Shown: in pieces, positions 1 to 64,000 of the stretch
Layout: every line of letters begins with the position of its first letter
Position numbering within the stretch: the first letter of the stretch is position 1
Source: a virus
Lineage: Duplodnaviria; Caudoviricetes
IMG/VR virus record: IMGVR_UViG_3300027804_002812
Span: 128,001 to 192,000 of that record
DNA length: 64,000 nt
Reading direction: 5' to 3' (one strand)
Notes under the pieces: model-generated
Seen by the model: the letters and a program-made list of their open reading frames with translations, nothing else
Database searches by the model: none
Told to the model about the DNA's origin: nothing
Program-made: the position numbers and the translations under genes

Positions 1-5
1 ATTCG

Positions 6-1892
6 ATGGATCAATTGTTGGGATTTTTGGGACAAACACAAGGGAATGGTAGTGCGACACTAAAATATTTAAGATCCAAAATATTACAAGCGGCGGCACA
101 AATCGAGCCCAAAATGGCGGATATTCTGAAAAAAGAGACGATAAATGCTCTTGGATGTTCAGTTGAACAAACATATAATGGAGTAACCTCAGAAAGTTTA
201 TCTTTACAACCAATCCCATTAAGGCCACAACAAGAAGGTATATACATTCCTGTTAATTCAGTTGATTTTTTTTCAAATCTAAAACAATCTCCTCAAACCG
301 GTTTCGGTAAAATTTATTACGAAAGTGAAGACCCATCTGCGGATTCAACATTTCGTCCTTACGGGGGTGCAATACCATTTCCAATGAATAAGCAATTATT
401 CAACTTAATGACATCAGATAACAAAGATAGGTCATATAGTCAAATAAATGGAAAAAATTATGATGGTAAATCTGGTCAACCTTTGTTTGATTTACAATAT
501 ACAAATACTAATAGTTTCGGAGTCACTGGTGATTACTACCGAGTTTTTTTAATTGACCGTGAGGATGGCCAAGGTAATATCACAAATAATGTTGGTGAAT
601 TTATTTCTGACTATTATAGTACTATTAAAATAGTAGACTCTGTCGATATTGGTGCTCAAATTGTAAATTTAATTTCAGGGGCCATGAACACTAACGCACA
701 AGTTGGTTTTGGAGAATTAAATAATCAAAGTAGATTTAACTTAATTGCATCAAGAATCCTTGGGTTGTGCTTTGATGAAAGAAGAGAAATTGATGTAAGT
801 GGTGTTGCAAAAGTTGGTGAATTAGATGGAGTTGACGATTCTTTTTTTGAACTTAATGAAATTGATTTACGAAATATTGAAGTTGAAATTTCAAATGTTC
901 AAAATGGAATTATGGAATTCGAGGATTGTGATAATATCCAATTACCTGTTGATTCTGAGGTGTTAATTGCTCAATTGATAGAGTTTAGAAATAACTTGAG
1001 TGGGGAAACCGTTGAAAGACAAGCTGAAAATATCGGTGAAATTATTGATACAATATCAGATAATCCTGCTTGGTCTTTAACGGCGCCTTCAAACTTAAAC
1101 GTTAAACTATCAATAGATAAGAATGTAATTAAAAAAATACCGTTGGCCGTTGCTGCTGGAGTGTTAACACCAAAAAATCTTCTTCCACTTTATACTTTAT
1201 TATCTGTGGTAGAATCTGGCGCGACATACACTTATAATCAAGCAGTCACTGAAATCAATCAAACTACTGCACCAATTACTGATTTCGGAAATCAAGCGGC
1301 TAATATTGGAACTCAAGGAAGTAATATTGTTAATAGTGGGGAAGATTTCTTAAAAAAATTCAAGACATTTTCAATCCAAGTTATTTCTCAAATTAATGCG
1401 GAGTTTCTTCAAGTTCTTTATGAAATATTAAAAAAAGATATTATAAATTTAGTATCTATTATAATTACTGATGTTGCGAACTCGGCTAAATTGAAACAAT
1501 ATACCATGATAATTAGATTAGCACAAATTGCGTTAGTTGTGTCTCAGTTGGTAAATGATTATCGAAAATGTAAAAGCCTTTTAGACAATATATTACTTTT
1601 ACTGAATTTAATTGGTCAAACAGCACGTATCACAATACCACAACCGTTATTGGCCTTGGCAGATTTATTACCGGGAACTTCACCTGAAAGAGCGTCAATA
1701 AATGTTATCGAAGGTCTACAAAAGGTAGGGATACCAACAGGAACTTTACCCGATGGTTCACCAAACTTAATGGGATTATACGATTTAATAAGTAAAAGGG
1801 GAAGTGAAAAAGAAGAAGCGGAAAACGGAAAAATTTTAACAACAATAAAACCTCAATCTGGAGGATTTTTGATGGTAGGTAAAAAATTTTAA
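6..1892 (+). CDS. large hypothetical protein, probably virion/tail-associated; may extend beyond the left edge
   Basis: 628-aa ORF with no in-frame stop before the edge; co-oriented upstream of a baseplate-like gene. Confidence 0.6.
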   Translation: MDQLLGFLGQTQGNGSATLKYLRSKILQAAAQIEPKMADILKKETINALGCSVEQTYNGVTSESLSLQPIPLRPQQEGIYIPVNSVDFFSNLKQSPQTGFGKIYYESEDPSADSTFRPYGGAIPFPMNKQLFNLMTSDNKDRSYSQINGKNYDGKSGQPLFDLQYTNTNSFGVTGDYYRVFLIDREDGQGNITNNVGEFISDYYSTIKIVDSVDIGAQIVNLISGAMNTNAQVGFGELNNQSRFNLIASRILGLCFDERREIDVSGVAKVGELDGVDDSFFELNEIDLRNIEVEISNVQNGIMEFEDCDNIQLPVDSEVLIAQLIEFRNNLSGETVERQAENIGEIIDTISDNPAWSLTAPSNLNVKLSIDKNVIKKIPLAVAAGVLTPKNLLPLYTLLSVVESGATYTYNQAVTEINQTTAPITDFGNQAANIGTQGSNIVNSGEDFLKKFKTFSIQVISQINAEFLQVLYEILKKDIINLVSIIITDVANSAKLKQYTMIIRLAQIALVVSQLVNDYRKCKSLLDNILLLLNLIGQTARITIPQPLLALADLLPGTSPERASINVIEGLQKVGIPTGTLPDGSPNLMGLYDLISKRGSEKEEAENGKILTTIKPQSGGFLMVGKKF

Positions 1893-1894
1893 TA

Positions 1895-2107
1895 ATGAAA
1901 GACGAAAAATTTAAGGAAATATTAGATAGTCAACTAAATCTCAAAGATTTACCAAATACAAAGTTGGTGGAATATATGGATTTATTATCATCGGATTTCG
2001 AATCAACAAAAGAATCTATAATAAAAAGCACTCTATACTTAGACAAAGTAGAAGAATTATACGACAGAGTATTAAAAGTTTATCAAGAAAGAAATAATGG
2101 AAAATAA
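1895..2107 (+). CDS. hypothetical protein
   Basis: 70-aa ORF packed tightly between neighbours. Confidence 0.7.
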   Translation: MKDEKFKEILDSQLNLKDLPNTKLVEYMDLLSSDFESTKESIIKSTLYLDKVEELYDRVLKVYQERNNGK

Positions 2108-3632
2108 CTCAATATTTTTTCAGTGTAGGGTATTAAATACTGAAGACCCAATGATGTTGGGTAGAATCAGAGGTGTTAGACTTATCGACAATTATGACGA
2201 TATCTTGAAAAGTATTAGTGACCCTCCGTGGAATGAAGAAAAAGATATATGGACATCAAGAGACCCATTTGTATTCAACGCGCTACTTCCCTATTTCGTA
2301 TATTCTGTACCTAAAGTAGACGAATTAGTTCAGGTTATTTACGTAAACAAAGATTTCCAATATCAAAATCAGTACTACGTTCAAAACACTTTTTCAAGCC
2401 CAACTGCAACGTTCAAAGAATTTTATTTCGGTGGAAATAAATTCACGGGTACGGGTATGCAAATTAAGAATCCGAAACCACTCAAAAATCAAGATGGAAC
2501 GTTTACGGACCAATCGGTTCACAAGGGAGTATTCCCACAGCCAGGAGATAATGCTCTTTTAGGTAGAGGTAGTGCTGACGTTGTTGTAAAACAAGACGAA
2601 GTATTAATAAGAGCAGGTAAATTCAAAGGAGAACAACTACAACCTAACGTCATACCTGTTGCTAATCAACAAAGAGGGTTTTTACAACTATCAAAGTTCC
2701 AAAGTACATTACAGAATTTAGAACCTAAAACGTATTTTGAACTTCAAGAAGATGTTTTACTTACAAAATATTTAATCGAATGGACTTTGGTTAATCCTGA
2801 AAACGCTCACGATAAATTTACAGGAGCCGTCTATTTGTACCAATTAAAACCTGACGTTACTATAAATTCCAAAAATATAACAGTAGATAGTGAAATCTCA
2901 GAAAATCTTAAGAAATTAGTTGCGACTGAATCATTTACGATGTTATCAAAAACACAAACTATTGAATTTATAAATAACTTCATTAATACCTGTAATCAAA
3001 GTAATGTAACCAAAAGTGGTGTAAAATTATTTACTGATAACAACGATTCAAGTAAATTTCCAATTTTTTATCGACCTAATACAATAATGTATTCAAAGTT
3101 GATCCCATCCACACCTTTAGGGTCAACAGCAACACCAATAGAAGTAAGTAACATCAGTGACATTTATAAGGGAGTAAAATTGAATCCATCACTAAAAGGT
3201 GGATATGGTTTAATTTACGCAAAAGGGAAGGTTGGAAATCCAAGAACACCGGTAAAAAAGGTGGTTAAACAACAAAAATACATTAACCAAGAGTCTTCTT
3301 ATGGGGCTTTAGGTAGCGATGTACTATTTTTAGTTTCACACAATTCACAAGTACCAGGAAAAGGTAAAATCAATTTTGATGACACTTTATATGGTATTAC
3401 TCCTGAAAAATTTGCTAATGAATTTCTTCCAAAAACTTCGAGTATGGTTAGAGGTGAGGAACTTTTGGAATTAATTAACTTGATTGTAAAATTCTTGATA
3501 ACTCATACTCACGCATATCCAGGTCTCCCTCCGATACCCGTAACTCAAGACGGAACAAACGCTCAAACAATTTTAGTCGAGCTCAATAATGCTGTTAACA
3601 AAATTCTAAGCAAAAATATTCGACTTAATTGA
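2097..3632 (+). CDS. putative baseplate hub/spike protein (gp5/VgrG-like)
   Basis: N-terminal OB-fold-like CRVLNTEDPMMLGRIRG; C-terminal THTHAYPG spike-tip-like motif. Confidence 0.55.
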   Translation: MENNSIFFQCRVLNTEDPMMLGRIRGVRLIDNYDDILKSISDPPWNEEKDIWTSRDPFVFNALLPYFVYSVPKVDELVQVIYVNKDFQYQNQYYVQNTFSSPTATFKEFYFGGNKFTGTGMQIKNPKPLKNQDGTFTDQSVHKGVFPQPGDNALLGRGSADVVVKQDEVLIRAGKFKGEQLQPNVIPVANQQRGFLQLSKFQSTLQNLEPKTYFELQEDVLLTKYLIEWTLVNPENAHDKFTGAVYLYQLKPDVTINSKNITVDSEISENLKKLVATESFTMLSKTQTIEFINNFINTCNQSNVTKSGVKLFTDNNDSSKFPIFYRPNTIMYSKLIPSTPLGSTATPIEVSNISDIYKGVKLNPSLKGGYGLIYAKGKVGNPRTPVKKVVKQQKYINQESSYGALGSDVLFLVSHNSQVPGKGKINFDDTLYGITPEKFANEFLPKTSSMVRGEELLELINLIVKFLITHTHAYPGLPPIPVTQDGTNAQTILVELNNAVNKILSKNIRLN

Positions 3633-3653
3633 TATTTATAAGATAAAAGATAA

Positions 3654-5156
3654 ATGTCGATCTTAAGGTCTTATATAAATAAAAACAATACCATCATTTC
3701 AAACTCATATGTTAATACGGGAAGAAACCCTGTAATTGAGTTGAATTTTGGTGCTTCGGATTTAATTGTCCCAAACTTTGGTTACACAAGATTTATCTTC
3801 GATTTAGATTTATCTTTATTAGAAGAAAACATTGCGTCAGGTGTTATATCAACAGGTTGTACTTCTGCAATGACACACACCCTGAAAATGACCAACACAT
3901 CTTCATTTGACAATGAATTATTAAATTCATTTATGTCCAATGAAAGACGAAGAGCAACTTCATTTGACTTAATATTATGGAGAATCCCTAAGTTTTCAGG
4001 AACTACAGGTCAACCTCAATATTGGGATGAAGGTGTCGGTTATGACTACAACGATTTCAATATTGCACAAAATAGTGCGAATGGTGGAATTTCCCCTTTA
4101 ACGTACGTTGACAGTCGAGCATATTCCACACGACCATCTAACTGGTATCAGACGACAACTCTCTCTGGATGGTCTCAAAATGGTATTTACAACAATAAGA
4201 ATGAAGGGTCTGTAAACTATTCAGGTTTGACCATCGTTGCGAGACAACATTTCGAACTCGGAAACGAAGATTTGAATATGGATATGACCGCAGAAATTAA
4301 TGGTATTCTGAATGGTTCAATTACTGGAGTCACAGGTTGGGGTATATCATACCTTCCTCAAATAGAAAATATTACAGGTCTAACAGAAAGTTATAGTGTT
4401 GCTTTCTTTTCAAGACACACTCAAACATTTTATCAGCCATATCTATTAACAAATTACAATGACTTAATTACGGATGATAGAAATCTATTCTTAAAAAATC
4501 AGGAAAATAAGTTATTCTTATATGTTTACCAAAATGGTGATTTTGTGAATCTCGATTCAGACCCTTTTGTAAGAATTGAAGATAGAAATGGAACTGCTGT
4601 GGCGGGTATGGCTTCCTTAACAACTTGCCTAAAAACCAAAGGCGTTTATGAAGTAACCGTTCCAAATGGGTTTTCCAACTATCCAACTCCATGTATTTTT
4701 TATGATGTATGGTCAGGTCTTACAATCAATGGGCAATCTATTCCTAACGTAACAAATCAATTTACCTTACAACCATATACCTCAGGTATCCAAATCGGTT
4801 CAGTATCTAAAGAACCAGAAATATTTGGATTTGATTTCTACGGTATTCTCCAAAATGAAAAGATTCTTAATACAGATATTCGTAAGGTTGGTGTTACAAT
4901 CAAAAAGGCTTACACAGGGCAAGTACTTCTATTGGATGTTTCAGGATTCTACAGAGTTTATGTGATGGAAGGGACAACTGAAGTATTAGTACAAGATTGG
5001 ACTCCATTGAACCGAACACCAAATGAGTATTACTTCATATTCGATATGAGAGATAAAATCCCAAATCAATATTTTGTTGATATTCAAGTGAACACTTCAG
5101 GTGAAAAAGATACTTATAAGAGACAATTAACATTTTCAATCGTAAATACAAAATGA
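3654..5156 (+). CDS. putative virion structural protein
   Basis: 500-aa beta-rich ORF with TATTTATA at 3633-3640 upstream. Confidence 0.6.
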   Translation: MSILRSYINKNNTIISNSYVNTGRNPVIELNFGASDLIVPNFGYTRFIFDLDLSLLEENIASGVISTGCTSAMTHTLKMTNTSSFDNELLNSFMSNERRRATSFDLILWRIPKFSGTTGQPQYWDEGVGYDYNDFNIAQNSANGGISPLTYVDSRAYSTRPSNWYQTTTLSGWSQNGIYNNKNEGSVNYSGLTIVARQHFELGNEDLNMDMTAEINGILNGSITGVTGWGISYLPQIENITGLTESYSVAFFSRHTQTFYQPYLLTNYNDLITDDRNLFLKNQENKLFLYVYQNGDFVNLDSDPFVRIEDRNGTAVAGMASLTTCLKTKGVYEVTVPNGFSNYPTPCIFYDVWSGLTINGQSIPNVTNQFTLQPYTSGIQIGSVSKEPEIFGFDFYGILQNEKILNTDIRKVGVTIKKAYTGQVLLLDVSGFYRVYVMEGTTEVLVQDWTPLNRTPNEYYFIFDMRDKIPNQYFVDIQVNTSGEKDTYKRQLTFSIVNTK

Positions 5157-5620
5157 ATAAAGTAGTAAAATTAACAGAAAAGGATTTATCACATTTAGTC
5201 AAAAGAGTTTTGAGTGAACAACAAGAATCCGAAAATTATATGTTCTTCAGTAATCTAAAACAAATTGCAAGACAATGTCAAATGTTGTTAGAAATGGACG
5301 AAGAGATGATTGACCAAATTCTACAAGATGGACATGATTGGGCTGACGACCACGTTTCAGAAGCAAAGACAAACATGGACCAAGTTTTTGACTTCATAAT
5401 GAATGAGAAGAGAAAAATGGGCCAATATGTCGATTATGAAGAAATGACCGAAGGGAGAAAGAAAACCGGAACCAAACTTTGTGCTAGAGGTTTAGCTGCC
5501 GCTAAGGGAAAGTTTAAGGTTCACCCCTCAGCTTATAGTAACGGCTACGGAGTCCAAGTATGTAAAGGTAAGATGCCGGGTTTAGACGGTAAAAAACATT
5601 GTTCAGGGGCTTATTGTTAA
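5153..5620 (+). CDS. hypothetical protein with LTExDL leader and Cys-rich basic C-terminus
   Basis: MNKVVKLTEKDLSHLVKRVLSEQ leader; C-terminal LCARG...PSAYSNGYGVQVCKG. Confidence 0.7.
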   Translation: MNKVVKLTEKDLSHLVKRVLSEQQESENYMFFSNLKQIARQCQMLLEMDEEMIDQILQDGHDWADDHVSEAKTNMDQVFDFIMNEKRKMGQYVDYEEMTEGRKKTGTKLCARGLAAAKGKFKVHPSAYSNGYGVQVCKGKMPGLDGKKHCSGAYC

Positions 5621-5627
5621 AAATAAA

Positions 5628-5656
5628 AAGAAGAATTTAGGTTCTTCTTTTTTTTT
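5628..5656 (+). terminator. intrinsic terminator
   Basis: aagaagaa/ttcttctt stem followed by a T-run. Confidence 0.7.
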
Positions 5657-5671
5657 ACCCAACAATTTTTA

Positions 5672-5679
5672 TATCTTTG
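5672..5679 (+). promoter_or_regulatory. Bacteroidota sigma-A -7 box
   Basis: TATCTTTG matches TAnnTTTG, 26 nt upstream of the ORF at 5706. Confidence 0.7.
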
Positions 5680-5705
5680 TGTAGTTATTATATCTCACGA
5701 AAGAC

Positions 5706-6101
5706 ATGAAAAAATTCTTCAGAAAATTATGGTTAAAATTTTTAATAAGGATGAATCGAAAAATTCAACCAAAAGTCAATTTTGATGATAATGAAAAAAC
5801 TTCATCATCAATTTGTCGAAAATTAATAAATCATGAGGATTCCAAATTTTTGATTGCTCCTCTTTCTCAAAAAAGATACATCAAGAATGAAACTCTACAA
5901 ATGTTTGTGATAATTCAAGGAGATAGAATAAACATTACAAACCACATTTACAATTATGATATCACAATTTCATTACAAATGGGGGAAAAACTTGGGAGGT
6001 TGTTCGATAACAAAGTGGAAGAAGCAAGAATGAAATTTGAAAAGGAAATGCATAGCCAAGTACAACACTCATTGAAAAAAATTTTAGAAAAACTTATCTA
6101 A
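5706..6101 (+). CDS. hypothetical protein
   Basis: 131-aa ORF behind a -7 box. Confidence 0.7.
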   Translation: MKKFFRKLWLKFLIRMNRKIQPKVNFDDNEKTSSSICRKLINHEDSKFLIAPLSQKRYIKNETLQMFVIIQGDRINITNHIYNYDITISLQMGEKLGRLFDNKVEEARMKFEKEMHSQVQHSLKKILEKLI

Positions 6102-6789
6102 TGTTTTCTTTCAAAATTTTAACAATTAAATCCCTTAATGATTCATTTTGGGATTTTTTTGGTTTATAAGATGTCATAGTTGGTTTATTACCAGTACCAA
6201 CTTTTGGGTCTGATTTTTCTGCTCTTCTTTTCTGTGAACATGCTGATTTCTTTTGAGAGTCAGTCATGTTTGCCGCGACTCCTTTAGCACGACATTTAGG
6301 GTATCCCTTACTATCCGCTTCAGGCCTACCACAAGGGGGATGTCCTCCTCCTTCTTTCTTTCTACAAATATTAACCCATGGTCCTGAAGGTTGTTTTGAA
6401 CCTTTAGGTTTTTTCTTAGTACCAAACCAAACTGCCAAATCTTCTTTTACTATCTTTTCTTTCAAGGGTTCACCACTCATAGTTGGATTTATTGCCGACC
6501 CATCCTCATCATTTTGACCCATATAAGATTTTTTCTTTTGCATGTTAATTTTACTCATTAATTTGGTTCTTTTTTCAATTTTTTCCCTTTCTTCAGGGGA
6601 TTCAGTAAAATCTCCATCCGCCTCTTGATAGGCAAGTTGGGCATTCGTATATTTGTAAACTGGCTCTGTGAAAGGGCCAAGTTGGTCATCTTTCCATGTT
6701 TGTGGCCCGAGTACAAGTGGGCCTGAATAAGATCCGGCTAAACCTGCCCCACTTACCTCTTTGATTATTTTTCTTATAATATCTTTCAC
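6094..6789 (-). CDS. hypothetical protein with basic Cys/His module
   Basis: EDLAVWF...WVNICRKKEGGGHPPCGR...YPKCR motif; TATTTAT upstream. Confidence 0.7.
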   Translation of the reverse strand: MKDIIRKIIKEVSGAGLAGSYSGPLVLGPQTWKDDQLGPFTEPVYKYTNAQLAYQEADGDFTESPEEREKIEKRTKLMSKINMQKKKSYMGQNDEDGSAINPTMSGEPLKEKIVKEDLAVWFGTKKKPKGSKQPSGPWVNICRKKEGGGHPPCGRPEADSKGYPKCRAKGVAANMTDSQKKSACSQKRRAEKSDPKVGTGNKPTMTSYKPKKSQNESLRDLIVKILKENIR

Positions 6790-6818
6790 AATAATAAATA
6801 TACAGTTAAATCAAAATT

Positions 6819-7043
6819 ATGGAACAAAGACAACCTATTGGATTACTATTTGGAAGTGTCGGGTATTACAGTCCTGATGACATAAATTCTATCTGTGATG
6901 ACATGAACTTAGAACAAGCATATTTTATGATAATAAAGGCTTTGGAATATTCTCACAATTCTAATATCTTTACACTTCAAGAATCCGAATTAGTTTCAAA
7001 ATCACTCAGAATATTAAACAATCATTTCACTCAAGAAAAATAA
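6819..7043 (+). CDS. hypothetical protein
   Basis: 74-aa ORF. Confidence 0.65.
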   Translation: MEQRQPIGLLFGSVGYYSPDDINSICDDMNLEQAYFMIIKALEYSHNSNIFTLQESELVSKSLRILNNHFTQEK

Positions 7044-7052
7044 TATAAAAAC

Positions 7053-7469
7053 ATGAAAACATTCAAAATATTTATCCTGTTAATTTTCTTTTCGTTAGGT
7101 CTTAATGCACAAGGAACTGCAATAAAAACTAAAAGATTTTTTTGGGCAGATTCTGAAGTAAATTTTAATCAACAGCTAACTGAATCAGGTAAAGAATTAT
7201 TGAATTCTACCTTAAAAATGTCCAATGTCGATTTAACCGATTGTATTGGAATAACATCTGATGAGGAATTACAATACACAAGTAGTGAATACTTAAGAAA
7301 CCGCAAGTACCAATTCATTACAATGTCTAAATATGATGATATAGTATCGTTTAATATCTACAATAATAAATCAAATGAGATATCGAATGAAAAAAAGAAA
7401 GTAATATTAACATATTCCAAAGATAATAACAACAAAATTGATGTAATTACACTACACGTAATTGAATAA
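7053..7469 (+). CDS. secreted hypothetical protein
   Basis: signal peptide MKTFKIFILLIFFSLGLNAQ. Confidence 0.7.
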   Translation: MKTFKIFILLIFFSLGLNAQGTAIKTKRFFWADSEVNFNQQLTESGKELLNSTLKMSNVDLTDCIGITSDEELQYTSSEYLRNRKYQFITMSKYDDIVSFNIYNNKSNEISNEKKKVILTYSKDNNNKIDVITLHVIE

Positions 7470-7471
7470 TT

Positions 7472-8584
7472 CTATTTTTTTTCTTTGGTTATAGTTGGCA
7501 TTTTGATAATCAAACGTCTGTTTGGGGCAGTTTTATTTACGTCTTTGACTTCAGGGTACTTCATCCCTTTTGCAAATTGGTCAGTTTGTCCAATACCTTT
7601 AGGGATGAAGTTCAATGTAGATATACCTGTTTCAGTTTTCAACCTATTAGCGATTGTACTTGCTCTATTATCAGATAGTTTTTGATTATAGTCTCTTTTC
7701 TGATTTTCATCACCATCAATCGACGCTGATGCAATAACTTCAACATTACCACTTACTCCTTGGTAGTTTGATTTAACTTTCTCGACAAATTTTTTGAATT
7801 CAATTTCAGCATCGGGGGTCAAAGTTGTTTTATCAAATTCAAATGGGCTTTGAATGTCCAATTTAATTTCCTCAAACTCTGGTCTTGTTGATGGTGGAGT
7901 TTCAGGTTTTATTGGTTCCACTTTGTCCCCAGCAAACGCGTATCCTATTCCTAAAACATGTTTTGGGGTATAACTTTTAGCGTATTGTATGACAACACCT
8001 TTCCTATTTTTAAGTTCTTTAAGTATCGGTTTAGACTCCGATCCGTAAGTACCATTCCAAGTCAAAATACTATAAACTGGTGTAGGTTCATCAAAATATC
8101 GTCCTAAATCATCAATAAATACAAACCAACTACCACCCACACCTTTGAAAATCTTTGTGGGGTCATATTGTGCTGGTGTAACTCTATTACAAGGACCCGC
8201 AATTGGACCATTATATTTTTCCTCTGTATCATCAATATATCCAGCAGCGTATTTCATATATAGACCGTATTTCATACCTGTCATCACATCCTCTGGAAAG
8301 TATAACCCTTGTCCCTTTGTGGGATCTATTGTTGCGGTAATTTGACTGGCGAGAGGTAATTTACGTAATTCTCCTTTATTAGTTTGAATGTAATAATCCG
8401 CTCCTTTTTTTATGATTGTGTAACTACATAATCTCCAAGTGTCTTCTCCACTTTCTTGAGCATGCATAAGGTCGGGATCGCCATATTGTTCAGACATTAA
8501 ATAAAAATTCTTTGTTGCTGATTCGTGAAGAGATAAAATTCTATTTCTTTCTTCGTTAGATATTTCCCAAGTTTGCTTAATCAT
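7472..8584 (-). CDS. OmpA-like (peptidoglycan-binding) C-terminal domain protein
   Basis: FEFDKTTL...YNQKLSDNRASTIANRL...GIGQT...NRR; start moved to ATG 8584 because the 8650 start lies in a terminator and TATTTATA lies at 8599-8606. Confidence 0.8.
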   Translation of the reverse strand: MIKQTWEISNEERNRILSLHESATKNFYLMSEQYGDPDLMHAQESGEDTWRLCSYTIIKKGADYYIQTNKGELRKLPLASQITATIDPTKGQGLYFPEDVMTGMKYGLYMKYAAGYIDDTEEKYNGPIAGPCNRVTPAQYDPTKIFKGVGGSWFVFIDDLGRYFDEPTPVYSILTWNGTYGSESKPILKELKNRKGVVIQYAKSYTPKHVLGIGYAFAGDKVEPIKPETPPSTRPEFEEIKLDIQSPFEFDKTTLTPDAEIEFKKFVEKVKSNYQGVSGNVEVIASASIDGDENQKRDYNQKLSDNRASTIANRLKTETGISTLNFIPKGIGQTDQFAKGMKYPEVKDVNKTAPNRRLIIKMPTITKEKK

Positions 8585-8613
8585 AATATACAATTTATTA
8601 TAAATATCAGGAT

Positions 8614-8645
8614 AAAAAAAAAGGGACAATTTCTTGTCCCTTTTT
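8614..8645. terminator. intrinsic terminator after the major capsid gene
   Basis: A-run, gggacaa/ttgtccc stem, T-run. Confidence 0.8.
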
Positions 8646-8663
8646 ACCATATCGAAATTTCGA

Positions 8664-10454
8664 TTATCTCAATTCTCTCAAGTCGAATGTTCTAACTCCA
8701 TCAACTGTGATTCTACCGTAGAATCTGTTATTAACCATTTTCTTAGCGTATCTAGTCATGATACCTTTGATTGGTGTAAAGTTGAATGGATTGTACATTG
8801 TAGGAGTTAATTGTAGAGGTACATACGGTGCGTAGATGTAACCTGTGTCCAATAGAGAAGTTCCTTTGTGACCCATCAATACTTGGTTTGGTGGGAAGTA
8901 AGGGTCTCTATACACTTGGTAACGACCTGCTAATGTACCAACTCTTTCAATACCCATGTTGTACTGGTCCTGCTCAGGAGCCGCGTTTGATACGTGGAAG
9001 TATTCCAAGTCATCAAAGATAGCACTGATTTCAGAAGAAACAACGATCCAGTTAGCTCCACCTCTTAATGTAGATTTGTGGATTTGTGCTGAAATTTGGT
9101 TGATTGCAGTGATAAGAGTTTGGTTCCAATCTTTCTGAGTATAAGGAACTGCACTAGATCCTAATCTCTTCCATCCATTGTAATCCCATCTTAAGTTCCA
9201 AGCTGCTCCTTTTCTAAGGTCTCTCAAGATTTCTCTATCAATTTCAGCCGCAACTTGCTCAGATAACAATGCAGTTAATTCAGCTTCAGCGTCGATGTTG
9301 TGGAATGCCGCAACGTCCTGAGCCATTTCTGGAGACCACTGAGCTCTTAATTTTCTTTCAGTTACAGAAACTGTTACTGACATAAGGTCGAATGAAACTT
9401 CACCAATCTTATCTTCGAATTCCAAGTTCTTATAGATTCTATAAGTAGCTGTGAATGCGTTGTCTGCTGCAGTTGTTGAAGAGAATGTTGAACCTGTGTA
9501 ACCGTCTAATGAACCACCACAAGTAACACATACTGGTACTTGTAAATCAACTTCCAAGTAGATTTTACCTTCAGCGTCACATAAGTTGTCATACTGACCA
9601 CCATCTGTCTTACTGTTAGGGAATACCAACGTAGCGTTGTTGTTACCATACTGTACAATTCCTTTACCATATCTCTGAGTTACAACTCTGAATAAGTAAG
9701 GGTTTGAAGTGTTAGCAGAAGTGTAAACGTTTCCTGCTGCACCATAAACTGTCAAATCAGATAAGAATGCTTCGTTATCCATTGGTTGACCATCAGGACC
9801 GATTAATTTACCTGCTCCGTCAGATGCGAAACCTGACATAACTACTAATACTTTTCTGTAATCAGAAAGAGTATACGCTGAAGGAACCAATTGGTCGGCT
9901 AACCATGCAACAGTTCCAACTTGTGCTGTGATAGCAGAATATTGTCCTTTAGAGTAATCGAACAACCCAGGAGGATCCAAAGCTGGTTCGTTACCTTCGT
10001 AGAATCTATCGTAAAGATCCTTAGTGTTATTATAGTCATAACCACTGTTTGGAGTTTGACCAGCCGCAGCGTTTGGAGAACCATAAGGTGCGTAGTGCTC
10101 AGAAGTACCTGGTTGGTAAGACTGAATGTTAGGTACGAAGTAGAATAATTTACCGATAGGTAAGTTCATAGCTTGTACAGAAACGATATCGTTTGCTAAT
10201 AATTTAGAGAAAACTCTTCTTACGATAGGGAAAACAACTGTTTCAAATGCACCTGTGTCAGATGTAGATGATGCTTCGTTAATTAAGTGAGAAGCTTGGT
10301 TTTCATAAAGTTGAGCTACGTTCTCTCTCATGTGACCTTTAAGACCCTCAAGGAATCCTAATTTGTCCCATTTGTTGATTGTGTCTTCTTTAATAACTTT
10401 AAGGTGCTTAAGACCAATGTTACCAACAAGACCTGATTCTAATAATGCTCCCAT
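8664..10454 (-). CDS. major capsid protein (T4 gp23-like)
   Basis: RKLRAQWSPEMAQDVAAFHNIDAEAELTALLSEQVAAEIDREIL; YAPYVPLQ; KGIMTRYA. Confidence 0.95.
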   Translation of the reverse strand: MGALLESGLVGNIGLKHLKVIKEDTINKWDKLGFLEGLKGHMRENVAQLYENQASHLINEASSTSDTGAFETVVFPIVRRVFSKLLANDIVSVQAMNLPIGKLFYFVPNIQSYQPGTSEHYAPYGSPNAAAGQTPNSGYDYNNTKDLYDRFYEGNEPALDPPGLFDYSKGQYSAITAQVGTVAWLADQLVPSAYTLSDYRKVLVVMSGFASDGAGKLIGPDGQPMDNEAFLSDLTVYGAAGNVYTSANTSNPYLFRVVTQRYGKGIVQYGNNNATLVFPNSKTDGGQYDNLCDAEGKIYLEVDLQVPVCVTCGGSLDGYTGSTFSSTTAADNAFTATYRIYKNLEFEDKIGEVSFDLMSVTVSVTERKLRAQWSPEMAQDVAAFHNIDAEAELTALLSEQVAAEIDREILRDLRKGAAWNLRWDYNGWKRLGSSAVPYTQKDWNQTLITAINQISAQIHKSTLRGGANWIVVSSEISAIFDDLEYFHVSNAAPEQDQYNMGIERVGTLAGRYQVYRDPYFPPNQVLMGHKGTSLLDTGYIYAPYVPLQLTPTMYNPFNFTPIKGIMTRYAKKMVNNRFYGRITVDGVRTFDLRELR

Positions 10455-10500
10455 TTTTAGTATTTTGTTTTGTTTGTTTTATTTGTTTATTTAATTTTGA

Positions 10501-12072
10501 TTACCCAATTTTACTCATCAAATCTTTCATTCTTAAGAATTGAGGATTCTCATAAGTTTTTGATTCAATTAGGGTAGTTGATGAACCTGTAGAAACACTC
10601 TTGTTTAATTTAGTTTCCACTGATTCGTTAATTGGTGTACTTTCAGTTTTAGACAATTCGTCTTTAATCGACTTATAAAGATTTTTAGATTCTTTCAAAG
10701 TATCTACATTATCAAATCTTCTAAGAATGTTAATTTTTTCTTTTTTAGTAGTCGAATGTTCAGTGAATAATCTTGTAGCATATGCCAAGTTTGAATTGAA
10801 GATAGCAACCTCATTAAGTTTTTCTCTGAAAACATTTAATGCTTTTCTGTATTCTTCATTTTTCTCTCTTAACGTTGCAACTTCTGATTCTGAGGATTCA
10901 ACTTTTACTCCGTTTTTACCATAAACATAATTTCTGTTGTTAGTAATACCTTTTCTAAGTCCTCTTCCTTCTTTTGAACCCATTCCATAAGTTCTAGCAG
11001 CTTCTTTGGTTTCTCTTTTTTCAAAACCTGCGTCATCTCTACGAGCCTTAGTAGTTTTAAGATCTTTTGAAGCAATTTTGCCATGTTTCATTGCCAATCT
11101 TTCATCCTCTTTGTCTTTGTATCCTTGACCTTCTTTTGTTTCTGCCTTAACAACTTTGGATTTTTGTTCCATATTTTCGCCTTTCTTGTATTCGAATTTA
11201 GCCTTTCCTGTTCCCATTGTCTTAGGACCTTCTTTTTTGTCCTCTTTGAACCCACCTGCAGCTTTATCTTTGTAAGTGAATTTAGGTCCAGAACCAATTC
11301 CAACACCTTTAGGTTTTACTGTCGATTTTGCCTCTCTAACAGCTCTTCTATGGTTGTAAGATTCGTCCAAATCTTCTTCTTCGTCTTCATCTTCGTCTTC
11401 TTCCATCATGTCTTCATCTCCTTCCATCATGTCTTCATCTTCTTCCATCATGTCTTCATCTCCTTCCATCATGTCGTCTTCCGAATCAAACTCGATTTCG
11501 TACATAACTTCTTCGTCTTGGTCCATGTCGATATCTTCAACATCTCCGTCTTTTGAGAAAATAGCATTGATTACATCTTCTGTATCAACATCCATTTCAT
11601 CGATTTCATCTACGTTCATAGTTTCATCTAATTCTTCCTCTTCCTCGGACTCACCAAGCTTAACTAAATATTCTGAATCAGTGTCAGCATCGGTTAAGTG
11701 AATGTCTTCACCGTCTTTTTTAACGATAATACCATCTTCTTCACCCATAGCTTTGAACACCTTAAGAATTTCTTCGTCTGAAGCGTCAGTTAAATCTATT
11801 GGACTTTCTTCTGAATCCATATCCATGTCCATATCAAATTCCATGTCCATTTCCATATCATCATCATTATCAACAGGCATATCGGTATCGATATCTGTAT
11901 CTAATTCAATCTCATCTTCCATGTCTTGTTCTGACAGAGATTCTTTTACTAATTGGTTGATTTCTTCCTTCATAGTTGAAGCAAGTATTCCTTTTGCGTT
12001 TTGGGCGATTGCTTCTTCAACATTTCTCATTTGAATCAACGCCTCCTGTACTAAGTTTTTATTTTCTTGCAT
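10501..12072 (-). CDS. prohead core/scaffold protein (gp22-like), very acidic
   Basis: directly upstream of the MCP; D/E-rich; C-terminal coiled coil LNEVAIFNSNLAYATRLF. Confidence 0.8.
   Translation of the reverse strand: MQENKNLVQEALIQMRNVEEAIAQNAKGILASTMKEEINQLVKESLSEQDMEDEIELDTDIDTDMPVDNDDDMEMDMEFDMDMDMDSEESPIDLTDASDEEILKVFKAMGEEDGIIVKKDGEDIHLTDADTDSEYLVKLGESEEEEELDETMNVDEIDEMDVDTEDVINAIFSKDGDVEDIDMDQDEEVMYEIEFDSEDDMMEGDEDMMEEDEDMMEGDEDMMEEDEDEDEEEDLDESYNHRRAVREAKSTVKPKGVGIGSGPKFTYKDKAAGGFKEDKKEGPKTMGTGKAKFEYKKGENMEQKSKVVKAETKEGQGYKDKEDERLAMKHGKIASKDLKTTKARRDDAGFEKRETKEAARTYGMGSKEGRGLRKGITNNRNYVYGKNGVKVESSESEVATLREKNEEYRKALNVFREKLNEVAIFNSNLAYATRLFTEHSTTKKEKINILRRFDNVDTLKESKNLYKSIKDELSKTESTPINESVETKLNKSVSTGSSTTLIESKTYENPQFLRMKDLMSKIG
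11390..11480. repeat. 21-bp coding tandem repeat (DEDMMEG/E, about 4 copies) in the scaffold gene
   Basis: repeated cttccatcatgtcttcatct units. Confidence 0.85.
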
Positions 12073-12195
12073 AGAAAAAAATTGTTTAATTTATCATATA
12101 AATAGTACCAAAACTAAAAAAATTCATTTTACGATAGCCCCAAAATAAAAAAAGTGGCCGATTGACCACTTTCTTTGTTTCAGTTTGATTATTGA

Positions 12196-12405
12196 TTACT
12201 CAATTACTTCGTCGATTTTACTTTCAGATACTGCAGTGATTCTCCAATCATGAGTGAATCCTTCATATTTTTTAGTCACCTTAGCTTCCACATCTGTGAC
12301 AGAGTAACCTTTAACCAGTTTCTCTTCTCTAACTTTTTTAATCTTACCTGTGTTTTCATCAGGGAAATCATACTGAATTTTTGCTACAAAATATTTTTCG
12401 TCCAT
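12196..12405 (-). CDS. small protein, DUF4494-like
   Basis: YFVAKIQY...KKVREEKLVKGYSVTDVEAKV pattern. Confidence 0.6.
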   Translation of the reverse strand: MDEKYFVAKIQYDFPDENTGKIKKVREEKLVKGYSVTDVEAKVTKKYEGFTHDWRITAVSESKIDEVIE

Positions 12406-12409
12406 AATT

Positions 12410-13126
12410 TTATTTTCCTAAAAAATCGTCTAATTTTCTCATTAAGTCAACCGACTTTCCAACATAGTCGTTATTTTGTTTAGATTTTATTTCTTCTTCT
12501 AAGTTTTCTTCGTACTTACTTCTATCGTCGGGATTAGAAAATAAATATGCTCCTGGTGTTGATGGAGAAGATACCAAGTCAAAACATATCAGTTCAAAAT
12601 CATCTTGTACTTCATTTCTTTCTCCAACTTTTTTTAATGAACCGACACCTCTTGATGAAATACCTAAGGTCACTCCTTGTCTCATTAAGTTAGCCGCTTG
12701 GTCTCCTTTAGTTGAAACAATACCTCTTTCATGAAACCCTGGAGATGTCAATAATTTGAGTTTTCCCATTAGTATATTTTTATCCCACCATATGTCTGTG
12801 ATGATGTGAGATACTCTGTCTAAGTCTATTAATGATGACTCAGGGTGGTTTAATTCTGATGTGGATAATCCCTTAGAAATTGCTTGCTTATATCTTTCAG
12901 ATTCTCTTTTCAAAATCCTTTCAGGATACGTTCTACCATTTCTATTTGGTGTGTCGTATTTTTGAAGAACCGCATAAAACTCAAATGGATTTCTATAATC
13001 TAAATTGGCGGCCTCTTTCAGAACATCAATATTATGGGTATCTTTTGGAGAAACCCAACCTGCATCCATTTCAATCAATATACCATGGCCAAGTTCGCTT
13101 GCCTCTAAAATTCTTAAATTTTTCAT
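12410..13126 (-). CDS. prohead core protease (T4 gp21-like)
   Basis: NRNGRTYP, ELNHPE (His) and GISSRGVGS (Ser) motifs. Confidence 0.92.
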   Translation of the reverse strand: MKNLRILEASELGHGILIEMDAGWVSPKDTHNIDVLKEAANLDYRNPFEFYAVLQKYDTPNRNGRTYPERILKRESERYKQAISKGLSTSELNHPESSLIDLDRVSHIITDIWWDKNILMGKLKLLTSPGFHERGIVSTKGDQAANLMRQGVTLGISSRGVGSLKKVGERNEVQDDFELICFDLVSSPSTPGAYLFSNPDDRSKYEENLEEEIKSKQNNDYVGKSVDLMRKLDDFLGK

Positions 13127-13165
13127 CTAATCTTTTAAGATAAATATACGGATTTGAATAGTTTG

Positions 13166-13603
13166 TTAGTTTTCGTCTTTTTTAGAAATTGAAAATTCAA
13201 AATATTTGTTTTGAACTACGTTATTTTTGTAGATGGATTTGACTATAGTTTTTATTGATTCTTTTAGTTCATCACACTTGAAATCCATATCACGTAGGGT
13301 ATATAGATTGATTTCCAAATTAAAAAATGATTTTTTCCCTTTAGATATTCCACTTGTCCGAAGGTCCAAATCAACAATATTTTTTTCTTGAAAAATTTTG
13401 CAATCTATTGATTCATAAACGGAATTTTTTATTTCTCGTCCCAAACCTGAGACAACTCGGTTCCAATTATCTAACTCTTCTTTTGGTGTGACCCACGATT
13501 GGATGTTTATGTAAACTGATTTTAAGTTTTTGGAATCTACTGTCCCATACTGTGACTTTATAGGATTGAACAGGTTAAGTTTGACACTTTTTCCTTTTTT
13601 CAT
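13166..13603 (-). CDS. hypothetical protein
   Basis: 145-aa ORF in the head module. Confidence 0.75.
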   Translation of the reverse strand: MKKGKSVKLNLFNPIKSQYGTVDSKNLKSVYINIQSWVTPKEELDNWNRVVSGLGREIKNSVYESIDCKIFQEKNIVDLDLRTSGISKGKKSFFNLEINLYTLRDMDFKCDELKESIKTIVKSIYKNNVVQNKYFEFSISKKDEN

Positions 13604-13635
13604 TAATAATGATATTATGTATGTTTATTGATGAA

Positions 13636-13664
13636 ATAATATACATAATATGTATGATTGTCAA
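13636..13664 (-). promoter_or_regulatory. sigma70-type promoter with a palindrome in its spacer
   Basis: TTGACA-N17-TATTAT on the minus strand; ATACATA-A-TATGTAT at 13641-13655. Confidence 0.55.
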
Positions 13665-13696
13665 AATTTTTTTATATTTATAGATATTTCTAATAT

Positions 13697-13888
13697 ATGA
13701 TAATAATAAAAATCACCCAGGGTAATCCTCTTGAGAAAGCTCTCAAGACCCTAAAGTCAAAAGTAATTAAAACAAAACAAAATCAGATTTTATTTGATAG
13801 AAAGCAATATACAAAAAAATCTGTACTTAGAAGAGCACAGATTCTGAAGGCAAAACATATTCAAAGTCTCAAAGACCAATCAAATTGA
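13697..13888 (+). CDS. rpsU: 30S ribosomal protein bS21 (Bacteroidota type)
   Basis: MIIIKI..G..LEKALKTLKSK...RKQYTKKSVLRRAQILKA; antisense within the head module. Confidence 0.88.
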   Translation: MIIIKITQGNPLEKALKTLKSKVIKTKQNQILFDRKQYTKKSVLRRAQILKAKHIQSLKDQSN

Positions 13889-14578
13889 TTCTTCCAAATT
13901 TTTTAACTTCAAAAAGTTTAATTGGTCGAATTTCTCAGATTTAATTTTGTTAATCGTTTCTGAAATTTTTGTTTTCATGTCCTGAGAATCTTCGTTGTTT
14001 TGAATCTCGGTTAGTTTGGATATCGTACTTTCTCTTAATGTTTCAAATTTAGTTTCCAAAGTTTTAGTGTCTTCAGAAACTATTTGAAAAAATTCTTTTT
14101 TAGAATTTTCATCTAAATTAAGTATATAGTTATTGACGGTTTGGTTTGCCACCGCAACCATAGAACTAATTGGGATATTTATACTTTCCTTAATAGATTC
14201 TTTTGTAGAAGTAATAACTTTCAAAATATTTTTCTTTGCTTTAACTCTTTCGAGTAAATCCACTCCTTGTGTGTAAACTAAGGTATCAATATCGGAATAA
14301 CTGTTTTCAGTTTTTTCGGAAAGTGTGATTGGAAGTTTAATACTTGGCAAAACTTTGTTTAATAGATTAATCCCTTCTTCAATAAAATATTTTGCATCCT
14401 GTTCACTTAACCCTTGGGGTGAACTCAGTTGATCATATATCGCATATGCTTTAGACATAGCTTTATTATTCAAAACGTTGTGTTTGAATTCTCGTAAAGT
14501 CTTCTTGAATTCTATTTCATTTTTGTAGGATTCCAAGAGATTTTTTTCAATTAGGGATTTTACTGTTCCGAAGGTCAT
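13880..14578 (-). CDS. hypothetical protein
   Basis: 232-aa ORF after the portal gene; TATTTAT upstream. Confidence 0.75.
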   Translation of the reverse strand: MTFGTVKSLIEKNLLESYKNEIEFKKTLREFKHNVLNNKAMSKAYAIYDQLSSPQGLSEQDAKYFIEEGINLLNKVLPSIKLPITLSEKTENSYSDIDTLVYTQGVDLLERVKAKKNILKVITSTKESIKESINIPISSMVAVANQTVNNYILNLDENSKKEFFQIVSEDTKTLETKFETLRESTISKLTEIQNNEDSQDMKTKISETINKIKSEKFDQLNFLKLKNLEESI

Positions 14579-14599
14579 TGTGTCTTTTTCAAATAAATA

Positions 14600-16453
14600 T
14601 TATGAATTTAATAACTTATTCAACTCTTTTGAAATTTCTACCAAAGAATCTTGTGCCTGACCCAAATTTATTATCTGTGACCCTTCGATTAAATTATTTT
14701 CTACTAAAATGTTAAGGTCTTTTTTTGTTGATTCAGGTGTTACTTCTGCGGGTGGAGCTTCTTCTGCTCCTCCTCCTGCCGGTGGAGTTTCCGTTCCTAA
14801 ATCGAGACCCGACGGTTCTGACCCGAATGATGGTGGTGACGCCAATTCTTCTCCTCCATCCATAGTTGTTTCCGCCCCAGCAGTTGGAGTTGAACCTGTT
14901 TGACTACCATACAATTTGTCGATATTATCAAACAAACCTGTTTTGGTTATCACAGTTGGAGTTGCTTTAAGTTCTTCTCCAACCGCTCTTTCGATTCTTT
15001 GTTGTTGTAGGTCTAAACGAACTTCATCATCAGACCAACCAAATATGTGTTTCTTAGCCCATGTAGATGAAGTTGCCTGTATTCCATTTCCTGGATCGGC
15101 AACCAAATCCTTGTATAATAATACCTTTTCTTTCCAAACATCAATCTTCAGCAAATCTGCTTGAGTTGATGGGTTTGTTAATCCAAGTGTAAAATTGGAT
15201 AATTCATCTTCGAATCCTAATAAAAATAAATGTACAATGGCAATTTTATTAAGTTCTGCCAACATACTTTTTTGGATTCTATTAATTGTACGAGCAAATC
15301 TAATGTCTTGTAACGCCAAGTTTTTACCATCGCCTACCACTTCTTCAAAACCCAAGAATGCTTTTGGTACTCGTAGAGCAGTTAACAATTTCTTCTGAAT
15401 GTATTCAATGTCGGCAATTTCAGATAAGTTAGTTGCACCTGGCAAAGTATCGATAGGTGTTGGTGCTGCAGGATCTCTTACAGGTATGAAATAATCTTGG
15501 TCAACCGCCATTTGATTGAATCTCATGTCGACATTACCTGTTTTACTATCAACAACTTGCTCTCTTTTGAATTTGTTTGCAACACGTTGTACATATGCTT
15601 CGACATCATCGTCGTTCATGTTACCCACAAAAACTTTGAATATTCTTCTCTCAGGTGCTCTCGAAGTTCTATATATTAACATAGCATCTTCACAAAGGAG
15701 TAATTGTTTCCAAATACGTCTTGCTTTTTCCAACATTGATGTTCCATAAGGAAGTTTTCTATCATCACCCAATAATCTGAAGTGAGCCATCTCCCAAGAT
15801 TGAAACTCCATGTTTTTATTTTTCCATGTAAAGTGTAATGCTTTTCTGTCTTTATCAACTTCATTTTTAACATCAACAGATATTTTACCACTGGCACCAA
15901 CTTCATGTCTTTCAATTTCTATGGTTGGTAATTGTTGACATCCAACAATTCCTTTCTCAGGGTCTAATTTAAGATACACGAAATTGTCTCCATATTTACA
16001 GGTATTCCGTGTCCACATTGGAAGATTGGTATTAACATCTAAAGCATTGTTAAACAAATCGGCTAATACCCCCTTTATTCTTTTTGATTCAGAATAAATT
16101 TGTAATATGAATCCATCTTCATTTGTTGTAGTGGATTCTTCAGCATAAATGTCTAATGCCGCAGAAATCTCAGGAGTGTATTCCATTGATTCATAATCAT
16201 ATTGGGCAGATAATCTTGTTGGTTCATAATAAATTGCTTGAGAATAAAGATTATTCTCAACTTTAGCCCATTGATTGGTAAGATAATATGTTTGTTGTGC
16301 TTGGAGTTTTTCTTTCTCGTATTCCTCTCTACTTTTGGTTCGCAGGAGTTCCTTTTTATCAAACTTGAATGTTGGATAATCTTGATTGAGAAGTGAATTC
16401 GGTCCAAATGTTTGTGACAATCTTTGCCAAACTGTCATATTTTGTTCTGCCAT
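14600..16453 (-). CDS. portal vertex protein (T4 gp20-like)
   Basis: YESMEYTPEISAALDIYAEE; EDAMLIYRTSRAPERRIF; DIEYIQKKLLTALRVP. Confidence 0.93.
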   Translation of the reverse strand: MAEQNMTVWQRLSQTFGPNSLLNQDYPTFKFDKKELLRTKSREEYEKEKLQAQQTYYLTNQWAKVENNLYSQAIYYEPTRLSAQYDYESMEYTPEISAALDIYAEESTTTNEDGFILQIYSESKRIKGVLADLFNNALDVNTNLPMWTRNTCKYGDNFVYLKLDPEKGIVGCQQLPTIEIERHEVGASGKISVDVKNEVDKDRKALHFTWKNKNMEFQSWEMAHFRLLGDDRKLPYGTSMLEKARRIWKQLLLCEDAMLIYRTSRAPERRIFKVFVGNMNDDDVEAYVQRVANKFKREQVVDSKTGNVDMRFNQMAVDQDYFIPVRDPAAPTPIDTLPGATNLSEIADIEYIQKKLLTALRVPKAFLGFEEVVGDGKNLALQDIRFARTINRIQKSMLAELNKIAIVHLFLLGFEDELSNFTLGLTNPSTQADLLKIDVWKEKVLLYKDLVADPGNGIQATSSTWAKKHIFGWSDDEVRLDLQQQRIERAVGEELKATPTVITKTGLFDNIDKLYGSQTGSTPTAGAETTMDGGEELASPPSFGSEPSGLDLGTETPPAGGGAEEAPPAEVTPESTKKDLNILVENNLIEGSQIINLGQAQDSLVEISKELNKLLNS

Positions 16454-16489
16454 ACGTAATGTTACTATTTACCCTGATAATATAAATAG

Positions 16490-18250
16490 TTATTTAGCAC
16501 CAAATAACCAACCATATTTTTGATAATCTGCTTTACTAGCACCATTATTATTTAGGTTTGGGTCTCTACCCATTTGAGGTACCATTGGATTAAAAAATTC
16601 TGAAGTATTTTTATTCTCATTCACAACTGATGCCCATGAATTTAACATTGCCTTAGTATGGTTAACAACTTTTGTTAATGATTGAAATGATTTTTCTGCA
16701 ATATAAATTGCCATTGATAATCCCATAATACAGTCATCATGTTGACCTTTTTGGTGATCAGGTCTTCCATTTATATAGACGAAGGTATTCATCTCGTTAT
16801 ATGTCCTATGAGAATATATTTTGAATCCATGTCTAACACCTTCTTCAAATGCGGCAATAATTTGAACTCTTTTAGTATTGAAGTTAATTCCAGGAATTCT
16901 GTCATTTATCTTTGGATCCCACTTCCACTTATTAGATGTGTCAACCCCATCAACATAAAGTCCTGGTTGGTATTGTAATTCTTGCATTTTTCTTGCAGTC
17001 GAAACTCCCATACCACCAGTTATATCAATTACACAAAATGCATTGTACATTGTTCCCCATTTATATGCAATCTCAGCTAATACATCTGGAGGAATTTTTC
17101 CAACGTATTCTAATACTTGTTCTCGTTCATTAAAGTCAATAATTTGTATGGATGAAAAATCTTCTGAATCACCACGAGAAACGTCAACACCCATTACATA
17201 CTTGTGACCATTTACAGGTTCCTTGAAAATCCATAAAGCATTACCCATAAGTTTTGCTTGGGGTGTTTGTAATTGATTTTTAGCAATGTTCTGCATCAAA
17301 TCAGAATCGAATACGTTATCACCCGACCCCAAGAAATTACATTCCAATTCTTGAGCAACTTTACGTCGGTCATACTTAAGTTTCTTTACCATCCCCTCGA
17401 ACCATGATGAACAAGGTTTGTAACCCTTTTCAATATAATCCGTAACTATGCCATGGTCTCTTTCGTATGGACTATCTGTACTTAAATCAATAACGGTATC
17501 TATTGGATAATCTTCTCTGTTGAGTAAATAATGAACCAAATCATTTGTTTTGACCATATACAAATCCTTTGTATATCTAGGGTCTCTGTACCAAAACATT
17601 TCTGAGATTTTGAAATCATTCATACCTCTTAATGCTTGGTCGTAGATTTCATAATAGATTGGGTCGTATCCGTTTGGAGTTGATACCACAATAACTTTAC
17701 CACCTGTAGATAGTGATGCCATACAAGCTGACCAGAAGTCACCATCAGCCTCGATAAATGCCGCTTCATCAAAAATAAGAATAGTAGGAGTATAACCTCT
17801 CAACGCATCTTTAGATGTTGCAACAGATTTTACTTCACATCCATTATTGAGTTTGAAATGTCTTTGAGAATTTTTTTCAGCAGAAAATGCTATCCCCACC
17901 CAAGCAGGCCACTGTTCAATGAATCCCCTAATCTTATTTGCCATTTCAACTGAGGTATCCAATTTGTTGGCAATGATTAGAATCTTTTCAGGTTTTTCCT
18001 TTCTAGCAAAGGCGAGTTTTTTTGAAGACCAAGCGGCGGTCACGGTTGACACACCTGCTTGTCTATATTTTAAGGCAATATTTTCGTTGTATTTTTCGTA
18101 GTCCTCGAGTAGTGAAACTTGGTCGGGAAAAAGTTCTAACGGAACATACTTTGAAACTGTATTATCGTATGTCTGTAAATAAGTACGAAGTGCATAAGGG
18201 GTATTCCTCATACACTTCGTATATTCTATAATTAATTGTTCTTTATTCAC
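16490..18250 (-). CDS. terminase large subunit (T4 gp17-like)
   Basis: KYRQAGVST Walker A, IFDEAAF Walker B, VSTPNG, GVDVSRGDSEDFS nuclease, HDDCIM. Confidence 0.95.
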   Translation of the reverse strand: MNKEQLIIEYTKCMRNTPYALRTYLQTYDNTVSKYVPLELFPDQVSLLEDYEKYNENIALKYRQAGVSTVTAAWSSKKLAFARKEKPEKILIIANKLDTSVEMANKIRGFIEQWPAWVGIAFSAEKNSQRHFKLNNGCEVKSVATSKDALRGYTPTILIFDEAAFIEADGDFWSACMASLSTGGKVIVVSTPNGYDPIYYEIYDQALRGMNDFKISEMFWYRDPRYTKDLYMVKTNDLVHYLLNREDYPIDTVIDLSTDSPYERDHGIVTDYIEKGYKPCSSWFEGMVKKLKYDRRKVAQELECNFLGSGDNVFDSDLMQNIAKNQLQTPQAKLMGNALWIFKEPVNGHKYVMGVDVSRGDSEDFSSIQIIDFNEREQVLEYVGKIPPDVLAEIAYKWGTMYNAFCVIDITGGMGVSTARKMQELQYQPGLYVDGVDTSNKWKWDPKINDRIPGINFNTKRVQIIAAFEEGVRHGFKIYSHRTYNEMNTFVYINGRPDHQKGQHDDCIMGLSMAIYIAEKSFQSLTKVVNHTKAMLNSWASVVNENKNTSEFFNPMVPQMGRDPNLNNNGASKADYQKYGWLFGAK

Positions 18251-18273
18251 AAAATAAAATCATATTCTGATTT

Positions 18274-19548
18274 TTATGGTCTTGGGATTCCCAAATCTCT
18301 ATAAAGTTGGTCTAAATCATCATCTTCATCTTCAGATCCTTCTTCTCCTTTGAAATCATCATACTCACTCTTCGACTGTTGAGCTTGTTTCATAATTTCT
18401 TTGAATTTTGCAGTCGCCTTCCTTACTTTTGATTCATCTTCCGAAATTGCATTACCAATGATATCTAAAAATTCTTTAGCTTCTGTCTTGTAAAGAATTG
18501 AATAAAACCAAGGTACCAATCCTTTGTTCACATCGTCAAACATTTCGTCAGGTAATGCAAACCTTAATTTTTCAACAATTTCAGGACCAATTCTAAGTTG
18601 CATCGGTTCGTTTGATAAAACATCCGTTACTCCTCTAACTTGTTGAGACATTTCCGGATCTTCAGGTAATCCGTGTCTTGCAATAGATTCCTCTAACCCT
18701 TTGATTATTTCATGACACAAAATTGGGAATATTAAACCTTCCGCAACAATTTTTGTATCTGGTTCATCTTCACCGTCGCCACCTTCTTCTTCGTCTTCAT
18801 CTTTATTTTCTAACTTAACTTTTCCAGCAACACCATTTCCTGTTTGAGACATCATTTCAATCATTTGTTCCATAGAAAAATACATGAAGTCATTGATTGA
18901 CATAATTTTCAAATACGCGGGATATAATTGTGGATCAATTTCATCCAACCTTTCTTTAATTTCAGGTTTTTGAAAAATATAATGTCCCTTTTTTGCGGCT
19001 CCTTGAACAAGAGCGTTAATCATATTTCTTTTATGAATCTCCAGTTCCATCACTTCTTCGTCAGTTAGGTTTTCAACGTCAAAAGAAGGAATTTCAGGTG
19101 TCTCTTTATCTTCCTTTTTCTTTGGTTTAGTAGCTTGCATTCTGAAATCCGAAATATTGATAGGAGCTCTATTCAATAATGCCTCAATCGTAAACCAATC
19201 TGCAGGAACTTGAGTTTCTTCTAAACATGCATCAATTGCAAGTTGTTCTAATTCTTCTCTATGTCTTCCTTCAATTCTTGTTATTCCTGGAACTTTGCTC
19301 ATCATTTCTTGAAAAAGCATTCCTTGAACTTGTTGAGAGCTAATATCCTGTACTCCAGTCACTTGTTTTAACTTATCGGCAACTTTTCCGAATCTTGAAC
19401 TTACCAATCTTTGAACATCCGCAGCCCCCTTTCTCATTGCAGGATTTTTTGCATACAAACTTTCAGGACTTCCCAATTTTCGTTCTAATCTTGGGTCCAT
19501 TCTTTCGGGTCTATCCCCGTAATTTATTTGTTCTTTAATCTTCGCCAT
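18274..19548 (-). CDS. hypothetical protein (head module)
   Basis: 424-aa ORF co-oriented with terL. Confidence 0.75.
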   Translation of the reverse strand: MAKIKEQINYGDRPERMDPRLERKLGSPESLYAKNPAMRKGAADVQRLVSSRFGKVADKLKQVTGVQDISSQQVQGMLFQEMMSKVPGITRIEGRHREELEQLAIDACLEETQVPADWFTIEALLNRAPINISDFRMQATKPKKKEDKETPEIPSFDVENLTDEEVMELEIHKRNMINALVQGAAKKGHYIFQKPEIKERLDEIDPQLYPAYLKIMSINDFMYFSMEQMIEMMSQTGNGVAGKVKLENKDEDEEEGGDGEDEPDTKIVAEGLIFPILCHEIIKGLEESIARHGLPEDPEMSQQVRGVTDVLSNEPMQLRIGPEIVEKLRFALPDEMFDDVNKGLVPWFYSILYKTEAKEFLDIIGNAISEDESKVRKATAKFKEIMKQAQQSKSEYDDFKGEEGSEDEDDDLDQLYRDLGIPRP

Positions 19549-19552
19549 TTTA

Positions 19553-20467
19553 TTATTTCAATAAATTTAAGATAACATCAATTACTTCTTGTTTTGCATC
19601 TTCAGGAGATATTCTTCCTGCTTTAGGATCAATTTGTTCTCCTGGTCTCGGATTTTTTCCGGGATGAGAAGGTCTTGTTCTTGGTTTCGTGTCAGGTTTA
19701 GTAATTGGTTTAGTTGGTGCTGTAGTTGGTTCACCAGCTTTTGGGTCAATTTGTTCTCCCGGTCTTGGATTTTTGCCAGGGTGTGATGGTCTTGTCCGAG
19801 GTTTTGTGTCGGGTTTAGTAGTAGGTTTGACAGGTGCGGTCAATGGTGCGTTTGCTTCTGAAAGGTATTTCAATAAGTCACCCTTAGTAATTCTCGGAGG
19901 TAAGTTTCTTTCCACAATTTTTGTAATTTCTGATTCAATAAACAAAGATACAGGATTTTTTCCTTCTTCCAATTGTTTTTTTACAGATTTTACGCATCTT
20001 TCGAATTTTCTTGTTTTTTTAGGACCAACCTGTGCATGGCATATTGCCCATGGATTTGGTTGACCTGGCTTAAGGTCTGCTTCACTTTCAAACATCCCCA
20101 TACCATCAGTTTCATCACCAAATCCATCATCTGATGAAGGACCCACTTGTTTTGGGTCTTGAGTTTCAATTTCTTTATTTGGGTCGGTAGTTACTTCTAC
20201 ATCTTCATCCATTTCTCCTTCAGTAGTAACTGATATACTTCCATCAGCATTAACTTTAACCGCTTTACCTCCAGGAATAGATTGTCCTTTGGCTTTCATT
20301 GTTTGTACTTCACTTGAAGAATAAGTTCTTTGTTTAGTAATCGTATCAGTTGCTTCAGATATTAATCTACTATGTAGAATATTAATTTGGGATTCTGTCA
20401 ATTTACCAACCGTTTTTGCAGATAATCCTTTTTCAATTAATTCGAGTGCCTTATTATTAATTTTCAT
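19553..20467 (-). CDS. hypothetical protein with a duplicated Pro/Lys/Thr-rich unit
   Basis: KPDTKPRTRPSHPGKNPRPGEQIDPKAG occurs twice. Confidence 0.75.
   Translation of the reverse strand: MKINNKALELIEKGLSAKTVGKLTESQINILHSRLISEATDTITKQRTYSSSEVQTMKAKGQSIPGGKAVKVNADGSISVTTEGEMDEDVEVTTDPNKEIETQDPKQVGPSSDDGFGDETDGMGMFESEADLKPGQPNPWAICHAQVGPKKTRKFERCVKSVKKQLEEGKNPVSLFIESEITKIVERNLPPRITKGDLLKYLSEANAPLTAPVKPTTKPDTKPRTRPSHPGKNPRPGEQIDPKAGEPTTAPTKPITKPDTKPRTRPSHPGKNPRPGEQIDPKAGRISPEDAKQEVIDVILNLLK
19620..19830. repeat. two-copy coding direct repeat (period about 117 bp)
   Basis: synonymously diverged copies encoding the same peptide. Confidence 0.8.
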
Positions 20468-20852
20468 AAACTACTTTTTTTTCGAATTCTAATATCAAAT
20501 CTCTTTCGTAGAGTTTGTCTTTTATTTGTTGTTCGGACATTCCAAATCTAAAAACCATTCTTTTGTGATTTTCATACTCGTCTGTTTCCCAGGCTAATGC
20601 GACCACATCATCGATTGCATCTTCCATAGAAAAAAAATCGGAGTTCTGAATCAATTCCAATTTTACATCAGTATTTCTCAGAACTCCTACTTTTTTAATA
20701 TGATGTAATTCGGGAGGACTTGGATAACCGTTAGCCGGTCTACTTTCCCAAGAATCTCCCCAAACATCAAGACTATCAGAGAAAATGAATTCGTAAAGAT
20801 TGTCTCCCTTATAATTGGGTCCTAAACCATTTACGTATATCAAATAACTCAT
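20457..20852 (-). CDS. hypothetical protein
   Basis: 131-aa ORF overlapping both neighbours. Confidence 0.75.
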   Translation of the reverse strand: MSYLIYVNGLGPNYKGDNLYEFIFSDSLDVWGDSWESRPANGYPSPPELHHIKKVGVLRNTDVKLELIQNSDFFSMEDAIDDVVALAWETDEYENHKRMVFRFGMSEQQIKDKLYERDLILEFEKKVVYEN

Positions 20853-22057
20853 ACTAATAATCCTTCAGGTGATATTTTTACTTGTTTTCCTTTATTTTCA
20901 AACACTAAGTTTTTCTTATTTGTTACTCCAACAATTTTTGATGAAGAATTTTCTTCTAAGAATTTTTTTGCGGATAATTCTTGTTCGATAGTTTCACTTA
21001 ATCTTACAACTTCTTTCATTTGTTTTTTAACTTCAGAAACTTTCGTGGTTTTCCCCTTGCTTTCAAGAATTTCCTTTTTTGTAATTTCAAAGTACTTAGA
21101 AATAACTTTGTCTACGGTGGATTCTCCGAAAATGCTATCGATGATTGCTCCATTTCCATATCCTTCTTCTTCCATTTCACTTTCTACAGGAATGTCCATG
21201 TCAGCTTGAATGTCTTCAACTTCACTATCATCAGTCAAATCTAATCCATTCATATCATCTCCACCCAAATCTTCAGATTCTTCATCAAATTTAGATAGTA
21301 TGTCTTCTCTATCCTCTTCAGATAATTCGTTCAAATCAAATGAAGATAATACCATGTTGATTACATACTTAATGTCCTCAGAAGTCATTCCTTGGTCAGT
21401 ATCCAAAGTTCTAATTTTTTGGGTCAATTTTCCCGTAAGTTTTTGAATAGTTTTGAACGTAACTTGTTCTTCTTCTCCAGTTGCTGGAGTTTCAATATCC
21501 ATAGATACATCTGCATCAACTTCTCCTTCAGGACCCATGTCTTCCATACCCATATCAATGTTCAACTCATCTTCTCCCGCTGGCATTTCATCATTTGGAG
21601 ATGGTGGTAAAGATGGAGCAGGAACTGCGGGTGGAGCGGCAGGTACCTCGGCAGCTGGCATTGGTTCTGCCGCTGGTTTAGGAGTTTTTAACGTAAACTT
21701 TTTTTGTTCACCGAAAAAAGAAACACCTTCCTCATTTTCATTAATTCTGTTTAACTCACCTGCAACTAAGTTTAATCTTTTGAAGGCTTGAGAATATGAA
21801 GAATAGTATTTTCTATTTTTCATTGGCTCAATATAATCTGTTTCAGATTCAGAAATGGTTTTTTTAATGATATAACCCTGTCTTTCTTTAACTATTTCAT
21901 ATTGATTACCATCTGCCAAAGAAATAGAATATTCGCTTCTTGCAGTTTCATTAATATTTGATGGAATCACCTCGTTAAAACGAGCGATTTCCATGATTCT
22001 TTTTATTTTATCTTGTCCAGTTAATTTTTCACTGCCAAGTGGTTTCAAATCTCCCAT
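20849..22057 (-). CDS. acidic hypothetical protein, possibly internal head protein
   Basis: 402 aa, D/E- and Pro/Ala-rich segments. Confidence 0.7.
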   Translation of the reverse strand: MGDLKPLGSEKLTGQDKIKRIMEIARFNEVIPSNINETARSEYSISLADGNQYEIVKERQGYIIKKTISESETDYIEPMKNRKYYSSYSQAFKRLNLVAGELNRINENEEGVSFFGEQKKFTLKTPKPAAEPMPAAEVPAAPPAVPAPSLPPSPNDEMPAGEDELNIDMGMEDMGPEGEVDADVSMDIETPATGEEEQVTFKTIQKLTGKLTQKIRTLDTDQGMTSEDIKYVINMVLSSFDLNELSEEDREDILSKFDEESEDLGGDDMNGLDLTDDSEVEDIQADMDIPVESEMEEEGYGNGAIIDSIFGESTVDKVISKYFEITKKEILESKGKTTKVSEVKKQMKEVVRLSETIEQELSAKKFLEENSSSKIVGVTNKKNLVFENKGKQVKISPEGLLV

Positions 22058-22090
22058 ATTATGATTTATTTATATTTTTTTGTTTTTTTT

Positions 22091-23338
22091 TTAATTATTC
22101 AATCCTTGGAATCCTCCTAGTGATATTGCGTTTAGTTGAACAATAACTTCATCCCCATCTTCACTCGTCATAACAGAATAAGGCACAGTTGATCCGGATG
22201 GTGCAGTACCTCCACTAAATGAACCTAACATACCGATAGTATATTCATATTGTTGGTTTACTTCAATCACAAATCCAAGAGTTACACTTGGGGTAGGTGT
22301 GGAAGTTGGAGTTGACGCTGGAGTTCCTGTTGGTGTTGGTGTAACAGGTGCAGTTGCACTTGGTGATGCAGTGATACTTGGTGTTGGTGTTCTCGTAGCA
22401 GTATTTGTCGGTGTTGCGGTCTGTGTATTCGTAACAGTCGGTGTTGGAGTGTTAGTAGATGTGGAGGTGTTTGTAGGTGTTTGAGTTTGTGTTGCAGTAT
22501 TTGTAGGTGTTTGGGTTGTGGTTGGAGTTGGAGTTACCGCAGCAGTTCCAGTTTGAGTTGGTGTAGGTGTTTGAGTTGAGGTTGTGGTTGGAGTTGGAGT
22601 GTTTGATGCAGTAGGTGTTGGCGTAATGTCTCCAAGACATTCAACACAAGTATTCCACGGTCCGTTAAAAATTGTAACAGTTGCAGCTAATGGAGTTTCA
22701 AATCCATCACCAACTGTAAAACACTGATGACTTCCATCCGGTAATGATAAGTCATATATTTTATTATTAATTAAACTACCAATGAATTTGGCGTAAAATG
22801 CTTCTCCTCCCGCACATGGAGTTATAATATAATATGTAAACGGTAGTGGGGATTTTGTTGGTGTAACAGTATTAGTTGGGGTTACCGTAGGAGTTGACGT
22901 ATTTGTTGAAGTTACAGTTGGTGTTGGAGTTTTAGTCGCAGTATTTGTTGGTGTTGCAGTATTTGTTGGTGTTACAGTTGGTGTTGGGGTTTTAGTTGTC
23001 GTCTGAGTATTAGTAACAGTTTGAGTATTAGTTGGCGTTGCGGTATTCGTTGGAGTCTGTGTGTTGGTTGGAGTCTGTGTAGGAGTTGCAGTATTAGACG
23101 CAGTTGGTGTTGGCGTAACATCTCCAAGACATTCAACACAACTATTCCATGGCCCATTAAATATTGTTGCAGTCGCAGCTAAAGGAGTATCGATACCAGG
23201 TTCAATTGTATAACATCCGTTAGAACCCCCTCCGATGATTAAGTCGTAGATATCACCTACAATAAGATTTTCTTCTGACTTTATGTATAAAGTATTAGAA
23301 GAATTACAAGAAGACGCAATATAATAATTAAAAGCCAT
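22091..23338 (-). CDS. mucin-like Thr/Pro-repeat protein with two Cys-containing domains
   Basis: TPTPT/TNT repeats; duplicated TPLAATxTIFNGPWNxCVECLGD unit. Confidence 0.8.
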   Translation of the reverse strand: MAFNYYIASSCNSSNTLYIKSEENLIVGDIYDLIIGGGSNGCYTIEPGIDTPLAATATIFNGPWNSCVECLGDVTPTPTASNTATPTQTPTNTQTPTNTATPTNTQTVTNTQTTTKTPTPTVTPTNTATPTNTATKTPTPTVTSTNTSTPTVTPTNTVTPTKSPLPFTYYIITPCAGGEAFYAKFIGSLINNKIYDLSLPDGSHQCFTVGDGFETPLAATVTIFNGPWNTCVECLGDITPTPTASNTPTPTTTSTQTPTPTQTGTAAVTPTPTTTQTPTNTATQTQTPTNTSTSTNTPTPTVTNTQTATPTNTATRTPTPSITASPSATAPVTPTPTGTPASTPTSTPTPSVTLGFVIEVNQQYEYTIGMLGSFSGGTAPSGSTVPYSVMTSEDGDEVIVQLNAISLGGFQGLNN

Positions 23339-23391
23339 TTAATTTTTTCTTTATAAATATATGGTTATTCACATTTATTAAGGTGTAAGTA

Positions 23392-24135
23392 TCAGTCTTC
23401 CAATTTTCTCTCAATAGAAAGTTCTTTATCGAGAGCTTTATTTGACATATCAAACAATTTTTCAATGTGTCCCGACCTTCTCAAAAACTTAAAAACCAAG
23501 TTTTCATACGAAAGTTCACCTTCTTTTTCCAAACCTGATTTTCTATAATTTTTTAATTTTTCTTTGATTGAATCTATCAATTTGATATCATCTTCCGAAC
23601 TTTCGGATTCAATTACCTTATCAATTTTTTCAGTCCAGTTTTTGATTTTCTTTTCCAAAACTGATTTATCAATCTCGTTTTCTAACTGTTTAGGTTTTGT
23701 CACCCATTCATCATTCATTACTGAATAAACACCTGTTGCGAAATGTGGCTCTTCATTATCTTGTGCATATAATTCGACATCATACCCAAATATTTTAATA
23801 TCGTGTTTGTCGTTGAATACTTGTTTCTTTAGATTATACAATTCTTTATATAAAGGAGCTTCATCTTCGAATTGTTGTAAATCTACAAGAATGTGTAAAT
23901 CAAAATCAGAATATTCCGACCAATTAAAATTAGCTAATGATCCAGTTAAAACAATATCTTCAACAAAAACATCTTCACCAAGATAATCGATGAATTTTTC
24001 GGCAATCTTCAATAAAGCGTTTTTCACCTTCGGAACCATCTTTGCTTTCTGTGGGTTCTCAGGGTTCTCCCAAATTTTTGGATTGAGAGTTTCTTGTACT
24101 GAAAAACTATTAAGGATTTTTTGAAAATTATTCAT
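23392..24135 (-). CDS. nucleotidyltransferase (Pol-beta superfamily)
   Basis: LTGSLAN...SDFDLH = GS/DxD motif. Confidence 0.8.
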   Translation of the reverse strand: MNNFQKILNSFSVQETLNPKIWENPENPQKAKMVPKVKNALLKIAEKFIDYLGEDVFVEDIVLTGSLANFNWSEYSDFDLHILVDLQQFEDEAPLYKELYNLKKQVFNDKHDIKIFGYDVELYAQDNEEPHFATGVYSVMNDEWVTKPKQLENEIDKSVLEKKIKNWTEKIDKVIESESSEDDIKLIDSIKEKLKNYRKSGLEKEGELSYENLVFKFLRRSGHIEKLFDMSNKALDKELSIERKLED

Positions 24136-24146
24136 CTAGATAAATA

Positions 24147-24389
24147 CTATAACTTCTTATACTTGAACGTCTTTGATATGTCCGTAGTAAAAAACTTTCC
24201 TTGCGACTCCGACATTCTGAATTTTGTATACACTTGGTGAGGTACATCTTCGTACTCATATTTGAATCCATTATTAAATTCTACTACAAGTTTTTTTGTT
24301 TCCGTGTCGTATTCTGTTTTTTTAATGTTGGAAGATTTTATTTCATTAATAATCTTCGTCCCCTGAATCTCTTCTTTCAGTATCGCCAT
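24147..24389 (-). CDS. KTSC-domain protein
   Basis: SSNIKKTEYD...LVVEFNNG..YEYEDVP...S.S.GKFF. Confidence 0.85.
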   Translation of the reverse strand: MAILKEEIQGTKIINEIKSSNIKKTEYDTETKKLVVEFNNGFKYEYEDVPHQVYTKFRMSESQGKFFTTDISKTFKYKKL

Positions 24390-24678
24390 CTCTAAGTGGT
24401 GTTAATTCGTTTATTTTTAATAGTTGAGGCATGATAAAATCCGAAACTTCATCTTTGGTCACTTCAAATCCGTAATTCTGAAGAAACCTAACCACGTTAT
24501 TAAATTCATTATTGAATTTTTCTTGTAAACTCATCATCTTAAAAGTATATGTCGGAGGATTATCTAGTTCTGATTCACTGAATCCCATCTCCTGTAAATG
24601 TTGTCTTAATCTCAAATAAATGTCCAAGAGATCTCTTAAATGAGAAGAATATGTTAAATATTTTTCAAAAGGTTTCAT
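24346..24678 (-). CDS. hypothetical protein
   Basis: 110-aa ORF; TATTTAT upstream. Confidence 0.65.
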   Translation of the reverse strand: MKPFEKYLTYSSHLRDLLDIYLRLRQHLQEMGFSESELDNPPTYTFKMMSLQEKFNNEFNNVVRFLQNYGFEVTKDEVSDFIMPQLLKINELTPLRDGDTERRDSGDEDY

Positions 24679-24790
24679 AAATATAAATATTATAAAAACT
24701 TTTTGTATCTAAAGTACCACAAAAATAAAAAAACCCACCTTTGTGGGGTGGGTTAAATTTTAGTTACGACGTGGAGGTTGTAAAGTTTTT

Positions 24791-25309
24791 TCAAACTGCG
24801 AATCTGTCGTAAGAAACTCGTAATTTAGGGTTTCTCAAAAGTGTTTTAATTCGTTCAATGTTAGATGCTAAGTCTCCCTCAATCCATTTCAGGACTAAAG
24901 TATTTGGATTACCTTCAAAAGGTACAAATCCATTATCCTCTGCAATTTTTTTCATTTCAGGGGTTTTATATGTAAAATACACGCCTCCATTATTCCGAAT
25001 CGACAAATTATATGTCTCAATCGCAACTTTTTTTGCCGTATCATAAAATTTATCCGTATAATCAATGTGACTATACGGTCTACCGTTAAATGTTCCAAAG
25101 TTATCTCTCGAAGGTTTTTTGAATGACACCAATGAGCTTTTAACCTTTCCGAAAGATTCTTCGTTTTCTAAAGATTTAGGTTCATCTTCTTTCTTTGGTT
25201 CAACTTTTTTTGTAGGGTCGAATTCGATGTTCAAATCACTTTGTTCCTTAATAACCCGTTTTACCAATCTAACCAAATCGGATTCGGTTAATCTTATTGT
25301 TTTTTTCAT
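24791..25309 (-). CDS. hypothetical protein with LTESDL leader
   Basis: MKKTIRLTESDLVRLVKRVIKEQ. Confidence 0.75.
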   Translation of the reverse strand: MKKTIRLTESDLVRLVKRVIKEQSDLNIEFDPTKKVEPKKEDEPKSLENEESFGKVKSSLVSFKKPSRDNFGTFNGRPYSHIDYTDKFYDTAKKVAIETYNLSIRNNGGVYFTYKTPEMKKIAEDNGFVPFEGNPNTLVLKWIEGDLASNIERIKTLLRNPKLRVSYDRFAV

Positions 25310-25314
25310 TTTAT

Positions 25315-25602
25315 TTATAACTTATGGTTTACAGTACAAAAAACTTTTTTAGTTGCACCTCTCAATAATCCATCAATCTTAAGGAGAGGAGTTTTTATTT
25401 GATTATGTACTTCTTGATATTCTTCAACTTCGGAATCTTTTGGAACGAGTTTTCCGGCCTTACAAACATCATTGTAATATTTTTCTTTAAGTTTTCTATC
25501 CAATTTTAAGAATCTTACTTTGGAGTCGGTTCCTGTTTCGGCGATTACTTTTTTAACCAATCTTGTTAAATCAGATTCGGTTAATCTTATAATTTTTTTC
25601 AT
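25315..25602 (-). CDS. hypothetical protein with LTESDL leader
   Basis: MKKIIRLTESDLTRLVKKVIAE. Confidence 0.7.
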   Translation of the reverse strand: MKKIIRLTESDLTRLVKKVIAETGTDSKVRFLKLDRKLKEKYYNDVCKAGKLVPKDSEVEEYQEVHNQIKTPLLKIDGLLRGATKKVFCTVNHKL

Positions 25603-25624
25603 ATGTTATAAATATCCACAGAAT

Positions 25625-25662
25625 AAAAAAAAATCCCCACCTTTTGAGTGGGGATTTTTTTT
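25625..25662. terminator. intrinsic terminator
   Basis: atccccac/gtggggat stem with flanking A and T runs. Confidence 0.8.
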
Positions 25663-26033
25663 TACTTTAGTTTTTTGAGTTGGTCTCGAATCTCGATTGA
25701 TTTTTCAAAATTTTGTTCTTCGATTGACTTTTTAAGTTCCTCTTCAAGTTTATCGATTTCCTTTTGGTTTGATTCCAACTTTTTAATTTGGTCTCTCAAT
25801 TCAACCGCTTTTTCAAAATCCTCATTTTCAATTGCGATTTCAAGTTGTTGTTTCAGATTTTTTGAAGTTGGGTTTGTTTTAGTGTTGTCGTAGTAATACG
25901 TAGTTATTTTCATTGTTCCATCTTCTGAAACTTTAGTTTGAGTTTTCCACTCACCGTTAGATGGGGTTAATTGATTGAACATTTCGTCGAATGTTCTAAA
26001 GATGTCGTTATAAGATCTTCTGTTACCAAACAT
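25662..26033 (-). CDS. tandem UVR (UvrB/UvrC) motif protein, candidate ClpC adaptor
   Basis: LKQQLEIAIENEDFEKAVELRDQI and LEEELKKSIEEQNFEKSIEIRDQL. Confidence 0.8.
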   Translation of the reverse strand: MFGNRRSYNDIFRTFDEMFNQLTPSNGEWKTQTKVSEDGTMKITTYYYDNTKTNPTSKNLKQQLEIAIENEDFEKAVELRDQIKKLESNQKEIDKLEEELKKSIEEQNFEKSIEIRDQLKKLK

Positions 26034-26064
26034 AATTTTAGTTTTTTGTTTTAAGTTTATTTGT

Positions 26065-26072
26065 TATCTTTG
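26065..26072 (+). promoter_or_regulatory. Bacteroidota -7 box upstream of clpC
   Basis: TATCTTTG. Confidence 0.5.
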
Positions 26073-26101
26073 TTCCAAGATTTATGCCGGTAGTGGTTCT
26101 A

Positions 26102-26157
26102 TGACAATATGTCAGAAAAAGATATAATAAAAATAAATATTTCCTGACAATTTGTCA
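26102..26157. promoter_or_regulatory. two palindromic operators TGACA-N3-TGTCA
   Basis: tgacaatatgtca at 26102-26114 and tgacaatttgtca at 26145-26157. Confidence 0.65.
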
Positions 26158-26212
26158 AATCATTTGGATAAGAATAAAAATTGTTATTACTTTGTAAAAA
26201 TTAAAAAACATT

Positions 26213-28225
26213 ATGAACGACTTAATGGACGACGAAGACAAAATGATGAGTAAAAAACAGAAGTCAGGAGATACCTCGACACCTGTTCTAGACAATTTCA
26301 GTAGAGATTTGAATAAACTTGCAGAGGCGGGTAAGTTGGACCCTGTCATCGGAAGAGACCGAGAGATTCTACGAATCGCACAAATTCTTTCCCGAAGAAA
26401 GAAAAATAATCCAATTATTCTTGGTGAACCTGGTTGTGGTAAAACTGCAATTGTTGAAGGTTTGGCGATGAAAATTGTCAATGGTGATTGTCCTCGTAAT
26501 CTTTTGGATAAAAGATTGGTTAACCTTGACCTAACTTCAGTTGTTGCTGGTACAAAGTATCGTGGACAATTTGAAGAAAGAATGAAGGTTATCATCGAAG
26601 AACTTCAGGCTAATCCTAACATCATCGTATTCATTGATGAAATTCATACTTTGGTTGGCTCAGGTAATTCTTCAGGTTCGATGGATGGTTCCAACATTTT
26701 CAAACCAGCACTATCTCGTGGTGAACTACAAGTAATCGGTGCAACCACTTTGGATGAGTTCAGAAAGAACATCGAAAAAGATGGGGCATTGGAACGTAGA
26801 TTCCAAAAAGTTATTGTTGACCCATCTACAGTGACTGAGACAATCCAAATTTTGAAGAATGTTCGGGACAAATACGAAACATATCACAAAGTGACTTATT
26901 CCGATGAAGTCATTGAAACTTGTGTTAAGTTGGCGGATAGATATATCACCGACCGTGAATTCCCTGACAAAGCATTCGACATCTTGGATGAAGTTGGTGC
27001 TAGAATGCAGACCGAACTTAAGGTTCCTGAGGCTATCGAAGAGTTGAAGCGTAAAGCTGCAGAACTTAAACAACAGAAGTTGGATGTAGTTAAAAAACAG
27101 AATTACGAACAAGCCGCACAACTCAGAGACAAAGAGAAAAAGTTGTTGGACAAATTGGACCAAGAAAAACAAAAATTCGAGGAACAAATGTCCAAAGACA
27201 AACAAAAGGTCGGAATGGATGATGTTTATGATGTTGTTTCAAACATGACTAAAATCCCTGTTAACAAAATGTCTACGGATGATACCAAAGCGTTGTTGAA
27301 CTTGGACAAACACATTGTTGGAACTGTCATTGGTCAGGATGCCGCGGTTATCAAGGTTGCAAAATCTATCAAGAGAAACCGACTAGGTATCAAAGATCCA
27401 AATCGTCCGATTGGTTCATTCGTTTTCTTGGGTTCAACAGGTGTTGGTAAAACTCACTTAGCAAAACAACTTGCAAAGGAAATGTTTGGAAGTGAGGACG
27501 CGCTAATCCGTGTGGATATGTCTGAGTACCAAGAGAAACATACCGTATCCAAATTGGTTGGAGCACCTCCAGGCTATGTTGGATACGAAGAAGGTGGATT
27601 GTTGACTGAGAAAGTTAAGAACAAGCCTTACTCTGTTATCTTGTTTGATGAGGTTGAGAAAGCTCACAAAGATGTATTCACCGTATTACTTCAAATCTTG
27701 GACGATGGTCACGTTACGGATAGTTTGGGTAGAAAGATTAACTTCAAGAATACCCTAATTATCTTAACATCAAATCTCGGAGTTAAAAAACTACAAGACT
27801 TCGGAACTGGTATTGGATTCTCATCAAGTACCTATGGTAACGAAGAGGCGAAGAAAGAAATCTTGATGAAAGAAATGAAGAATTTCTTTTCTCCTGAGTT
27901 TATCAACCGTATCGATGACACCATTGTTTTCAATTCTCTATCTCAAGAGGATATCAAGAAAATCACCGACATCGAACTTAAGAAGTTGATGAAGCGTCTT
28001 GACGAAATGAAGTATAAGATTACTTATGATGAATCACTTTTGAATTACCTCTCAAAAATCGGATATGATGAGGTATACGGTGCAAGACCACTCAAGAGAG
28101 CGATTCAGGATAAAGTTGAAGACTTATTATCTGAAGAAGTTCTGACCGACAAAATTATAGTAGGAAAAACCTACGTGATTAAAGTCGAAGATGAAGTAGT
28201 CAAAGTAGTCAAGAAAGGTCGGTAA
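26213..28225 (+). CDS. clpC: ClpC-like Hsp100 AAA+ unfoldase lacking the N-terminal Clp domain
   Basis: GEPGCGKT and GSTGVGKT Walker A motifs, short UVR-type M-domain, GIGF ClpP-docking loop, GARPL. Confidence 0.9.
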
Positions 28226-28228
28226 ATT

Positions 28229-28255
28229 AAAAAGGGGATAATTCCCCTTTTTTTT
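28229..28255 (+). terminator. intrinsic terminator
   Basis: aagggga/tcccctt stem plus T-run. Confidence 0.8.
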
Positions 28256-28267
28256 ATATTTATAGAC

Positions 28268-28876
28268 ATGAGTAATTTTTCCCGACTATTAGACAAATTC
28301 AAAAATTCATTCCCAAAAGACTTACAATCAAAAGTTGATGTAATTGAAAATTTTGTTGTGGGATATATTCAAGAAAATGACCTCAATGTAAAGTTCTTGA
28401 ATTCATGTTCCGCAGGGTTCAAAGGAGTTAGGACAAGAGACCAAATTATTATTTGTTCTCCAATCAGTATGGAAACCATAGGAGACTTTTTATATACCAT
28501 ATTTCACGAAATCAGGCATGAGCAACAGATTAGAGATTTGAAAATGTTAAATCCTTTAACGGATTTTGATTTAGAGGATTTCGAGGCTCTTTACGAACAA
28601 TACTGGAATATGGAGTTGGATGCCGATAAATTCGCAAAAGAAATGGTGGCAAAACTGGTAATCAAATTGGGGATTCCAATCGATATTGCAAAAAAATTAT
28701 TTTCGTTGTCACCATACGTTCAGCAATATCCAACCATGTCAAACATGGTTCGTGGAGGTATTCAACAAATTATTAATGACATTAAGAGAATAAAAAAATC
28801 GGGTGGAGAATATACTGATATTCAAGACCACCCGGTAGTACAAAGACACATCGATAAGTTAGAGGATTTTATTTAA
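28268..28876 (+). CDS. putative HExxH zinc metallopeptidase
   Basis: FHEIRHEQQ ... ELDADKFA. Confidence 0.6.
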   Translation: MSNFSRLLDKFKNSFPKDLQSKVDVIENFVVGYIQENDLNVKFLNSCSAGFKGVRTRDQIIICSPISMETIGDFLYTIFHEIRHEQQIRDLKMLNPLTDFDLEDFEALYEQYWNMELDADKFAKEMVAKLVIKLGIPIDIAKKLFSLSPYVQQYPTMSNMVRGGIQQIINDIKRIKKSGGEYTDIQDHPVVQRHIDKLEDFI

Positions 28877-29502
28877 TCTATCAACTTCAATATTATCGTA
28901 TAAAAAGTTGATTTACCTTCCCACCCGTAAGAATCATAATCGACTGATTCAACTGAAAAATGTTGATTAGATAACACACGAATATCTTCTTCGGTTACAC
29001 CATCGCAGTTTTCAATTAATACAATTTTCCCATTTGGGTTTAGGTATCTATGTACAGATTCGAAAAACTTTTTATGAAATTGCATGTCATAGTCCAAAGA
29101 GATTAATTTTTCTTCACTACTTCTATAACCATTAGGTCTTTCAGTTTTGAAATGTGGGGGGTTTGATACGATAGTGTCAAACTTATTGGAGTCCTCCATT
29201 GAATCAAAACAATCGGACTGAATAAACTCAACTTTCAGATTATTAAATCGATTTGTTGTTTCTATACTATCTCGAACCTCGGGATTAATATCTGACAAAA
29301 CTAATCTATTTGCTTTATTATATTTCAATAAAGTGTAACCGATGAATCCAGGCCCTGAACATATTTCCAATACGTCCCCTTGGTCTTGAATTTTATTTAT
29401 AATATCGGATTTGGTAATGGCATTAAATCCAAAAGTAGTGCCACCTCCGTCAAACCTTTTTTCGTAGAATACTGAAAGATCGATGATATTGAATAATTCC
29501 AT
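28873..29502 (-). CDS. class I SAM methyltransferase (PrmC/RsmC-small-like)
   Basis: VLEICSGPGFIG; IVSNPPHF. Confidence 0.8.
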   Translation of the reverse strand: MELFNIIDLSVFYEKRFDGGGTTFGFNAITKSDIINKIQDQGDVLEICSGPGFIGYTLLKYNKANRLVLSDINPEVRDSIETTNRFNNLKVEFIQSDCFDSMEDSNKFDTIVSNPPHFKTERPNGYRSSEEKLISLDYDMQFHKKFFESVHRYLNPNGKIVLIENCDGVTEEDIRVLSNQHFSVESVDYDSYGWEGKSTFYTIILKLID

Positions 29503-29504
29503 AA

Positions 29505-30338
29505 TCAAAAGGGATGAAATTGTCCTCTTGGCACCGACTTTTTGAAATGTAATTTATACCCTAACTCGTCAATCATTTTTCTTCCCATTTCTATCCCATT
29601 GAATACGTCCTCAATAACGACATATTCTTCTGGCGTATGATAATCATAATATCCAATAGAAAAATTAATACAAGAAAAATCAAATTTACTTCTCAAGGCA
29701 TAAACGTCTGTATATGGGTGAACCATATATTGCATTTGTTCATTAATCATTCCTTCAGTCAAAACCTTATCAATTTTTTCGAAGAACTCGGTACCTCTGT
29801 CAAATAACATCTGTCCAAAACATTTTTCAGTAATCATCCAATTTTCGGGGGCATCGAACTGAATACCATATCCAACATTTTCAAAAAATTTGGAATCGGC
29901 AGCTTTTGAGCCATGACATCCAGTTTCTTCTGAAACGAAGAATGCCGCTTTAAGGTATGGTAATTCTTTAAGTAAAGTTAAACAGGCAAACACACCACAT
30001 TTGTCGTCTCCTCCAATGCCTGTCGGTCTCTCGTTATCATTAAATGCTTTCAATGCTGGCTTCAATTCACCTTGGGCATTTTTCAACATCATTTCTTTTA
30101 CGTTGATTGTATCGATATGGTGAACTGTATCTGTATGTGATATTACACAAGGAAAATAAAAATCTTCAGGAAGGTCTGTTGTTCCTTGTTTGGTTGCATA
30201 GATATTCATTGTGTCATCGACATAATGTTCTATATTGTTTTCGGTTAACCAATTAACCAAAAATTCAACCATACGATGTTCTTGGTAAGTTTTTGTGGGT
30301 ACGCTCAGAACTTCTTTGAGCAAAGTTATATCTTTCAT
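29505..30338 (-). CDS. M20/M28-family metallopeptidase
   Basis: SHTDTV, GGDDKCG, SEETG, YHTPEE metal ligands. Confidence 0.8.
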   Translation of the reverse strand: MKDITLLKEVLSVPTKTYQEHRMVEFLVNWLTENNIEHYVDDTMNIYATKQGTTDLPEDFYFPCVISHTDTVHHIDTINVKEMMLKNAQGELKPALKAFNDNERPTGIGGDDKCGVFACLTLLKELPYLKAAFFVSEETGCHGSKAADSKFFENVGYGIQFDAPENWMITEKCFGQMLFDRGTEFFEKIDKVLTEGMINEQMQYMVHPYTDVYALRSKFDFSCINFSIGYYDYHTPEEYVVIEDVFNGIEMGRKMIDELGYKLHFKKSVPRGQFHPF

Positions 30339-30358
30339 TCTATAAAGATATAAATAAA

Positions 30359-31402
30359 TTAGATTTCATCCAAACTAAATAATGAAGGTTGGTATAATAA
30401 ATTGTAAAAATTTTGTTCACTTAAAGATACTGTCTTTTGTTTTAATCCTTTCGACAATGTCACTATTATTTTCATTTCAGGAAACTTAAATCCTTCAATT
30501 TTGAACCTTATTTCTTTTTTGGGGTCTTTTGGTAAAAAGTAATATTCTTCTTGTCTAAATTTTTTCAAAATTCTCGAAGTCATATCAGTGAAATCTTTGA
30601 AACTAACTCCCTCTTCTTCTCCCTCTTCTTGAATCGTATCCAAAATTTCAGTAAAAATTGTGTTTGCGACTCTGTTGAAGCCTAAAGAGTCAAACTCATT
30701 GGGGTCTTCATAAGCATAATAATCTTCTTCCCAACCGCCTGGTGCTTCTTTTCTACTAAAAATCCTTTCTAATAATTCTTTCAAAGAAATATGGAGTTCA
30801 CCTTCTTCAATATACAACGCTATCAAGTCTGCTACCGTAATTCTGAAACCTTCACTATATGCGTCAATACCCAACTCAGCAAAATACTCATCCATTTCTT
30901 TATTTATCTCTCTTGCAAGTGATGTCTTGAATGCATGATTTTTTTCGTCTACGTAATCTTCAATAACGTATTTTATTTTTTTTCCGAAATTTTCCATTAA
31001 TTTTTCAGATAACTCCTTTCTGTATTCGTCATCTTCAAAGTTGACTTTCATAGGAAGTATGGCGTTGGAAATTTCAGACAATAGCTCCTTATTTTCTTCG
31101 TCCAAAGTGTAGTAAAACCCATACCCCACCATAAAATCTTCTACTGCGGAATAGTGATCCAAAAATTCATACTCAGAATAAGGTGCATTCACCATTTGAT
31201 AAAACCAAACATCATCATCCCGCATTCCCAACATTTCTAAAAAATCTTGTTGATTGCGAAATTCAACATCAATAACACTCTGACCAGGCGTACTTCTGTC
31301 TTCTCTCATGTACGAGAATAGCTTATCAGAGGCTAAAAGTTCATCTTTGGTTATTTTGTGTTTAGCGTAATTTCTTAATGACCTGAAAGTTTCATAATTC
31401 AT
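30359..31402 (-). CDS. acidic hypothetical protein
   Basis: ORF with start moved to MNYETF; TATTTAT directly upstream. Confidence 0.7.
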   Translation of the reverse strand: MNYETFRSLRNYAKHKITKDELLASDKLFSYMREDRSTPGQSVIDVEFRNQQDFLEMLGMRDDDVWFYQMVNAPYSEYEFLDHYSAVEDFMVGYGFYYTLDEENKELLSEISNAILPMKVNFEDDEYRKELSEKLMENFGKKIKYVIEDYVDEKNHAFKTSLAREINKEMDEYFAELGIDAYSEGFRITVADLIALYIEEGELHISLKELLERIFSRKEAPGGWEEDYYAYEDPNEFDSLGFNRVANTIFTEILDTIQEEGEEEGVSFKDFTDMTSRILKKFRQEEYYFLPKDPKKEIRFKIEGFKFPEMKIIVTLSKGLKQKTVSLSEQNFYNLLYQPSLFSLDEI

Positions 31403-31438
31403 ACTACAAATAAATATCAATTTAGTTGGATTCGGAAA

Positions 31439-31456
31439 TATTTATACTTACATTTG
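31439..31456 (+). promoter_or_regulatory. stacked TATTTATA motif and -7 box upstream of the tmRNA
   Basis: TATTTATA 31439-31446, TACATTTG 31449-31456. Confidence 0.65.
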
Positions 31457-31465
31457 TACAACAAT

Positions 31466-31882
31466 GGGGGTGAAATAGAATTGATTAACGTTTGTATAAT
31501 CAATGGGCACGTAGTCAGAATTCATCTATGACTTGAATCTACGGTGAAGAAAGTAAACGGCAATACTCTTGCTAAGATGTCTGCTTTAGGTTTAACTAGA
31601 GAAGCATCTGTTGTAACTGCTTAAGAAGTAGATACAACGTCAGGTCGAATGGGCATATAACCTAGGAACAGAAGCCCTCCAAGGTGTGATACCACCCGAA
31701 GCGTATCAAAAGGTCACGTTCAGAGGACTACCTTAGTAAAAGTGAACTCGACACAGTTGTTGGTAACGATGTCAAAATAGGAACCATCTATTTCGGAAGG
31801 TATCACAAACCTTGGCCTAAACGTGTAGTCCATTTTTGATATGGCGGGTAAGACTGGGAGGCGGTATCCCACACCTCCACCA
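31466..31882 (+). ncRNA. ssrA: tmRNA
   Basis: GGGGGTG/CACCTCC acceptor stem with G3:U70, 3' ACCA, T-arm TGGGA-GGCGGTA-TCCCA, pk1-like GTCA/TGAC, TAAAC-GGC resume site, tag ORF 31559-31624. Confidence 0.9.
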
Positions 31883-31888
31883 TTAAAT

Positions 31889-31920
31889 AAAAAAGGGAGT
31901 CATTGACTCCCTTTTTTTTT
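31889..31920. terminator. bidirectional terminator between the tmRNA and the lipoprotein gene
   Basis: gggagtca/tgactccc stem with A and T runs. Confidence 0.85.
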
Positions 31921-33115
31921 AGTTTCCTTTTGACGGAAATCTTGTCCATCCATTGACCCATATAGGTTTGTCTAATTCCGGTATTACCACGTCAACTTCT
32001 TTATTACTTTTTGATAATGCCAATGTTTTAAGTTGTTCACTTGTTAGAATTGTTGTCGCTCTACTAATGAAATTCAGAGTTGGATTGAATGTTCCAACAG
32101 AATTGTTTTCAAAGACAGATACACCATCTTTTACGAACTGTGCGGTTTCATTACTTTCCAAACTTAAGCCACCTTTCATCCATCCCCAAACTACGCTATT
32201 CTTCATTGTGAATTGGGTAGCTCTTCTAAATCTCAATCCTAAGTTGTGGTTAGCCAATGCTGAAGATGTATTTGGTCCAACCAAAATCATATTGAAAAGT
32301 TTTGGGTGTGTGTAAGGTTGTGCTGCGGATCCTGTTCCATCATTATCACATTCCACACCATTTCCAGCGTCACCACTATCGACAAATTGAGGGTCTCTTT
32401 TTGCCACTCCGTTTGTAATCATCCCTGTATAACCAAAGTCAAAGTCGAAATCATCATCTGCGGTTGCAAATGCGTAAAGATTTTTACCATTTACGGTTCC
32501 ACCAAAGAATTCGAATGCGTCATCGTTAGCATATATTGTTTGAATGTTTTCAAGAATTGTTCCGTTTCCTACACCACCTAAAGTAAGTGCGTTGATTTCA
32601 GAATTCGGCATCGCTGCGATTCCTGCATATTCAATTCTAACGAATCTCAATACACCACTATTATCAGAATCATTTGTTCCACCATAAGGTCTTCCAATAC
32701 CACCTTCGATTGTAGGTTCAGAAGAACGGTTTGTCTTCGCTCTACCTAAAATTACTATACCACCCCAATCACCAGGAGATCGTTGTCCCTCAGGTCTCCC
32801 AGACGTAAATACAATAGGTTTGGATTGGGTTCCTTCCGCAATAATTTGGGAACCTCTTTCAATACATAACGCTCCCTTCTCGGCAACATCAGAAACTATG
32901 GTAGTTCCAGGTTGGATAATAAGTTTTGCTCCATCGGTTACATAAACATATCCTTTAAGTGTCCAAACTTTGTCAGATGTCAAAGTTGTTGTCGTGTTTA
33001 TGTTTCCTGTAAGTGTTGTGGTAGCTGGGACATTCACTGGTCCTTCTCCTCCACCTAAATCTCTATCACAGCTGAAGAGACCTAATGCAATCATAATTGT
33101 TAATAGTTTTTTCAT
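31919..33115 (-). CDS. Bacteroidota-type lipoprotein (beta-helix-like), partner of the TonB receptor
   Basis: lipobox LFSC; GDWGGIVILG, YVRIEY-like and DDAFEFFGG motifs; 4-bp overlap with the receptor gene. Confidence 0.75.
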   Translation of the reverse strand: MKKLLTIMIALGLFSCDRDLGGGEGPVNVPATTTLTGNINTTTTLTSDKVWTLKGYVYVTDGAKLIIQPGTTIVSDVAEKGALCIERGSQIIAEGTQSKPIVFTSGRPEGQRSPGDWGGIVILGRAKTNRSSEPTIEGGIGRPYGGTNDSDNSGVLRFVRIEYAGIAAMPNSEINALTLGGVGNGTILENIQTIYANDDAFEFFGGTVNGKNLYAFATADDDFDFDFGYTGMITNGVAKRDPQFVDSGDAGNGVECDNDGTGSAAQPYTHPKLFNMILVGPNTSSALANHNLGLRFRRATQFTMKNSVVWGWMKGGLSLESNETAQFVKDGVSVFENNSVGTFNPTLNFISRATTILTSEQLKTLALSKSNKEVDVVIPELDKPIWVNGWTRFPSKGN

Positions 33116-35598
33116 AAATTTAGATTTAAGGTTAATGAAACTATTGTTTCGTTATTTGTGTTTATTAAATTACGGTTTGAAATTCTTTGATAGTTTATTG
33201 ATGGTTGTGCAAAAATGTCTGATATTGCCAATTTCAATTCTCCCTTTGGAAGTTTGTGTAAGAAAGTAATATCCAAAACATCTCTACTATTTTCGAATAT
33301 GTCAGGATAACCCTGAAATCCGACAGCGGAAATCCTTTCTCCAATTCTATTGTAGGTTAGATTAAGTGTATTATTTTTCTTGTTGATGTTTACACCTGAA
33401 TTAACAACATAGTTTGATTGTCCTTGTAATTGTCTTTTTACACCATTTACATCAACCTCAGAATTCATAACTGAAGCGTTTGTGTAAAAATCAAACCATC
33501 CATTTATTCTTTTTCTAACTTCCATTTCAACACCATATACAAGAGCGGATTCAGGATTTGAATAAGTTAAAAGTAAGTTGGATGGGACTGACCCATCGGC
33601 AACAACTTGTTCGATTGGGTTTACGAAATTCTTACCAAAAAATGAGAGAGAAATATTTTCTGTGTTTGAAGGATATAATTCGTATTTCAAATCAACATTG
33701 TATATGTCGGTTTTTTTCAAGTTGGAGTTTCCTAATATTTGTGCGTTTCTAACAAAGTCATAATATGCGAAGTTCGCAACTTCTCTGAACTCTGGTCTTG
33801 CCAAGGTCTTACTCAAAGAGAATCTATATTTTGTCTTCTCCAAGTTATAAGAAAGGTTCAATGATGGAAGAATATCCAAATATGTTCTATCCACATTCAC
33901 CTTTTGACCACTGAAATCTGCGGTCTCCACATCAAACAAGTTGTATTCACCTCTTACACCTGTATTGATTTTCCATTTTCCGATTTCGTTCTCATACATC
34001 GTATAAAGATTACCCAAATCAAAGTCAGCGGTATATCTGTCTGTATTGTTGGTTATTTCATCCAATAAATCCGTTGTTTGATATCTGAAAACTCTTGCAT
34101 TAAATCCTCGAATCTTTTTCAGATAACCTCCACCAACTTCAAATTTACCCAAATCTTTTTTCAAGTTTCCGTTGAATGAATTTTCATCCATAACGCTCCA
34201 AAATCTGTAGGTGTCTCTCCATGCCGTTGCAAATGGTTCATTCACACCTAATGATTTGGTGATTGGGTTAATTCTATAATCAGGTTGTTCTCTGAAGATA
34301 TAGTTATATCCGAAATTGAAATCAAAAGTTTCAATATTACCATCAACCTGTGAGTTGATTACCACGTTATTGATATGGTTTGACGCATTACTCAACACAT
34401 CTTGTACGTTGTCAAAGTTTTGTCCTTCTCTTGTTAGGTATGAACTTTCCTTTTGGAAGTTTGCCAATGTTTTCCAACTATATTTGTTTTTACCCAAATA
34501 AGTTAAGTTTAATAATCCATTTGTGGAGAATCTCTGGGTGTATAATCTATCGTTATAGTCATATGCCAATTCAGTGGAAGATTGATAATCCTTTCTCTCA
34601 ATGTTGTTGAGAGTATATGAGTTTCTAATTGTTGAACTGAATAATGAATTGAATTTGTTTTTCACATAACCAAATGAAACTCCTCCATTTAAGTTTGGTA
34701 TGGATTGAAACCCATTTTCAGTTGGGTTTCCTATTTGTTTGGTGAATAGTCGTTTGTCTCCATTACCACTTATTCTGTATTTGTAAGTGGAAGGAAAGGT
34801 TGACGGAAATGGGATCGATTCCACCAGTTTGAAGCCTTGGAAAGTCGAGACAGATCCGATTCCCGTCCCCAAGCTTACGTCCAAAAAATTGTCGGACACC
34901 TCCTTTGTCGATACTTGAACCAATCCTCCACTCCAATCACCAGGTTGGTTTGCCGAAAATGATTTGGAGACCATAATATTATCAATCAAAGAAGTTGGGA
35001 TAATATCAAATGAGAATGCCCGTCTATCAGGCTCTGTGGATGGTAAAGGTGTCTGATTTAATAATGCCGAATTATATCTATCGGCAAGTCCTCGAACCAA
35101 AACAAATTTGTCATTCTGAATTGTGACACCACTTACTCGTTTCAATGCGTCACCCAAATTTCTATCGGGGGTCTTCTTTATGAATTCTATTGATAATCCA
35201 TCGGATACGACAATATTATTTCGTATAGATTTCATAACCGATATATCTGTGACTTTTTGAGCAGTTCCTCTCACAAGTACCTCATTTAACTCTGTATCAG
35301 TTTGTTCGAAAAGGATATCAAAGATTGTAACCGTGGTTACAGTAATAGTGGTTACGAAATCTTTATATCCGATGTATGTTCCTTTTACTTCATAAGTTCC
35401 TTCTTTCAAAGTTATACTGTACTTGGCGTTTTCATCAGAAATTGTTGTGAACTTATTACCATCAGTATCTTGAAATGTTACGTGTGCAAAGTAAATGTCT
35501 TCAGTTTTTGATTTTGTTGTCCCATTGATGGTTATTTCCTTTTGTTGTGAAAACAAGGTCAATGGAAATAGGAGTAAAAAAATTAGTGTCCTAATCAT
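33112..35598 (-). CDS. TonB-dependent outer-membrane receptor
   Basis: signal peptide, N-terminal CarboxypepD-like domain, plug DALKRVSGVT...VRGLADRYN, C-terminal beta-strand LTLNLNL. Confidence 0.9.
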   Translation of the reverse strand: MIRTLIFLLLFPLTLFSQQKEITINGTTKSKTEDIYFAHVTFQDTDGNKFTTISDENAKYSITLKEGTYEVKGTYIGYKDFVTTITVTTVTIFDILFEQTDTELNEVLVRGTAQKVTDISVMKSIRNNIVVSDGLSIEFIKKTPDRNLGDALKRVSGVTIQNDKFVLVRGLADRYNSALLNQTPLPSTEPDRRAFSFDIIPTSLIDNIMVSKSFSANQPGDWSGGLVQVSTKEVSDNFLDVSLGTGIGSVSTFQGFKLVESIPFPSTFPSTYKYRISGNGDKRLFTKQIGNPTENGFQSIPNLNGGVSFGYVKNKFNSLFSSTIRNSYTLNNIERKDYQSSTELAYDYNDRLYTQRFSTNGLLNLTYLGKNKYSWKTLANFQKESSYLTREGQNFDNVQDVLSNASNHINNVVINSQVDGNIETFDFNFGYNYIFREQPDYRINPITKSLGVNEPFATAWRDTYRFWSVMDENSFNGNLKKDLGKFEVGGGYLKKIRGFNARVFRYQTTDLLDEITNNTDRYTADFDLGNLYTMYENEIGKWKINTGVRGEYNLFDVETADFSGQKVNVDRTYLDILPSLNLSYNLEKTKYRFSLSKTLARPEFREVANFAYYDFVRNAQILGNSNLKKTDIYNVDLKYELYPSNTENISLSFFGKNFVNPIEQVVADGSVPSNLLLTYSNPESALVYGVEMEVRKRINGWFDFYTNASVMNSEVDVNGVKRQLQGQSNYVVNSGVNINKKNNTLNLTYNRIGERISAVGFQGYPDIFENSRDVLDITFLHKLPKGELKLAISDIFAQPSINYQRISNRNLINTNNETIVSLTLNLNL

Positions 35599-35738
35599 AT
35601 ATAATTTTTATCAACAATAATTAGGATGACCATTCCGTTAATACCCAAAATGAATATTATTAAACGGCTAAGTTGTTGTTAACAAAAAATTCTTGGACTT
35701 CATGCTGTTATCAGGGAATTTTTATTTATATTTACAAA

Positions 35739-36086
35739 ATGGATATAGCCAAAATATTACTCGCCACCCTGTTTATGACTTTAGGACAAATTGGGTCTTT
35801 TATGCAACTTCAAGGTTCAATCAAATATGGTTGGTCAGAAAAATACCTTTGGTTACTCTTACTATCAGGAATCCCTATCAGTTACCTCTACATTAAATCT
35901 GTCAATCTTTACGTACAAGGATTTGGGGGTCAAATTTGGCCTAGCAGATTGGTTGGGTTTGCATTGGGAGTTGTAATATTCACAATATTGTCTTCAGTTC
36001 TTTTTCAAGAACACTTAAACCTCAAAACGGTCATAAGTTTAATTCTTGCGTTCACAATTGTTGGAATTCAAATATTTTGGAAATGA
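35739..36086 (+). CDS. 4-TM membrane protein (DMT-like)
   Basis: hydrophobic helices; start moved to MDIAK. Confidence 0.65.
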   Translation: MDIAKILLATLFMTLGQIGSFMQLQGSIKYGWSEKYLWLLLLSGIPISYLYIKSVNLYVQGFGGQIWPSRLVGFALGVVIFTILSSVLFQEHLNLKTVISLILAFTIVGIQIFWK

Positions 36087-36685
36087 AAGTTATATTTTTA
36101 GATAACGATGGAGTTATCTGTTTAAGTAATAACTGGGGGTCTCGCCTCAAAAAGCAAAAAAAACTGGGTAACAAACCGGTATTTAATCATGAATTACCAG
36201 TTGAATATCGCTTTGATAACTTTGATATCAAAGCAGTCAAGGTGTTGAATAAAATCTTGGAACAAACAGGCGCCGAAATTGTAGTAAGTTCTGATTGGAG
36301 ATTGTACGCATCATTAGAGGAATTAGGAGAATACTACACATCTAAAGGTATCATCAAAAAACCAATCGGATTCACCGAAGTGTTTCATTACACAGATTGG
36401 TTAAATGAAGGTCGTGTTCCGTCTGATTTTGATTGGAATAGGACCGATGGTCGAGAACAAGAAAGACACTTTGAGATTAAAGATTGGTTGAAATCACACC
36501 CCGAAGTTACACATTGGGTGGCCATTGATGACCTTCACATGGGCATCCACGTTGAAGCGAGTAGTTACGGTTCATACGACAGAGATTGGGGATTGGAAAA
36601 CTTTGTATGGACACCTCAAAGTGATGAAGGTATTAAACAAAGTGGGATAAAAGATAAAATAATAAAATACTTATCAAATGATTGA
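36077..36685 (+). CDS. HAD-family phosphatase (Swiss-army-knife RNA-repair type)
   Basis: IFLDNDGV, IVVSSDWR, VAIDD. Confidence 0.8.
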   Translation: MEMKVIFLDNDGVICLSNNWGSRLKKQKKLGNKPVFNHELPVEYRFDNFDIKAVKVLNKILEQTGAEIVVSSDWRLYASLEELGEYYTSKGIIKKPIGFTEVFHYTDWLNEGRVPSDFDWNRTDGREQERHFEIKDWLKSHPEVTHWVAIDDLHMGIHVEASSYGSYDRDWGLENFVWTPQSDEGIKQSGIKDKIIKYLSND

Positions 36686-36869
36686 TTTACAAAAAATATT
36701 AGAAGAAGAAGGTGAAGTTCGTAAATTCGGTGGAGTAGCTCCCGAAGGTTTTGTTTTAGTCCATGAAAAAACTCTTGAATCTTTGAAAGATTTCAACACA
36801 TGGAAAATGTGGAAACATAATGAAATTACCATAAAAGAATTAAACAAAAATAACTTTACTAATAGTTAA
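36678..36869 (+). CDS. hypothetical protein
   Basis: 63-aa ORF overlapping the upstream gene. Confidence 0.65.
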   Translation: MIDLQKILEEEGEVRKFGGVAPEGFVLVHEKTLESLKDFNTWKMWKHNEITIKELNKNNFTNS

Positions 36870-36875
36870 AAATAT

Positions 36876-37211
36876 ATGATAGATTTTATTAAAATTTCCC
36901 CAAAAAGACATTTGTTAAAAACAATAAGCTATAGAGTCTTAAGTAGTGTTATTGGTTTTTTGGTGATGTGGCTTTTTTTCGGAATAATGGTTGGGATTTC
37001 ATTCAGTTTATTTGAACTACTTTGGAAACCATTACAATATTATTTCCACGAAAGAATATGGTACCGATACATAAAGTACGGTGTCACAAAAGTTGAAGAT
37101 CCAATTAAACCTGATTTACGTATTATGGACTCCATGTCAACTGTAGGAGTTTCAAATACTGTAACAACCACAGGACCGAAAAGATTAGTTTATACAAAGA
37201 AGACCGAATAA
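36876..37211 (+). CDS. DUF2061-like membrane protein
   Basis: RHLLKTISYRV...YYFHERIW. Confidence 0.7.
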   Translation: MIDFIKISPKRHLLKTISYRVLSSVIGFLVMWLFFGIMVGISFSLFELLWKPLQYYFHERIWYRYIKYGVTKVEDPIKPDLRIMDSMSTVGVSNTVTTTGPKRLVYTKKTE

Positions 37212-37246
37212 CTCGGTCTTTTTTTTTGTCCTGATATTTATTTAGT

Positions 37247-37954
37247 ATGAGTATCGAAAAAAACATATCAAGATTATTTGAAGAAATTGAAAAATCGGAA
37301 AAACTTATATCGGAATCTATCATTCTAAGTGAGTCATCTACATTCTCACCTCCTTTGAATAAACTTCGAGTATCCTCCCCTTTTGGACCAAGATGGGGAA
37401 GTCATCACGATGGGGTTGATTTAGATGCCGTTGATGAGCCTGTTAAATCTCTTGCAGATGGGGTTGTAATTGCGACTCATGCCGACAAATACCCTTGTGG
37501 AGGTACTATAATGATTAAACATTCAGATGGTTATACCACAGGTTTTTGTCATATGCAAAAAATAAACGTGAAAGTAGGACAAGAAGTTAAAAAAGGAGAT
37601 GTAATCGGAATTAGTGGGGGTGGAGAAGGTGATCCAGGTAAAGGTAGAAGTACCGGAAAACACTTACACTTATCGATAAGAAAAGACGGAAAACCATTGG
37701 ATCCGATGGATTATATAGATAAAGAGGGAGTATTAGTTGGTACAGTACCTTTATCACCAACATCAGGTACAGACATTGCAACCATTCCAACTTCAAGTTC
37801 GGATAGTCAAGGTACCGTACCGGAATTCGGAATTGCTGACTTTGATTTCTTAACGGGAAATGTAAAAGGGAATATTGCAGATTTTGATTTTATTAAAGGA
37901 ATCAAAGAACGAAAAATCACAGAAAATATAAAAAGGATAAAAAAATTGTTATAA
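37247..37954 (+). CDS. M23 family peptidase
   Basis: HDGVD, FCHM, STGKHLHL. Confidence 0.88.
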   Translation: MSIEKNISRLFEEIEKSEKLISESIILSESSTFSPPLNKLRVSSPFGPRWGSHHDGVDLDAVDEPVKSLADGVVIATHADKYPCGGTIMIKHSDGYTTGFCHMQKINVKVGQEVKKGDVIGISGGGEGDPGKGRSTGKHLHLSIRKDGKPLDPMDYIDKEGVLVGTVPLSPTSGTDIATIPTSSSDSQGTVPEFGIADFDFLTGNVKGNIADFDFIKGIKERKITENIKRIKKLL

Positions 37955-37985
37955 AAAAACCCACCATAAGGTGGGTCTTTTTTTT
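37953..37985. terminator. bidirectional terminator
   Basis: acccacc/ggtgggt stem with A and T runs. Confidence 0.8.
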
Positions 37986-37999
37986 GGGTTAGGTTGAGA

Positions 38000-38185
38000 T
38001 TACTTTACCTCTACGGCTTCAACTTCTTCAACTGCTACTGTGTCAGCAACTTCTACCGCTACTGAATCTACCGCTACTGAATCAACTGCAACTGAATCAG
38101 TTGCAACAGTTTCAACTGCTTTACCTCCACAAGATGCAAGAATCATGGTAGAAAGGATTGCGAATACTACTAAACTTTTTTTCAT
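38000..38185 (-). CDS. small lipoprotein with D(S/T)V repeats
   Basis: lipobox LASC; TDSVAVDSVAVDSVAVEVADTV. Confidence 0.8.
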   Translation of the reverse strand: MKKSLVVFAILSTMILASCGGKAVETVATDSVAVDSVAVDSVAVEVADTVAVEEVEAVEVK

Positions 38186-38227
38186 TTTTTTTGTGTTTTT
38201 GTTTTTTAATTTAATTTACGAACTATA

Positions 38228-38256
38228 AATATACGAAAGTTTCTCGAGGTCGTCAA
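38228..38256 (-). promoter_or_regulatory. sigma70-type promoter overlapping a TATTTAT motif
   Basis: TTGACG-N17-TATATT on the minus strand. Confidence 0.45.
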
Positions 38257-38282
38257 ATATTTTAGATTTTTTTGCAGAATAT

Positions 38283-38621
38283 TTAATTCATAATCTGTAA
38301 AAAAATATAAGAAAGTTTGTATCCCGTAAATGCCCCAAGAGCAGACGGTATTGGAAATACAATCAATTTCCCCAAATCTGTCACATATTTAGGTCTATTA
38401 ACAATTTTACCCATAAAGAAATAATAAGTCAAATAACCTATTAAAACCGCCAAATCAGTTTCAGTTGCAATGAAGACAACTAAAGTTGCCGCAATGAATC
38501 CAAAGATAAAATTATCTCGAACACCCTCCCAAATTTCATAAGAACTTGCGTCCTTATATTCTTTTACAATTTTATTGAATTTAGCCTTGTTGCCAATTCT
38601 TTTTTTCACTTGAATTTCCAT
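38283..38621 (-). CDS. membrane protein
   Basis: 112 aa, about 3 hydrophobic segments. Confidence 0.7.
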   Translation of the reverse strand: MEIQVKKRIGNKAKFNKIVKEYKDASSYEIWEGVRDNFIFGFIAATLVVFIATETDLAVLIGYLTYYFFMGKIVNRPKYVTDLGKLIVFPIPSALGAFTGYKLSYIFLQIMN

Positions 38622-38622
38622 G

Positions 38623-38696
38623 TTGGAATAGGTGGACTCGAACCACCAACCTTTCGCGTATCAGACGAATGCTCTAACCAATTGAGCTATATTCCA
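38623..38696 (-). tRNA. tRNA-Ile(GAT)
   Basis: cloverleaf; loop CT-GAT-AC. Confidence 0.9.
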
Positions 38697-38701
38697 TTAT
38701 G

Positions 38702-38852
38702 CTGTAAGAGATGGATTCGAACCACCACGAGGAGATTCAACAAATAACATATCGCCGGCCGGCTGGTGGTCTACCCCCTCATATTATTTGTCTATTTCTA
38801 ATTCCCCACCCCCGAGACAGGAGGGCTTGTCTGCCAATTTCAACACCTTACA
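38702..38852 (-). tRNA. tRNA-Asp(GTC)-like RNA with about 82-nt variable arm
   Basis: TGTAAGG/TCTTACA acceptor, G73, CCCTC-CTGTCTC-GGGGG anticodon arm, GGTGG-TTCGAAT-CCATC T-arm. Confidence 0.65.
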
Positions 38853-38857
38853 AAAAG

Positions 38858-38942
38858 CAGAGAGTATTGGATTCGAACCAATGCATCCCTTTCGAGATGA
38901 CAGATTAGCAATCTGCTCCTTTAACCACTCAGGCAACTCTCT
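38858..38942 (-). tRNA. tRNA-Ser(GCT)
   Basis: type II cloverleaf; loop TT-GCT-AA; G73. Confidence 0.9.
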
Positions 38943-38946
38943 ATTG

Positions 38947-39017
38947 TTATCCTACAAGGATTCGAACCTCGAACGACTGAACCAAAATCAGTAGTGTTAC
39001 CGTTACACCATAGGATA
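38947..39017 (-). tRNA. tRNA-Gln(TTG)
   Basis: ACTGA-TTTTGGT-TCAGT. Confidence 0.9.
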
Positions 39018-39098
39018 GTTTAGACAGACCTTAGGAGACGTATTATTCTCTTCATTATCCTTGTACTTTAACACCGTGGGAAGCGTGTGTCTGTCTTG

Positions 39099-39180
39099 TG
39101 GGAACGATAGGACTCGAACCTATGAACTCCGAAGAGAGGAGATTTACAGTCTCCGGCAATTGCCGCTATGCGACGTTCCC
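39099..39180 (-). tRNA. tRNA-Tyr(GTA)
   Basis: GGAGA-CTGTAAA-TCTCC; long variable arm. Confidence 0.9.
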
Positions 39181-39313
39181 AAAATAAGGAAAGGAGAAGA
39201 TGGTTCCGTGGACATCTCCTTTTACGATTGGCGTTACTACGATGATTCCAAACTCCAAATGTACCACCTCCATCATCAGGTTAACATACATTCCTTCCCC
39301 AATCAACCTTTAG

Positions 39314-39386
39314 CACAGGAGGAGAGAATCGAACTCCCGACAACTGGTTTTGGAGACCAGTGCTCTTCCATCTGAGCTACTCCTGT
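39314..39386 (-). tRNA. tRNA-Trp(CCA)
   Basis: CTGGT-CTCCAAA-ACCAG. Confidence 0.9.
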
Positions 39387-39397
39387 ATTCAACAAAG

Positions 39398-40027
39398 TTA
39401 AATAAATTTGTTCATCAAATTTAACTCTTTTATCAAATCTTTACAATAAAATTTATGACCATTTTCGGACCAATGTCCATCAGATATACGTCCATTTGTT
39501 TCTTCTTTGATGGTTTGATACTTTTGAAATAAACCATTTTGATTCCACCTCCAAATATGTAAAATCATATCTTTCATTACAAATTTTATCATATTCTCCC
39601 AAGCCATACGTTCTTCCTCTATTCCTTTATTCGGATCACGATGTTCTCCCGTAACCCTATTTAGAAGCAAGTTGAGAATAGAATCACTATCAATCCCCCC
39701 CCAATCAATTTGTTCCATCACATTGAATGATCTCCACTCACCATTCTCATCAGTTATTCGAATTCTTGGTTCAGGTGCCCATCCAACAAAAACAATATCA
39801 TTCGGTTTTATTTCTGTAATATTTTCACAAAAAGATTGGAGTATTGAATAGTTATCCCATCCTCCTTGAGCAAAATTTTTGTAATCATATCCCAATTCTT
39901 CAGAAACCAATTTCCCCCATGATTTTGGGAAATATCCTTTCAAATCCTTGTAAAGTTCGAAATTACCAATTCGGTTATTTTCGAAATCCACAGAAAATGA
40001 ATCACCGAATACCCATACTGTTTTCAT
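39398..40027 (-). CDS. SGNH/GDSL-like hydrolase
   Basis: VFGDSF block I; DGHW near the C-terminus. Confidence 0.6.
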   Translation of the reverse strand: MKTVWVFGDSFSVDFENNRIGNFELYKDLKGYFPKSWGKLVSEELGYDYKNFAQGGWDNYSILQSFCENITEIKPNDIVFVGWAPEPRIRITDENGEWRSFNVMEQIDWGGIDSDSILNLLLNRVTGEHRDPNKGIEEERMAWENMIKFVMKDMILHIWRWNQNGLFQKYQTIKEETNGRISDGHWSENGHKFYCKDLIKELNLMNKFI

Positions 40028-40031
40028 GTGT

Positions 40032-40448
40032 TTATTTTTTCAACAACCAAGACGAAGATTGGATTTTATCGCCAAGTCCATCAATCAACTTAATCCCTAA
40101 CCAATCACATATGTGTCTCTCAGGGATGCTATTGTTAGTTTGGTCTCCACCATTGGCGAATAAGTATTCATCCTCTCTATCCCCCAAAGTATAAATCGTT
40201 TCGAGTGTTTTACAAACAGTTCTATCTGTATCTATGGAGGGGAAAACTCTATCAACCATTTTCAAATTTTGGACGATAAACATTCTCTCATCTTCACTCT
40301 GAAACTCTTTACTACCTTTCAACTCTCTCTGTTTGTCGTTATTGACGATAACATAGAGTTTATCACCATGTTCTTTGGACTTATTGAAATATTCAATATG
40401 TCCCTTATGAACAGGATTAAAATAACCGCTTACAATTACAATTTTCAT
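40032..40448 (-). CDS. cytidylyl/adenylyltransferase (HxGH family)
   Basis: VSGYFNPVHKGH; FANGGD; SSSW. Confidence 0.85.
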   Translation of the reverse strand: MKIVIVSGYFNPVHKGHIEYFNKSKEHGDKLYVIVNNDKQRELKGSKEFQSEDERMFIVQNLKMVDRVFPSIDTDRTVCKTLETIYTLGDREDEYLFANGGDQTNNSIPERHICDWLGIKLIDGLGDKIQSSSWLLKK

Positions 40449-40464
40449 ATTCTAAAATTAAATG

Positions 40465-40538
40465 AGGTCAGAATCGGATTCGAACCGATGGATACTTGTT
40501 TTGCAGACAAGCCCCTTAAGCCACTTGGGTATCTGACC
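40465..40538 (-). tRNA. tRNA-Cys(GCA)
   Basis: CTTGT-CTGCAAA-ACAAG; U73. Confidence 0.9.
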
Positions 40539-40547
40539 ATTTATAAT

Positions 40548-40615
40548 GTGTCAGGACGGGTTTCTAACCCGCTCCTCAGTTAACTACTGTGTGCTGCCAT
40601 TTACACCACCTGACT
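40548..40615 (-). ncRNA. minimal tRNA-like RNA (truncated anticodon arm)
   Basis: GTCAGG/CCTGAC acceptor, D- and T-arms present, only an 18-nt centre. Confidence 0.55.
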
Positions 40616-40680
40616 AAATTTAGATTTCTAAAACTCATCCTCGAAAGGGTAAAGAAACTCCATCTTATTTGTTTTTTGCG

Positions 40681-40801
40681 TAGTCAGGACAGGATTCGAA
40701 CCTGTACGAAGAGTATGTGTGTCTCTTCTCCTATGGGTTTACCTCAAGGGTTTCCACCTGCCATCGCACGTTGTAGCGTCTACCAATTTCGCCACCTGAC
40801 T
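40681..40801 (-). ncRNA. tRNA-like RNA, Leu-type frame with 70-nt structured centre
   Basis: AGTCAGG/CCTGACT-A, GCGAAATTGGTAGACGC D-arm, ACAGG-TTCGAAT-CCTGT T-arm. Confidence 0.7.
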
Positions 40802-40885
40802 ATATTAGGTTAGAGGCTGTTAACCATAAGGTCGTACGAAACATCACTTGTACTTCGTGTCAGGGAATTTCCCATACCTCTAAAG

Positions 40886-41028
40886 TAGTCAGGACAGGAT
40901 TCGAACCTGTATGATTGAAAAGACCAATTTTATTCGGTTCTTCGGGATGGTCAACATATTTAATGTGATGTCTCACGGCCCGATTAATCAATCACCCATT
41001 ACACGTCTACCAATTTCGCCACCTGACC
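40886..41028 (-). ncRNA. tRNA-like RNA, Leu-type frame with 92-nt structured centre
   Basis: same near-identical 5' and 3' blocks as 40681-40801, unrelated centre. Confidence 0.7.
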
Positions 41029-41147
41029 AATGTTTTTAGTTACTTTATCAACACTTCTCCAAGAACCACCTCGGCCAGTTTATATCAATTTCACTTAGGT
41101 TACGTCATGATTCTGCTGGTTAAGCGTCCTCAATCTAAACCCGTTTG

Positions 41148-41221
41148 TACTCCGTACGGGACTCGAACCCGTAAGCTCTCCCGTGAAAGGGGAGTGTCCT
41201 AACCAATTAGACGAACGGAGC
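41148..41221 (-). tRNA. tRNA-Glu(TTC)
   Basis: CTCCC-CTTTCAC-GGGAG. Confidence 0.9.
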
Positions 41222-41233
41222 TTGTTTGTCTTA

Positions 41234-41241
41234 CAAAGATA
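41234..41241 (-). promoter_or_regulatory. Bacteroidota -7 box for the tRNA array
   Basis: TATCTTTG on the minus strand, 12 nt before tRNA-Glu. Confidence 0.7.
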
Positions 41242-41273
41242 CTACAATATTTCAAAGAACAAAAACATGTCAT

Positions 41274-41308
41274 AAAAAAACCCCAAACTTTTTTTAAGAG
41301 TTCGGGGT
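41274..41308 (-). terminator. intrinsic terminator
   Basis: ACCCCGAACT/AGTTTGGGGT stem plus T7. Confidence 0.75.
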
Positions 41309-41345
41309 CTAAAAATTTAATTTATCTAAATTAAAAAATTACTTT

Positions 41346-41435
41346 CTATGACATCCGAACTACAGGGCAAATACCTTCATACCAACATTTCTCTTGTTGA
41401 CTATTACTGTTAATATGTTGACCTGTAGTTCTCAT
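41346..41435 (-). CDS. 29-aa leader-like peptide inside a large hairpin
   Basis: MRTTGQHINSNSQQEKCWYEGICPVVRMS; own TTGACA-type promoter and downstream terminator. Confidence 0.4.
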   Translation of the reverse strand: MRTTGQHINSNSQQEKCWYEGICPVVRMS

Positions 41436-41492
41436 TGTATTGATAATTACTTCTAATGTATGAAATATTTTTATTTTGTCAAATGTTTTTTG

Positions 41493-41566
41493 TATCCCCG
41501 ACACGATTCGAACGTGTGACCCCAAACTTAGAAGGTTTGCGCTCTATCCAGCTGAGCTACGGAGAC
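41493..41566 (-). tRNA. tRNA-Arg(TCT)
   Basis: CAAAC-CTTCTAA-GTTTG. Confidence 0.9.
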
Positions 41567-41571
41567 AAATA

Positions 41572-41733
41572 TTACTGACCGTATATTTTTTTAGCAAGTT
41601 CTTCGGCTTCAGCCAGAAGTTTGTCAGATGCGGTTCTGTTTGTATGAGATAATTTATAAGCATCTGCCATCATTTTCTCATAAGTTTCCTGTAGTTTTTC
41701 TTTTTCTGTTTTCTTCTTAAATAATCCGAACAT
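41572..41733 (-). CDS. Lacal_2735-family-like small protein (53 aa, below the ORF-track cutoff)
   Basis: MFGLFKKKTEKEKLQETYEKMMADAYKLSHTNRTASDKLLAEAEEL. Confidence 0.7.
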   Translation of the reverse strand: MFGLFKKKTEKEKLQETYEKMMADAYKLSHTNRTASDKLLAEAEELAKKIYGQ

Positions 41734-41771
41734 AATATGTGAATAACACTATCGTCTTTGAAAGTTTTTAT

Positions 41772-42023
41772 TTAATCTTTATGCCTTGCGGCGTTCAATC
41801 TACTTTCAAGTTTATCAAGTCGTGAATCTATTGTTCGATAAATATCGTCAATAATTCTATCACGATCTCTCATTTGATTTTCAATTTCTCTTGCGAGAAA
41901 CTGATTTATTTGTTTAATTTCTTCCTTCTGTTTATTCACTCTAACAAAAGCAATAACCGCAACCACTGCCACAGCAATGACCACAACTATAGACATTCCT
42001 AAAATAAATGATACTAAATCCAT
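41772..42023 (-). CDS. membrane-anchored coiled-coil protein
   Basis: N-terminal TM helix; AAGGAG SD upstream; flanked by an inverted repeat. Confidence 0.7.
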   Translation of the reverse strand: MDLVSFILGMSIVVVIAVAVVAVIAFVRVNKQKEEIKQINQFLAREIENQMRDRDRIIDDIYRTIDSRLDKLESRLNAARHKD

Positions 42024-42070
42024 ATAATTTTCTCCTTTATTCCAAAGAACGATAGTGTTATACTCTACAT

Positions 42071-42709
42071 TTATGTTACTCTACCTGGTTTCCAACCGTC
42101 GGGAATAATATCTTCTTTTTTTATTTTTCTATTTTCATCACCATTTGTAATCCATTTTGTACCAAATTGTGAGTTAGATTTTCCGATACCCTTTCCTTTT
42201 TGAACTTCTCTCATTTTTCTTTTGGTCTCCTCGGTGTGAAGCCTATTTCTGAATGTTGCGTGATCAAAATTACTTTTTTGGAATCCCAATTTAATTCGAT
42301 TCGAGAACCACTTATTCCATTCGTCATTCATCAGAAGTTTTTGAACTTCTGGTGACCCTTTAATTAGATTCTTTTTTCCTGCTTCTGAAAATTTATATTT
42401 ATGATTATCGTTTACAAATCCACCAGATCCACCAGGTTTCAGATTCATACACATCGGGTCTTTCAATAAATTTTCATTTACTAATTCTTTTTCTCTTAAA
42501 GACAAAGAAAGCCTATTTGGGAAAAATTCTAAAATTTCGAGCTTAAAATTTTCTTTACCATTTTTCCTAATAGACCTTCTTAATCTAATTCCACTCCCTA
42601 AATAACCATCATTCAGATTATCACTTGAGTGCATACCTATATAAAACTTTCCATTTTTAAGGTTTGTGGTTTTATATATGTAATGATACTTTTTTTGTGG
42701 TCTTGCCAT
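42071..42709 (-). CDS. GIY-YIG homing endonuclease (Seg-like, NUMOD3-type tail)
   Basis: YIYKTTNLKNGKFYIG; YLGSG; HTEETKRKM. Confidence 0.88.
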   Translation of the reverse strand: MARPQKKYHYIYKTTNLKNGKFYIGMHSSDNLNDGYLGSGIRLRRSIRKNGKENFKLEILEFFPNRLSLSLREKELVNENLLKDPMCMNLKPGGSGGFVNDNHKYKFSEAGKKNLIKGSPEVQKLLMNDEWNKWFSNRIKLGFQKSNFDHATFRNRLHTEETKRKMREVQKGKGIGKSNSQFGTKWITNGDENRKIKKEDIIPDGWKPGRVT

Positions 42710-42760
42710 AACTTATACATTATATATATAAATATAGCAAAGTACAAAAAAGTACTCCGG

Positions 42761-42843
42761 TATCAGAGATGGGAGTCGAACCCACACGAGCTTTCGCCCA
42801 GCAGATTTTAAGTCTGCCATGTATACCATTCCATCACTCCGAC
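42761..42843 (-). tRNA. tRNA-Leu(TAA)
   Basis: GCAGA-CTTAAAA-TCTGC; long variable arm; A73. Confidence 0.9.
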
Positions 42844-42869
42844 ATTATTCTACAAATATAATGAAAGTT

Positions 42870-43520
42870 TTAGATACTTTCAACCCGATGTTTCATAATT
42901 TCACAATACTTCTCATCGATTTCATAACTAATAGAGTTGAATCCCAACTCTTGAGCAACCTTACTTGTTGTTCCACTTCCACCGAATACATCGATAATTG
43001 TTTGATTTGGTTGTGCGGTTGTCAAAATAATTCTTCGGATTACTTCCTCAGGAATTTGACAAGGGTGCTCGGTCTTTTCCTTGCTAACATTTTTGACTTG
43101 GTTGATTTCCCACCAATCATAAAGTTTTGCACCAGTCTTTCCTTCAGCAATTCTTTTTTGAATACGTTTGTCTTTGAGATTTTTATATTCCTGTCTGACT
43201 TTCCTAAAGTCAGGTTTACAACCCCACCATGATATCAATCGACTTTGTTTTCCTGTGTTGGAATTATACACCCAACAAACAACCTGTTCACATTTGGCGT
43301 TGATTGCCTTTGGTAACAAGTTGATTGTTTCTTCGGGGTAATGAATGATGACACAAGGGGTTGGGATTTTGGATAATAATTCGATATAATCCTCTTCGCT
43401 TAATTTGTCTTTATATTCGTTGTAAGAATATTCTTGATTATAAGGTGGGTCGGTTATTGTTAATCCTGTTGGTATGTCGCAGTTTCTAAAATCTTCGTTA
43501 ATAATTGTTGTTTCCACCAT
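42870..43520 (-). CDS. N6-A/N4-C DNA methyltransferase (beta class)
   Basis: DPPY, then HPCQIP, then DVFGGSGTT. Confidence 0.88.
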   Translation of the reverse strand: MVETTIINEDFRNCDIPTGLTITDPPYNQEYSYNEYKDKLSEEDYIELLSKIPTPCVIIHYPEETINLLPKAINAKCEQVVCWVYNSNTGKQSRLISWWGCKPDFRKVRQEYKNLKDKRIQKRIAEGKTGAKLYDWWEINQVKNVSKEKTEHPCQIPEEVIRRIILTTAQPNQTIIDVFGGSGTTSKVAQELGFNSISYEIDEKYCEIMKHRVESI

Positions 43521-43537
43521 AAATTTAATAAATCATT

Positions 43538-44236
43538 CTAAAATTCTTCTTCCCACAGTGTGTTGGATATAGACTCCTCAATGTTGTATGCGTGTGATAA
43601 TATAACATATTTTTTGTCAAAGTAAAATTGGAATTCTCCTTGAGATCCTTCATTTATTTCCCAACCTCCGAAGTTTTCTTCCAATTGTTGATAACACCAT
43701 TCTTCTATTTCGGGTGGTACAGGTTGACCACTCTCAAAATTCGATTCGATGTATCCACTATCACCACCTCCATTATACTTCAAGACCAAATAATTATCTT
43801 CAGGAATTTCGATATCATCGAAAACTCCTTTTTCTTCCCACTCTTCAATCATATCATCGTATTCGACACCTTCTGAACCTCCCTCAGTTTGATAACTATA
43901 CATGTGTGTTAAGGAGATTTCTTTTTTAACACTATCAATCGTTATTTCGAATCCTTGATAAACGATGTTAGCATCATTAGGTAATTCATCGTATAATCCT
44001 TCATCATCAACATAACTGATAATTTTTTTCAATATTGGTACAAGGCCGTCTGGAATTTCTGCGGTATAATTATTCTCAAAATGAGTTGGAAAATAATTTT
44101 CCCCGTATGAAATTTCATCGTCGTCTGGTTCCATTTCAAATGTAATTTCTCCATAGCTTATTCCCAATGAACTGAGATATCTCGAAACTTTACCTAAATA
44201 TTTTTTTTCTTCTGGTGTTAATATATTTTGTGCCAT
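43538..44236 (-). CDS. acidic protein, C-terminal DUF6878-like domain
   Basis: YNGGGDSGYIE...GWEINEGSQG. Confidence 0.55.
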   Translation of the reverse strand: MAQNILTPEEKKYLGKVSRYLSSLGISYGEITFEMEPDDDEISYGENYFPTHFENNYTAEIPDGLVPILKKIISYVDDEGLYDELPNDANIVYQGFEITIDSVKKEISLTHMYSYQTEGGSEGVEYDDMIEEWEEKGVFDDIEIPEDNYLVLKYNGGGDSGYIESNFESGQPVPPEIEEWCYQQLEENFGGWEINEGSQGEFQFYFDKKYVILSHAYNIEESISNTLWEEEF

Positions 44237-44247
44237 ACAAATAAATA

Positions 44248-44601
44248 TCAGTCTTCGAATTCTAATTTAATTGTCTTCAACATCCATTGTGGTCTTTGAC
44301 TGGTCGCAACATTATTAACCCATTCTTTTGCGGATGGAATGTAGTTGTTACAATCTTCCTTTACATGTTGTTCACCAACATATCGGGTATAAACTGTCTT
44401 ACCATCCGAGTTTTTGAATTCGGTACCAAACCTTTTTTCCATTTCAAATATTCCTTCACTATGATGTCTAAACATTCTATGTAGGGAATCACCAAACCAT
44501 GACTTGGTTTCGTCTAACCATTCATGCAAATGAATGTAGTCCTCAGGTTTTCCACCAAACTTTTTGGCGGATGATTTTGCATGTAAGTTTGGATGTGCCA
44601 T
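44248..44601 (-). CDS. DUF6915-like His-rich protein
   Basis: HPNLHAKSSAKKFGG...RHHSEGIF...EQHVKED. Confidence 0.65.
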   Translation of the reverse strand: MAHPNLHAKSSAKKFGGKPEDYIHLHEWLDETKSWFGDSLHRMFRHHSEGIFEMEKRFGTEFKNSDGKTVYTRYVGEQHVKEDCNNYIPSAKEWVNNVATSQRPQWMLKTIKLEFED

Positions 44602-44722
44602 TATGATTTAATTTGTGAAAAAGATTGTAACGTCTGTACGGTTTGTTTCCAAGGATAATCCTTCAGTTTCCATTTCATTCTTAGCGTCCGTTCCGTCATT
44701 CTTTCGAATCGTTACTATATTG

Positions 44723-44804
44723 CAGAGGAGACAGGATTCGAACCTGCAAAGCTTTTACACCCGACGGTTTTCAAGACCGCTCAACAACCGCTGTCCACTC
44801 CTCT
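44723..44804 (-). tRNA. tRNA-Ser(TGA), atypical D-arm
   Basis: GCGGT-CTTGAAA-ACCGT; G73; long variable arm. Confidence 0.8.
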
Positions 44805-44983
44805 AATTAAACCTAACATAATCAAATCGTCATTTGAATAGAGGTTAGGGGTGTGATTTTAGCTTATACCTTGGGCTATTCACTTATATCACAATACAAC
44901 CTCTGTGTTGTTCTTACGGTTAACATCGAGGTACACGGCTTACCCTGGGACGCTGTTCTTATGGATAGCGTGGTAATTACCGT

Positions 44984-45058
44984 TGGAGCTCCCACTCGGA
45001 ATCGAACCAAGTTATCATGATTACAAGTCATGTGCATCGCCAGCAATGCTTTAGGAGC
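44984..45058 (-). tRNA. tRNA-Thr(TGT), CCA encoded
   Basis: CATGA-CTTGTAA-TCATG; 3' TCCA. Confidence 0.9.
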
Positions 45059-45075
45059 GTATAATTAAATATCTG

Positions 45076-45149
45076 TGGGCCTGGTAGGAATCGAACCTAC
45101 TACCTTCACATTATGAGTGTGCCGCTCTAACCGAGTGAGCTACAGGCCC
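45076..45149 (-). tRNA. tRNA(CAT), Ile2 or elongator Met
   Basis: loop CT-CAT-AA; paired 1:72, so not initiator. Confidence 0.85.
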
Positions 45150-45273
45150 GAAGTATCGTAAATATTAACTATGTTTTTCTTCAAATCAACATGACAAAGG
45201 TAATAAAATTTTTCATTCACAACAACTTTCGTTTCTAAAAAAAATAAATTACTTTTGTTGAAATATTTGATAA

Positions 45274-45759
45274 ATGAGTACGGTATTAGTTTTGAATTCT
45301 GATTACACTCCTCTGAACGTAACAAGTGTTCAGAGAGGATTTGTATTGGTTACCAAAGGAAAGGCGGAAGTGTTAAGGTCGGATGAAAATCCGATTGTGA
45401 CAGGTTACAAGACGTTTATACGACCCGTTATCATACGACTATTAAAATATATTAGGCATAGAACAAGATTGAACAAACCCAACCGTAGTCGCATTTATAA
45501 AAGGGACGGATATGAGTGTGTTTATTGTGGGTCGAAAAAGAATCTAACCTTAGACCACGTTATACCCAAATCAAGAGGAGGTTCGAATGAATGGACAAAC
45601 TTGGTTACTTGTTGTTCAAAGTGTAATCGAGATAAGGACAACAAAACTCCTGATGAGGCAAAGATGCCAATGAAGAAGCCGGCATACGAACCACCAATAA
45701 TGTATGATGATGTGGCGTTATTAAATGTTTGGACAGATTTCCAAAAATCTTTTGTATAA
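45274..45759 (+). CDS. HNH endonuclease (McrA-like)
   Basis: CVYCG...TLDHVIPKSRGG...NLVTCCSKCNRDK. Confidence 0.9.
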   Translation: MSTVLVLNSDYTPLNVTSVQRGFVLVTKGKAEVLRSDENPIVTGYKTFIRPVIIRLLKYIRHRTRLNKPNRSRIYKRDGYECVYCGSKKNLTLDHVIPKSRGGSNEWTNLVTCCSKCNRDKDNKTPDEAKMPMKKPAYEPPIMYDDVALLNVWTDFQKSFV

Positions 45760-45781
45760 AATAAAAATTGTATTAACTTTG
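45751..45781 (+). promoter_or_regulatory. Bacteroidota -33/-7 promoter for clpP
   Basis: TTTG (45751)-N19-TAACTTTG (45774-45781). Confidence 0.7.
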
Positions 45782-45798
45782 TGAAAAATAAATCAGAT

Positions 45799-46479
45799 AT
45801 GAACATCGGACAAGAATTTCAAAACTATTACGTGAAACATTTGGGAAAAGGGTCATTAGACCTTCACAATTTCTCAAGTCAAATTCAATCATCAATGACT
45901 CCTTATATTCTTGAAGAAAGAGAAATGAGGGCAACTCAAATCGACATCTTCTCAAGATTGATGAGAGACAGAATTATTTGGGTGGCTGGTCCTGTGGATG
46001 ATAGAATGTCGACTATTGTACAAGCACAATTGATGTTTATGGACAATGTTGATAAGACCGATATTACTATGCACATTGATAGTCCAGGTGGAAGTGTGAA
46101 GTCAGGATTGTCTATGGTTGATGTAATGAACTACATTGCTTGTGATATCAGAACGGTGAATACAGGTATGGCAGCTTCTATGGGTTCTGTGTTGTTAGGA
46201 GCAGGAACCAAAGGAAAAAGAAGTTCTTTGAGATTTTCGAGAACAATGTTACACCAATCTTCTGGTGGTGCCGTAGGTAACATTCAAGACGCTGAAATCA
46301 CAATGAGAGAATGGGCAAAATTGAATGATATTCTATTTGGTCTCCTTGGTGAGTTTTGTGGAAAAGACCCTGAACAAGTTAAGTTGGACGCTAGTAGAGA
46401 TTTGTGGTTGGATAGTGAACAAGCCCTCGAATATGGAATTATTGACGAGATTGTTAAAACGAAAAAGAGGGGTAAATAA
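45799..46479 (+). CDS. clpP: ATP-dependent Clp protease proteolytic subunit
   Basis: SPGGSV, GMAASMG (Ser), MLHQ (His), RDLW; start moved to ATG 45799. Confidence 0.95.
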   Translation: MNIGQEFQNYYVKHLGKGSLDLHNFSSQIQSSMTPYILEEREMRATQIDIFSRLMRDRIIWVAGPVDDRMSTIVQAQLMFMDNVDKTDITMHIDSPGGSVKSGLSMVDVMNYIACDIRTVNTGMAASMGSVLLGAGTKGKRSSLRFSRTMLHQSSGGAVGNIQDAEITMREWAKLNDILFGLLGEFCGKDPEQVKLDASRDLWLDSEQALEYGIIDEIVKTKKRGK

Positions 46480-46494
46480 CCCCTCTTTTTTTTT
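46462..46494. terminator. intrinsic terminator overlapping the clpP stop
   Basis: aagagggg/cccctctt stem plus T-run. Confidence 0.8.
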
Positions 46495-46560
46495 AGACTT
46501 AGAACACCCCCTTTTCTTTTTGTTCGTCAGTTTATCACAAAATAATTTTACTTATTTTGG

Positions 46561-47229
46561 CTATTGTGTGAATAATCCTCCATCCACATCAGGTTTCAAT
46601 TTGTCATAAACTTTCGAAGCCTTTTCACTCATTGTATTAAATAAATCACATACTACATCTCTAATCTTTCTTTGTACATTTTCAGAGAAACTTTGGTCTT
46701 GTACTGCATCCGCTAAAGCGCTATTCAAGAATTTGGATTCGATTGCGTCAGTGCCACTTTGTTGAAGAATTCTTTTGTGTATCACATCTGATAACGCGTC
46801 TGCAATCAACTTGGATAATTCGTCACAACTTCTTAATGATTGGGCAAGTTTTGTTGGGTCTGCAGATAAAATAGATTTTAATGACTCTTTGAAATAATCC
46901 GCAAGTTGTAATGATTTCATCAATGAATTCACTATCGGGTCAATAATTGTTTGGAAAATCCCTGTAAATCCATCTCCGAAAATTTTACCCAAGAAATCTT
47001 TAAGTTGTTCGTTCAATAAATTTGTTTCTTGTAAATAATTCATTTCAGATACAAGTTTGAACGCAATTTTCTCCTGTTTTAATTTCGATAATGAACCAAA
47101 ATTTTTAATATTTTCTTCAGATTCAAAAATCATAAGAATTCTTTTCTTGACTAAATTTTGTTCAATCAAGAGTTTTTCTTTTCTTTCTTTTGTTTCTAAG
47201 ATTGCTTTTTTTACTTTAATTTCTAACAT
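46561..47229 (-). CDS. hypothetical protein
   Basis: 222-aa ORF. Confidence 0.7.
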   Translation of the reverse strand: MLEIKVKKAILETKERKEKLLIEQNLVKKRILMIFESEENIKNFGSLSKLKQEKIAFKLVSEMNYLQETNLLNEQLKDFLGKIFGDGFTGIFQTIIDPIVNSLMKSLQLADYFKESLKSILSADPTKLAQSLRSCDELSKLIADALSDVIHKRILQQSGTDAIESKFLNSALADAVQDQSFSENVQRKIRDVVCDLFNTMSEKASKVYDKLKPDVDGGLFTQ

Positions 47230-47237
47230 AAGTGTAA

Positions 47238-48755
47238 TTACTTAATTCTCCACATTGAATCGGATCCTTGTGTTAATGGTCCTCCCTCTTTACGACCTGA
47301 TAGAATATCTAGCATGTTATCAATTCTTTCACCACCCTTACCTAACACACCGAATTTTCCATAATGTTGGTCTCTACAAGCCTGAACAATTCTTTTTGCC
47401 TTGGCGATTGTTGCTGGGTCAACAACGATACTATTTTTTTGTTTGAATGAATCGTAAAAATCTGTAATATTTTTTCTACAAACTGATTTATTAACCGATT
47501 GGTTGTCTAGAATATCACTCAAAATACTATCTTGTCTCCTAAGTGTGGATTGTTGATTAGCGTCAGTGTAACCTGCGGCTGGTCCAGTTTGTGTTGGTTG
47601 AGCAACAGGTTGAGTTTGTGTTGGCTGAGCGACAGGTTGAGCTTGTGTTGGCTGACCGCCAGATTGAATTTGTTTGAAGAATTCTTCCGCGTTTTTGCTA
47701 TCGAAATTAAAGTTTCCCAAAACACTTCTCATTGTAAAATTTGAATCCCCGTCACAACTCCATACACCGTTGTCAGACAAATCCCCATCTGTATACTGTT
47801 TCCAAGTTTTTTTTCCATCCTTCCAAGTAAGAAATTTCCAAGTGAGGTTTGAAGGTAATGTCACTTCCAACTCACCAGTTCCATATACGGAAGCTTGAGT
47901 GTATTTGGCATTTTTGTAATAATAAAAAGTTTTTGTTCGGAAATAATTTTTGACACATGAAAGTGGGTCAGATGTGTTAGTTTGAGTTTGTTGAATTTTC
48001 GACTCAGGTTCTCCTGTAGGACCAAATTTTAATTTATAAGATGGGTTATCAATTTTTGACTTTCTACTAATTTTTGGACTACCATCACTTCTTTTACTTG
48101 TAAATTTATTTGAACCATTTTCCTTATTCATCCGAAAATGTTGGTCATCCAAACAATTGAATGTCCCTCTTTCAGTGATTTGACCTTCATCCAATTGATT
48201 CCATTCACCAACACCATTTTCAAATTTGAAATCCCATACTGTTACACCTTGATCAGCCATTTCACTTTCAAATGGAATTATGTGTACTCTAAAAGAATTT
48301 CCTAAATCTTGTGTAGGAACAAATGAGTCGTGGACTTGATAGAATTTTTTTACACACGCTAAAGAAGTTTTTGTTCCTGATTGGACCGCTCTACCATCAT
48401 TTAACTTAGACCAAGTATCTCCCCCTACCACACCATCATCTTCCAAACCATTTGCCACTTGAAAAGCCGTAACCATTTTTTTTGTTCTTTCACCGAAGGA
48501 ATTATCTACCTTACCACTTTTACTAATATCTTTATATCCTTTACTTATAAGTAATTCTTGAATTTTACCAACAATATCCCCTTTCATTCCCAACTTAACA
48601 AATTTACCACCTTCACTCAAATCGTCAGGAGTTAATGTTGTTGTTTGTTCTGAAACTAAGATTTTGTTTTCAACAGAAGTTTTTGATAAATCATACTTCA
48701 TCATCAACTTTACTCTCTCTAATGCTTCTTCAGGGCTATATTTTGGTTGGACCAT
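47238..48755 (-). CDS. peptidoglycan-binding (PG_binding_1) domain protein
   Basis: LGMKGDIVGKIQELL...FGERTKKMVTAFQ...DGVVGGDTW. Confidence 0.8.
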   Translation of the reverse strand: MVQPKYSPEEALERVKLMMKYDLSKTSVENKILVSEQTTTLTPDDLSEGGKFVKLGMKGDIVGKIQELLISKGYKDISKSGKVDNSFGERTKKMVTAFQVANGLEDDGVVGGDTWSKLNDGRAVQSGTKTSLACVKKFYQVHDSFVPTQDLGNSFRVHIIPFESEMADQGVTVWDFKFENGVGEWNQLDEGQITERGTFNCLDDQHFRMNKENGSNKFTSKRSDGSPKISRKSKIDNPSYKLKFGPTGEPESKIQQTQTNTSDPLSCVKNYFRTKTFYYYKNAKYTQASVYGTGELEVTLPSNLTWKFLTWKDGKKTWKQYTDGDLSDNGVWSCDGDSNFTMRSVLGNFNFDSKNAEEFFKQIQSGGQPTQAQPVAQPTQTQPVAQPTQTGPAAGYTDANQQSTLRRQDSILSDILDNQSVNKSVCRKNITDFYDSFKQKNSIVVDPATIAKAKRIVQACRDQHYGKFGVLGKGGERIDNMLDILSGRKEGGPLTQGSDSMWRIK

Positions 48756-48788
48756 AATTCACTAATTTATATTATAAATACACGTAAT

Positions 48789-49034
48789 TTACCAAATTTG
48801 ATTGGCAGCTCCTCTCGTAAGACCTGTTTCCCATTTTTCTCCCGACGCCCCCAACCGATTTGCTTTACCTCTAGTAATTGTATATGAATCAGACCATTTT
48901 GGAACTTTTCCTCCACCACCTCCTGAAGATGCCGGAGCAGACCCAGCGTCATCTTGTTCACCCATTTCATCTTTAGCTCCGATTTGAGAATACTTTGAAA
49001 AAAAATCTATAAGGAAGTCAACGTCTAATATCAT
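48789..49034 (-). CDS. hypothetical protein with internal repeat
   Basis: KWSDSYTITRGKANRL / KWETGLTRGAANQI; TATTTAT upstream. Confidence 0.65.
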   Translation of the reverse strand: MILDVDFLIDFFSKYSQIGAKDEMGEQDDAGSAPASSGGGGGKVPKWSDSYTITRGKANRLGASGEKWETGLTRGAANQIW

Positions 49035-49045
49035 ACTAATAAATA

Positions 49046-49078
49046 TTTGTTTAATTAGAAAATTTTTTATTACATTTG
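49046..49078 (+). promoter_or_regulatory. Bacteroidota -33/-7 promoter
   Basis: TTTG-N21-TACATTTG ending 4 nt before ATG 49083. Confidence 0.65.
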
Positions 49079-49082
49079 GAAT

Positions 49083-49607
49083 ATGAAAAAGATTACACTA
49101 ATACTCCTCTTATTTCTAACCTCTTGTCAATTCTACGTCACCGAAATCAAGAACGTTACGTTGAGTGGAAAATACGTTGTTTCGAGATTGGATATTACTA
49201 GTGTCGACCAAAGCAATCCAAGAATTGAAAAATACAATAATGGTACATGTATAAATAACAATTTTGGTAATCCATTTAACGAGATTACTATAAATAATTT
49301 TTATATTCATTTTGATTATTCTACAGTAAGAATGGGGGGGATTCGAGTGGAAAATGGTCGAGATATTTGGGAATATGGGATGTCCCCAAAAGAAATTTTT
49401 TACCGAGTATCTAATACAACCCCTTTTCATTCAGGTAATCTTGAATTTGATTACTTATCAAAAGATGGTTCCCTCAGGTCAATGAAATTTATTATCGAAG
49501 ATGATGGATTAGAAACTCTCCAATTAAAGTCAACAGGGATTTGGCCAAACAATCAGTTTGGAGAAAAACAAGTCATGACACTGTATTTGACTCGGGTCGG
49601 CCCTTAA
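49083..49607 (+). CDS. lipoprotein
   Basis: lipobox LTSC. Confidence 0.7.
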   Translation: MKKITLILLLFLTSCQFYVTEIKNVTLSGKYVVSRLDITSVDQSNPRIEKYNNGTCINNNFGNPFNEITINNFYIHFDYSTVRMGGIRVENGRDIWEYGMSPKEIFYRVSNTTPFHSGNLEFDYLSKDGSLRSMKFIIEDDGLETLQLKSTGIWPNNQFGEKQVMTLYLTRVGP

Positions 49608-49903
49608 TAAAATTCAGGTTGAGGTATTGAATCTGTATTAACGATATAATATTCGTTTAGAAAAGACATTAATTCATCTTCATCTAATTCAATTTTTTCT
49701 TCTTCATATGAATCTTCTTCAAGGTCATCATCGAAAAAATCAAAAGATTCTGTTATCAAATCGAATCCATAACTTTCAACTACATCATAATTGATAGTGT
49801 CGATTCTCACAACATCTTCTTCGTCCTCAATAGTTCTGAACGAAACTTCCAATAGATTTTTCTCACCGTTAAAGTAGTAAGAGACGATTTCCTTTATTTC
49901 CAT
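49604..49903 (-). CDS. acidic hypothetical protein
   Basis: start moved to MEIKE. Confidence 0.65.
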   Translation of the reverse strand: MEIKEIVSYYFNGEKNLLEVSFRTIEDEEDVVRIDTINYDVVESYGFDLITESFDFFDDDLEEDSYEEEKIELDEDELMSFLNEYYIVNTDSIPQPEFY

Positions 49904-50043
49904 ATGGCAACAATTTAATAACAAATATTAGAAAACATATGAAAAGTTATATTTTTGTTATAATAAAATAAAAAAACCCCATATTACTATGGGGTTGAAA
50001 CTCATTTGAGTCGGTCCTACGAGACTATCATAGGAGGGGAATT

Positions 50044-51519
50044 TTATTTTATAATCTTCATTCTACTCATCATTTCAGTAATTTTGTTTTTCTGATTGTG
50101 GAAAGATTCTTGTAAATCTTCATCTATTTCGAATTCTTCTTCATCTTCAACTTCCATCTCATCTATTTCTTCTTCATTATAACTTGTTCTCTGATATGGT
50201 CCTGCTTTACCCGGTCCTTCAGAGTCAAAGTCATATGGAGGATCCATTTCACCATAAATTCCTTGAGAACCTGATACATCGACTTCATCAATTTCATCCG
50301 CGAATGCCGACTCCATGAACATGAAATCCTCTTCTTCTTCCTCTTCTTGACTTCCACATTCTTCCATATACTCTACGATTAAATCTTCACCGAACCAGTC
50401 CTTACACAAATCATGAATTTCATAATAGAAATCAGAATGTAATTCTTGTTCAGTTTCAATAAAAAAAGTATCTAATGCGGTAGTAATAACATTGTCGGCA
50501 TATTCAAATTCATCACCGAAGTCTTTGCAAGCATCGAATTGGTCTTTTTCATATTCAATGAAAGTTAACAAATTCGGATAAGTAATTCCTCTTCTTTTAT
50601 ATCTCATCATATCCTCAGGTGACATTTGTTCTTCCATTTCCCCTTCTGTAGGATATACATCTCCACCTGCCATTGGCCCATCGGAAATAAAGTTGTATGC
50701 TGGATCGATATTACTTAAATCCATATCAGGAGCATTTCCTCCACCTGTATAACCTTGTTCATCGATAGTTTCTGTACCCTTCAACAAATCTTTGTCGATA
50801 AGACCTACTCTCACTAAACGATTCAATAATGTTTTTCTTGGTAATTTTCTCAAATATCTGATTACAATTGGTGGTATATCTTCACCATATTGGCCAAATA
50901 AATTACTCAAAATTTCATTTTCTTTTGGAGTTGGGATAAATGATGCTCTTGCTCTTGATGCTTTCATACCTCTTGAACCTTTTTCGTAAGGCATATCATC
51001 TGTAATATCTTCATCCAATTGGTCTCCAACCTCTAAATCTTCGAATCCATCATCTTCATTATCAGGATCTTCGTATTCGTCTTCTTTGTATAGATTTTTG
51101 TGCATTTTCTCAAATGTATCAACACTATTAGACGGTCCTTCGATGTAATCAAATCCCGCAGATGGATTAAGGTCTGATTCATCATAAATGTCGTCTAATT
51201 TACCAGTGGCTTCTTCCATTTTTCCACTACCACATTGTTCACATATACCTTCACTCATTCTCATTGCTCCACACTCGTCACAAACTTCTGTTTTTTCAAC
51301 TTGTTCGTTAATTCCCATATTTGTATATTTCTTCACTTCACCTTTGTTGTTTACAACCATTCCGTCTTTATCTCCGGCAAAATCGTAAACATGTAAGGGT
51401 TGGGTATTGGAAACCTGTGGTTGCATAGTTTGGTATCCATTGTATAAACTTTTGTGTTGGTCTAAAATATTTTGTTTCTCTGTTGCAGATAATTGACCTA
51501 ATCCGAAGTATCCTCTCAT
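50044..51519 (-). CDS. acidic mosaic protein, possible internal head protein
   Basis: CxxC...CxxC, repeated PxYxFxSxGP motifs; TATTTATA upstream. Confidence 0.7.
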   Translation of the reverse strand: MRGYFGLGQLSATEKQNILDQHKSLYNGYQTMQPQVSNTQPLHVYDFAGDKDGMVVNNKGEVKKYTNMGINEQVEKTEVCDECGAMRMSEGICEQCGSGKMEEATGKLDDIYDESDLNPSAGFDYIEGPSNSVDTFEKMHKNLYKEDEYEDPDNEDDGFEDLEVGDQLDEDITDDMPYEKGSRGMKASRARASFIPTPKENEILSNLFGQYGEDIPPIVIRYLRKLPRKTLLNRLVRVGLIDKDLLKGTETIDEQGYTGGGNAPDMDLSNIDPAYNFISDGPMAGGDVYPTEGEMEEQMSPEDMMRYKRRGITYPNLLTFIEYEKDQFDACKDFGDEFEYADNVITTALDTFFIETEQELHSDFYYEIHDLCKDWFGEDLIVEYMEECGSQEEEEEEDFMFMESAFADEIDEVDVSGSQGIYGEMDPPYDFDSEGPGKAGPYQRTSYNEEEIDEMEVEDEEEFEIDEDLQESFHNQKNKITEMMSRMKIIK

Positions 51520-51566
51520 AACTAATAGTTTTACTTATAAATACTTTTATTTCTTCGTTTTTTCAT

Positions 51567-51595
51567 TTGACATTATCTCACATAAAATTTATTAT
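51567..51595 (+). promoter_or_regulatory. sigma70-type promoter
   Basis: TTGACA-N17-TATTAT. Confidence 0.55.
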
Positions 51596-51690
51596 TGTAT
51601 TACACAAGTGAGTTCTGTATTTTCATCCGATAGTATCTTGGTAATTTATTTATCGCCTCAATTTATGGACTCACTTGTTTTTTAACTACT

Positions 51691-51945
51691 ATGACAATCA
51701 ACGACTACGATATCCACGAATACGCTGAAGGTGCCATCATCCTTGATGGACTTGACGAGGCAATCATTGGGATTGTTGAGGAGTTCGGAAACGGGCCTCG
51801 TATCCTTTATTCCAAAAACAAAATCCTTAACATTTTATGTGAAAGAGATTTAATGACACACTCAGAGGCCGAAGAGTTTTATGATTACAATATCATCGGT
51901 CTTTACGCTGGAGAACAAAATCCAGTATTTTTGGTTTCCGAGTAA
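51691..51945 (+). CDS. conserved phage hypothetical protein
   Basis: DGLDEAIIG...EAEEFYDYNI.G...P motif. Confidence 0.7.
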   Translation: MTINDYDIHEYAEGAIILDGLDEAIIGIVEEFGNGPRILYSKNKILNILCERDLMTHSEAEEFYDYNIIGLYAGEQNPVFLVSE

Positions 51946-51975
51946 TTTTTTCTTATTATTGTAAAAAACAAAAAA

Positions 51976-52164
51976 ATGTACTGGAAAGTAAATCACAGTA
52001 AACTTAGAAAAGTTCCGGGAAAATATTGGATAATTCCCTGTATATCTATTTGGTATGATCAATATTACTTCTTGGAATCAGGAGTAAACACTCCAGCCTT
52101 TGGTCTTAATGTTTCTTTTTATAATTTTGCTTACGGAATAGTTATACAAAAACAATATTACTAA
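51976..52164 (+). CDS. hypothetical protein
   Basis: 62-aa ORF in a run of small genes. Confidence 0.55.
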   Translation: MYWKVNHSKLRKVPGKYWIIPCISIWYDQYYFLESGVNTPAFGLNVSFYNFAYGIVIQKQYY

Positions 52165-52175
52165 AATAAAAAAAT

Positions 52176-52400
52176 ATGGCACTACAAACACTAATTTTCA
52201 ACACAAAAACCAAATCCGTCGTAGTTTACGAAGGAGAACATCATTCAAAAATTCTTTATACTTTCCAAGACGTTCCAACCGTAAAAGTTTTGGACACCTA
52301 CTACGAAGTTATGGTTAAACAAGCAAGTGAAGAAGGAGAGATAAGAGTACCTGTAGGTAGATTTCCAGTCTCTAACACAAACATGCTAATCCAAAATTAA
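52176..52400 (+). CDS. hypothetical protein
   Basis: 74-aa ORF. Confidence 0.7.
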   Translation: MALQTLIFNTKTKSVVVYEGEHHSKILYTFQDVPTVKVLDTYYEVMVKQASEEGEIRVPVGRFPVSNTNMLIQN

Positions 52401-52403
52401 ATT

Positions 52404-52607
52404 ATGACGAAAAAAATTGTAATTTTAATCAAAAGATTTTTGCCACCACTTTTGTTGGGAATCTTTTTAGTTTTTTCTCTCATACCATTGACGGAATCTA
52501 CAAATTTTTTTGTTTCGACAATCTCGACAATTTTGGGGGGAATTTTAATTTCACTTGTGTTTTATCTACTTTTTTTTCGTATCTTTAGGGGTACTGAAAA
52601 AAAATGA
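52404..52607 (+). CDS. 2-TM membrane protein
   Basis: two hydrophobic helices. Confidence 0.6.
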   Translation: MTKKIVILIKRFLPPLLLGIFLVFSLIPLTESTNFFVSTISTILGGILISLVFYLLFFRIFRGTEKK

Positions 52608-53653
52608 ACTTCGACTTAAACATATTGAATGATTACATTGAAAAGGGTTTGGTGGTCAAAAATGACCATCCAACCCTTTCTTTATCTATATACAACTACA
52701 CCAGAAAAACCCAATACGAAAAATTGTGGGACAATATTACCAAAAGTTGTAGAGGATTAATTTTAGATAATCAAGGGAATGTAATCGCGAAGTCATTCGA
52801 CAAGTTTTTCAATTTAGAGGAACATTCTCCTACCGAAATACCCAACGAAGATTTTGAAGTATATGAAAAACTTGATGGGTCTTTGGGTATTTTGTTTTGG
52901 TATCAAGGCAAATGGATTATCGCTAGTAAGGGGTCATTTACTTCAGAACAATCAATTAAGGCAAAACAAATATTAGACGAAAAGTATAATGTGGAACCTA
53001 TCCCAAAAGGATACACTACTTTAGTCGAAATAATTTACCCTCAGAATAGAATCGTATGTGATTACGGTAGTGACGAATCTTTGGTGGTACTATCAATGAT
53101 TAGTAATGCCAACGGTAAAGAACTTGAACATGATTCGTTATTATTGATAAATAAAGAAACTAATATCCCCGTAGTCAAAAAATACGATGGAATTCAAGAC
53201 TACAAGAGTCTTAAATCCACTATCTCCAAAGAAAGGGAGGGTTATGTTATTAAATTCAGAAGTGGTCTTAGAATGAAGATAAAGGGTGAAGATTACGTTT
53301 ATCTTCACAGATTATTGACTGAGTTTTCAAATGTAGATATTTGGGAATATTTGAAAGACAATAAGGATTTGAATGTGTTGTTGGATAGAGTACCTGATGA
53401 ATTTGATTCTTGGGTTAAAAACACCGTAAAAGATTTGGTTGCCAGATATGAAAATATCCTCAAAGATTACACTGAGATATTCAATGAACTGAAATCAAAG
53501 AATTTGGAACAAAAAGATTTTGCTGAGAATGCAAAAGGATATGACCATCCATCAATATTATTCAGTATGTTGAATGGAAAAGATGTTTCACCATTTATTT
53601 GGAAATTAATAAAACCGGAGTACAGTAAACCGTTTTGGCAGAAAGAATCATGA
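52604..53653 (+). CDS. RNA ligase 1 (T4 RnlA-like)
   Basis: CRGLI, KFFN, motif I EKLDGSLG, EII, EGYV, KIK. Confidence 0.88.
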   Translation: MNFDLNILNDYIEKGLVVKNDHPTLSLSIYNYTRKTQYEKLWDNITKSCRGLILDNQGNVIAKSFDKFFNLEEHSPTEIPNEDFEVYEKLDGSLGILFWYQGKWIIASKGSFTSEQSIKAKQILDEKYNVEPIPKGYTTLVEIIYPQNRIVCDYGSDESLVVLSMISNANGKELEHDSLLLINKETNIPVVKKYDGIQDYKSLKSTISKEREGYVIKFRSGLRMKIKGEDYVYLHRLLTEFSNVDIWEYLKDNKDLNVLLDRVPDEFDSWVKNTVKDLVARYENILKDYTEIFNELKSKNLEQKDFAENAKGYDHPSILFSMLNGKDVSPFIWKLIKPEYSKPFWQKES

Positions 53654-53850
53654 AACCGAGTTTAGAAAAAATATTGAATAATCACATTGTACACACTGGA
53701 TTTTTTGATAGGAATTCAGTTGAAAAATGTATGGAACAATCTTATGATTTGGGGACTAAAGAATTTATTGAATGGTTATCAAAACAAGATTATCTATCCG
53801 ACAACATAAACTACATCATCGAAGAATGGAAGAACCAAAATAAATTATGA
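53635..53850 (+). CDS. hypothetical protein
   Basis: ORF overlapping neighbours; start may be 53650. Confidence 0.6.
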   Translation: MAERIMKPSLEKILNNHIVHTGFFDRNSVEKCMEQSYDLGTKEFIEWLSKQDYLSDNINYIIEEWKNQNKL

Positions 53851-54179
53851 AATATTATCTTTTGGTTTTGGCGTTTCAAATTATGTTCAATATCTTTAAG
53901 GTGTTGGAAATAAAATATACGTACGAGAACAAGTTGACCCTATTGTTATATAATTCTGTTTACATTAACTTAGTCTCCTTAGCAACAGTTTATTGGTCAT
54001 TGGACCTTCTGTTTGAAGGTGATTGGTGGGTAATTCCATTTTACGTTGGTGGTAGTGTTATTGGAAAATGGATTGCGATGAGACATGTAGAAAACATCAG
54101 ATATAAAATATTCAAACTTTTTGGTAAAAAAATAAGTAAATTACAAAATAAACTACCTAAACAAGATGAAGACAACTAG
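53847..54179 (+). CDS. membrane protein
   Basis: three hydrophobic segments. Confidence 0.65.
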   Translation: MKYYLLVLAFQIMFNIFKVLEIKYTYENKLTLLLYNSVYINLVSLATVYWSLDLLFEGDWWVIPFYVGGSVIGKWIAMRHVENIRYKIFKLFGKKISKLQNKLPKQDEDN

Positions 54180-54816
54180 TAAATTCGGTCCATTCAAGGA
54201 CAACAGACCTTTTGATGAGAAAGCTTTGGATTTTCTACAAAGCCTTCTATTTTGGAGAGGTAGAAAAAAAGGAATGGTTTATACCAGGGATATTACTTGG
54301 GACGATATTCGTGCGGTTTTTTTTCCAGAAAATTTTTACGAGAAATATAAATATTTGGGTTCTGTACCTTACAGAGAACTCGGAACTGTATTCAAAGCAA
54401 TGTACCCTTTGGTACTAGCAATGGATTACGAAGCGAAACCTAAAGGTTGCCCAAGATGGTTTCTTCGTTTCTTGCACTTGTTTGGGTCAGATAATTCTAT
54501 TATCAGAGTTCGTAACCTAACTTTACATAATTTGAAAGTGAAACTTACCAAAGGGATTATGATGAATGATTATAAAACAAAGTGGGCGGATTATGATTTG
54601 AGAATTTCAATAAGCGCTCCTGAACATCTTCATAATCTGGCAAATGCAATAGAAGGAGAATATTTTTCTCAAGGAAGACAAAAGGAGTTGGCAGAACAAA
54701 TCAAGGAACTTGACCCAAATGCAAGTATTATTTGGGGTGATGTCAACCGACTTGTAAAACAGTATAACGATTTATTATCTAACGAAAACAAAGAAGTATA
54801 TGACTATATCAGTTGA
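54166..54816 (+). CDS. hypothetical protein
   Basis: 216-aa ORF. Confidence 0.7.
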   Translation: MKTTSKFGPFKDNRPFDEKALDFLQSLLFWRGRKKGMVYTRDITWDDIRAVFFPENFYEKYKYLGSVPYRELGTVFKAMYPLVLAMDYEAKPKGCPRWFLRFLHLFGSDNSIIRVRNLTLHNLKVKLTKGIMMNDYKTKWADYDLRISISAPEHLHNLANAIEGEYFSQGRQKELAEQIKELDPNASIIWGDVNRLVKQYNDLLSNENKEVYDYIS

Positions 54817-54973
54817 AATATTAATATCAATTTTCTTTGTACTTCTAACACCCATTGTTATTTCTATTCTGTGGGTAAGAGGTATAGATTACATGCATAA
54901 AAATCATCCTGATTATAAAGGATATGATTTATTCGATGAAGATGAAGATGAAAAAGATGATTCAAAAGATTAG
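54800..54973 (+). CDS. 57-aa single-TM protein with acidic tail (below the ORF cutoff)
   Basis: MTISVEILISIFFVLL...DEDEDEKDDSKD. Confidence 0.55.
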   Translation: MTISVEILISIFFVLLTPIVISILWVRGIDYMHKNHPDYKGYDLFDEDEDEKDDSKD

Positions 54974-55041
54974 TTTTATTCTAAAAGAGATTTGGAAAGG
55001 GTTTTCCATTTCCAGTTATATTCAACAAAATCACCAACAAT

Positions 55042-55350
55042 TTGGTAAACTATAAAATTATGACAAAGCGATTGACTATAAAACAGAAACAAGAACAATT
55101 TGTGGTAGATGTAATCAACAAAATGTTTGAAATCGCAGGACACCAAGTAACCTACGATGATGTAAAGGATAGGAAAGATGATTGGTATACCCAATGGACA
55201 ATGACCATGGAACAAAATGAACAATGGAAAAAGTGGGGTATGGATTATATGAAACGAGTATTTCGTTGGAATAAAACCCTATGTGAAAGAGAAATGGGAA
55301 TGGTTTCTTTAATGTGGGGATTAAAATTTAGTGATTTCAATAATGAATAA
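55042..55350 (+). CDS. hypothetical protein
   Basis: ORF upstream of thyA. Confidence 0.65.
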   Translation: MVNYKIMTKRLTIKQKQEQFVVDVINKMFEIAGHQVTYDDVKDRKDDWYTQWTMTMEQNEQWKKWGMDYMKRVFRWNKTLCEREMGMVSLMWGLKFSDFNNE

Positions 55351-56425
55351 CATAGAAAGACAATATCAACAACTACTCGGAGACATTTTAGAGAATGGAG
55401 TAGAAAAAAAGGATAGAACAGGAACTGGAACCCTTTCCGTTTTTGGTAGACAAATCCGCCATAAAATGAGTGAGGGATTTCCTTTACTTACCACAAAGAA
55501 AATGGCGTGGAAAACTATGGTGACGGAACTCTTATGGTTTCTACGTGGGGATACCAATATCAAATTCTTATTGGATTATGATTGTCATATTTGGGATGGT
55601 GATGCATATAAGAACTATATTACAAAGTTTCGTCAAGAGTGTGTAAACTGCCCCGAGATAACAAAAGAAGAATTCATCAAGGGTATCAAGACAGATGAAA
55701 AACTAGCTGAGTGGTGGGGTGAGTTGGGTCCTATCTATGGAAAACAATGGAGAAATTGGACTAACCAAACTAAAAAGAACCATTATGTTACTCCAGGTCA
55801 ACCAACACATCATGGTATCAAAATTGACCAAATCAAAAATTTGATTGAGGATTTGAAAGATGATCCCGATAGTAGAAGATTGATGGTCAGTGCTTGGAAC
55901 GTTGGTGAACTTCACCAAATGGTACTTCCTCCTTGTCATTATGGATTTCAAGTTTATACAAGAGAGTTAAGTATTGAAGAGCAAGTTGAAGCATACGAGA
56001 AGATGGGTTATGCGAAAAACCTCGATCCATTGGATTATGCACCAAAGAGAGCAATCTCCCTAATGTGGAATCAACGTTCAGTAGATACATTCTTAGGATT
56101 ACCATTTAACATTGCCTCTTATGGATTGTTGTTAGAAATCCTTGCAAAGGAAGTGAATATGGTACCTGATGAATTGATTGGTAATTTGGGTGATGTGCAT
56201 TTATACAAAAATCATATTGACCAAGCTAAAGAACAAATCAGTAGAGAACCATACGAATTACCAAAAGTAGAAATTACCGAAAGGAATTGGTATCAACATG
56301 AAAAAGTAAAAGAACACTTAGGTGAAAAAACTTTCATTGAAAAAATCATGTCCTATAGACCAGAATGTTTTGAATTAATAAATTATCAATCTCACCCGAG
56401 CATCAAAGCTCCTTTATCAAATTGA
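55331..56425 (+). CDS. thyA: thymidylate synthase
   Basis: DRTGTGT, LGPIYGKQWR, LPPCH, QRSVDTFLGLPFNIASY, HLYKNH. Confidence 0.95.
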   Translation: MISIMNNIERQYQQLLGDILENGVEKKDRTGTGTLSVFGRQIRHKMSEGFPLLTTKKMAWKTMVTELLWFLRGDTNIKFLLDYDCHIWDGDAYKNYITKFRQECVNCPEITKEEFIKGIKTDEKLAEWWGELGPIYGKQWRNWTNQTKKNHYVTPGQPTHHGIKIDQIKNLIEDLKDDPDSRRLMVSAWNVGELHQMVLPPCHYGFQVYTRELSIEEQVEAYEKMGYAKNLDPLDYAPKRAISLMWNQRSVDTFLGLPFNIASYGLLLEILAKEVNMVPDELIGNLGDVHLYKNHIDQAKEQISREPYELPKVEITERNWYQHEKVKEHLGEKTFIEKIMSYRPECFELINYQSHPSIKAPLSN

Positions 56426-56428
56426 GTC

Positions 56429-56665
56429 ATGCAAGTTGTTATCTTACTTAGTACTGATGTCGAACCTGATATCACAGACCTTATCCTCGAACATAAATTG
56501 GAAGGTGGATATTCAATTGATTACGCTCTCAATTCATTAGTGTCTTATTACAAGGGTAAAGAAATAATAATATTTAACTTCAAAAAATACTTTGCACTTG
56601 ATAATAGATGGAGTGGATATAAAATAGATGATTACGGGACTAAAATTGTTATAAACTTCAAATAA
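56429..56665 (+). CDS. hypothetical protein
   Basis: 78-aa ORF. Confidence 0.6.
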   Translation: MQVVILLSTDVEPDITDLILEHKLEGGYSIDYALNSLVSYYKGKEIIIFNFKKYFALDNRWSGYKIDDYGTKIVINFK

Positions 56666-56902
56666 ATGTTACAAGTTACAGAAAAAGTGAAAAATAAAAC
56701 TTACGAAATAAGTTTGAAATCAACAGGTATTGTTGTAGGTTCATTTGTAAACATCGACGGATTCTTTTATTATGACCCACCAAAAAACAGAACTTGGGGG
56801 TATTGGTCTGAAGAATTTCTACGTAGTTTATCAAATGAGATAGAAAAATTAAATTGTCCGATGAACAAAAGTATTGAAGAATTTTTCCATTTAGAAAATT
56901 AA
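56666..56902 (+). CDS. hypothetical protein
   Basis: 78-aa ORF abutting the upstream stop. Confidence 0.6.
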   Translation: MLQVTEKVKNKTYEISLKSTGIVVGSFVNIDGFFYYDPPKNRTWGYWSEEFLRSLSNEIEKLNCPMNKSIEEFFHLEN

Positions 56903-57055
56903 ATAAGATATGGAAAATTCAAAAGCAAATTACAAATGTGGTTGGCCTTGGGTATTCCATTATAATTCAAAAGGAAAATTGAATGCAATATTCAAAGCCA
57001 AACTCCCACAAAAAACTATTGAAAATTATATTAAAGGAGATTATTGGTTAAAAAA

Positions 57056-57256
57056 ATGAAAAAAGTTAAAGAAGTATTTGTAATTTTTAATCCTTACGAT
57101 AATGGATACTATGATGGGTATGGATATTTTCGAGGGATTTTGTTTAGTAAAAAATATGCTGAAAAAGAAATGGCAGTTTCAGAAATGGAAAAAATTCTCG
57201 ATAATTCAAGTGGACAAACTTTCTTGAAGATTGAATCATTTAACACTTTCTCGTAA
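57056..57256 (+). CDS. hypothetical protein
   Basis: ORF from ATG 57056. Confidence 0.55.
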   Translation: MKKVKEVFVIFNPYDNGYYDGYGYFRGILFSKKYAEKEMAVSEMEKILDNSSGQTFLKIESFNTFS

Positions 57257-57317
57257 ATATGAAAGAAATTAAAGAGGATGACTACGGGAGAGAAAATTAA
57301 TCTCTCCCACTTTATTC

Positions 57318-57545
57318 TTAAGACATAAGTTTTTTCCACGAATCAGTAGAACTAATTAGTGCTAAATTAGTCCCATTTTCCCATTTAACACTAATTATCT
57401 TTTCATCTCCATTAGGTTCAAAGGGGTCAGTGGTTACGCCGGTAACTTCACCAATCGTTCCAGGAGGCACACCAATTTCTCCATCCATGTGATAGCACAT
57501 AACTTTATCTCCAACTTTTAATTCCGCATTTAATAATCCTTTCAT
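57318..57545 (-). CDS. DUF4314-like SH3-fold protein
   Basis: GDKV..YHMD...PPGTIGEV...VKWENG..LAL. Confidence 0.65.
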   Translation of the reverse strand: MKGLLNAELKVGDKVMCYHMDGEIGVPPGTIGEVTGVTTDPFEPNGDEKIISVKWENGTNLALISSTDSWKKLMS

Positions 57546-57549
57546 AACA

Positions 57550-57573
57550 ATAAATATATACAATATATTTATA
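57550..57573. promoter_or_regulatory. back-to-back TATTTAT motifs serving divergent genes
   Basis: ATAAATA 57550-57556 and TATTTATA 57566-57573. Confidence 0.65.
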
Positions 57574-57578
57574 TTCAT

Positions 57579-58199
57579 ATGGAATTTTTAATTACAGAAT
57601 CTCAACTAAGAGTACTTCTTCAAGAAGAAGAAAAATCCCAACTTGGATTATACATGAAAAACATGTATGCCTTCACAAAACAAATGTTAAATAAAGTCTT
57701 CAAATCTTATGGTATAAACCTAAGAATGTTGCTGACTTGGGGTACATCAGTTGGAGGTTTGGTTCTTCCTCTTGACCAATATTTGAGAACTCAACATTTA
57801 GCTTTGAATGAAGACCAAAGAATGTTGGTATTAGTGGGAATTATTTTTGCATTATTTTTCGAGACCAAAAGACCATTTGTGAAAATTATGTCCTTAATTA
57901 AGGAAAATGGTTTGGAAGATATTTTTCAGGACGGCCTTCGAAAAGGAACACAATTAAGAGACGCATTTACAAACTTTTTATCGTCTGCTAACACAGGAGT
58001 TGGAACATTTTTGGAGGCGATTGCCTACAGTTTCTTAATTCCTATTATTACAGATGTTCAATCTGTATTAAGTCAAACGGAAGACATTGAAACTGCATCA
58101 ATATTAATCGCCGAAAGATTACTTGCAACTGGTTTAGTTTTGGTTGGGAAACAAGCTTTGATAGATGTGGTGAAAAATATTTTGAAAAAAATAGGGTAA
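57579..58199 (+). CDS. hypothetical protein with ITESQL leader and hydrophobic segments
   Basis: MEFLITESQLRVLLQEE. Confidence 0.7.
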   Translation: MEFLITESQLRVLLQEEEKSQLGLYMKNMYAFTKQMLNKVFKSYGINLRMLLTWGTSVGGLVLPLDQYLRTQHLALNEDQRMLVLVGIIFALFFETKRPFVKIMSLIKENGLEDIFQDGLRKGTQLRDAFTNFLSSANTGVGTFLEAIAYSFLIPIITDVQSVLSQTEDIETASILIAERLLATGLVLVGKQALIDVVKNILKKIG

Positions 58200-58206
58200 C
58201 AATACT

Positions 58207-58593
58207 TTAATCTACAAGATTAACAACTTCGGTACAAACTAATGGATTTTCTATCCCGAAGTAAATTAAAACATCAGATAATAAATCATTGGTTTTACGA
58301 ACTACCATATAATAAGATCCACGTTCGGCGGTTAATGTTCTCTCTCCCGCCAAATCTTTAATTGATGAAAAATATATATCTGACCCTCCTCCTGATGGAA
58401 GAATATAAAGTCTATATTCAATATATTCTTTGTCATTGACTTGTCTATAAATTTTTGTCCCTGTTAATTCCATTTTGAAGTTTGTGTGGAATTTGAAAGA
58501 TTCATCGGCACCGGGAGGAGTCCATTCCAAATTGAATGTATGTGTTTCTAAAAATCTATTGATTTTGTTCCATAACGGACTTGATGGTTCCAT
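58207..58593 (-). CDS. hypothetical protein
   Basis: 128-aa ORF. Confidence 0.65.
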   Translation of the reverse strand: MEPSSPLWNKINRFLETHTFNLEWTPPGADESFKFHTNFKMELTGTKIYRQVNDKEYIEYRLYILPSGGGSDIYFSSIKDLAGERTLTAERGSYYMVVRKTNDLLSDVLIYFGIENPLVCTEVVNLVD

Positions 58594-58596
58594 ACC

Positions 58597-58863
58597 TTAT
58601 AATTCTTCAATTTCGACCACCAATTGGTCCGATCCTTTTATGACTCTGTGCCAAACAAATTTAGGGATGTGAATATGACTGGACTTAGACAATTTGACCG
58701 GCAATTCATTTTCCATTTGAAATGACCATCCACCATCTTCAATAATGGTTACATTACGATCACTTAAGTCTTGGTGCCACTTTAATTCTTCTTCCTCTAC
58801 ATCAGGACTAAACGTCCTAATTTTTTTATTATCTACTTCTATTTGTTCAAAAGGGAAATCCAT
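58597..58863 (-). CDS. small cupin-like protein
   Basis: LKWHQD...IPKFVWHRVIKG; TAATG overlap with the upstream gene. Confidence 0.65.
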   Translation of the reverse strand: MDFPFEQIEVDNKKIRTFSPDVEEEELKWHQDLSDRNVTIIEDGGWSFQMENELPVKLSKSSHIHIPKFVWHRVIKGSDQLVVEIEEL

Positions 58864-59486
58864 TACCAAGAATTTGAAGATGATAATCCGAGCTGTTTTG
58901 CGTAACGACCTACGTTACAACTCCAGTATCCTGCGGTAGTTCTGTCTTTCTTTTGGTCACATTTATGTCGTGCTCTGAATGATTTCGCAGCACCCTTATT
59001 TTTATTTCTAACTCTCAAGTTAGGGTCTCCAAAAGATACTTTTTTAATACCACCACTCGGAGATTTGACATAAACCGCAAATTTCTTTGGTCCTCCTGAA
59101 GTTCTGAATGGTTTGTTCAACTTAACATTTTTACCTCTATGTTTTGCTTCTTCCAAAACGTCTTCCTCATCTTCTTCTTCAGTTACAAATGGCGCATCAA
59201 GATAGATTAATTGACCCTTAATCATTACTTTTTTACCCAAGTCTGATTCAACCATCAAAGTATCCTCCTCATTCAATTTAATCTTACCCGCTTCCCACAA
59301 TCTTCTCACTTCATTTACCAAATCGAAATAACTTTCAGAATAAGCTCTGAAAATGTTATTTGTTAAAGTCAATTCATTATCAACATGGTATTTCAATGCC
59401 TCAGAAAGTTCAACTGATTCTTTAATAATTAAAGATTTGTTCAAATGTTCTTCTAATGTTTCTTTGATTAGTTCTCTTAAATCCAT
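58863..59486 (-). CDS. hypothetical protein with basic C-terminal Cys/His module
   Basis: KLNKPFR...KKFAVYVK...SFRARHKC...YWSC; TATTTATA upstream. Confidence 0.7.
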   Translation of the reverse strand: MDLRELIKETLEEHLNKSLIIKESVELSEALKYHVDNELTLTNNIFRAYSESYFDLVNEVRRLWEAGKIKLNEEDTLMVESDLGKKVMIKGQLIYLDAPFVTEEEDEEDVLEEAKHRGKNVKLNKPFRTSGGPKKFAVYVKSPSGGIKKVSFGDPNLRVRNKNKGAAKSFRARHKCDQKKDRTTAGYWSCNVGRYAKQLGLSSSNSW

Positions 59487-59512
59487 TGGTTTGATATTTC
59501 CTATAAATACTC

Positions 59513-60130
59513 TTACTCTCTATTAAATTTTAATTTCCAATAAACACCTCCTGTTACATATGGGGTAAATTTACCAGTAACACCATCAAAGGTTCTATTT
59601 GCAACACCACCACCCAATTGGAATATCTTGTCATCTTTTGTTTTCAATAATATACTTGTCCCGAGTGAGTTGACCCAATCTTGATGACTTAAGGCTCCGT
59701 TCAATCCCACATAAACTTGGTTTCTAACTTTTGGTGGTTCAGGTGCTGGTTCCCTAACAATCTTAGGTTTTACATTTGTTGTAAACTTTCTTGAAACAAC
59801 GTTATTTTGTGAAATGGTGTCAAACAAATATATAACCCCCTGATTATTACTCAACATTATTGTATCTTGAACGAAATTTTTTATAAAAAAATTTTTTAAG
59901 ATGAATGCAGTGTCAACAAGTGGTGTTGGGGATGGAACCTCAACGATTTTTTCCACTTCAACTTCGTATGGAACCTCAACTTCGACCTCATAAATAACTT
60001 CCTGAGGGATTGTATCATAAACCAATTTTTCTTCTATTTCAATTTGTGGAGGAACGAAAAATTGTAAGAAGATTATTACACCCACCATTATGAGTATTAC
60101 TATGTGTCTGATGTCAAATATCTTTTTCAT
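59513..60130 (-). CDS. membrane-anchored periplasmic/outer-membrane protein
   Basis: N-terminal TM helix; DTI/DTA motifs; C-terminal amphipathic beta-strands. Confidence 0.65.
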   Translation of the reverse strand: MKKIFDIRHIVILIMVGVIIFLQFFVPPQIEIEEKLVYDTIPQEVIYEVEVEVPYEVEVEKIVEVPSPTPLVDTAFILKNFFIKNFVQDTIMLSNNQGVIYLFDTISQNNVVSRKFTTNVKPKIVREPAPEPPKVRNQVYVGLNGALSHQDWVNSLGTSILLKTKDDKIFQLGGGVANRTFDGVTGKFTPYVTGGVYWKLKFNRE

Positions 60131-60134
60131 ATTG

Positions 60135-61439
60135 TTATAACATTAATCTTGAACCAATCAAGAAATTGCTAAGAATTGGAGAACTTGAGTTACCCAATGC
60201 TCTGTAGTTTAGGCTTAATCCGAATCGTTTACTTATTTTATAATCAAATGAGGAACCGACTAAGAAAGAAAATTGTCTATTCACCGTTGACTCACCTGTT
60301 TTGGGGTTATATGAAATTGGTGAGTTCATTAAGAATACTTGGGGAGATAATGTGAGCTTTGGATTTACAACATAAGGTTTTGTCCAAAATACAACCGCTG
60401 AGGTCGCAAGAGATACGTTAAATGCTCTTTTAATTGTTCTTGTTTCAGTATTAACTTCAGTATCTTTCAACAATAAAGTTATTAAACCAACGTTATATCC
60501 GTATGTACCATATTTTTCACTTGGTTTAATATTCGTGTACCCAAGTAATCCCATATAAGTTCCATCTAAGTAAGCCGCGGTGAATGAGTAAGAGTGGATT
60601 TGACTTAATTTACCTTGTTGGAAATTCATTTTTGTATATCCCCCACCCAAAGCAAATTGGTCTAATGTACTCCAAATCATGGCGTTTGCACCCCAAGTTT
60701 CATTCCCTGCTAATGACGATTGACTAACACCAAAGGAGGCGATGGCGCTGTATTTCAAATCGGGTCCCTGTGCGGTTGTCAAGTCTGAGGAAACCAACAT
60801 TGGATTTACGGGACCAACTTTCTTTTTTTCTTCTTTACCTTTTCCGTCTGAACTTTCTTCATCACTTTCACCCGAGTCTCCACCATCTGAACCACCTTCT
60901 TCAGACCCACCCTCACTCGAACTTGATTCACTCGATCCTGACTCACTTGAACTTGATTCACCGCTACTCGAAGACGATGAGGATTCACTTGAAGAAGATT
61001 GTGATGATGAACTAGACGAACTAGATGATGAGGATGTAGGAGTGGAACTACTTGCGGAAGACGCAGCAGTTGAGGAGGCTGATGAAGATGCCGCGGAAGA
61101 TGCTGCAGATGAGGCTGCTGACGACGCCGCATTTGCCGCCGCTTGTGATACAGTTTGGGTGACAGTTTGGGTTACCACCGCATTTGCGGGACATGGAGTT
61201 GAAAAAATTCCGTTAATCCAAATGGTAACTTCCCCCGAAGTAAATTGTTGATAATTGAATATCTTGGATTTGTTTCTGACGATAACTAATACACCATTGT
61301 TAGATTGTATGGGTATGGATACCACATAAGTTTTTGAATCACAGGGGTCAATGTATGTTTGTGTAACAACTTGCCCCTGTGACTCGTGGTATGCTAATAC
61401 CATGAATAATAACATTAAAAATATTTTCAAACTTTTCAA
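60135..61439 (-). CDS. secreted protein with Ser-rich linker and predicted outer-membrane beta-barrel
   Basis: signal peptide, poly-Ser/Ala stretch, alternating beta-strands ending IGSRLML. Confidence 0.7.
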   Translation of the reverse strand: MKSLKIFLMLLFMVLAYHESQGQVVTQTYIDPCDSKTYVVSIPIQSNNGVLVIVRNKSKIFNYQQFTSGEVTIWINGIFSTPCPANAVVTQTVTQTVSQAAANAASSAASSAASSAASSSASSTAASSASSSTPTSSSSSSSSSSSQSSSSESSSSSSSGESSSSESGSSESSSSEGGSEEGGSDGGDSGESDEESSDGKGKEEKKKVGPVNPMLVSSDLTTAQGPDLKYSAIASFGVSQSSLAGNETWGANAMIWSTLDQFALGGGYTKMNFQQGKLSQIHSYSFTAAYLDGTYMGLLGYTNIKPSEKYGTYGYNVGLITLLLKDTEVNTETRTIKRAFNVSLATSAVVFWTKPYVVNPKLTLSPQVFLMNSPISYNPKTGESTVNRQFSFLVGSSFDYKISKRFGLSLNYRALGNSSSPILSNFLIGSRLML

Positions 61440-61461
61440 TTTTCATCGGTTTCCAAATATT

Positions 61462-62196
61462 TTATTCTGTGAATATACCTTTTTTAATCATTCTATCTAA
61501 GATTCTGGCACAAGCAATGTCAAGTGCCTTTTTTGTTGCGATAGATATTGTAGATTGATTAAATTTTACTGGATCGACAGTTGCGTCTGATAAAAGAGTC
61601 AATTCTCTTGTGGTAACCGCCTCTCCAAGTCCTGATGCTCCAAATACGACACCTGTTTCAGCATTTGTAAATCTAACTTGTAGACCAATACGGGTAACCA
61701 TCATATTTTTCACACCATCTTTCAGGTTTACAGTTTCATCTTCTGAGATGGAGTAATCATAACATTCAATAGTTACAAAATATTCTGCCAAATTGATTTT
61801 ACCAAATCCATCTAATTGATTTTCAGAAATTCCCGCCTGAGATGCTTGAAATTGTTTCACCATTCGGTTTTTAATTTCCGTCTTATCTTCAGTAAATTTG
61901 AATCTGTTTAGATTCTCAAGATATTCCATTGAAATGTTCGCAACACCTAATCCAACTCTTTTTTCTTTGAGTTCAGGATACATCTCATACATTTCATCTG
62001 AAATACCTGCCTTTAGGATTTGAATTGGAATCTGTTTTCCTTCATAATCCATAAATTGACTTATGTCAATTGCGGTTTCGAATGAAGCCTTGTATTGCTC
62101 AGTCTTTGTGCTTCCCACAGTTTGAGAAAACGCCGATATTTGTACTATTAGTGCAAATATCGACGATAATATAAATTTTTTCATATTAAACCTCAA
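61462..62196 (-). CDS. CsgG/HfaB-like protein
   Basis: signal peptide; NRFKFTE...AEYFVTIECYDY...IGLQVRFTNAETG...ASGLGEA. Confidence 0.6.
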   Translation of the reverse strand: MRFNMKKFILSSIFALIVQISAFSQTVGSTKTEQYKASFETAIDISQFMDYEGKQIPIQILKAGISDEMYEMYPELKEKRVGLGVANISMEYLENLNRFKFTEDKTEIKNRMVKQFQASQAGISENQLDGFGKINLAEYFVTIECYDYSISEDETVNLKDGVKNMMVTRIGLQVRFTNAETGVVFGASGLGEAVTTRELTLLSDATVDPVKFNQSTISIATKKALDIACARILDRMIKKGIFTE

Positions 62197-62212
62197 TTGT
62201 ATTATATGTTTA

Positions 62213-62374
62213 TTAAGGTCTCTTTGGCCAAGCCCAACCCTTCTTCTTACCTCTCAACATCAAGTAAGTCACACCTCCGAAGAAGATTAACATATATAAT
62301 GATGGTGAATAAAATACAAACATGGCAACCATCAACAATGACAGAAATACCATAAAACTTAAAAATTGTTCCAT
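62213..62374 (-). CDS. 53-aa 2-TM protein (below the ORF cutoff)
   Basis: MEQFLSFMVFLSLL...RGKKKGWAWPKRP. Confidence 0.55.
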   Translation of the reverse strand: MEQFLSFMVFLSLLMVAMFVFYSPSLYMLIFFGGVTYLMLRGKKKGWAWPKRP

Positions 62375-62375
62375 A

Positions 62376-62702
62376 TTACCATTTTGGAGAGGTTTCTTTG
62401 AACTCGTCTCCTTCTTTTTTCTTAGGTTTATCTGTCGATGCAGGTTGTGATGCTGGTTGACTTGATTTTTCTCTGATAATCACAGTTTCTTTACCACCAG
62501 ATTGTTGCTGTTGGTTGTTATTGTTGATGATAATTGGTGTTTGTTGTTGGACAGGTGTTGCCGCAGCTTCTTCATCTCCACCGATGAATTTACTTGTCAT
62601 AACACCACCAGCTCCTAAGACTGCAGTAGTCAACAATCCGATGATTGTTTTCTTTAACCCTGTCCATGTTCCATCATTGTGGTCTTCTGTTTCTTCACTC
62701 AT
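62376..62702 (-). CDS. single-TM protein with low-complexity tail
   Basis: IIGLLTTAVLGAGGV; NNNNQQQQ. Confidence 0.65.
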   Translation of the reverse strand: MSEETEDHNDGTWTGLKKTIIGLLTTAVLGAGGVMTSKFIGGDEEAAATPVQQQTPIIINNNNQQQQSGGKETVIIREKSSQPASQPASTDKPKKKEGDEFKETSPKW

Positions 62703-62724
62703 AATTTATTTTAGTTTAGTTGGT

Positions 62725-63087
62725 TTATTTTATTATTATTGGGTATTTTATTTCTTTTCCTGAAACATCCAAAAAGACCAAGTCATAATATCCTTTGGGA
62801 AATTCAGTCAAATCGTATACTCTTTGTGTGGTTGTGTTAGTAGCCGTGAATCCCTCCTTCTTTGCGGGGATTTCTTGACCAAACGCGACTATTTGAACAG
62901 AGTATTTCGCACCAATGGTGGTTTCAAACTCTATTATCACTACGTTTTCACTCTGAAAAACAGATTTGATGTTTGTAGTTGTTGACTCAACTCCTAAATT
63001 GATTTCAGGCATCTCCTCGTAATAAGGGTTGAAACATCCTTGTAACAAGAGAACTGAGAAACTTAGTATTGCTATTATTTTTTTCAT
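62725..63087 (-). CDS. lipoprotein, Ig-like fold
   Basis: lipobox LQGC; GYYDLVF. Confidence 0.65.
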   Translation of the reverse strand: MKKIIAILSFSVLLLQGCFNPYYEEMPEINLGVESTTTNIKSVFQSENVVIIEFETTIGAKYSVQIVAFGQEIPAKKEGFTATNTTTQRVYDLTEFPKGYYDLVFLDVSGKEIKYPIIIK

Positions 63088-63088
63088 T

Positions 63089-64000
63089 TTAGAAATTATT
63101 ATATCCCGTTAATTTTATTTGGGTTGTGTTTAATTTTATCCCTAACTGAGAACCCTTAACTGTACTTGCGTCCATAGTTGAGGATACTTTGATAGAAGTC
63201 AGAATATCGACTCCATTCCCGATGGTTGAAAATTTCAACTTGAACGGAATCGTATTTCCAATTATTGGGGTTTTTTCACCTTGATCTATACCACCGAATT
63301 TGACTTTACCGTCAACAGAATTGACAAATATGTACCATGTATTTGGTAGATTTGGCGACAACTCCTCAAACTTTATCTTTGTTGGGTCATAATCAAATTC
63401 AAACTGTAATCCTGTGATAGGATTACCATTTGTTGTTACATTTACTGGGATTTCGATGTTGTTAGATGTCACAGTCAAATTAGATAGGTTGACATCTACT
63501 GATGGAACATTATTTGGAGTATTGATAAATGACTCAGTAGACATGGTTCTAAACGCAGTGTTAGACTTCAAACTATTTGATGCTCTACTTACAACAGATG
63601 ATACTCCATTATTACTAACAACAACTTGTGATGAATGTGAACGATTCACATCTCCCCACAAAAGATATTTCAAGTCTACAACTGTGTTAGTTCCTATTGT
63701 CCCTGTTTTCACATAAACTTTTGGATATTCAAAATCTTTCCAATTCGTTGTGGTGATTGCTCCCCATGAATTGGACGGTGAAGTATTAAATGTAAATTCA
63801 GCCCTCAGTCCGAAGTCTGGTCCTCCATTTATATTTCTTATGTATGGGGCATATGCCGATGTTCCTATAGTGCTTATACCTGATGGTATTCTGAAAGTTG
63901 CCCAAGTGGCATCTTTTGATACAAATTCTATAGGACCTACATATAAGTCAAAAATCTGAAGTGATTTTACGTTGTCAGGAATGTTAGTTCCGCTAAATTC
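63089..64000 (-). CDS. C-terminal part of a large protein with a cohesin-like domain (truncated by the window)
   Basis: frame stays open from 63712 to 64000; IEIPVNV...ITGLQFEFDYDPTKIKF...VKFGGID. Confidence 0.65.
   Translation of the reverse strand, partial: EFSGTNIPDNVKSLQIFDLYVGPIEFVSKDATWATFRIPSGISTIGTSAYAPYIRNINGGPDFGLRAEFTFNTSPSNSWGAITTTNWKDFEYPKVYVKTGTIGTNTVVDLKYLLWGDVNRSHSSQVVVSNNGVSSVVSRASNSLKSNTAFRTMSTESFINTPNNVPSVDVNLSNLTVTSNNIEIPVNVTTNGNPITGLQFEFDYDPTKIKFEELSPNLPNTWYIFVNSVDGKVKFGGIDQGEKTPIIGNTIPFKLKFSTIGNGVDILTSIKVSSTMDASTVKGSQLGIKLNTTQIKLTGYNNF

What the first reader, a model, noticed from the sequence alone, without database searches (positions are those of the whole stretch)
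13697..13888. Phage bS21 with His at the position of the ASD-sequestering Tyr54
Seen: bS21 lies antisense inside the head module, has TATTTATA upstream, and residue 54 is His (KAKHIQ). Known: bS21 next to capsid genes has been reported in freshwater Bacteroidota phages. In Flavobacterium, the bS21 C-terminus (Tyr54 in KAAYIQ, recalled from memory) helps occlude the anti-Shine-Dalgarno. Inference: swapping in the phage bS21 late in infection could retune initiation.
Basis: partly seen in the sequence, partly recalled or inferred. Interest (0 to 1): 0.7.

Follow-up and report, generated by a model that had tools for sequence, protein, structure and literature searches.

The report
Phage bS21 with His54, already described
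A giant freshwater phage of Bacteroidota carries its own copy of ribosomal protein bS21 with histidine where the host protein has a key tyrosine, but this gene, its odd placement and the histidine variant are already published, and nothing in the sequences suggests that the histidine changes how ribosomes choose messages.

Summary
Window 13697-13888 (+) encodes a 63-aa bS21 (Pfam PF01165 above cut-off). A gapless alignment to F. johnsoniae bS21 (PDB 7JIL) puts His54 on Tyr54. The gene sits on the opposite strand inside a T4-like head module of a 326-kb phage.

It is not new. Chen et al. 2022 (PMC9723584) described this phage group, the reverse-strand bS21, and "in a few cases His54". First readers of this scan noted the same thing on other DNA, unchecked.

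What I add:
- His54 is common in one subclade: 69 His and 75 Tyr among 145 distinct close homologues.
- Tyr and His switched at least 7 times by single C/T transitions, three times on otherwise identical proteins.
- His54 is rare in bacteria: 2 of 401 Bacteroidota genomes sampled.

The idea that His54 retunes Shine-Dalgarno (SD) use finds no support. The phage's 372 start regions are A-rich and G-poor with almost no SD. SD-like motifs are equally rare beside His and Tyr alleles (1/92 against 1/90).

Most likely His54 is an accepted substitute that keeps the anti-SD hidden. Y54H itself has never been tested.

Side finds: a genome-wide TATTTAT promoter-like motif, and a conserved terminator-like hairpin for the convergent gene embedded in the bS21 coding sequence.

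The parts
13697..13888 (+). phage bS21 gene (63 aa)
   Evidence: Pfam PF01165 at 30.6 bits. Gapless match to F. johnsoniae bS21 7jil_z, E 2.4e-8. Purifying selection among relatives.
13856..13858 (+). codon 54, CAT = His, at the position of F. johnsoniae Tyr54
   Evidence: In 79 IMG/VR relatives: CAT 29, CAC 5, TAT 32, TAC 13.
13675..13682 (+). TATTTATA, a copy of the phage-wide promoter-like motif, 15 nt before the ATG
   Evidence: TATTTAT has 94 sense hits in the 100-nt upstream regions against 12.7 expected. Here it is present only in this genome and a few relatives; most have TATTTGT or TACTTGT.
13683..13691 (+). GATATTTCT, an element conserved upstream of bS21 in all relatives (one mismatch to the TATTTAT motif), 5 nt before the ATG
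13660..13673 (+). GTCAAAATTTTTTT, conserved in all relatives. Its complement gives TTGACA-17-TATTAT on the minus strand, facing the divergent 145-aa gene.
13806..13845 (-). Terminator-like hairpin (12 pairs) plus T7 run, inside the bS21 ORF (codons 39-50) and 35 nt after the stop of the convergent 232-aa gene
   Evidence: Found. Folds at -13 to -20 kcal/mol in nearly all of the 34 distinct relatives' sequences. Synonymous change is suppressed in the stem codons: 3 changes in 7 codons against 96 in 24, p = 0.003.
13880..14578 (-). 232-aa hypothetical protein, convergent with bS21 and overlapping its 3' end by 9 nt
   Evidence: No Pfam or PHROG hit. Conserved position in relatives, with a TATTTAT motif upstream.
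13166..13603 (-). 145-aa hypothetical protein, divergent from bS21
   Evidence: No family hit. Conserved position in relatives.
14600..16453 (-). T4-like portal protein
   Evidence: Pfam Portal_T4, E 4.3e-77.
12410..13126 (-). prohead core protease
   Evidence: Pfam Peptidase_S77, E 4.6e-22; phrog_207.
10501..12072 (-). acidic, scaffold-like protein (523 aa)
   Evidence: Composition and position. No family hit. High depth in RNA-library contigs.
8664..10454 (-). major head protein
   Evidence: phrog_138, E 7.8e-67.
16490..18250 (-). large terminase
   Evidence: phrog_2, E 1.2e-38.

Best explanation
This is the phage-encoded bS21 of the published group of roughly 300-kb freshwater myoviruses predicted to infect Bacteroidota. 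It is made from its own promoter region on the strand opposite the head genes. By inference, it replaces or supplements host bS21 on the 30S platform while structural proteins are being made. His54 is a common alternative to Tyr54 that has arisen repeatedly. Most likely its ring still stacks on A1534, so the anti-SD tail stays hidden. That suits a phage whose own mRNAs have A-rich, SD-less start regions. Unlike host rpsU, the phage gene has no SD, so it would escape the host's bS21 feedback loop. Shown here: gene identity, residue alignment, placement, distribution and switching of His/Tyr, SD-less start regions. Inferred: incorporation into ribosomes, timing, and retained stacking by His.
For: Identity and residue alignment.

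Same group as Chen et al. 2022: 326,291-bp genome rated 100% complete, GC 33.7%, 12 tRNAs in the window, same gene order with bS21 on the reverse strand.

Position 54 accepts essentially only Tyr or His: 75 Tyr, 69 His and 1 Cys among 145 distinct close homologues. Among 126 aligned representatives of 50%-identity clusters: Tyr 115, His 5, Phe 4. The surrounding residues Q48, I49, L50, A52 and Q56 are invariant.

At least 7 Tyr/His changes are forced by well-supported branches of a tree built on 2.6 kb of flanking DNA. Three protein backgrounds are identical except for residue 54.

His54 also occurs in chromosomal rpsU of Bacteroidota, in the usual rpsU-integrase-tuf-secE-nusG context. A living host ribosome therefore tolerates it.

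Phage start regions: G is 7-12% at -20 to -4, A is enriched, and GGAG occurs in 11 of 372. SD-like motifs are equal beside His and Tyr alleles, 1/92 against 1/90.

No SD before the phage bS21, whereas 79 of 80 Flavobacteriaceae rpsU genes have a strong one.
Against: Y54A in F. johnsoniae raises SD-led translation about 3-fold (PMC9976891), so this position does matter. Imidazole offers a smaller stacking surface than phenol, and Y54H has never been measured.

His is far commoner in this phage subclade (about half) than in bacteria (2 of 401 genomes). Pure neutrality does not obviously predict that.

The one verified bacterial His54 lineage lacks the strong rpsU SD. That could mean its anti-SD handling differs.

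Incorporation of this protein into a Bacteroidota ribosome has not been shown by anyone.
Confidence: 0.6

Rival explanations
1. His54 weakens stacking on A1534. Ribosomes carrying the phage protein would then partly expose the anti-SD and shift initiation toward SD-bearing messages.
For: Y54A partly frees the anti-SD: 3-fold more translation of an SD-led reporter, with SD-less reporters unaffected (PMC9976891). His is enriched in phages relative to bacteria. A handful of phage genes do have good SD motifs, for example window 41772-42023 (AAGGAG) and genome 205094-205795 (AAGGAGG).
Against: Almost all phage genes, including all head genes, lack SD and are G-depleted upstream. SD-like motif frequency is the same next to His and Tyr alleles. 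GGAG upstream of 11 of 372 genes is about what base composition alone would give, by my own rough arithmetic rather than a tool result. Freeing the anti-SD would boost host rpsU, which carries a strong SD (PMC9976891), and so bring back host bS21. His and Tyr swap on identical protein backgrounds among near-identical phages.
Confidence: 0.12
2. The Tyr/His switch is adaptive toggling. Each state would fit a different host ribosome (variants of the 16S 3' tail, bS18 or bS6) or a different condition, so residue 54 would track host range.
For: Residue 54 shows 7 amino-acid changes, tied for the most in the gene (with 58 and 61), yet only two states, inside an otherwise invariant block. That count lies in the upper range of synonymous changes at other sites of the gene. 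His is confined to one subclade, and the outer clades are all Tyr.
Against: No host is known for any of these phages. The pattern is equally what neutral interchange between two acceptable residues would give. Recombination among co-occurring phages could inflate the count of switches. No other bS21 site was seen to change together with residue 54 (by inspection only).
Confidence: 0.18
3. The protein does not act on the ribosome in the way proposed. For example, it is packaged in the virion, binds phage RNA, or is a passenger with little effect.
For: No incorporation data exist for any Bacteroidota phage bS21. Chen et al. themselves raise packaging as an option. Cover in RNA-library contigs is low compared with the capsid genes, though contig depth is a poor measure.
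Against: There is strong purifying selection and a conserved position across hundreds of relatives. The C-terminal half, which is the rRNA-binding part in 7JIL, is 64% identical to F. johnsoniae. A marine phage bS21 does enter E. coli ribosomes (cited in PMC9976891).
Confidence: 0.08

Closest known systems
bS21-encoding freshwater Bacteroidetes myoviruses, clades a-e (Chen et al. 2022, ISME Commun 2:31, PMC9723584)
   Same: Genome size (326 kb against 293-331 kb), GC (33.7% against 31.0-33.7%) and tRNA complement. bS21 on the reverse strand between two conserved hypothetical genes, with TerL, portal, prohead protease and MCP within a few genes. Freshwater origin. Tyr or, in some members, His at position 54.
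   Different: Nothing essential. That paper counts 54 of 61 with Tyr. In the much larger sets searched here, His reaches about half in one subclade and switches repeatedly.
Flavobacterium johnsoniae bS21 (RpsU; PDB 7JIL chain z; Jha et al. 2021, McNutt et al. 2023)
   Same: Same length class (63 against 64 aa), gapless alignment, 46% identity overall and 64% in the C-terminal part. Ile55 and a non-basic C-terminus are retained.
   Different: His instead of Tyr54. The N-terminal helix is divergent (KTLKSKVIKTKQ against KRYKRKFDKTGT), as Chen et al. noted. The strong SD that host rpsU uses for feedback control is absent.
Other phage-encoded bS21, e.g. Pelagibacter phage HTVC008M (Mizuno et al. 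2019, as cited in PMC9976891)
   Same: A phage copy of the last-assembling, exchangeable small-subunit protein, proposed to redirect host ribosomes.
   Different: Those hosts use SD sequences. Here the host group hides its anti-SD and bS21 is part of the lid, so residue 54 has a role that it lacks elsewhere.

Membership tests
Ribosomal protein bS21 (Pfam PF01165) | Profile score above the curated cut-off | tested here: met
   30.6 bits against 27; 29.5 bits in the genome search.
Ribosomal protein bS21 (Pfam PF01165) | Full-length collinear alignment with a bS21 seen in a ribosome structure | tested here: met
   Residues 1-61 on 1-61 of 7jil_z, E 2.4e-8; also 9i5v_9, E 1.4e-4.
Ribosomal protein bS21 (Pfam PF01165) | Physical presence in 30S subunits | not testable with these tools
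   Needs ribosome purification from infected cells.
Bacteroidia-type, anti-SD-sequestering bS21 (Jha et al. 2021) | Signature Tyr at position 54 stacking on A1534 | tested here: not met
   His at 54. Aromatic character is kept; whether stacking is kept is unknown.
Bacteroidia-type, anti-SD-sequestering bS21 (Jha et al. 2021) | Ile55 contact and a C-terminal part much less basic than in other phyla | tested here: met
   I55 is present. Residues 55-63 (IQSLKDQSN) carry one Lys and one Asp (feature from PMC7797042).
Bacteroidia-type, anti-SD-sequestering bS21 (Jha et al. 2021) | Strong SD upstream of the gene (autoregulation, many Flavobacteriia) | tested here: not met
   No SD in the 45 nt upstream, here or in the relatives examined. 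79 of 80 Flavobacteriaceae rpsU genes have one.
bS21 phages of Chen et al. 2022 | bS21 on the reverse strand between two conserved hypothetical genes, with TerL, portal, protease and MCP within about five genes | tested here: met
   Same order in seven relatives inspected.
bS21 phages of Chen et al. 2022 | Genome of about 293-331 kb, GC 31-34%, 5-25 tRNAs, standard code, freshwater | tested here: met
   326,291 bp; GC 0.337 and 93% coding under table 11; 12 tRNAs in the window; held by freshwater and lake RNA libraries.
bS21 phages of Chen et al. 2022 | Bacteroidota host | tested here: inconclusive
   Indirect only. A-rich, SD-less start regions. Among solved structures the nearest bS21 is that of F. 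johnsoniae. No CRISPR or host data.

The most novel reading that the evidence does not exclude
Residue 54 of phage bS21 is a two-state switch under diversifying selection. Tyr and His would give different strengths of anti-SD occlusion, or fit different host 30S platforms. Repeated Tyr/His flips in one phage subclade would then record an arms race over control of the host ribosome's message choice, with the host's SD-driven rpsU feedback loop as the counter-move.
Probability: 0.15. Interest if true: 0.7.

Novelty: already known. Interest (0 to 1): 0.3.

Why it matters
Bacteroidota ribosomes ignore Shine-Dalgarno sequences because bS21, bS18 and bS6 hide the anti-SD tail. A phage that brings its own bS21 touches exactly that mechanism. 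If the His variant altered occlusion, it would be a natural tool for studying how message choice is set. As it stands, the gene, its placement and the His variant are published, and the sequence evidence points to an accepted substitute. The one new point with some value is the population picture: His is frequent and recurrent in one phage subclade but very rare in bacteria. That makes a Y54H test in F. johnsoniae cheap and worth doing.

Tried and rejected
- DNA search of the head module against 50,697 GenBank phage records found no match, so no cultured relative is on hand.
- Rfam scan of 12000-15000 at E up to 1 found nothing.
- My first pattern search of 401 Bacteroidota genomes for KPSV..KAxH was mis-framed by one base. 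It gave only noise, 13 hits against 14 in the reversed control, and is void. The corrected search is.
- An alignment of phage plus bacterial bS21 was too diverse for the genome-contig scan. A bacterial-only alignment was used instead, so the 80 loci are the nearest relatives of a Flavobacteriaceae-type bS21, not of the phage protein.
- Host-type promoter boxes (TAnnTTTG) are not enriched upstream of phage genes: 39 seen against 33 expected. I therefore dropped the idea that bS21 is read from a host-type promoter, although several relatives have TATATTTG there.
- The sigma-70 consensus scan gave no more sites than shuffles do.
- RNA-library contigs: one 438-nt contig (13516-13953) covers the whole bS21 gene with no difference inside the ORF. 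Contigs show neither strand, nor transcript ends, nor level, and DNA carry-over cannot be excluded. I do not count this as proof of expression.
- Two metagenomic bacterial-type bS21 with His54 and a strong SD (P0195, P0233) lie on contigs of 1.3-1.5 kb and have odd C-terminal extensions. I do not rely on them.
- No structure or complex prediction was run. A 63-aa protein that folds only on rRNA would not be informative.

Full report
**What is there**

Window 13697-13888 (+) is an ATG-started ORF of 63 codons. It scores above Pfam's curated cut-off for Ribosomal_S21: 30.6 bits against 27. Its best match among all PDB chains is bS21 of the Flavobacterium johnsoniae ribosome (7jil_z, E 2.4e-8). 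The alignment runs from residue 1 to 61 of both proteins without a gap. His54 (codon CAT, 13856-13858) therefore falls exactly on Tyr54: KAKHIQ against KAAYIQ. Identity is 28/61 overall, 14/39 in the N-terminal part and 14/22 in the C-terminal part.

Every neighbouring gene is on the other strand:
- major head protein, 8664-10454
- an acidic scaffold-like protein, 10501-12072
- a DUF4494 protein, 12196-12405
- prohead protease, 12410-13126
- a 145-aa hypothetical, 13166-13603
- a 232-aa hypothetical, 13880-14578
- T4-like portal, 14600-16453
- large terminase, 16490-18250

The window is part of a 326,291-bp IMG/VR virus record rated complete. Its GC is 33.7% and the window holds 12 tRNA genes.

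**What is already known**

In the 2.8-A F. johnsoniae 70S structure, Tyr54 of bS21 stacks on A1534, where the 16S 3' tail turns toward bS18 and bS6. It is a signature residue of the phylum (PMC7797042). Y54A raises translation of SD-led reporters about 3-fold and leaves SD-less ones alone (PMC9976891).

The phage side is also published. Chen et al. 2022 (PMC9723584) describe 47 genomes plus IMG/VR relatives of 293-331 kb and GC 31-33.7%. In these, bS21 lies on the reverse strand between two conserved hypothetical genes, among TerL, portal, protease and MCP. [quoted passage not shown] They read this as conserved stacking, and propose that the phage protein substitutes into Bacteroidetes ribosomes late in infection. 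The present locus meets every feature of that group. No later experimental work on these phage proteins turned up in the library. First readers of this scan made the same note on this stretch and on two other genomes, all unchecked.

**How His54 is distributed**

The protein has 778 relatives at E<=0.001 among near-length proteins and at least 564 matching stretches in IMG/VR.

- Among the 120 best hits, residue 54 is His in 59, Tyr in 59 and Cys in 1.
- Among 145 distinct sequences from both sets it is Tyr 75, His 69, Cys 1.
- In 79 IMG/VR loci the codons are CAT 29, CAC 5, TAT 32, TAC 13. Each switch is a single first-position transition.
- A maximum-likelihood tree of 60 loci was built on 2.6 kb of DNA around the gene, with codon 54 masked. 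It places all His alleles in one 44-row clade (30 His, 14 Tyr), and the outer clades are all Tyr. Well-supported branches force at least 7 Tyr/His changes.
- Three protein backgrounds are identical except for residue 54.
- On the same tree, site 54 has 7 amino-acid changes, tied for the most in the gene (with 58 and 61), yet only two states. Meanwhile Q48, I49, L50, A52 and Q56 never change, even though L50 and A52 show 8-9 synonymous changes.

Farther afield, 126 aligned representatives of 50%-identity clusters show Tyr 115, His 5, Phe 4.

His54 does exist in bacteria. One such protein is encoded in two NCBI assemblies, one a 2.2-Mb sequence, in the usual rpsU-integrase-tuf-secE-nusG context. 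A back-translated pattern found the same lineage in 2 of 401 Bacteroidota species genomes; the other 9 hits were at the level of the reversed control. All 80 Flavobacteriaceae rpsU genes fetched have Tyr. So His54 is rare in hosts and frequent in one phage subclade.

**Does His54 go with a change in SD use?**

I called 372 genes on the whole phage genome, covering 93% of it. Upstream of their starts G falls to 7-12% from -20 to -4. A rises to about 50% at -13 to -9, -6 and -3. GGAG occurs in 11 and GGAGG in 2 of the 372 regions. By my own rough arithmetic, 11 is about what base composition alone would give. This is the Bacteroidia type of start region.

In the head-module loci of relatives, SD-like 4-mers occur in 1 of 92 distinct start regions next to His alleles and 1 of 90 next to Tyr alleles. 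G fractions are 9.1% and 10.1%. A phage that freed the anti-SD would gain nothing for its own messages. It would also stimulate host rpsU, which has a strong SD in 79 of 80 Flavobacteriaceae and is translated faster by ribosomes with a free anti-SD (PMC9976891).

The phage bS21 gene itself has no SD, so it lies outside that feedback loop. These results argue against the retuning idea but do not exclude a quantitative effect. Y54H has never been measured, and the only verified bacterial His54 lineage happens to lack the strong rpsU SD.

**Best reading**

The gene is a member of a described family of phage bS21 genes. Position 54 accepts Tyr or His and almost nothing else. This points to selection for a ring that can stack and hydrogen-bond, with the two residues close to interchangeable.

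I put about 0.6 on this reading: a conservative substitute that keeps the anti-SD hidden, with the phage protein acting on the 30S platform as Chen et al. propose. I put 0.18 on host- or condition-specific toggling, 0.12 on weakened occlusion, and 0.08 on a role off the ribosome. Incorporation, timing and stacking are inferred, not shown.

**The upstream motif**

TATTTATA at 13675-13682 is real. It belongs to a motif, [A/G]TATTTAT[A/T], with 94 sense-strand hits in the 100-nt upstream regions against 12.7 expected from the genome. No second upstream box accompanies it. Spacing to the ATG falls into two classes, 4-6 nt and 12-20 nt. The motif is perfectly conserved before the scaffold, protease, 232-aa and portal genes in seven relatives from all clades.

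Before bS21, however, most relatives read TATTTGT or TACTTGT. What is conserved there is GTCAAAATTTTTTT (13660-13673) and GATATTTCT (13683-13691), one mismatch from the motif.

**RNA libraries**

Four freshwater metatranscriptome libraries hold parts of the head module. Contig depth over the capsid and scaffold genes is in the hundreds to over a thousand, and in single digits elsewhere. One 438-nt contig spans 13516-13953 with no difference inside the bS21 ORF. Contigs cannot show strand, ends or level, so this only says that the allele circulates in lakes and is probably transcribed.

**Seen in passing**

On the minus strand, 35 nt after the stop of the convergent 232-aa gene, there is a 12-pair hairpin followed by seven T (13845 down to 13806). 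It lies inside bS21 codons 39-50. It folds in nearly all of the 34 distinct relatives' sequences. The seven invariant-residue codons that form its arms show 3 synonymous changes in total, against 96 in the other 24 invariant-residue codons (Mann-Whitney p = 0.003). It looks like the intrinsic terminator of the portal/232-aa transcript written into the bS21 coding sequence. No terminator follows bS21 on its own strand.

**Verdict**

The finding is already known. Interest is modest, resting on the frequency and recurrence of the His allele and on the ease of a Y54H test.

Noticed in passing
window 13806-13845 (minus strand): A conserved 12-pair hairpin plus T7 run inside the bS21 ORF, 35 nt after the stop of the convergent 232-aa gene. 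Synonymous change is suppressed in the stem codons (3 changes in 7 codons against 96 in 24, p = 0.003). It is probably the terminator of the portal/232-aa transcript embedded antisense in bS21.
   Followed up: partly
whole genome G000; in the window e.g. 12098, 13140, 13675, 14593, 16482, 23353, 24140: The single-box promoter-like motif [A/G]TATTTAT[A/T] has 94 sense hits in the 100 nt upstream of genes against 12.7 expected. Spacing to the ATG is bimodal, 4-6 or 12-20 nt, which would mean leaderless or very short-leader mRNAs. It is conserved before the scaffold, protease, 232-aa and portal genes in all relatives checked. It is the reverse complement of the T4 late box TATAAATA.
   Followed up: partly
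window 41772-42023 (minus strand); G000 205094-205795 (minus strand): Among 372 genes only a handful have a good SD at proper spacing. Two examples are an 83-aa ORF in the tRNA region (AAGGAG; no PHROG hit) and a 233-aa ORF outside the window (AAGGAGG). Another first-reader note (e1-5335761) flags the former.
   Followed up: partly
L083 5960-6198, L084, L183, L184: A bacterial lineage whose chromosomal rpsU has His54 (KAAHKQ) lacks the strong SD that 79 of 80 Flavobacteriaceae rpsU genes carry. Its upstream reads AAAATGAGATGTAAAAT. This may be worth a look for how it handles the anti-SD.
   Followed up: partly
window 13636-13664 (minus strand): TTGACA-17-TATTAT (11 of 12 matches to the sigma-70 consensus) faces the divergent 145-aa gene. 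Its TTGAC is the complement of the GTCAA conserved in all relatives. The scan as a whole found no more sites than shuffles.
   Followed up: no
window 38622-45149: A cluster of 12 tRNA genes, all on the minus strand: Ile, Ser x2, Gln, Tyr, Trp, Cys, Glu, Arg, Leu, Thr, Met.
   Followed up: no

Follow-up and report, generated by a model that had tools for sequence, protein, structure and literature searches.

The locus analysed here raises the question of whether a giant phage runs a Clp protease of its own, and what the small protein encoded back to back with the motor of that protease is for. The window, a stretch of 64,000 nucleotides, is part of a 326-kb freshwater jumbo-phage genome that is rated complete. 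The original prediction was of a self-contained proteolysis system consisting of a protein with two UVR motifs, a ClpC lacking its N-domain, ClpP and a tmRNA. All four parts were confirmed.

Organization of the locus

The features of the region are the following:

25662..26033, minus strand: tandem-UVR protein, 123 aa (Pfam UVR twice, E 1.3e-15; RNA contigs with 0 mismatches)
26034..26212, no strand assigned: control region with two palindromes TGACA-N3-TGTCA, at 26102-26114 and 26145-26157
26213..28225, plus strand: ClpC-type AAA+ unfoldase without N-domain, 670 aa (Pfam, alignments, RNA contigs)
28268..28876, plus strand: 202-aa protein, same direction as clpC, kept only in closer relatives
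29505..30338, minus strand: PepT-like MH-clan (M20/M42) metallopeptidase (Pfam M42/M20; PHROG 4191 peptidase, 8e-33)
31466..31882, plus strand: tmRNA (Rfam RF00023; covariation; tag conservation; RNA contigs)
45799..46479 (alternative GTG start 45781), plus strand: ClpP serine peptidase (Pfam E 1.5e-55, 188 bits; PDB alignment)

The whole 326-kb genome encodes one Clp ATPase and one ClpP, and UVR motifs are found only in the tandem-UVR gene and in clpC. Contigs from four metatranscriptomes lie on the tmRNA, and RNA contigs also lie on clpC and on the UVR gene, with none on the intervening 2.8 kb. The region had no megablast match among GenBank phages, and a tblastn search with the UVR protein likewise gave none. 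The PepT-like peptidase carries the metal and catalytic motifs HxD, DDK and EE, aligns to Peptidase T (3gb0) and is, by synteny, a neighbour of clpC throughout the clade.

A ClpC-type unfoldase without N-domain

In bacterial ClpC the N-domain is the binding site of adaptors and of phospho-arginine and contributes to holding the resting state; ClpC is normally held off by contacts of its N-domain and M-domain. Pfam and alignment bear out that the phage protein starts at the first AAA ring and keeps both the UVR M-domain and the GIGF loop. Its domains are AAA, AAA_lid_9, UVR (residues 280-311), AAA_2 and ClpB_D2-small, and Clp_N is absent from the protein as well as from the entire genome. Only 22 residues stand ahead of the first ring, and the gap of 179 bp to the divergent UVR gene is too short to encode an N-domain. 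The protein aligns in one uninterrupted piece to residues 151-794 of Staphylococcus aureus ClpC (E 2.6e-219), and PHROG 4871, an ATP-dependent protease, was matched at profile positions 157-756 only (E 3.7e-243). ClpB aligns in two stretches, so the M-domain is of the short UVR type and not of the long ClpB type. Walker A (GEPGCGKT, 71; GSTGVGKT, 407), Walker B (FIDEIH, 140; LFDEVE, 477) and pore loop motifs (KYRG, 115; GYVG, 454) are present in both rings. At the tip of the M-domain, Tyr298 occupies the position of S. aureus Phe436. The GIGF motif at residues 533-536 (nt 27809-27820; IGF at 534-536) is aligned with the ClpP-docking loop of the S. aureus protein, and the loop, FGTG[IV]GF, is invariant across the clade.

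Loss of the N-domain is recurrent. Such a ClpC adjoins ClpP in two other phage-like lineages, occurs together with strong ClpPs in LR756502 and with only a weak ClpP-like match in LR756508, and is found elsewhere beside an Hsp20-like gene. In S. aureus, N-less ClpC pairs head to head via the M-domain tip into ring dimers, which are inactive, and into ClpC/ClpP rods; when the tip contact is broken, SsrA-tagged substrate is degraded very well, because it is the pore and not the N-domain that reads the tag (PMC12583610).

The tandem-UVR protein

As had been claimed, the tandem-UVR gene lies next to clpC in divergent orientation. Its product is laid out as an N-terminal helix and beta-hairpin followed by two helical hairpins of the UVR type, whose tips carry Phe73 and Phe109, both invariant in an alignment of 12 relatives. 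An AF2 monomer model was of moderate confidence (pLDDT 67), and a Foldseek search with it against the PDB gave no match at E <= 0.001, only spurious helical ones. The best NCBIfam match was the C-terminal UVR of McsA, which scored 47.9 bits, far under its cut-off of 210, and over profile positions 126-175 only; the UvrB and UvrC models scored 30 and 27 bits, clearly below McsA. Clusters of the protein in the Atlas are 100% viral, and cellular homologues are matches to the UVR motif only, mostly mcsA upstream of clpC, with no full-length relative among them.

The protein is not McsA: besides the score below the cut-off, it has no Cys and therefore no N-terminal CxxC zinc fingers of the McsA type, and no ATP-gua_Ptrans domain, hence no McsB kinase, was found in the genome. 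An origin of the N-terminal segment from the small heat-shock protein (sHSP) that occupies the same site in relatives was also rejected; the two are alike by eye, but hhalign gave an alignment probability of 1%, and the UVR protein has no match to Pfam HSP20.

An exchangeable partner slot with a common control region

The UVR gene and clpC are divergent neighbours at every locus where that side is present. Among the best 80 viral loci with N-less ClpC, this slot holds a UVR protein in 42 and Hsp20 in 13, never both, while its other states are a REGW protein or no gene at all. Mapped on the ClpC tree, the occupant has changed among these four states at least 14 times. Since Hsp20 alternates with UVR at this site, and no Hsp20 was found in the present genome, the slot is a carrier of proteostasis partners. 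The M-domain tip of ClpC is the same whether the slot holds UVR, Hsp20, REGW or nothing, and across slot types no covariation of the tip with the presence of UVR was seen. The near-identical tips at loci with Hsp20 or other genes mean that the partner is exchangeable rather than obligatory; the UVR partner does not explain the conservation of the tip, and ClpC evidently works without it.

Co-occurrence of the parts across jumbo phages had been put forward as a check. ClpC and ClpP are both kept in 4/4 large relatives checked and the UVR protein at the 42 loci above, but other huge phages have N-less ClpC without it: no UVR partner was found beside N-less ClpC in LR756502, LR756508 or five further contexts.

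The two palindromes in the control region (2 matches in the window versus 0.11 expected) have no further intergenic copy in the genome and are kept in relatives. A genome-wide regulon was ruled out, the two other copies both lying inside ORFs. The palindrome stands upstream of clpC at 33 of 38 UVR-type loci, 6 of 12 sHSP-type loci and none of the 9 REGW-type loci; judged by this motif, slots of the UVR and sHSP types have a putative palindromic operator in common.

ClpP and tmRNA

ClpP possesses the full triad that had been predicted, Ser133/His158/Asp207 when counted from the GTG at 45781, and aligns over its full length to solved ClpPs including that of Streptococcus pneumoniae. It has an N-terminal extension of ~38 residues of the PRK14514 type; the match to NCBIfam PRK14514 (236 bits, profile 2-220) is under the equivalog cut-off of 361, which makes it a divergent ClpP. 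Its conservation alongside ClpC supports a phage-owned ClpC/ClpP pair. The gene is located 17.5 kb from clpC, and although the best PHROG names for its product are ‘head maturation protease’, a role in capsid maturation is scarcely credible. The protein matches cellular ClpP full-length with a high score, its gene is surrounded by tRNA, HNH and methylase genes, and a T4 gp21-type prohead protease is already encoded at 12410-13126. We therefore rejected ClpP as the head protease. The presence of the gp21-type enzyme also makes head scaffolds, one suggested target of the system, unlikely, and nothing points to defence proteins, the other.

The tmRNA was found between clpC and clpP, where it had been placed. 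It matches RF00023 over the full model length with 38.4 bits (E 2e-12), under the gathering score of 47. ARAGORN reported none at default or when relaxed down to -ps80; at -ps70 it gave a garbled ‘permuted’ call, yet with the right resume codon. The acceptor, which is of the tRNA-Ala-like kind, is GGGGGUG/CACCUCC with G3:U, ACCA is encoded, the T-stem is UGGGA/UCCCA, and the T-loop, GGCGGUA, is non-canonical in this genome. A tag frame at 31559-31624 encodes GNTLAKMSALGLTREASVVTA, 21 residues, and a terminator hairpin follows at 31895-31911. Across relatives the acceptor occurs in four variants, all of which keep pairing and G3:U through compensatory changes, and the T-stem in five, all paired. 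All relatives retain the tag frame, in which synonymous substitutions and an exchange of the TAA stop for TGA are seen; their tags, 21-22 residues long, have (T/V)-A as the last two residues, and the tag of this phage ends in VVTA, not LAA. Covariation of the stems, conservation of the tag frame and the metatranscriptome contigs establish that the tmRNA is genuine despite its sub-threshold Rfam score. SmpB was not found in the whole genome, so the tmRNA needs host SmpB, and the description of the system as self-contained was overstated.

Possible function of the system

The reading that we favour, at about even chances, is that the phage makes a ClpC-ClpP protease whose tandem-UVR protein caps the M-domain tip of ClpC and frees active hexamers. 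The phage would assemble its own protease by docking of the IGF loop on ClpP, and the UVR protein would offer two M-domain-like hairpins, each with a Phe at its tip, which could cap the M-domains of ClpC and so set active hexamers free. Its short N-terminal segment may also pass clients on. Phage tmRNA together with host SmpB would tag the products of stalled translation. Either the phage ClpC-ClpP or host ClpXP could then be supplied through the tag, and the peptides set free would be trimmed by the PepT-like enzyme encoded nearby. The genes, their motifs, synteny and expression and the exchange of slot occupants are established, whereas we infer that the UVR protein binds and activates ClpC and that the tag is linked to ClpC; nothing was found that ties the tag with its VVTA end to ClpC, and the repeated swaps of occupant would also fit a mere insertion hot spot. 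A stronger version is rather doubtful: here the UVR protein mimics the M-domain and unlocks ring dimers of N-less ClpC, a private protease pore reads the phage's own 21-residue tag, the peptidase trims, ribosome rescue and clearance of the tagged products thereby depend on components of the phage, and relatives retune the motor by swapping the activator for Hsp20 or other cassettes.

The swaps, and the unchanged M-domain tip, would also be expected if these were independent auxiliary proteostasis genes, with the UVR gene next to clpC only because cassettes recombine readily at that site. Its product would then act elsewhere, for example by binding the UVR domains of host UvrB/UvrC and so weakening excision repair, or by binding host McsA/ClpC. 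The matches of its motifs to UvrB and UvrC, the 17.5 kb to clpP and the position of the UVR gene at the head of its own minus-strand string, with KTSC and nucleotidyltransferase-like genes, agree with this. We nevertheless consider it possible but not probable, as McsA clearly outscores UvrB and UvrC, ClpC holds the only other UVR motif of the genome, and the alternative occupant Hsp20 is a bona fide chaperone whose slots have the same operator. The tight linkage to the phage's own clpC and the control region common to both genes speak also against a UVR protein that acts as a brake or hijacker, stabilising or cross-linking M-domain contacts to silence phage ClpC until needed, or redirecting or inhibiting host ClpC like SPO1 Gp53 in Bacillus. 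We regard this as unlikely, even though two UVR hairpins per chain could bridge two M-domains and a phage-encoded, adaptor-like modulator of host ClpC has precedent (PMC6873191).

Finally, ClpC might for the most part do without ClpP and unfold or disaggregate proteins with holdase-type partners, phage ClpP serving host ClpX instead. Consistent with this are Hsp20 as the alternative neighbour and beside another N-less ClpC, the weak ClpP-like match of LR756508 and the strong similarity of the phage ClpC to the stand-alone disaggregases ClpK/ClpG. Stand-alone disaggregases are known to be without a ClpP-docking loop, however, whereas that of the phage clade is invariant, and ClpP accompanies ClpC in every large relative and lies next to it in two other lineages. 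This makes a ClpP-independent role quite improbable.

What turns ClpC on is under active study and also bears on ClpC as a drug target. Giant phages have lost the N-domain repeatedly, and in one abundant freshwater clade the shortened clpC has next to it a partner gene that can be exchanged; its product either repeats the regulatory coiled coil of the motor as two hairpins or is an sHSP. The system thus offers a direct and cheap test of ClpC activation by M-domain mimicry, with the slot variants as a natural comparison set. A coupling to the phage tmRNA, if true, would be a first example of tagging and degradation carried out by a virus through a pathway of its own.

Comparison with known systems

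The closest bacterial counterpart is ClpC-ClpP with MecA or McsA/McsB in Bacillus and Staphylococcus, likewise a two-ring Hsp100 with UVR-type M-domain, aromatic tip and (I/V)GF loop, and with a small UVR-bearing protein encoded beside clpC; in mcsA-mcsB-clpC operons, too, a UVR-domain protein is the partner of a ClpC system. The phage differs in having no N-domain, McsB or MecA. Its UVR protein lacks zinc fingers and contains two UVR motifs where McsA has one, and its gene is virus-encoded and divergent, not in an operon. Chloroplast ClpCs retain their N-domain, and CLPF makes use of it. UVR-motif proteins, namely CLPF, EXE1/2 and UVR2-4, were found as trap interactors of plant CLPC1 and associate with this chaperone (PMC8889267), but they have no relation to the phage protein beyond the motif.

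SPO1 Gp53 is another small phage-encoded protein for which a role in steering ClpC-ClpP has been proposed (PMC6873191). It acts on the host enzyme, whereas the present phage brings its own ClpC, and no sequence relation was seen. Phage G, with ClpX-ClpP and tmRNA, and the Clp genes of other jumbo phages (PMC12484599, PMC11242549) provide further cases of giant phages that have Clp parts of their own and a tmRNA whose tag is unusual; in contrast to phage G, the motor here is ClpC-type, not ClpX-type, with a partner slot beside it, and the tag has 21 residues. The engineered S. aureus delta-N ClpC and delta-N ClpC-F436A (Jenne et al. 2025, PMC12583610) have the same truncation as the phage ClpC, which like delta-N ClpC keeps an aromatic tip, with Tyr298 for Phe436. 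In phages this truncation is natural and has arisen recurrently.

The Clp genes and their genomic setting

The original prediction described a phage-encoded Clp proteolysis system with a UVR protein, a ClpC lacking the N-domain (N-less), ClpP and a tmRNA, and all of these were found.

25662-26033 (-): 123-aa protein with two Pfam UVR motifs, as predicted
26213-28225 (+): ClpC-like ATPase, 670 aa
29505-30338 (-): PepT-like peptidase of the M20/M42 clan, metal motifs intact, without lid domain, beside clpC clade-wide
45799-46479 (+): ClpP

The ATPase aligns in a single piece to residues 151-794 of S. aureus ClpC (E 2.6e-219). The first ring begins after just 22 residues, the middle domain is of the UVR type (Pfam, residues 280-311) and a GIGF sequence (residues 533-536) lines up with the ClpP-docking loop, all of which agrees with the prediction. 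Walker A/B and pore-loop motifs are intact in both rings, and Tyr298 occupies the middle-domain tip position, corresponding to S. aureus Phe436. The leader (26213-26278) has an acidic MNDLMDD start that is invariant in the clade, the remainder being variable. ClpP carries the full triad that had been claimed for it (Ser133/His158/Asp207), can be aligned end to end with solved ClpPs and is best matched by model PRK14514, which has a long N-terminus. An HNH endonuclease gene (45274-45759, +) lies immediately 5' of clpP.

The record (326,291 bp, IMG/VR; window, bases 128001-192000) is rated complete, has a GC content of ~34%, and the same DNA was found in freshwater metagenomes from 14 studies. 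The whole genome encodes one AAA_2 ATPase and one ClpP, and its UVR motifs are limited to the UVR gene and clpC; searches of the whole genome for Clp_N, SmpB, McsB and Hsp20 found none of them. Other features of the window include:

12410-13126: T4 gp21-type prohead protease (Peptidase_S77)
33112-35598 (-): phage-encoded TonB-dependent-receptor-like protein, 828 aa, with CarboxypepD_reg, Plug and outer-membrane beta-barrel domains
40681-40801 (-): low-scoring tRNA match (36 bits) covering 121 nt, well beyond tRNA length; perhaps a tRNA-like RNA carrying an insert
42071-42709: GIY-YIG endonuclease, inside the tRNA array

The architecture of the receptor-like protein leads us to suspect that the host may be a member of the Bacteroidota.

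RNA contigs on the UVR gene, clpC and the tmRNA were present in four freshwater metatranscriptomes from four different studies, several with zero mismatches; they carry no information on expression level or transcript ends. The 2.8 kb between (28.6-31.4 kb), with no metatranscriptome contig, serves as a silent control.

Identity of the UVR protein

The protein was found in viruses only. For its UVR motifs, McsA's C-terminal UVR gives the highest score (47.9 bits; UvrB 30, UvrC 27), and its cellular look-alikes are nearly all mcsA genes upstream of clpC. Assignment as McsA was rejected, the zinc fingers being missing and the score far below the family cut-off. In an AF2 model (pLDDT 67), two helical hairpins follow a helix and a beta-hairpin, and Foldseek gave no PDB match for it at E <= 0.001; alignment and model place the invariant Phe73 and Phe109 just past the hairpin turns.

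Conservation and the control region

The UVR gene starts 179 bp upstream of clpC, in the divergent orientation. Searching with the UVR protein gave 47 related viral loci; in every one that extends far enough on that side, clpC is its divergent neighbour (identity 38-97% for the UVR protein and 67-99% for ClpC). The PepT-like metallopeptidase, which could trim peptides released from ClpP, and the tmRNA hold their positions beside clpC in relatives, and each of the four large relatives has ClpP at a distance of 20-32 kb. A conserved Pol-beta type nucleotidyltransferase-like protein (23392-24135, -; PHROG 36119) is encoded downstream of the UVR gene and in its orientation.

The region between the UVR gene and clpC contains two TGACA-N3-TGTCA palindromes (26102-26114 and 26145-26157; 0.11 expected), the only intergenic copies in the whole genome. 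The pair is probably an operator for a dimeric regulator. Among the loci examined, the palindrome is found 5' of clpC in 33/38 with a UVR protein, 6/12 with an Hsp20 (sHSP-type) and 1/21 others; it is absent from relatives with the REGW protein, named after a sequence motif.

An exchangeable putative partner beside clpC

A wider scan using a ClpC alignment gave 518 viral stretches, and the gene position divergent from clpC (the slot) was surveyed in the best 80, all encoding N-less ClpCs of 66-99% identity.

Occupants of the slot in the best 80 of 518 stretches
Tandem-UVR protein: 42
Hsp20 small heat-shock protein (Pfam 4.6e-14): 13
REGW protein: ~10
KTSC gene, or none: the rest

None of these 80 has both UVR and Hsp20 in one slot region. 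At least 14 changes of occupant were counted on a quick ClpC tree, and the middle-domain tip of ClpC is identical whatever the occupant. The occupant swaps, the shared palindrome and the unchanged tip together show that the slot is an exchangeable cassette and that ClpC is not dependent on the UVR protein. Two of the occupants, UVR and Hsp20, are proteostasis-flavoured and have control elements in common with clpC. In loci L164 (3405-3803), L194 (3565-3900), L196 (3661-3900) and relatives, the cassettes are an Hsp20 ending in ISLL, a ~113-aa REGW..PPYYP protein or an 80-aa KTSC-domain protein; a KTSC homologue is also present in the window (24147-24389, -). A kinship between the N-terminus of the UVR protein and the slot sHSPs was unsupported (hhalign probability 1%).

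Outside these loci, N-less ClpCs make up ~9 of the 150 best representatives at 50% identity, where two adjoin ClpP on phage-like contigs and one adjoins an Hsp20-like gene. They are scattered on a quick tree, so the N-domain was lost several times. Megaphage LR756502 encodes an N-less ClpC of 707 aa with a VGF loop, and two strong ClpPs, and megaphage LR756508 one of 657 aa with an IGF loop; the UVR protein has no homologue in either. Another of the ~9 N-less representatives (676 aa) lies in a bacterial mcsA-mcsB-clpC operon (L150, GCA_024402405.1), and it is odd that a McsB-linked ClpC should be missing the domain that binds phospho-arginine.

Possible role of the UVR protein

Classically, UVR motifs serve to pair with one another. 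S. aureus ClpC without its N-domain forms hexamer rings paired head-to-head via the middle-domain tip residue Phe436, and with ClpP assembles into inactive rods (Jenne et al. 2025, PMC12583610). Adding F436A made this protein highly proficient in degrading GFP-SsrA, which is possible without the N-domain because the pore reads the SsrA tag (PMC12583610). Since the tip contact locks the S. aureus protein and the phage ClpC has Tyr298 at that position, the two-hairpin UVR protein is a plausible competitor for the middle-domain contact, to which it would offer two middle-domain-like hairpin tips. Trapped plant CLPC1 was enriched for UVR proteins (PMC8889267).

The changing occupants would also suit a slot that is merely a hot spot, with the UVR protein acting elsewhere. 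Alternatively, the UVR protein may be a brake, or act on the host ClpC, for which SPO1 Gp53, which targets host ClpC, is a precedent (PMC6873191). The phage ClpC itself may be chiefly a ClpP-independent unfoldase.

The tmRNA and its tag

The tmRNA was not called by ARAGORN with default settings, and in Rfam it scored 38.4 bits vs a gathering score of 47, while spanning the whole model (E 2e-12). Alignment with syntenic relatives nevertheless shows it to be genuine, since the stems are paired and the tag frame is kept. Acceptor stems vary between GGGGGUG/CACCUCC, GGGGAUG/CAUCUCC, GGGGUAG/CUACUCC and GGGAGUG/CACUUCC, all fully paired and always keeping G3:U, and the T-stem occurs in five versions, all paired. 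The weak scores are due to an odd T-loop, which reads GGCGGUA here and in the relatives L008 and L034, against the canonical UUCGAAU in L010, L002, L004 and L007 (tmRNA alignment A2; window 31840-31882); T-stems covary inside each form. In some relatives the terminal CCA is not encoded, with ACAA, ACCT or ACTT instead.

The tag of this genome is GNTLAKMSALGLTREASVVTA (frame 31559-31624), and relatives have GNILNKMALVGLVRQDELVNVA and GNVLDKLSAVGFIRTEEVAVA. The frame shows synonymous changes and a stop swap from TAA to TGA. Related tmRNAs on metatranscriptome contigs (near 31546-31549) have tag frames starting GNVY, so several variants of the tag are expressed within the same lakes.

Comparison with known phages

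Clp components together with a tmRNA were already known from giant phages, phage G having ClpXP and a tmRNA (PMC12484599) and AP-J-162 Clp genes and a tmRNA (PMC11242549). What is new is the recurrent N-less type of ClpC, the exchangeable partner slot for UVR or Hsp20 with its shared putative operator, and the long conserved tag.

What the first reader, a model, noticed from the sequence alone, without database searches (positions are those of the whole stretch)
31466..31882. Phage tmRNA with a long, non-canonical degradation tag
Seen: an alanylatable tRNA-like domain (G3:U70, CCA). The tag ORF at 31559-31624 reads (A)GNTLAKMSALGLTREASVVTA*, 21 codons ending VTA. A TATTTATA motif and a host-type -7 box are stacked upstream. 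Known: host tags are usually about 10 codons ending ALAA/LAA, and ClpX reads that end. Inference: the tag may escape host ClpXP, or be routed to the phage ClpC/ClpP, giving an orthogonal ribosome-rescue pathway. The resume codon is inferred from the upstream TAAAC.
Basis: partly seen in the sequence, partly recalled or inferred. Interest (0 to 1): 0.75.

Follow-up and report, generated by a model that had tools for sequence, protein, structure and literature searches.

The report
Giant-phage tmRNA with long conserved tag
A 326-kb freshwater phage carries its own, transcribed ribosome-rescue RNA (tmRNA) whose peptide tag is twice the length of its host phylum's and is kept in well over a hundred related phages; standard detectors miss the gene, and which protease reads the tag is still untested.

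Summary
Window 31466-31882 (+) is a real one-piece tmRNA gene in a 326-kb bS21-encoding freshwater phage, probably of Bacteroidota. ARAGORN misses it, and Rfam RF00023 scores it 38 bits (cut-off 47). Even so, 54 distinct homologues in IMG/VR show compensatory changes in the acceptor stem, P2, T-arm, PK2 and helix 5, with G3:U70 invariant.

ARAGORN calls the same resume codon (GGC) and the same tag family in relatives. The tag is exactly 21 codons in 54 of 54 variants. It is 20-22 codons in a structure-sampled superfamily, with a fixed core (G1, M/L7, G11, L/I12, V18, A21). Host-phylum tags are 9-10 codons ending A[LM]AA. Metatranscriptome contigs from four freshwater studies cover only the RNA, not its flanks.

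The window's copy also has a non-canonical T-loop (GGCGGUA) that covaries with a D-loop change (GG to AG). At least nine different paired T-stems carry this loop.

The phage has an N-domain-less ClpC with an IGF loop, plus ClpP, but no SmpB, Lon or ClpX. Co-occurrence is confounded by shared descent, and many relatives end in near-canonical VAA.

This scan has noted long-tag phage tmRNAs before on other DNA (e1-5342295, e1-3266674, e1-4037769).

The parts
31439..31456 (+). Upstream promoter-like words: TATTTATA (31439-31446) and a Bacteroidota-type -7 box TAnnTTTG (TACATTTG, 31449-31456), 9 nt before the mature 5' end
   Evidence: Sequence and pattern hit. Relatives carry TAnnTTTG about 22 nt upstream instead (alignment). 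The motif is not enriched window-wide (104 hits against 90 +/- 9.7 expected), so its promoter role is inferred.
31466..31882 (+). One-piece tmRNA (ssrA) gene, 417 nt
   Evidence: RF00023 global match at 38.4 bits. 54 homologues with 29 of 41 covarying pairs. ARAGORN tmRNA calls on relatives. RNA contigs from four studies cover 31466-31879 only.
31466..31472 (+). Acceptor stem 5' strand GGGGGUG, with G3 of the G3:U70 alanine identity pair
   Evidence: Pairs with 31872-31878. G:U is kept in 54 of 54 while neighbouring pairs covary (GC/CG, AU/GC/GU/UG/CG/UA).
31476..31484 (+). D-loop analogue UAGAAUUGA: reads AG where canonical relatives read GG
   Evidence: Alignments. Every copy with a GGCRG T-loop has UAG here.
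31485..31512 (+). P2 long helix, 5' strand (pairs with 31821-31851)
   Evidence: RNAalifold finds 24 pairs, most with 2-5 pair types, for example GC/UG/AU/UA at one column.
31513..31548 (+). Pseudoknot 1: stem AGUCA/UGACU and stem UUCAUC/GGUGAA, upstream of the resume codon
   Evidence: Rfam alignment. Compensatory changes read from the alignment: AGUCG/CGACU in L105, AGUGA/UCACU and UUUCC/GGAGG in L119. No formal pair count was done.
31554..31558 (+). Frame-setting upstream sequence UAAAC, with A at -4 (31555)
   Evidence: A at -4 is invariant in 61 of 61 structure-sampled relatives. The role of the equivalent A86 in E. coli is from PMC2481249.
31559..31624 (+). Tag reading frame: 21 codons GNTLAKMSALGLTREASVVTA plus TAA. 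With the charged Ala, 22 residues are added.
   Evidence: All 54 variants have 21 codons with the stop at codon 22 (TAA 50, TGA 3, TAG 1). Leu12 is kept through TTA/TTG/CTT/CTA. In-frame pN/pS is 0.66 against 0.85 and 0.95 off-frame. ARAGORN gives the same frame in relatives.
31608..31638 (+). Helix 5: hairpin with the stop codon in its apical loop (outer stem GUUGUA/UACAAC, inner stem CUGCUU/AAGUAG)
   Evidence: RNAfold encloses the stop codon in a hairpin in 54 of 54 variants. The inner stem covaries, for example GCUGCCU/AGGUAG in L079 and ACUAUCU/AGAUAG in L083.
31651..31677 (+). PK2 stem GGGC/GCCC around the invariant CCUAGGAACAGAAG
   Evidence: RNAalifold pairs with GC to AU/UA changes in 11-13 sequences.
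31821..31851 (+). P2 long helix, 3' strand (includes the invariant UAAACGUGUAG)
31855..31871 (+). T-arm: stem UGGGA/UCCCA with the non-canonical 7-nt loop GGCGGUA (31860-31866)
   Evidence: Sequence. All 5 stem pairs covary in the family. The GGCRG loop is found with at least 9 different Watson-Crick stems in 15 further contigs.
31872..31882 (+). Acceptor 3' strand CACCUCC, discriminator A, encoded CCA
   Evidence: Sequence. Some relatives lack an encoded CCA (ACAA, ACUU, ACCU).
31889..31917 (.). Intrinsic terminator hairpin (13 bp), A-run on one side and T-run on the other, shared with the convergent lipoprotein gene (31919-33115, minus strand)
   Evidence: Terminator scan; ORF list.
26213..28225 (+). 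Phage ClpC-like AAA+ unfoldase (670 aa) without an N-domain. A candidate, unproven reader of the tag.
   Evidence: Pfam AAA_2, AAA_lid_9, ClpB_D2-small and UVR. Aligns to S. aureus ClpC residues 151-794 at E 2.6e-219, with I-G-F at the ClpP-docking loop.
45934..46461 (+). Phage ClpP
   Evidence: PF00574 at 188.8 bits at G000:173934-174461.

Best explanation
This is a functional, transcribed phage ssrA gene.

Shown:
- The RNA has the full one-piece tmRNA architecture: a G3:U70 acceptor stem with ACCA, a T-arm, the long P2 helix, PK1, an internal frame with no start codon, the stop codon in the helix-5 loop, and downstream pseudoknots.
- That architecture is maintained by compensatory evolution in a large clade of about 300-kb freshwater phages.
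- The tag frame is kept at 20-22 codons with a fixed internal core.

Inferred, from how tmRNA is known to work:
- Host AlaRS charges the RNA with alanine.
- Host SmpB and EF-Tu deliver it to stalled ribosomes, because the phage has no SmpB.
- Translation resumes four bases after the invariant A, at GGC.
- The stalled protein receives AGNTLAKMSALGLTREASVVTA and is released at TAA.

Further inferred:
- The small, hydrophobic C-terminus (Ala-COOH in most variants) still works as a degradation signal.
- The phage-specific conserved interior (M/L7, G11-L12) is a binding determinant for a particular adaptor or unfoldase.

Which protease reads the tag is open. My estimate is about 45% host proteases in general (ClpXP, Lon, FtsH or Tsp), about 20-25% preferential delivery to the phage's own N-less ClpC-ClpP, and the rest other or unknown.
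For: - Rfam global match.
- 54 distinct homologues, with 29 of 41 predicted pairs showing two-sided changes; G3:U70 invariant.
- ARAGORN calls tmRNA with the same resume codon and tag family in relatives.
- Tag length is 21 codons in 54 of 54 variants, using three different stop codons at codon 22.
- A structure-only sample gives 21 codons in 66, 20 in 15 and 22 in 6 tmRNAs. G11 is invariant through GGT/GGC/GGA. L/I12 is kept through 5 codons. In-frame pN/pS is the lowest of the three frames. A at -4 is invariant in 61 of 61.
- Helix 5 encloses the stop codon in 54 of 54 variants.
- RNA contigs from four independent freshwater metatranscriptome studies cover 31466-31879 and nothing in the flanks. 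One 175-nt contig is identical across the tag frame.
- Host-phylum tags are 9-10 codons ending A[LM]AA, and some start GNTQ, which suggests the origin of the phage tag.
- The phage lacks SmpB, Lon, ClpX zinc finger and RF-1/ArfB domains, but has ClpP and a ClpC with an IGF loop.
Against: - No experiment shows charging, SmpB binding or tagging.
- The window's own T-loop (GGCGGUA) lacks U54, U55 and A58, which are nearly universal in tRNA-like domains, and ARAGORN rejects the gene.
- RF00023 scores it no better than it scores ordinary tRNAs in host genomes (up to 43 bits).
- Logan contigs from RNA libraries cannot prove transcription or define the RNA ends (caveats).
- The pN/pS contrast between frames is modest (0.66 against 0.85 and 0.95).
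- The last five codons are also constrained by helix 5, so part of the tag's conservation is at the RNA level.
- The host is inferred, not shown.
Confidence: 0.78

Rival explanations
1. This is the first reader's idea: an orthogonal degradation route. The long tag is poorly read by host ClpXP and is delivered instead to the phage's own N-domain-less ClpC plus ClpP, perhaps through the neighbouring small UVR-motif protein. The phage would then control the fate of rescued products.
For: - The conserved interior of the tag is absent from host tags.
- The phage ClpC has an IGF ClpP-docking tripeptide and lacks the N-domain that normally gates substrates through adaptors.
- ClpC lies 3.2 kb upstream of the tmRNA and ClpP 14 kb downstream. 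ClpC is in 19 of 20 large tmRNA-bearing contigs and ClpP in 15 of 20, and the gaps fit contig ends.
- The phage encodes no Lon or ClpX.
- There is precedent for a long tag switching protease: the 27-residue Mycoplasma tag is read by Lon (PMC8403727, which cites Gur and Sauer 2008).
Against: - There is no direct test.
- All the contigs belong to one clade with conserved synteny, so co-occurrence carries little weight.
- Many relatives end VVAA, KVAA or VAVA, and the terminal Ala is kept in 45 of 54 variants, so ClpX-type recognition is not obviously lost.
- The penultimate residue is free to vary (T, A, G, V, E, K).
- No SmpB is encoded, so the rescue step itself depends on the host.
Confidence: 0.22
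2. The tmRNA simply adds rescue capacity. It supplements host trans-translation during a heavy infection, as phage tRNAs and bS21 supplement translation. The tag is an ordinary degron for host proteases, and its extra length is a lineage-specific elaboration, for example a host adaptor site like that for SspB, with no phage-specific partner.
For: - The phage carries 12 tRNAs in this window and bS21, and this clade is known for translation-related cargo (PMC9723584).
- The tag keeps a small, hydrophobic C-terminus ending in Ala.
- The tag start GNT matches some host-phylum tags, GNTQYAMAA and GNTQLAMAA.
- The rescue step depends on host SmpB.
Against: - A plain supplement would be expected to keep the host's 9-10-codon tag.
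- Instead a 20-22-codon tag with a fixed core is kept across at least two divergent phage tag families.
- That tag is not found in the cellular genomes searched. The only hit was one contig, probably phage, binned in a MAG.
Confidence: 0.4
3. The RNA acts as a decoy or interferes with host trans-translation. It would mainly titrate host SmpB or compete with host tmRNA, for example to blunt a host response to stalled ribosomes. The encoded peptide would be secondary.
For: - PMC4131195 notes a phage RNA consisting of little more than the tRNA-like domain (DS6A), and that such molecules can inhibit tmRNA.
- The window's altered D-loop and T-loop elbow could change how it engages SmpB or the ribosome.
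- Metatranscriptome contig depths over the RNA are high, although such depths are unreliable.
Against: A pure decoy needs no reading frame. Yet frame length, stop position, the A at -4, helix 5 and several residues are all conserved.
Confidence: 0.08
4. The window's own copy is a decaying gene. Its aberrant T-loop and D-loop would make this copy non-functional even though its relatives work.
For: - ARAGORN is silent on it, and RF00023 is below threshold.
- The T-loop lacks U54, U55 and A58.
- The close relatives L001 and L152 have lost the encoded CCA (they read ACAA).
Against: - The same GGCRG loop occurs with at least 9 different, perfectly paired T-stems in 15 further contigs and in two tag families.
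- It is always paired with the same D-loop change, GG to AG. This is the pattern of a selected alternative structure, not of decay.
- The tag frame, P2 and acceptor stem are intact.
- The window's exact body sequence is present in RNA libraries.
Confidence: 0.07

Closest known systems
Bacterial one-piece tmRNA (SsrA, Rfam RF00023), Bacteroidota type (tags GENNYALAA, GETNYALAA, GNTQYAMAA)
   Same: - Same overall architecture: G3:U70 acceptor with ACCA, P2, PK1, a frame with no start codon, the stop in the helix-5 loop, and downstream pseudoknots.
- Resume codon GGC (Gly) preceded by A at -4.
- The tag starts G-N-T, as in some host-phylum tags.
   Different: - The tag is 21 codons instead of 9-10, with a conserved interior absent from host tags.
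- The ending is VVTA rather than A[LM]AA.
- RF00023 scores it 38 bits against 105-186 bits for host-phylum tmRNAs.
- In the window's lineage the T-loop is GGCGGUA and the D-loop reads AG instead of GG.
- It is encoded by a virus that has no SmpB.
Previously reported phage tmRNAs: Bacillus phage G, cluster C mycobacteriophages such as Bxz1 (PMC4131195), huge phages (PMC7162821), and the two-piece ssrA of methylophage Melnitz (PMC9004378)
   Same: A complete ssrA gene carried by a large lytic-type phage alongside tRNAs and other translation genes.
   Different: - It belongs to a different, freshwater, Bacteroidota-associated clade (the bS21 phages of PMC9723584, whose paper does not mention a tmRNA).
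- About half of the family is invisible to ARAGORN, the tool used in those surveys.
- The papers read here do not analyse tag length conservation or the alternative T-loop.
Mycoplasma tmRNA with a 27-residue tag read by Lon (Gur and Sauer 2008; PMC8403727)
   Same: An unusually long tag whose extra residues carry the recognition determinants. This is the precedent for a tag and a protease co-evolving.
   Different: - In Mycoplasma the switch follows loss of ClpXP from a reduced cellular genome. Here the long tag is viral, and the host presumably keeps ClpXP.
- There is no sequence similarity between the tags.
- The protease partner here is unknown.
E. coli ssrA tag with the SspB adaptor (N-terminal part binds the adaptor, C-terminal LAA binds ClpX)
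   Same: A possible two-part logic: a conserved N-terminal and middle segment plus a small hydrophobic C-terminus. The E. coli facts come from established knowledge and from the introduction of PMC8403727.
   Different: No SspB-like protein or binding motif was identified here. The analogy is functional only and was not tested.

Membership tests
tmRNA (SsrA, RF00023), one-piece | tRNA-like domain: 7-bp acceptor stem formed by the 5' and 3' ends, G3:U70 alanine identity pair, single-stranded NCCA end | tested here: met
   GGGGGUG/CACCUCC plus ACCA. G:U is kept in 54 of 54 homologues while neighbouring pairs covary.
tmRNA (SsrA, RF00023), one-piece | T-arm (5-bp stem, 7-nt loop) directly 5' of the acceptor 3' strand | tested here: met
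   UGGGA-GGCGGUA-UCCCA at 31855-31871. All five stem pairs show two-sided changes in the family.
tmRNA (SsrA, RF00023), one-piece | Canonical T-loop sequence (U54 U55 C56 R A58) and D-loop GG. These are strongly conserved but are not what defines the family. | tested here: not met
   The window has GGCGGUA and D-loop UAGA. 50 of 54 relatives have GGUUCGAnUCC and GG. The variant is itself conserved, with at least 9 different stems. Orthology with canonical copies is shown by 92-96% identity over positions 41-363.
tmRNA (SsrA, RF00023), one-piece | Long helix P2 joining the tRNA-like domain to the body | tested here: met
   About 24 pairs, most with several pair types.
tmRNA (SsrA, RF00023), one-piece | Pseudoknot PK1 just upstream of the resume codon | tested here: met
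   The Rfam alignment places it. Both stems show compensatory changes in L105 and L119, read from the alignment. No formal pair count was made because the second PK1 type is not aligned in register.
tmRNA (SsrA, RF00023), one-piece | Internal frame without a start codon, resume codon four bases after a conserved A, in-frame stop in the loop of helix 5 | tested here: met
   UAAAC-GGC...UAA. A at -4 in 61 of 61. Stop at codon 22 in 54 of 54. The stop is enclosed by a hairpin in 54 of 54. ARAGORN gives the same frame in relatives.
tmRNA (SsrA, RF00023), one-piece | Score at or above Rfam's gathering threshold, or an ARAGORN call | tested here: not met
   38.4 bits against 47. ARAGORN finds nothing on the window. 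This is a criterion of the detectors, not of the biology. Relatives pass ARAGORN.
tmRNA (SsrA, RF00023), one-piece | Alanylation by AlaRS, binding of SmpB, and tagging of stalled peptides | not testable with these tools
   No SmpB in the phage. Biochemistry is needed.
ClpXP-type ssrA degron | C-terminal L/V-A-A-COOH | tested here: not met
   The window ends V-T-A. Across the family the last residue is A in 45 of 54. The penultimate residue is T in 20, A in 14, G in 7, V in 6, E in 4 and K in 3. 14 of 54 variants end xAA.
bS21-encoding freshwater Bacteroidetes huge phages (PMC9723584) | 293-331 kb, 31-34% GC, encodes bS21 and Clp protease, freshwater | tested here: met
   326,291 bp. GC 0.30-0.38 across the window. 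PF01165 hit at window 13706-13852. ClpP present. Found in freshwater metatranscriptomes. No phylogeny was made, so clade membership is probable, not proven.

The most novel reading that the evidence does not exclude
Two linked novelties may be present.

1. Huge freshwater phages may run a partly private quality-control circuit. Their tmRNA writes a virus-specific 20-22-residue handle (core M7...G11-L12) that is read by the phage's own N-domain-less ClpC-ClpP, or by its small UVR-motif cofactor, rather than by host ClpXP.

2. A sub-lineage that includes this window has rebuilt the universally conserved tRNA elbow. U54, U55 and A58 have become G, G and G, and G18 has become A. This could change recognition by host modification enzymes, nucleases or SmpB, for example to escape a host factor that targets tRNA-like elbows.
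Probability: 0.2. Interest if true: 0.85.

Novelty: new variant of a known kind. Interest (0 to 1): 0.58.

Why it matters
Phage-encoded tmRNAs are known, but they are treated as rare accessories. One survey found them in 402 of 18,146 phage genomes (PMC9004378), and their tags have hardly been examined.

Here a whole clade of abundant freshwater giant phages carries one. ARAGORN misses half of the copies and Rfam misses the window's. The gene is therefore under-counted, and the paper on this phage group does not report it.

The tag is twice the host length, and its length and core residues are conserved across divergent phage lineages. The peptide itself is therefore under selection. This gives a concrete, testable handle on what phages do with stalled-ribosome products, and on whether the phage Clp machine has its own degron.

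The covarying D-loop and T-loop replacement is also a natural experiment. It shows how much of the tRNA elbow trans-translation really needs.

Tried and rejected
- **blastn against the phages collection.** The tmRNA region gave no match.
- **Rfam and the whole-genome search.** Rfam at gathering threshold, and the genome search with RF00023, did not report the gene.
- **pN/pS on the pattern-selected set.** On codons 12-21 it was not decisive: 0.62 in frame against 0.80 and 0.50 off frame. The pattern-selected set is biased in codons 1-11, so I repeated the test on a structure-sampled set. The in-frame value is lowest there, but the margin is modest.
- **TAnnTTTG as a host-promoter signal.** It is not enriched window-wide (104 against 90 +/- 9.7), so it gives only local, weak support for a Bacteroidota host.
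- **Co-occurrence of the tmRNA with ClpC and ClpP.** Rejected as evidence for a functional link, because all contigs are one syntenic clade and most are fragments.
- **The sister tag start GGC AAC GTT TAC AAC as a possible host tmRNA.** Rejected. It is at chance level in 301 genomes of the MAG's phylum (5 hits against 8 for the reversed control), but occurs in 57 viral contigs.
- **My heuristic tag caller.** It mis-started some tags: in-frame upstream extensions such as GLKQLNGNTFAK..., truncated starts, and a wrong-frame GEKIQ... set. Only the stricter calls are used.
- **A full-length covariance model.** Not built, because the RNA exceeds the tool's size and time limits.
- **The Bacteroidales MAG holding a phage-type copy (L158).** The contig is probably a binned phage contig, so this is only a weak host hint.
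Full report
**1. What is there**

The window is G000:C1:128001-192000 of a 326,291-bp IMG/VR virus record that CheckV rates complete. Its GC content is about 0.30-0.38.

At 31466-31882 on the + strand the sequence has these features:
- It begins GGGGGUG and ends CACCUCC-A-CCA. This gives a 7-bp acceptor stem with G3:U70, a discriminator A and an encoded CCA.
- A 13-bp terminator hairpin follows at 31889-31917. It is shared with the convergent lipoprotein gene at 31919-33115.
- GGC at 31559 opens a frame that reads GNTLAKMSALGLTREASVVTA and stops at TAA, 31622-31624.

**2. The detectors disagree with the biology**

- ARAGORN finds 12 tRNAs in the window and no tmRNA, even when given only this region.
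- Rfam at gathering threshold, and the whole-genome search, find nothing.
- With relaxed thresholds, RF00023 aligns globally (model 1-374) to exactly 31466-31882, at 38.4 bits against a cut-off of 47.
- For scale, tmRNAs of the candidate host phylum score 105-186 bits, and ordinary tRNAs there reach 43 bits against the same model.

The score alone therefore proves nothing. Comparative evidence was needed.

**3. Comparative evidence**

I collected relatives in three ways:
- Searching IMG/VR with the neighbouring lipoprotein gave 80 related loci. blastn found the RNA in 14 of them.
- A scan with the degenerate tag-coding pattern gave 76 more loci. Together these hold 91 hits and 54 distinct full-length sequences.

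RNAalifold on the 54 sequences predicts 41 pairs, and 29 of them have two-sided compensatory changes:
- the acceptor stem, with G:U at 3:70 in 54 of 54;
- a P2 helix of about 24 pairs, with up to five pair types per column;
- all five T-stem pairs;
- a PK2 stem.

PK1 shows compensatory changes in both of its stems (L105 and L119, read). Helix 5 encloses the stop codon in 54 of 54 variants and covaries in its inner stem.

ARAGORN calls a tmRNA in 7 of the first 14 loci and in 26 of 54 variants. It always gives resume codon GGC and a 21-residue tag of the same family, for example GNTFAKMATLGLTREASVVAA.

**4. The tag**

- All 54 variants have exactly 21 sense codons, with the stop at codon 22 (TAA 50, TGA 3, TAG 1).
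- Leu12 is invariant through TTA, TTG, CTT and CTA. Glu15 is kept through GAA and GAG.
- In the structure-sampled set, 87 of 110 distinct tmRNAs gave a confident tag: 21 codons in 66, 20 in 15 and 22 in 6.
- The profile is G1, N/E/K2, T/V3, an aromatic or aliphatic residue at 4, K/N6, M/L7, G11 (invariant through GGT/GGC/GGA), L/I12, V18 and A21.
- In-frame pN/pS is 0.66 against 0.85 and 0.95 in the other frames. The contrast is modest.
- A lies four bases before the resume codon in 61 of 61. This matches the experimentally defined frame-setting A86 of E. coli tmRNA (PMC2481249).
- A sister family was first seen as loose ends in the metatranscriptome contigs. It is present in 57 viral contigs and encodes GNVYNNMEVAGLLATSKVAA or ...SNVAVA. 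It shares G1-N2, M7, G11-L12 and the V-A-A type ending.

Tag length and an internal core are therefore conserved as a peptide across divergent phage lineages.

**5. Host baseline**

- The flanking TonB-dependent receptor has the Bacteroidota-type CarboxypepD_reg, Plug and beta-barrel build.
- The genome encodes bS21. In size, GC, Clp genes and habitat it matches the bS21-encoding freshwater phages predicted to infect Bacteroidetes in PMC9723584. That paper used tRNAscan-SE and never mentions a tmRNA.
- The tag pattern occurs in only one cellular assembly of 185,579 species genomes: an 81-kb contig binned in a Bacteroidales MAG.
- That MAG's own tmRNA (65 bits, cut off by the contig end) reads GGC GAA ACT AAT TAC GCT CTT GCT GCT TAA, which is GETNYALAA.
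- Across 30 genomes of the same phylum (31 tmRNAs called), tags are 9-10 codons and 29 end in A[LM]AA. Two read GNTQYAMAA or GNTQLAMAA, which share the phage tag's first three residues.

The phage tag therefore looks like an expanded descendant of a Bacteroidota-type tag.

**6. Expression**

Eighteen freshwater, riverine or lake metatranscriptome runs from many studies hold part of the stretch. I laid four runs from four studies:
- Their contigs cover 31466-31879 and nothing in 31300-31443 or 31900-32000.
- One contig starts exactly at 31466, and another ends at 31879.
- A 175-nt contig (31505-31679) is identical to the window across the tag frame.

Contigs cannot give expression levels or RNA ends, and DNA carry-over is possible. 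The restriction to the RNA in four studies does fit a discrete stable RNA.

**7. An unexpected structural variant**

- The window's T-loop is GGCGGUA instead of UUCGAAU, and its D-loop reads UAGA where relatives read NGGN.
- The body (positions 41-363) is 92-96% identical to copies in L002, L003, L004 and L051, which have a canonical elbow. The tRNA-like domain and the body therefore have different histories. The break points fall in the invariant P2 sequences GGCACGUAG and UAAACGUGUAG, which suggests recombination.
- A dedicated scan found the GGCRG loop in 15 further contigs. They have at least nine different, perfectly paired T-stems and belong to two tag families. Every copy has UAG in the D-loop.

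In tRNA numbering, G18, U54, U55 and A58 are replaced together by A, G, G and G, while G19 and C56 stay. This is a selected alternative elbow, not decay. What it does is unknown.

**8. The proposed link to phage ClpC/ClpP**

- The phage encodes ClpP (window 45934-46461).
- It also encodes a 670-aa ClpC (26213-28225). This aligns to S. aureus ClpC residues 151-794, so it lacks the N-domain. It keeps I-G-F at the ClpP-docking loop.
- The phage has no SmpB, Lon, ClpX zinc finger, RF-1/ArfB domain or CCA-adding enzyme.
- ClpC occurs in 19 of 20 large tmRNA-bearing contigs and ClpP in 15 of 20. The missing cases are contigs that end before the expected position.

This makes a phage ClpC-ClpP protease plausible and places it beside the tmRNA. 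It is a single syntenic clade, however, so the association carries little weight.

Against a simple 'escape from ClpX' reading:
- the terminal residue is Ala in most variants;
- many relatives end VVAA, KVAA or VAVA;
- the penultimate residue varies freely;
- the last codons double as helix 5.

The best precedent for a long tag that redirects proteolysis is Mycoplasma, where a 27-residue tag is read mainly by Lon (PMC8403727, citing Gur and Sauer 2008).

I rate the phage-ClpCP route at about 0.2. Generic host proteolysis with an adaptor-like extension is about 0.4-0.45. A decoy role is below 0.1.

**9. Comparison and novelty**

- Phage tmRNAs are known: Bacillus phage G and cluster C mycobacteriophages (PMC4131195), huge phages (PMC7162821), and 402 of 18,146 phage genomes in one survey (PMC9004378).
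- Long tags are known in Mycoplasma.
- Earlier notes of this scan describe other phage tmRNAs with long conserved tags on other DNA. I did not check them.
- Three things are new here: this particular, large and largely undetected freshwater family; its fixed 20-22-residue tag with an internal core; and the covarying replacement of the T-loop and D-loop.

I file it as a new variant of a known kind. The mechanism of rescue is inferred from the family. The fate of tagged proteins is open.

Noticed in passing
window 31476-31484 and 31860-31866; L099, L152, L155, L334-L347: There is an alternative tRNA elbow: T-loop GGCRGNR together with D-loop UAG (in place of UUCGANY and GG). It occurs in at least 16 phage tmRNA copies with at least 9 different Watson-Crick T-stems and in two tag families. 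Its function is unknown.
   Followed up: yes
window 31466-31505 and 31829-31882, compared with L002, L003, L004, L051: The gene is a mosaic. The body (positions 41-363) is 92-96% identical to sister copies, but the tRNA-like domain ends are unalignable by blastn. The break points lie in the invariant P2 words GGCACGUAG and UAAACGUGUAG, which suggests recombination between tmRNA genes.
   Followed up: partly
L161-L217 (viral contigs): A sister phage tmRNA family has tags GNVYNNMEVAGLLATSKVAA or ...SNVAVA (20-21 codons) and shares PK1 at over 92% identity with the window's RNA. Further types appear in the structure-sampled set: GNVLNKMALVGLVRQDELVNVA and GETIAKLSAIGLIREESVVTA.
   Followed up: partly
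L106, L114, L148: Three family members appear to have 6-nt T-loops (UUCGAA or UUCGAU) instead of 7.
   Followed up: no
L001, L152, L155, L003, L004, L335-L347: Many relatives lack an encoded CCA (3' ends read ACAA, ACCU, ACUU, ACUA). G000 has no PolyA_pol/CCA-adding enzyme hit, so these copies would depend on the host CCA-adding enzyme.
   Followed up: no
L014, L077, L079, L080, L039, L062, L068, L031: In these relatives the tmRNA lies about 3-4 kb upstream of the lipoprotein gene on the same strand. In the window it is convergent with that gene and immediately downstream of it. The locus has been rearranged within the clade.
   Followed up: no
window 13706-13852 (+): A ribosomal protein bS21 homologue (PF01165, 29.5 bits) places the genome among the bS21-encoding freshwater Bacteroidetes phages of PMC9723584.
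   Followed up: partly
L158 (CAIKVR010000375.1, 81 kb contig of a Bacteroidales MAG): This is the only cellular-genome hit for the phage tag pattern. It is probably a phage contig binned with a MAG. ARAGORN and the RF00023 genome search both miss its tmRNA. The MAG's own tmRNA (L159) has the canonical tag GETNYALAA.
   Followed up: partly
window 31516-31539: The metatranscriptome contig depth over PK1 is about ten times that over the tag frame in runs X1 and X3. This is probably because several phage tmRNA families share this segment, so depth here is not a measure of this phage's expression.
   Followed up: no
window 26213-28225: The phage ClpC has I-G-F at the ClpP-docking loop, where S. aureus ClpC has A-G-F, and it starts at the equivalent of residue 151, so it has no N-domain.
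   Followed up: partly
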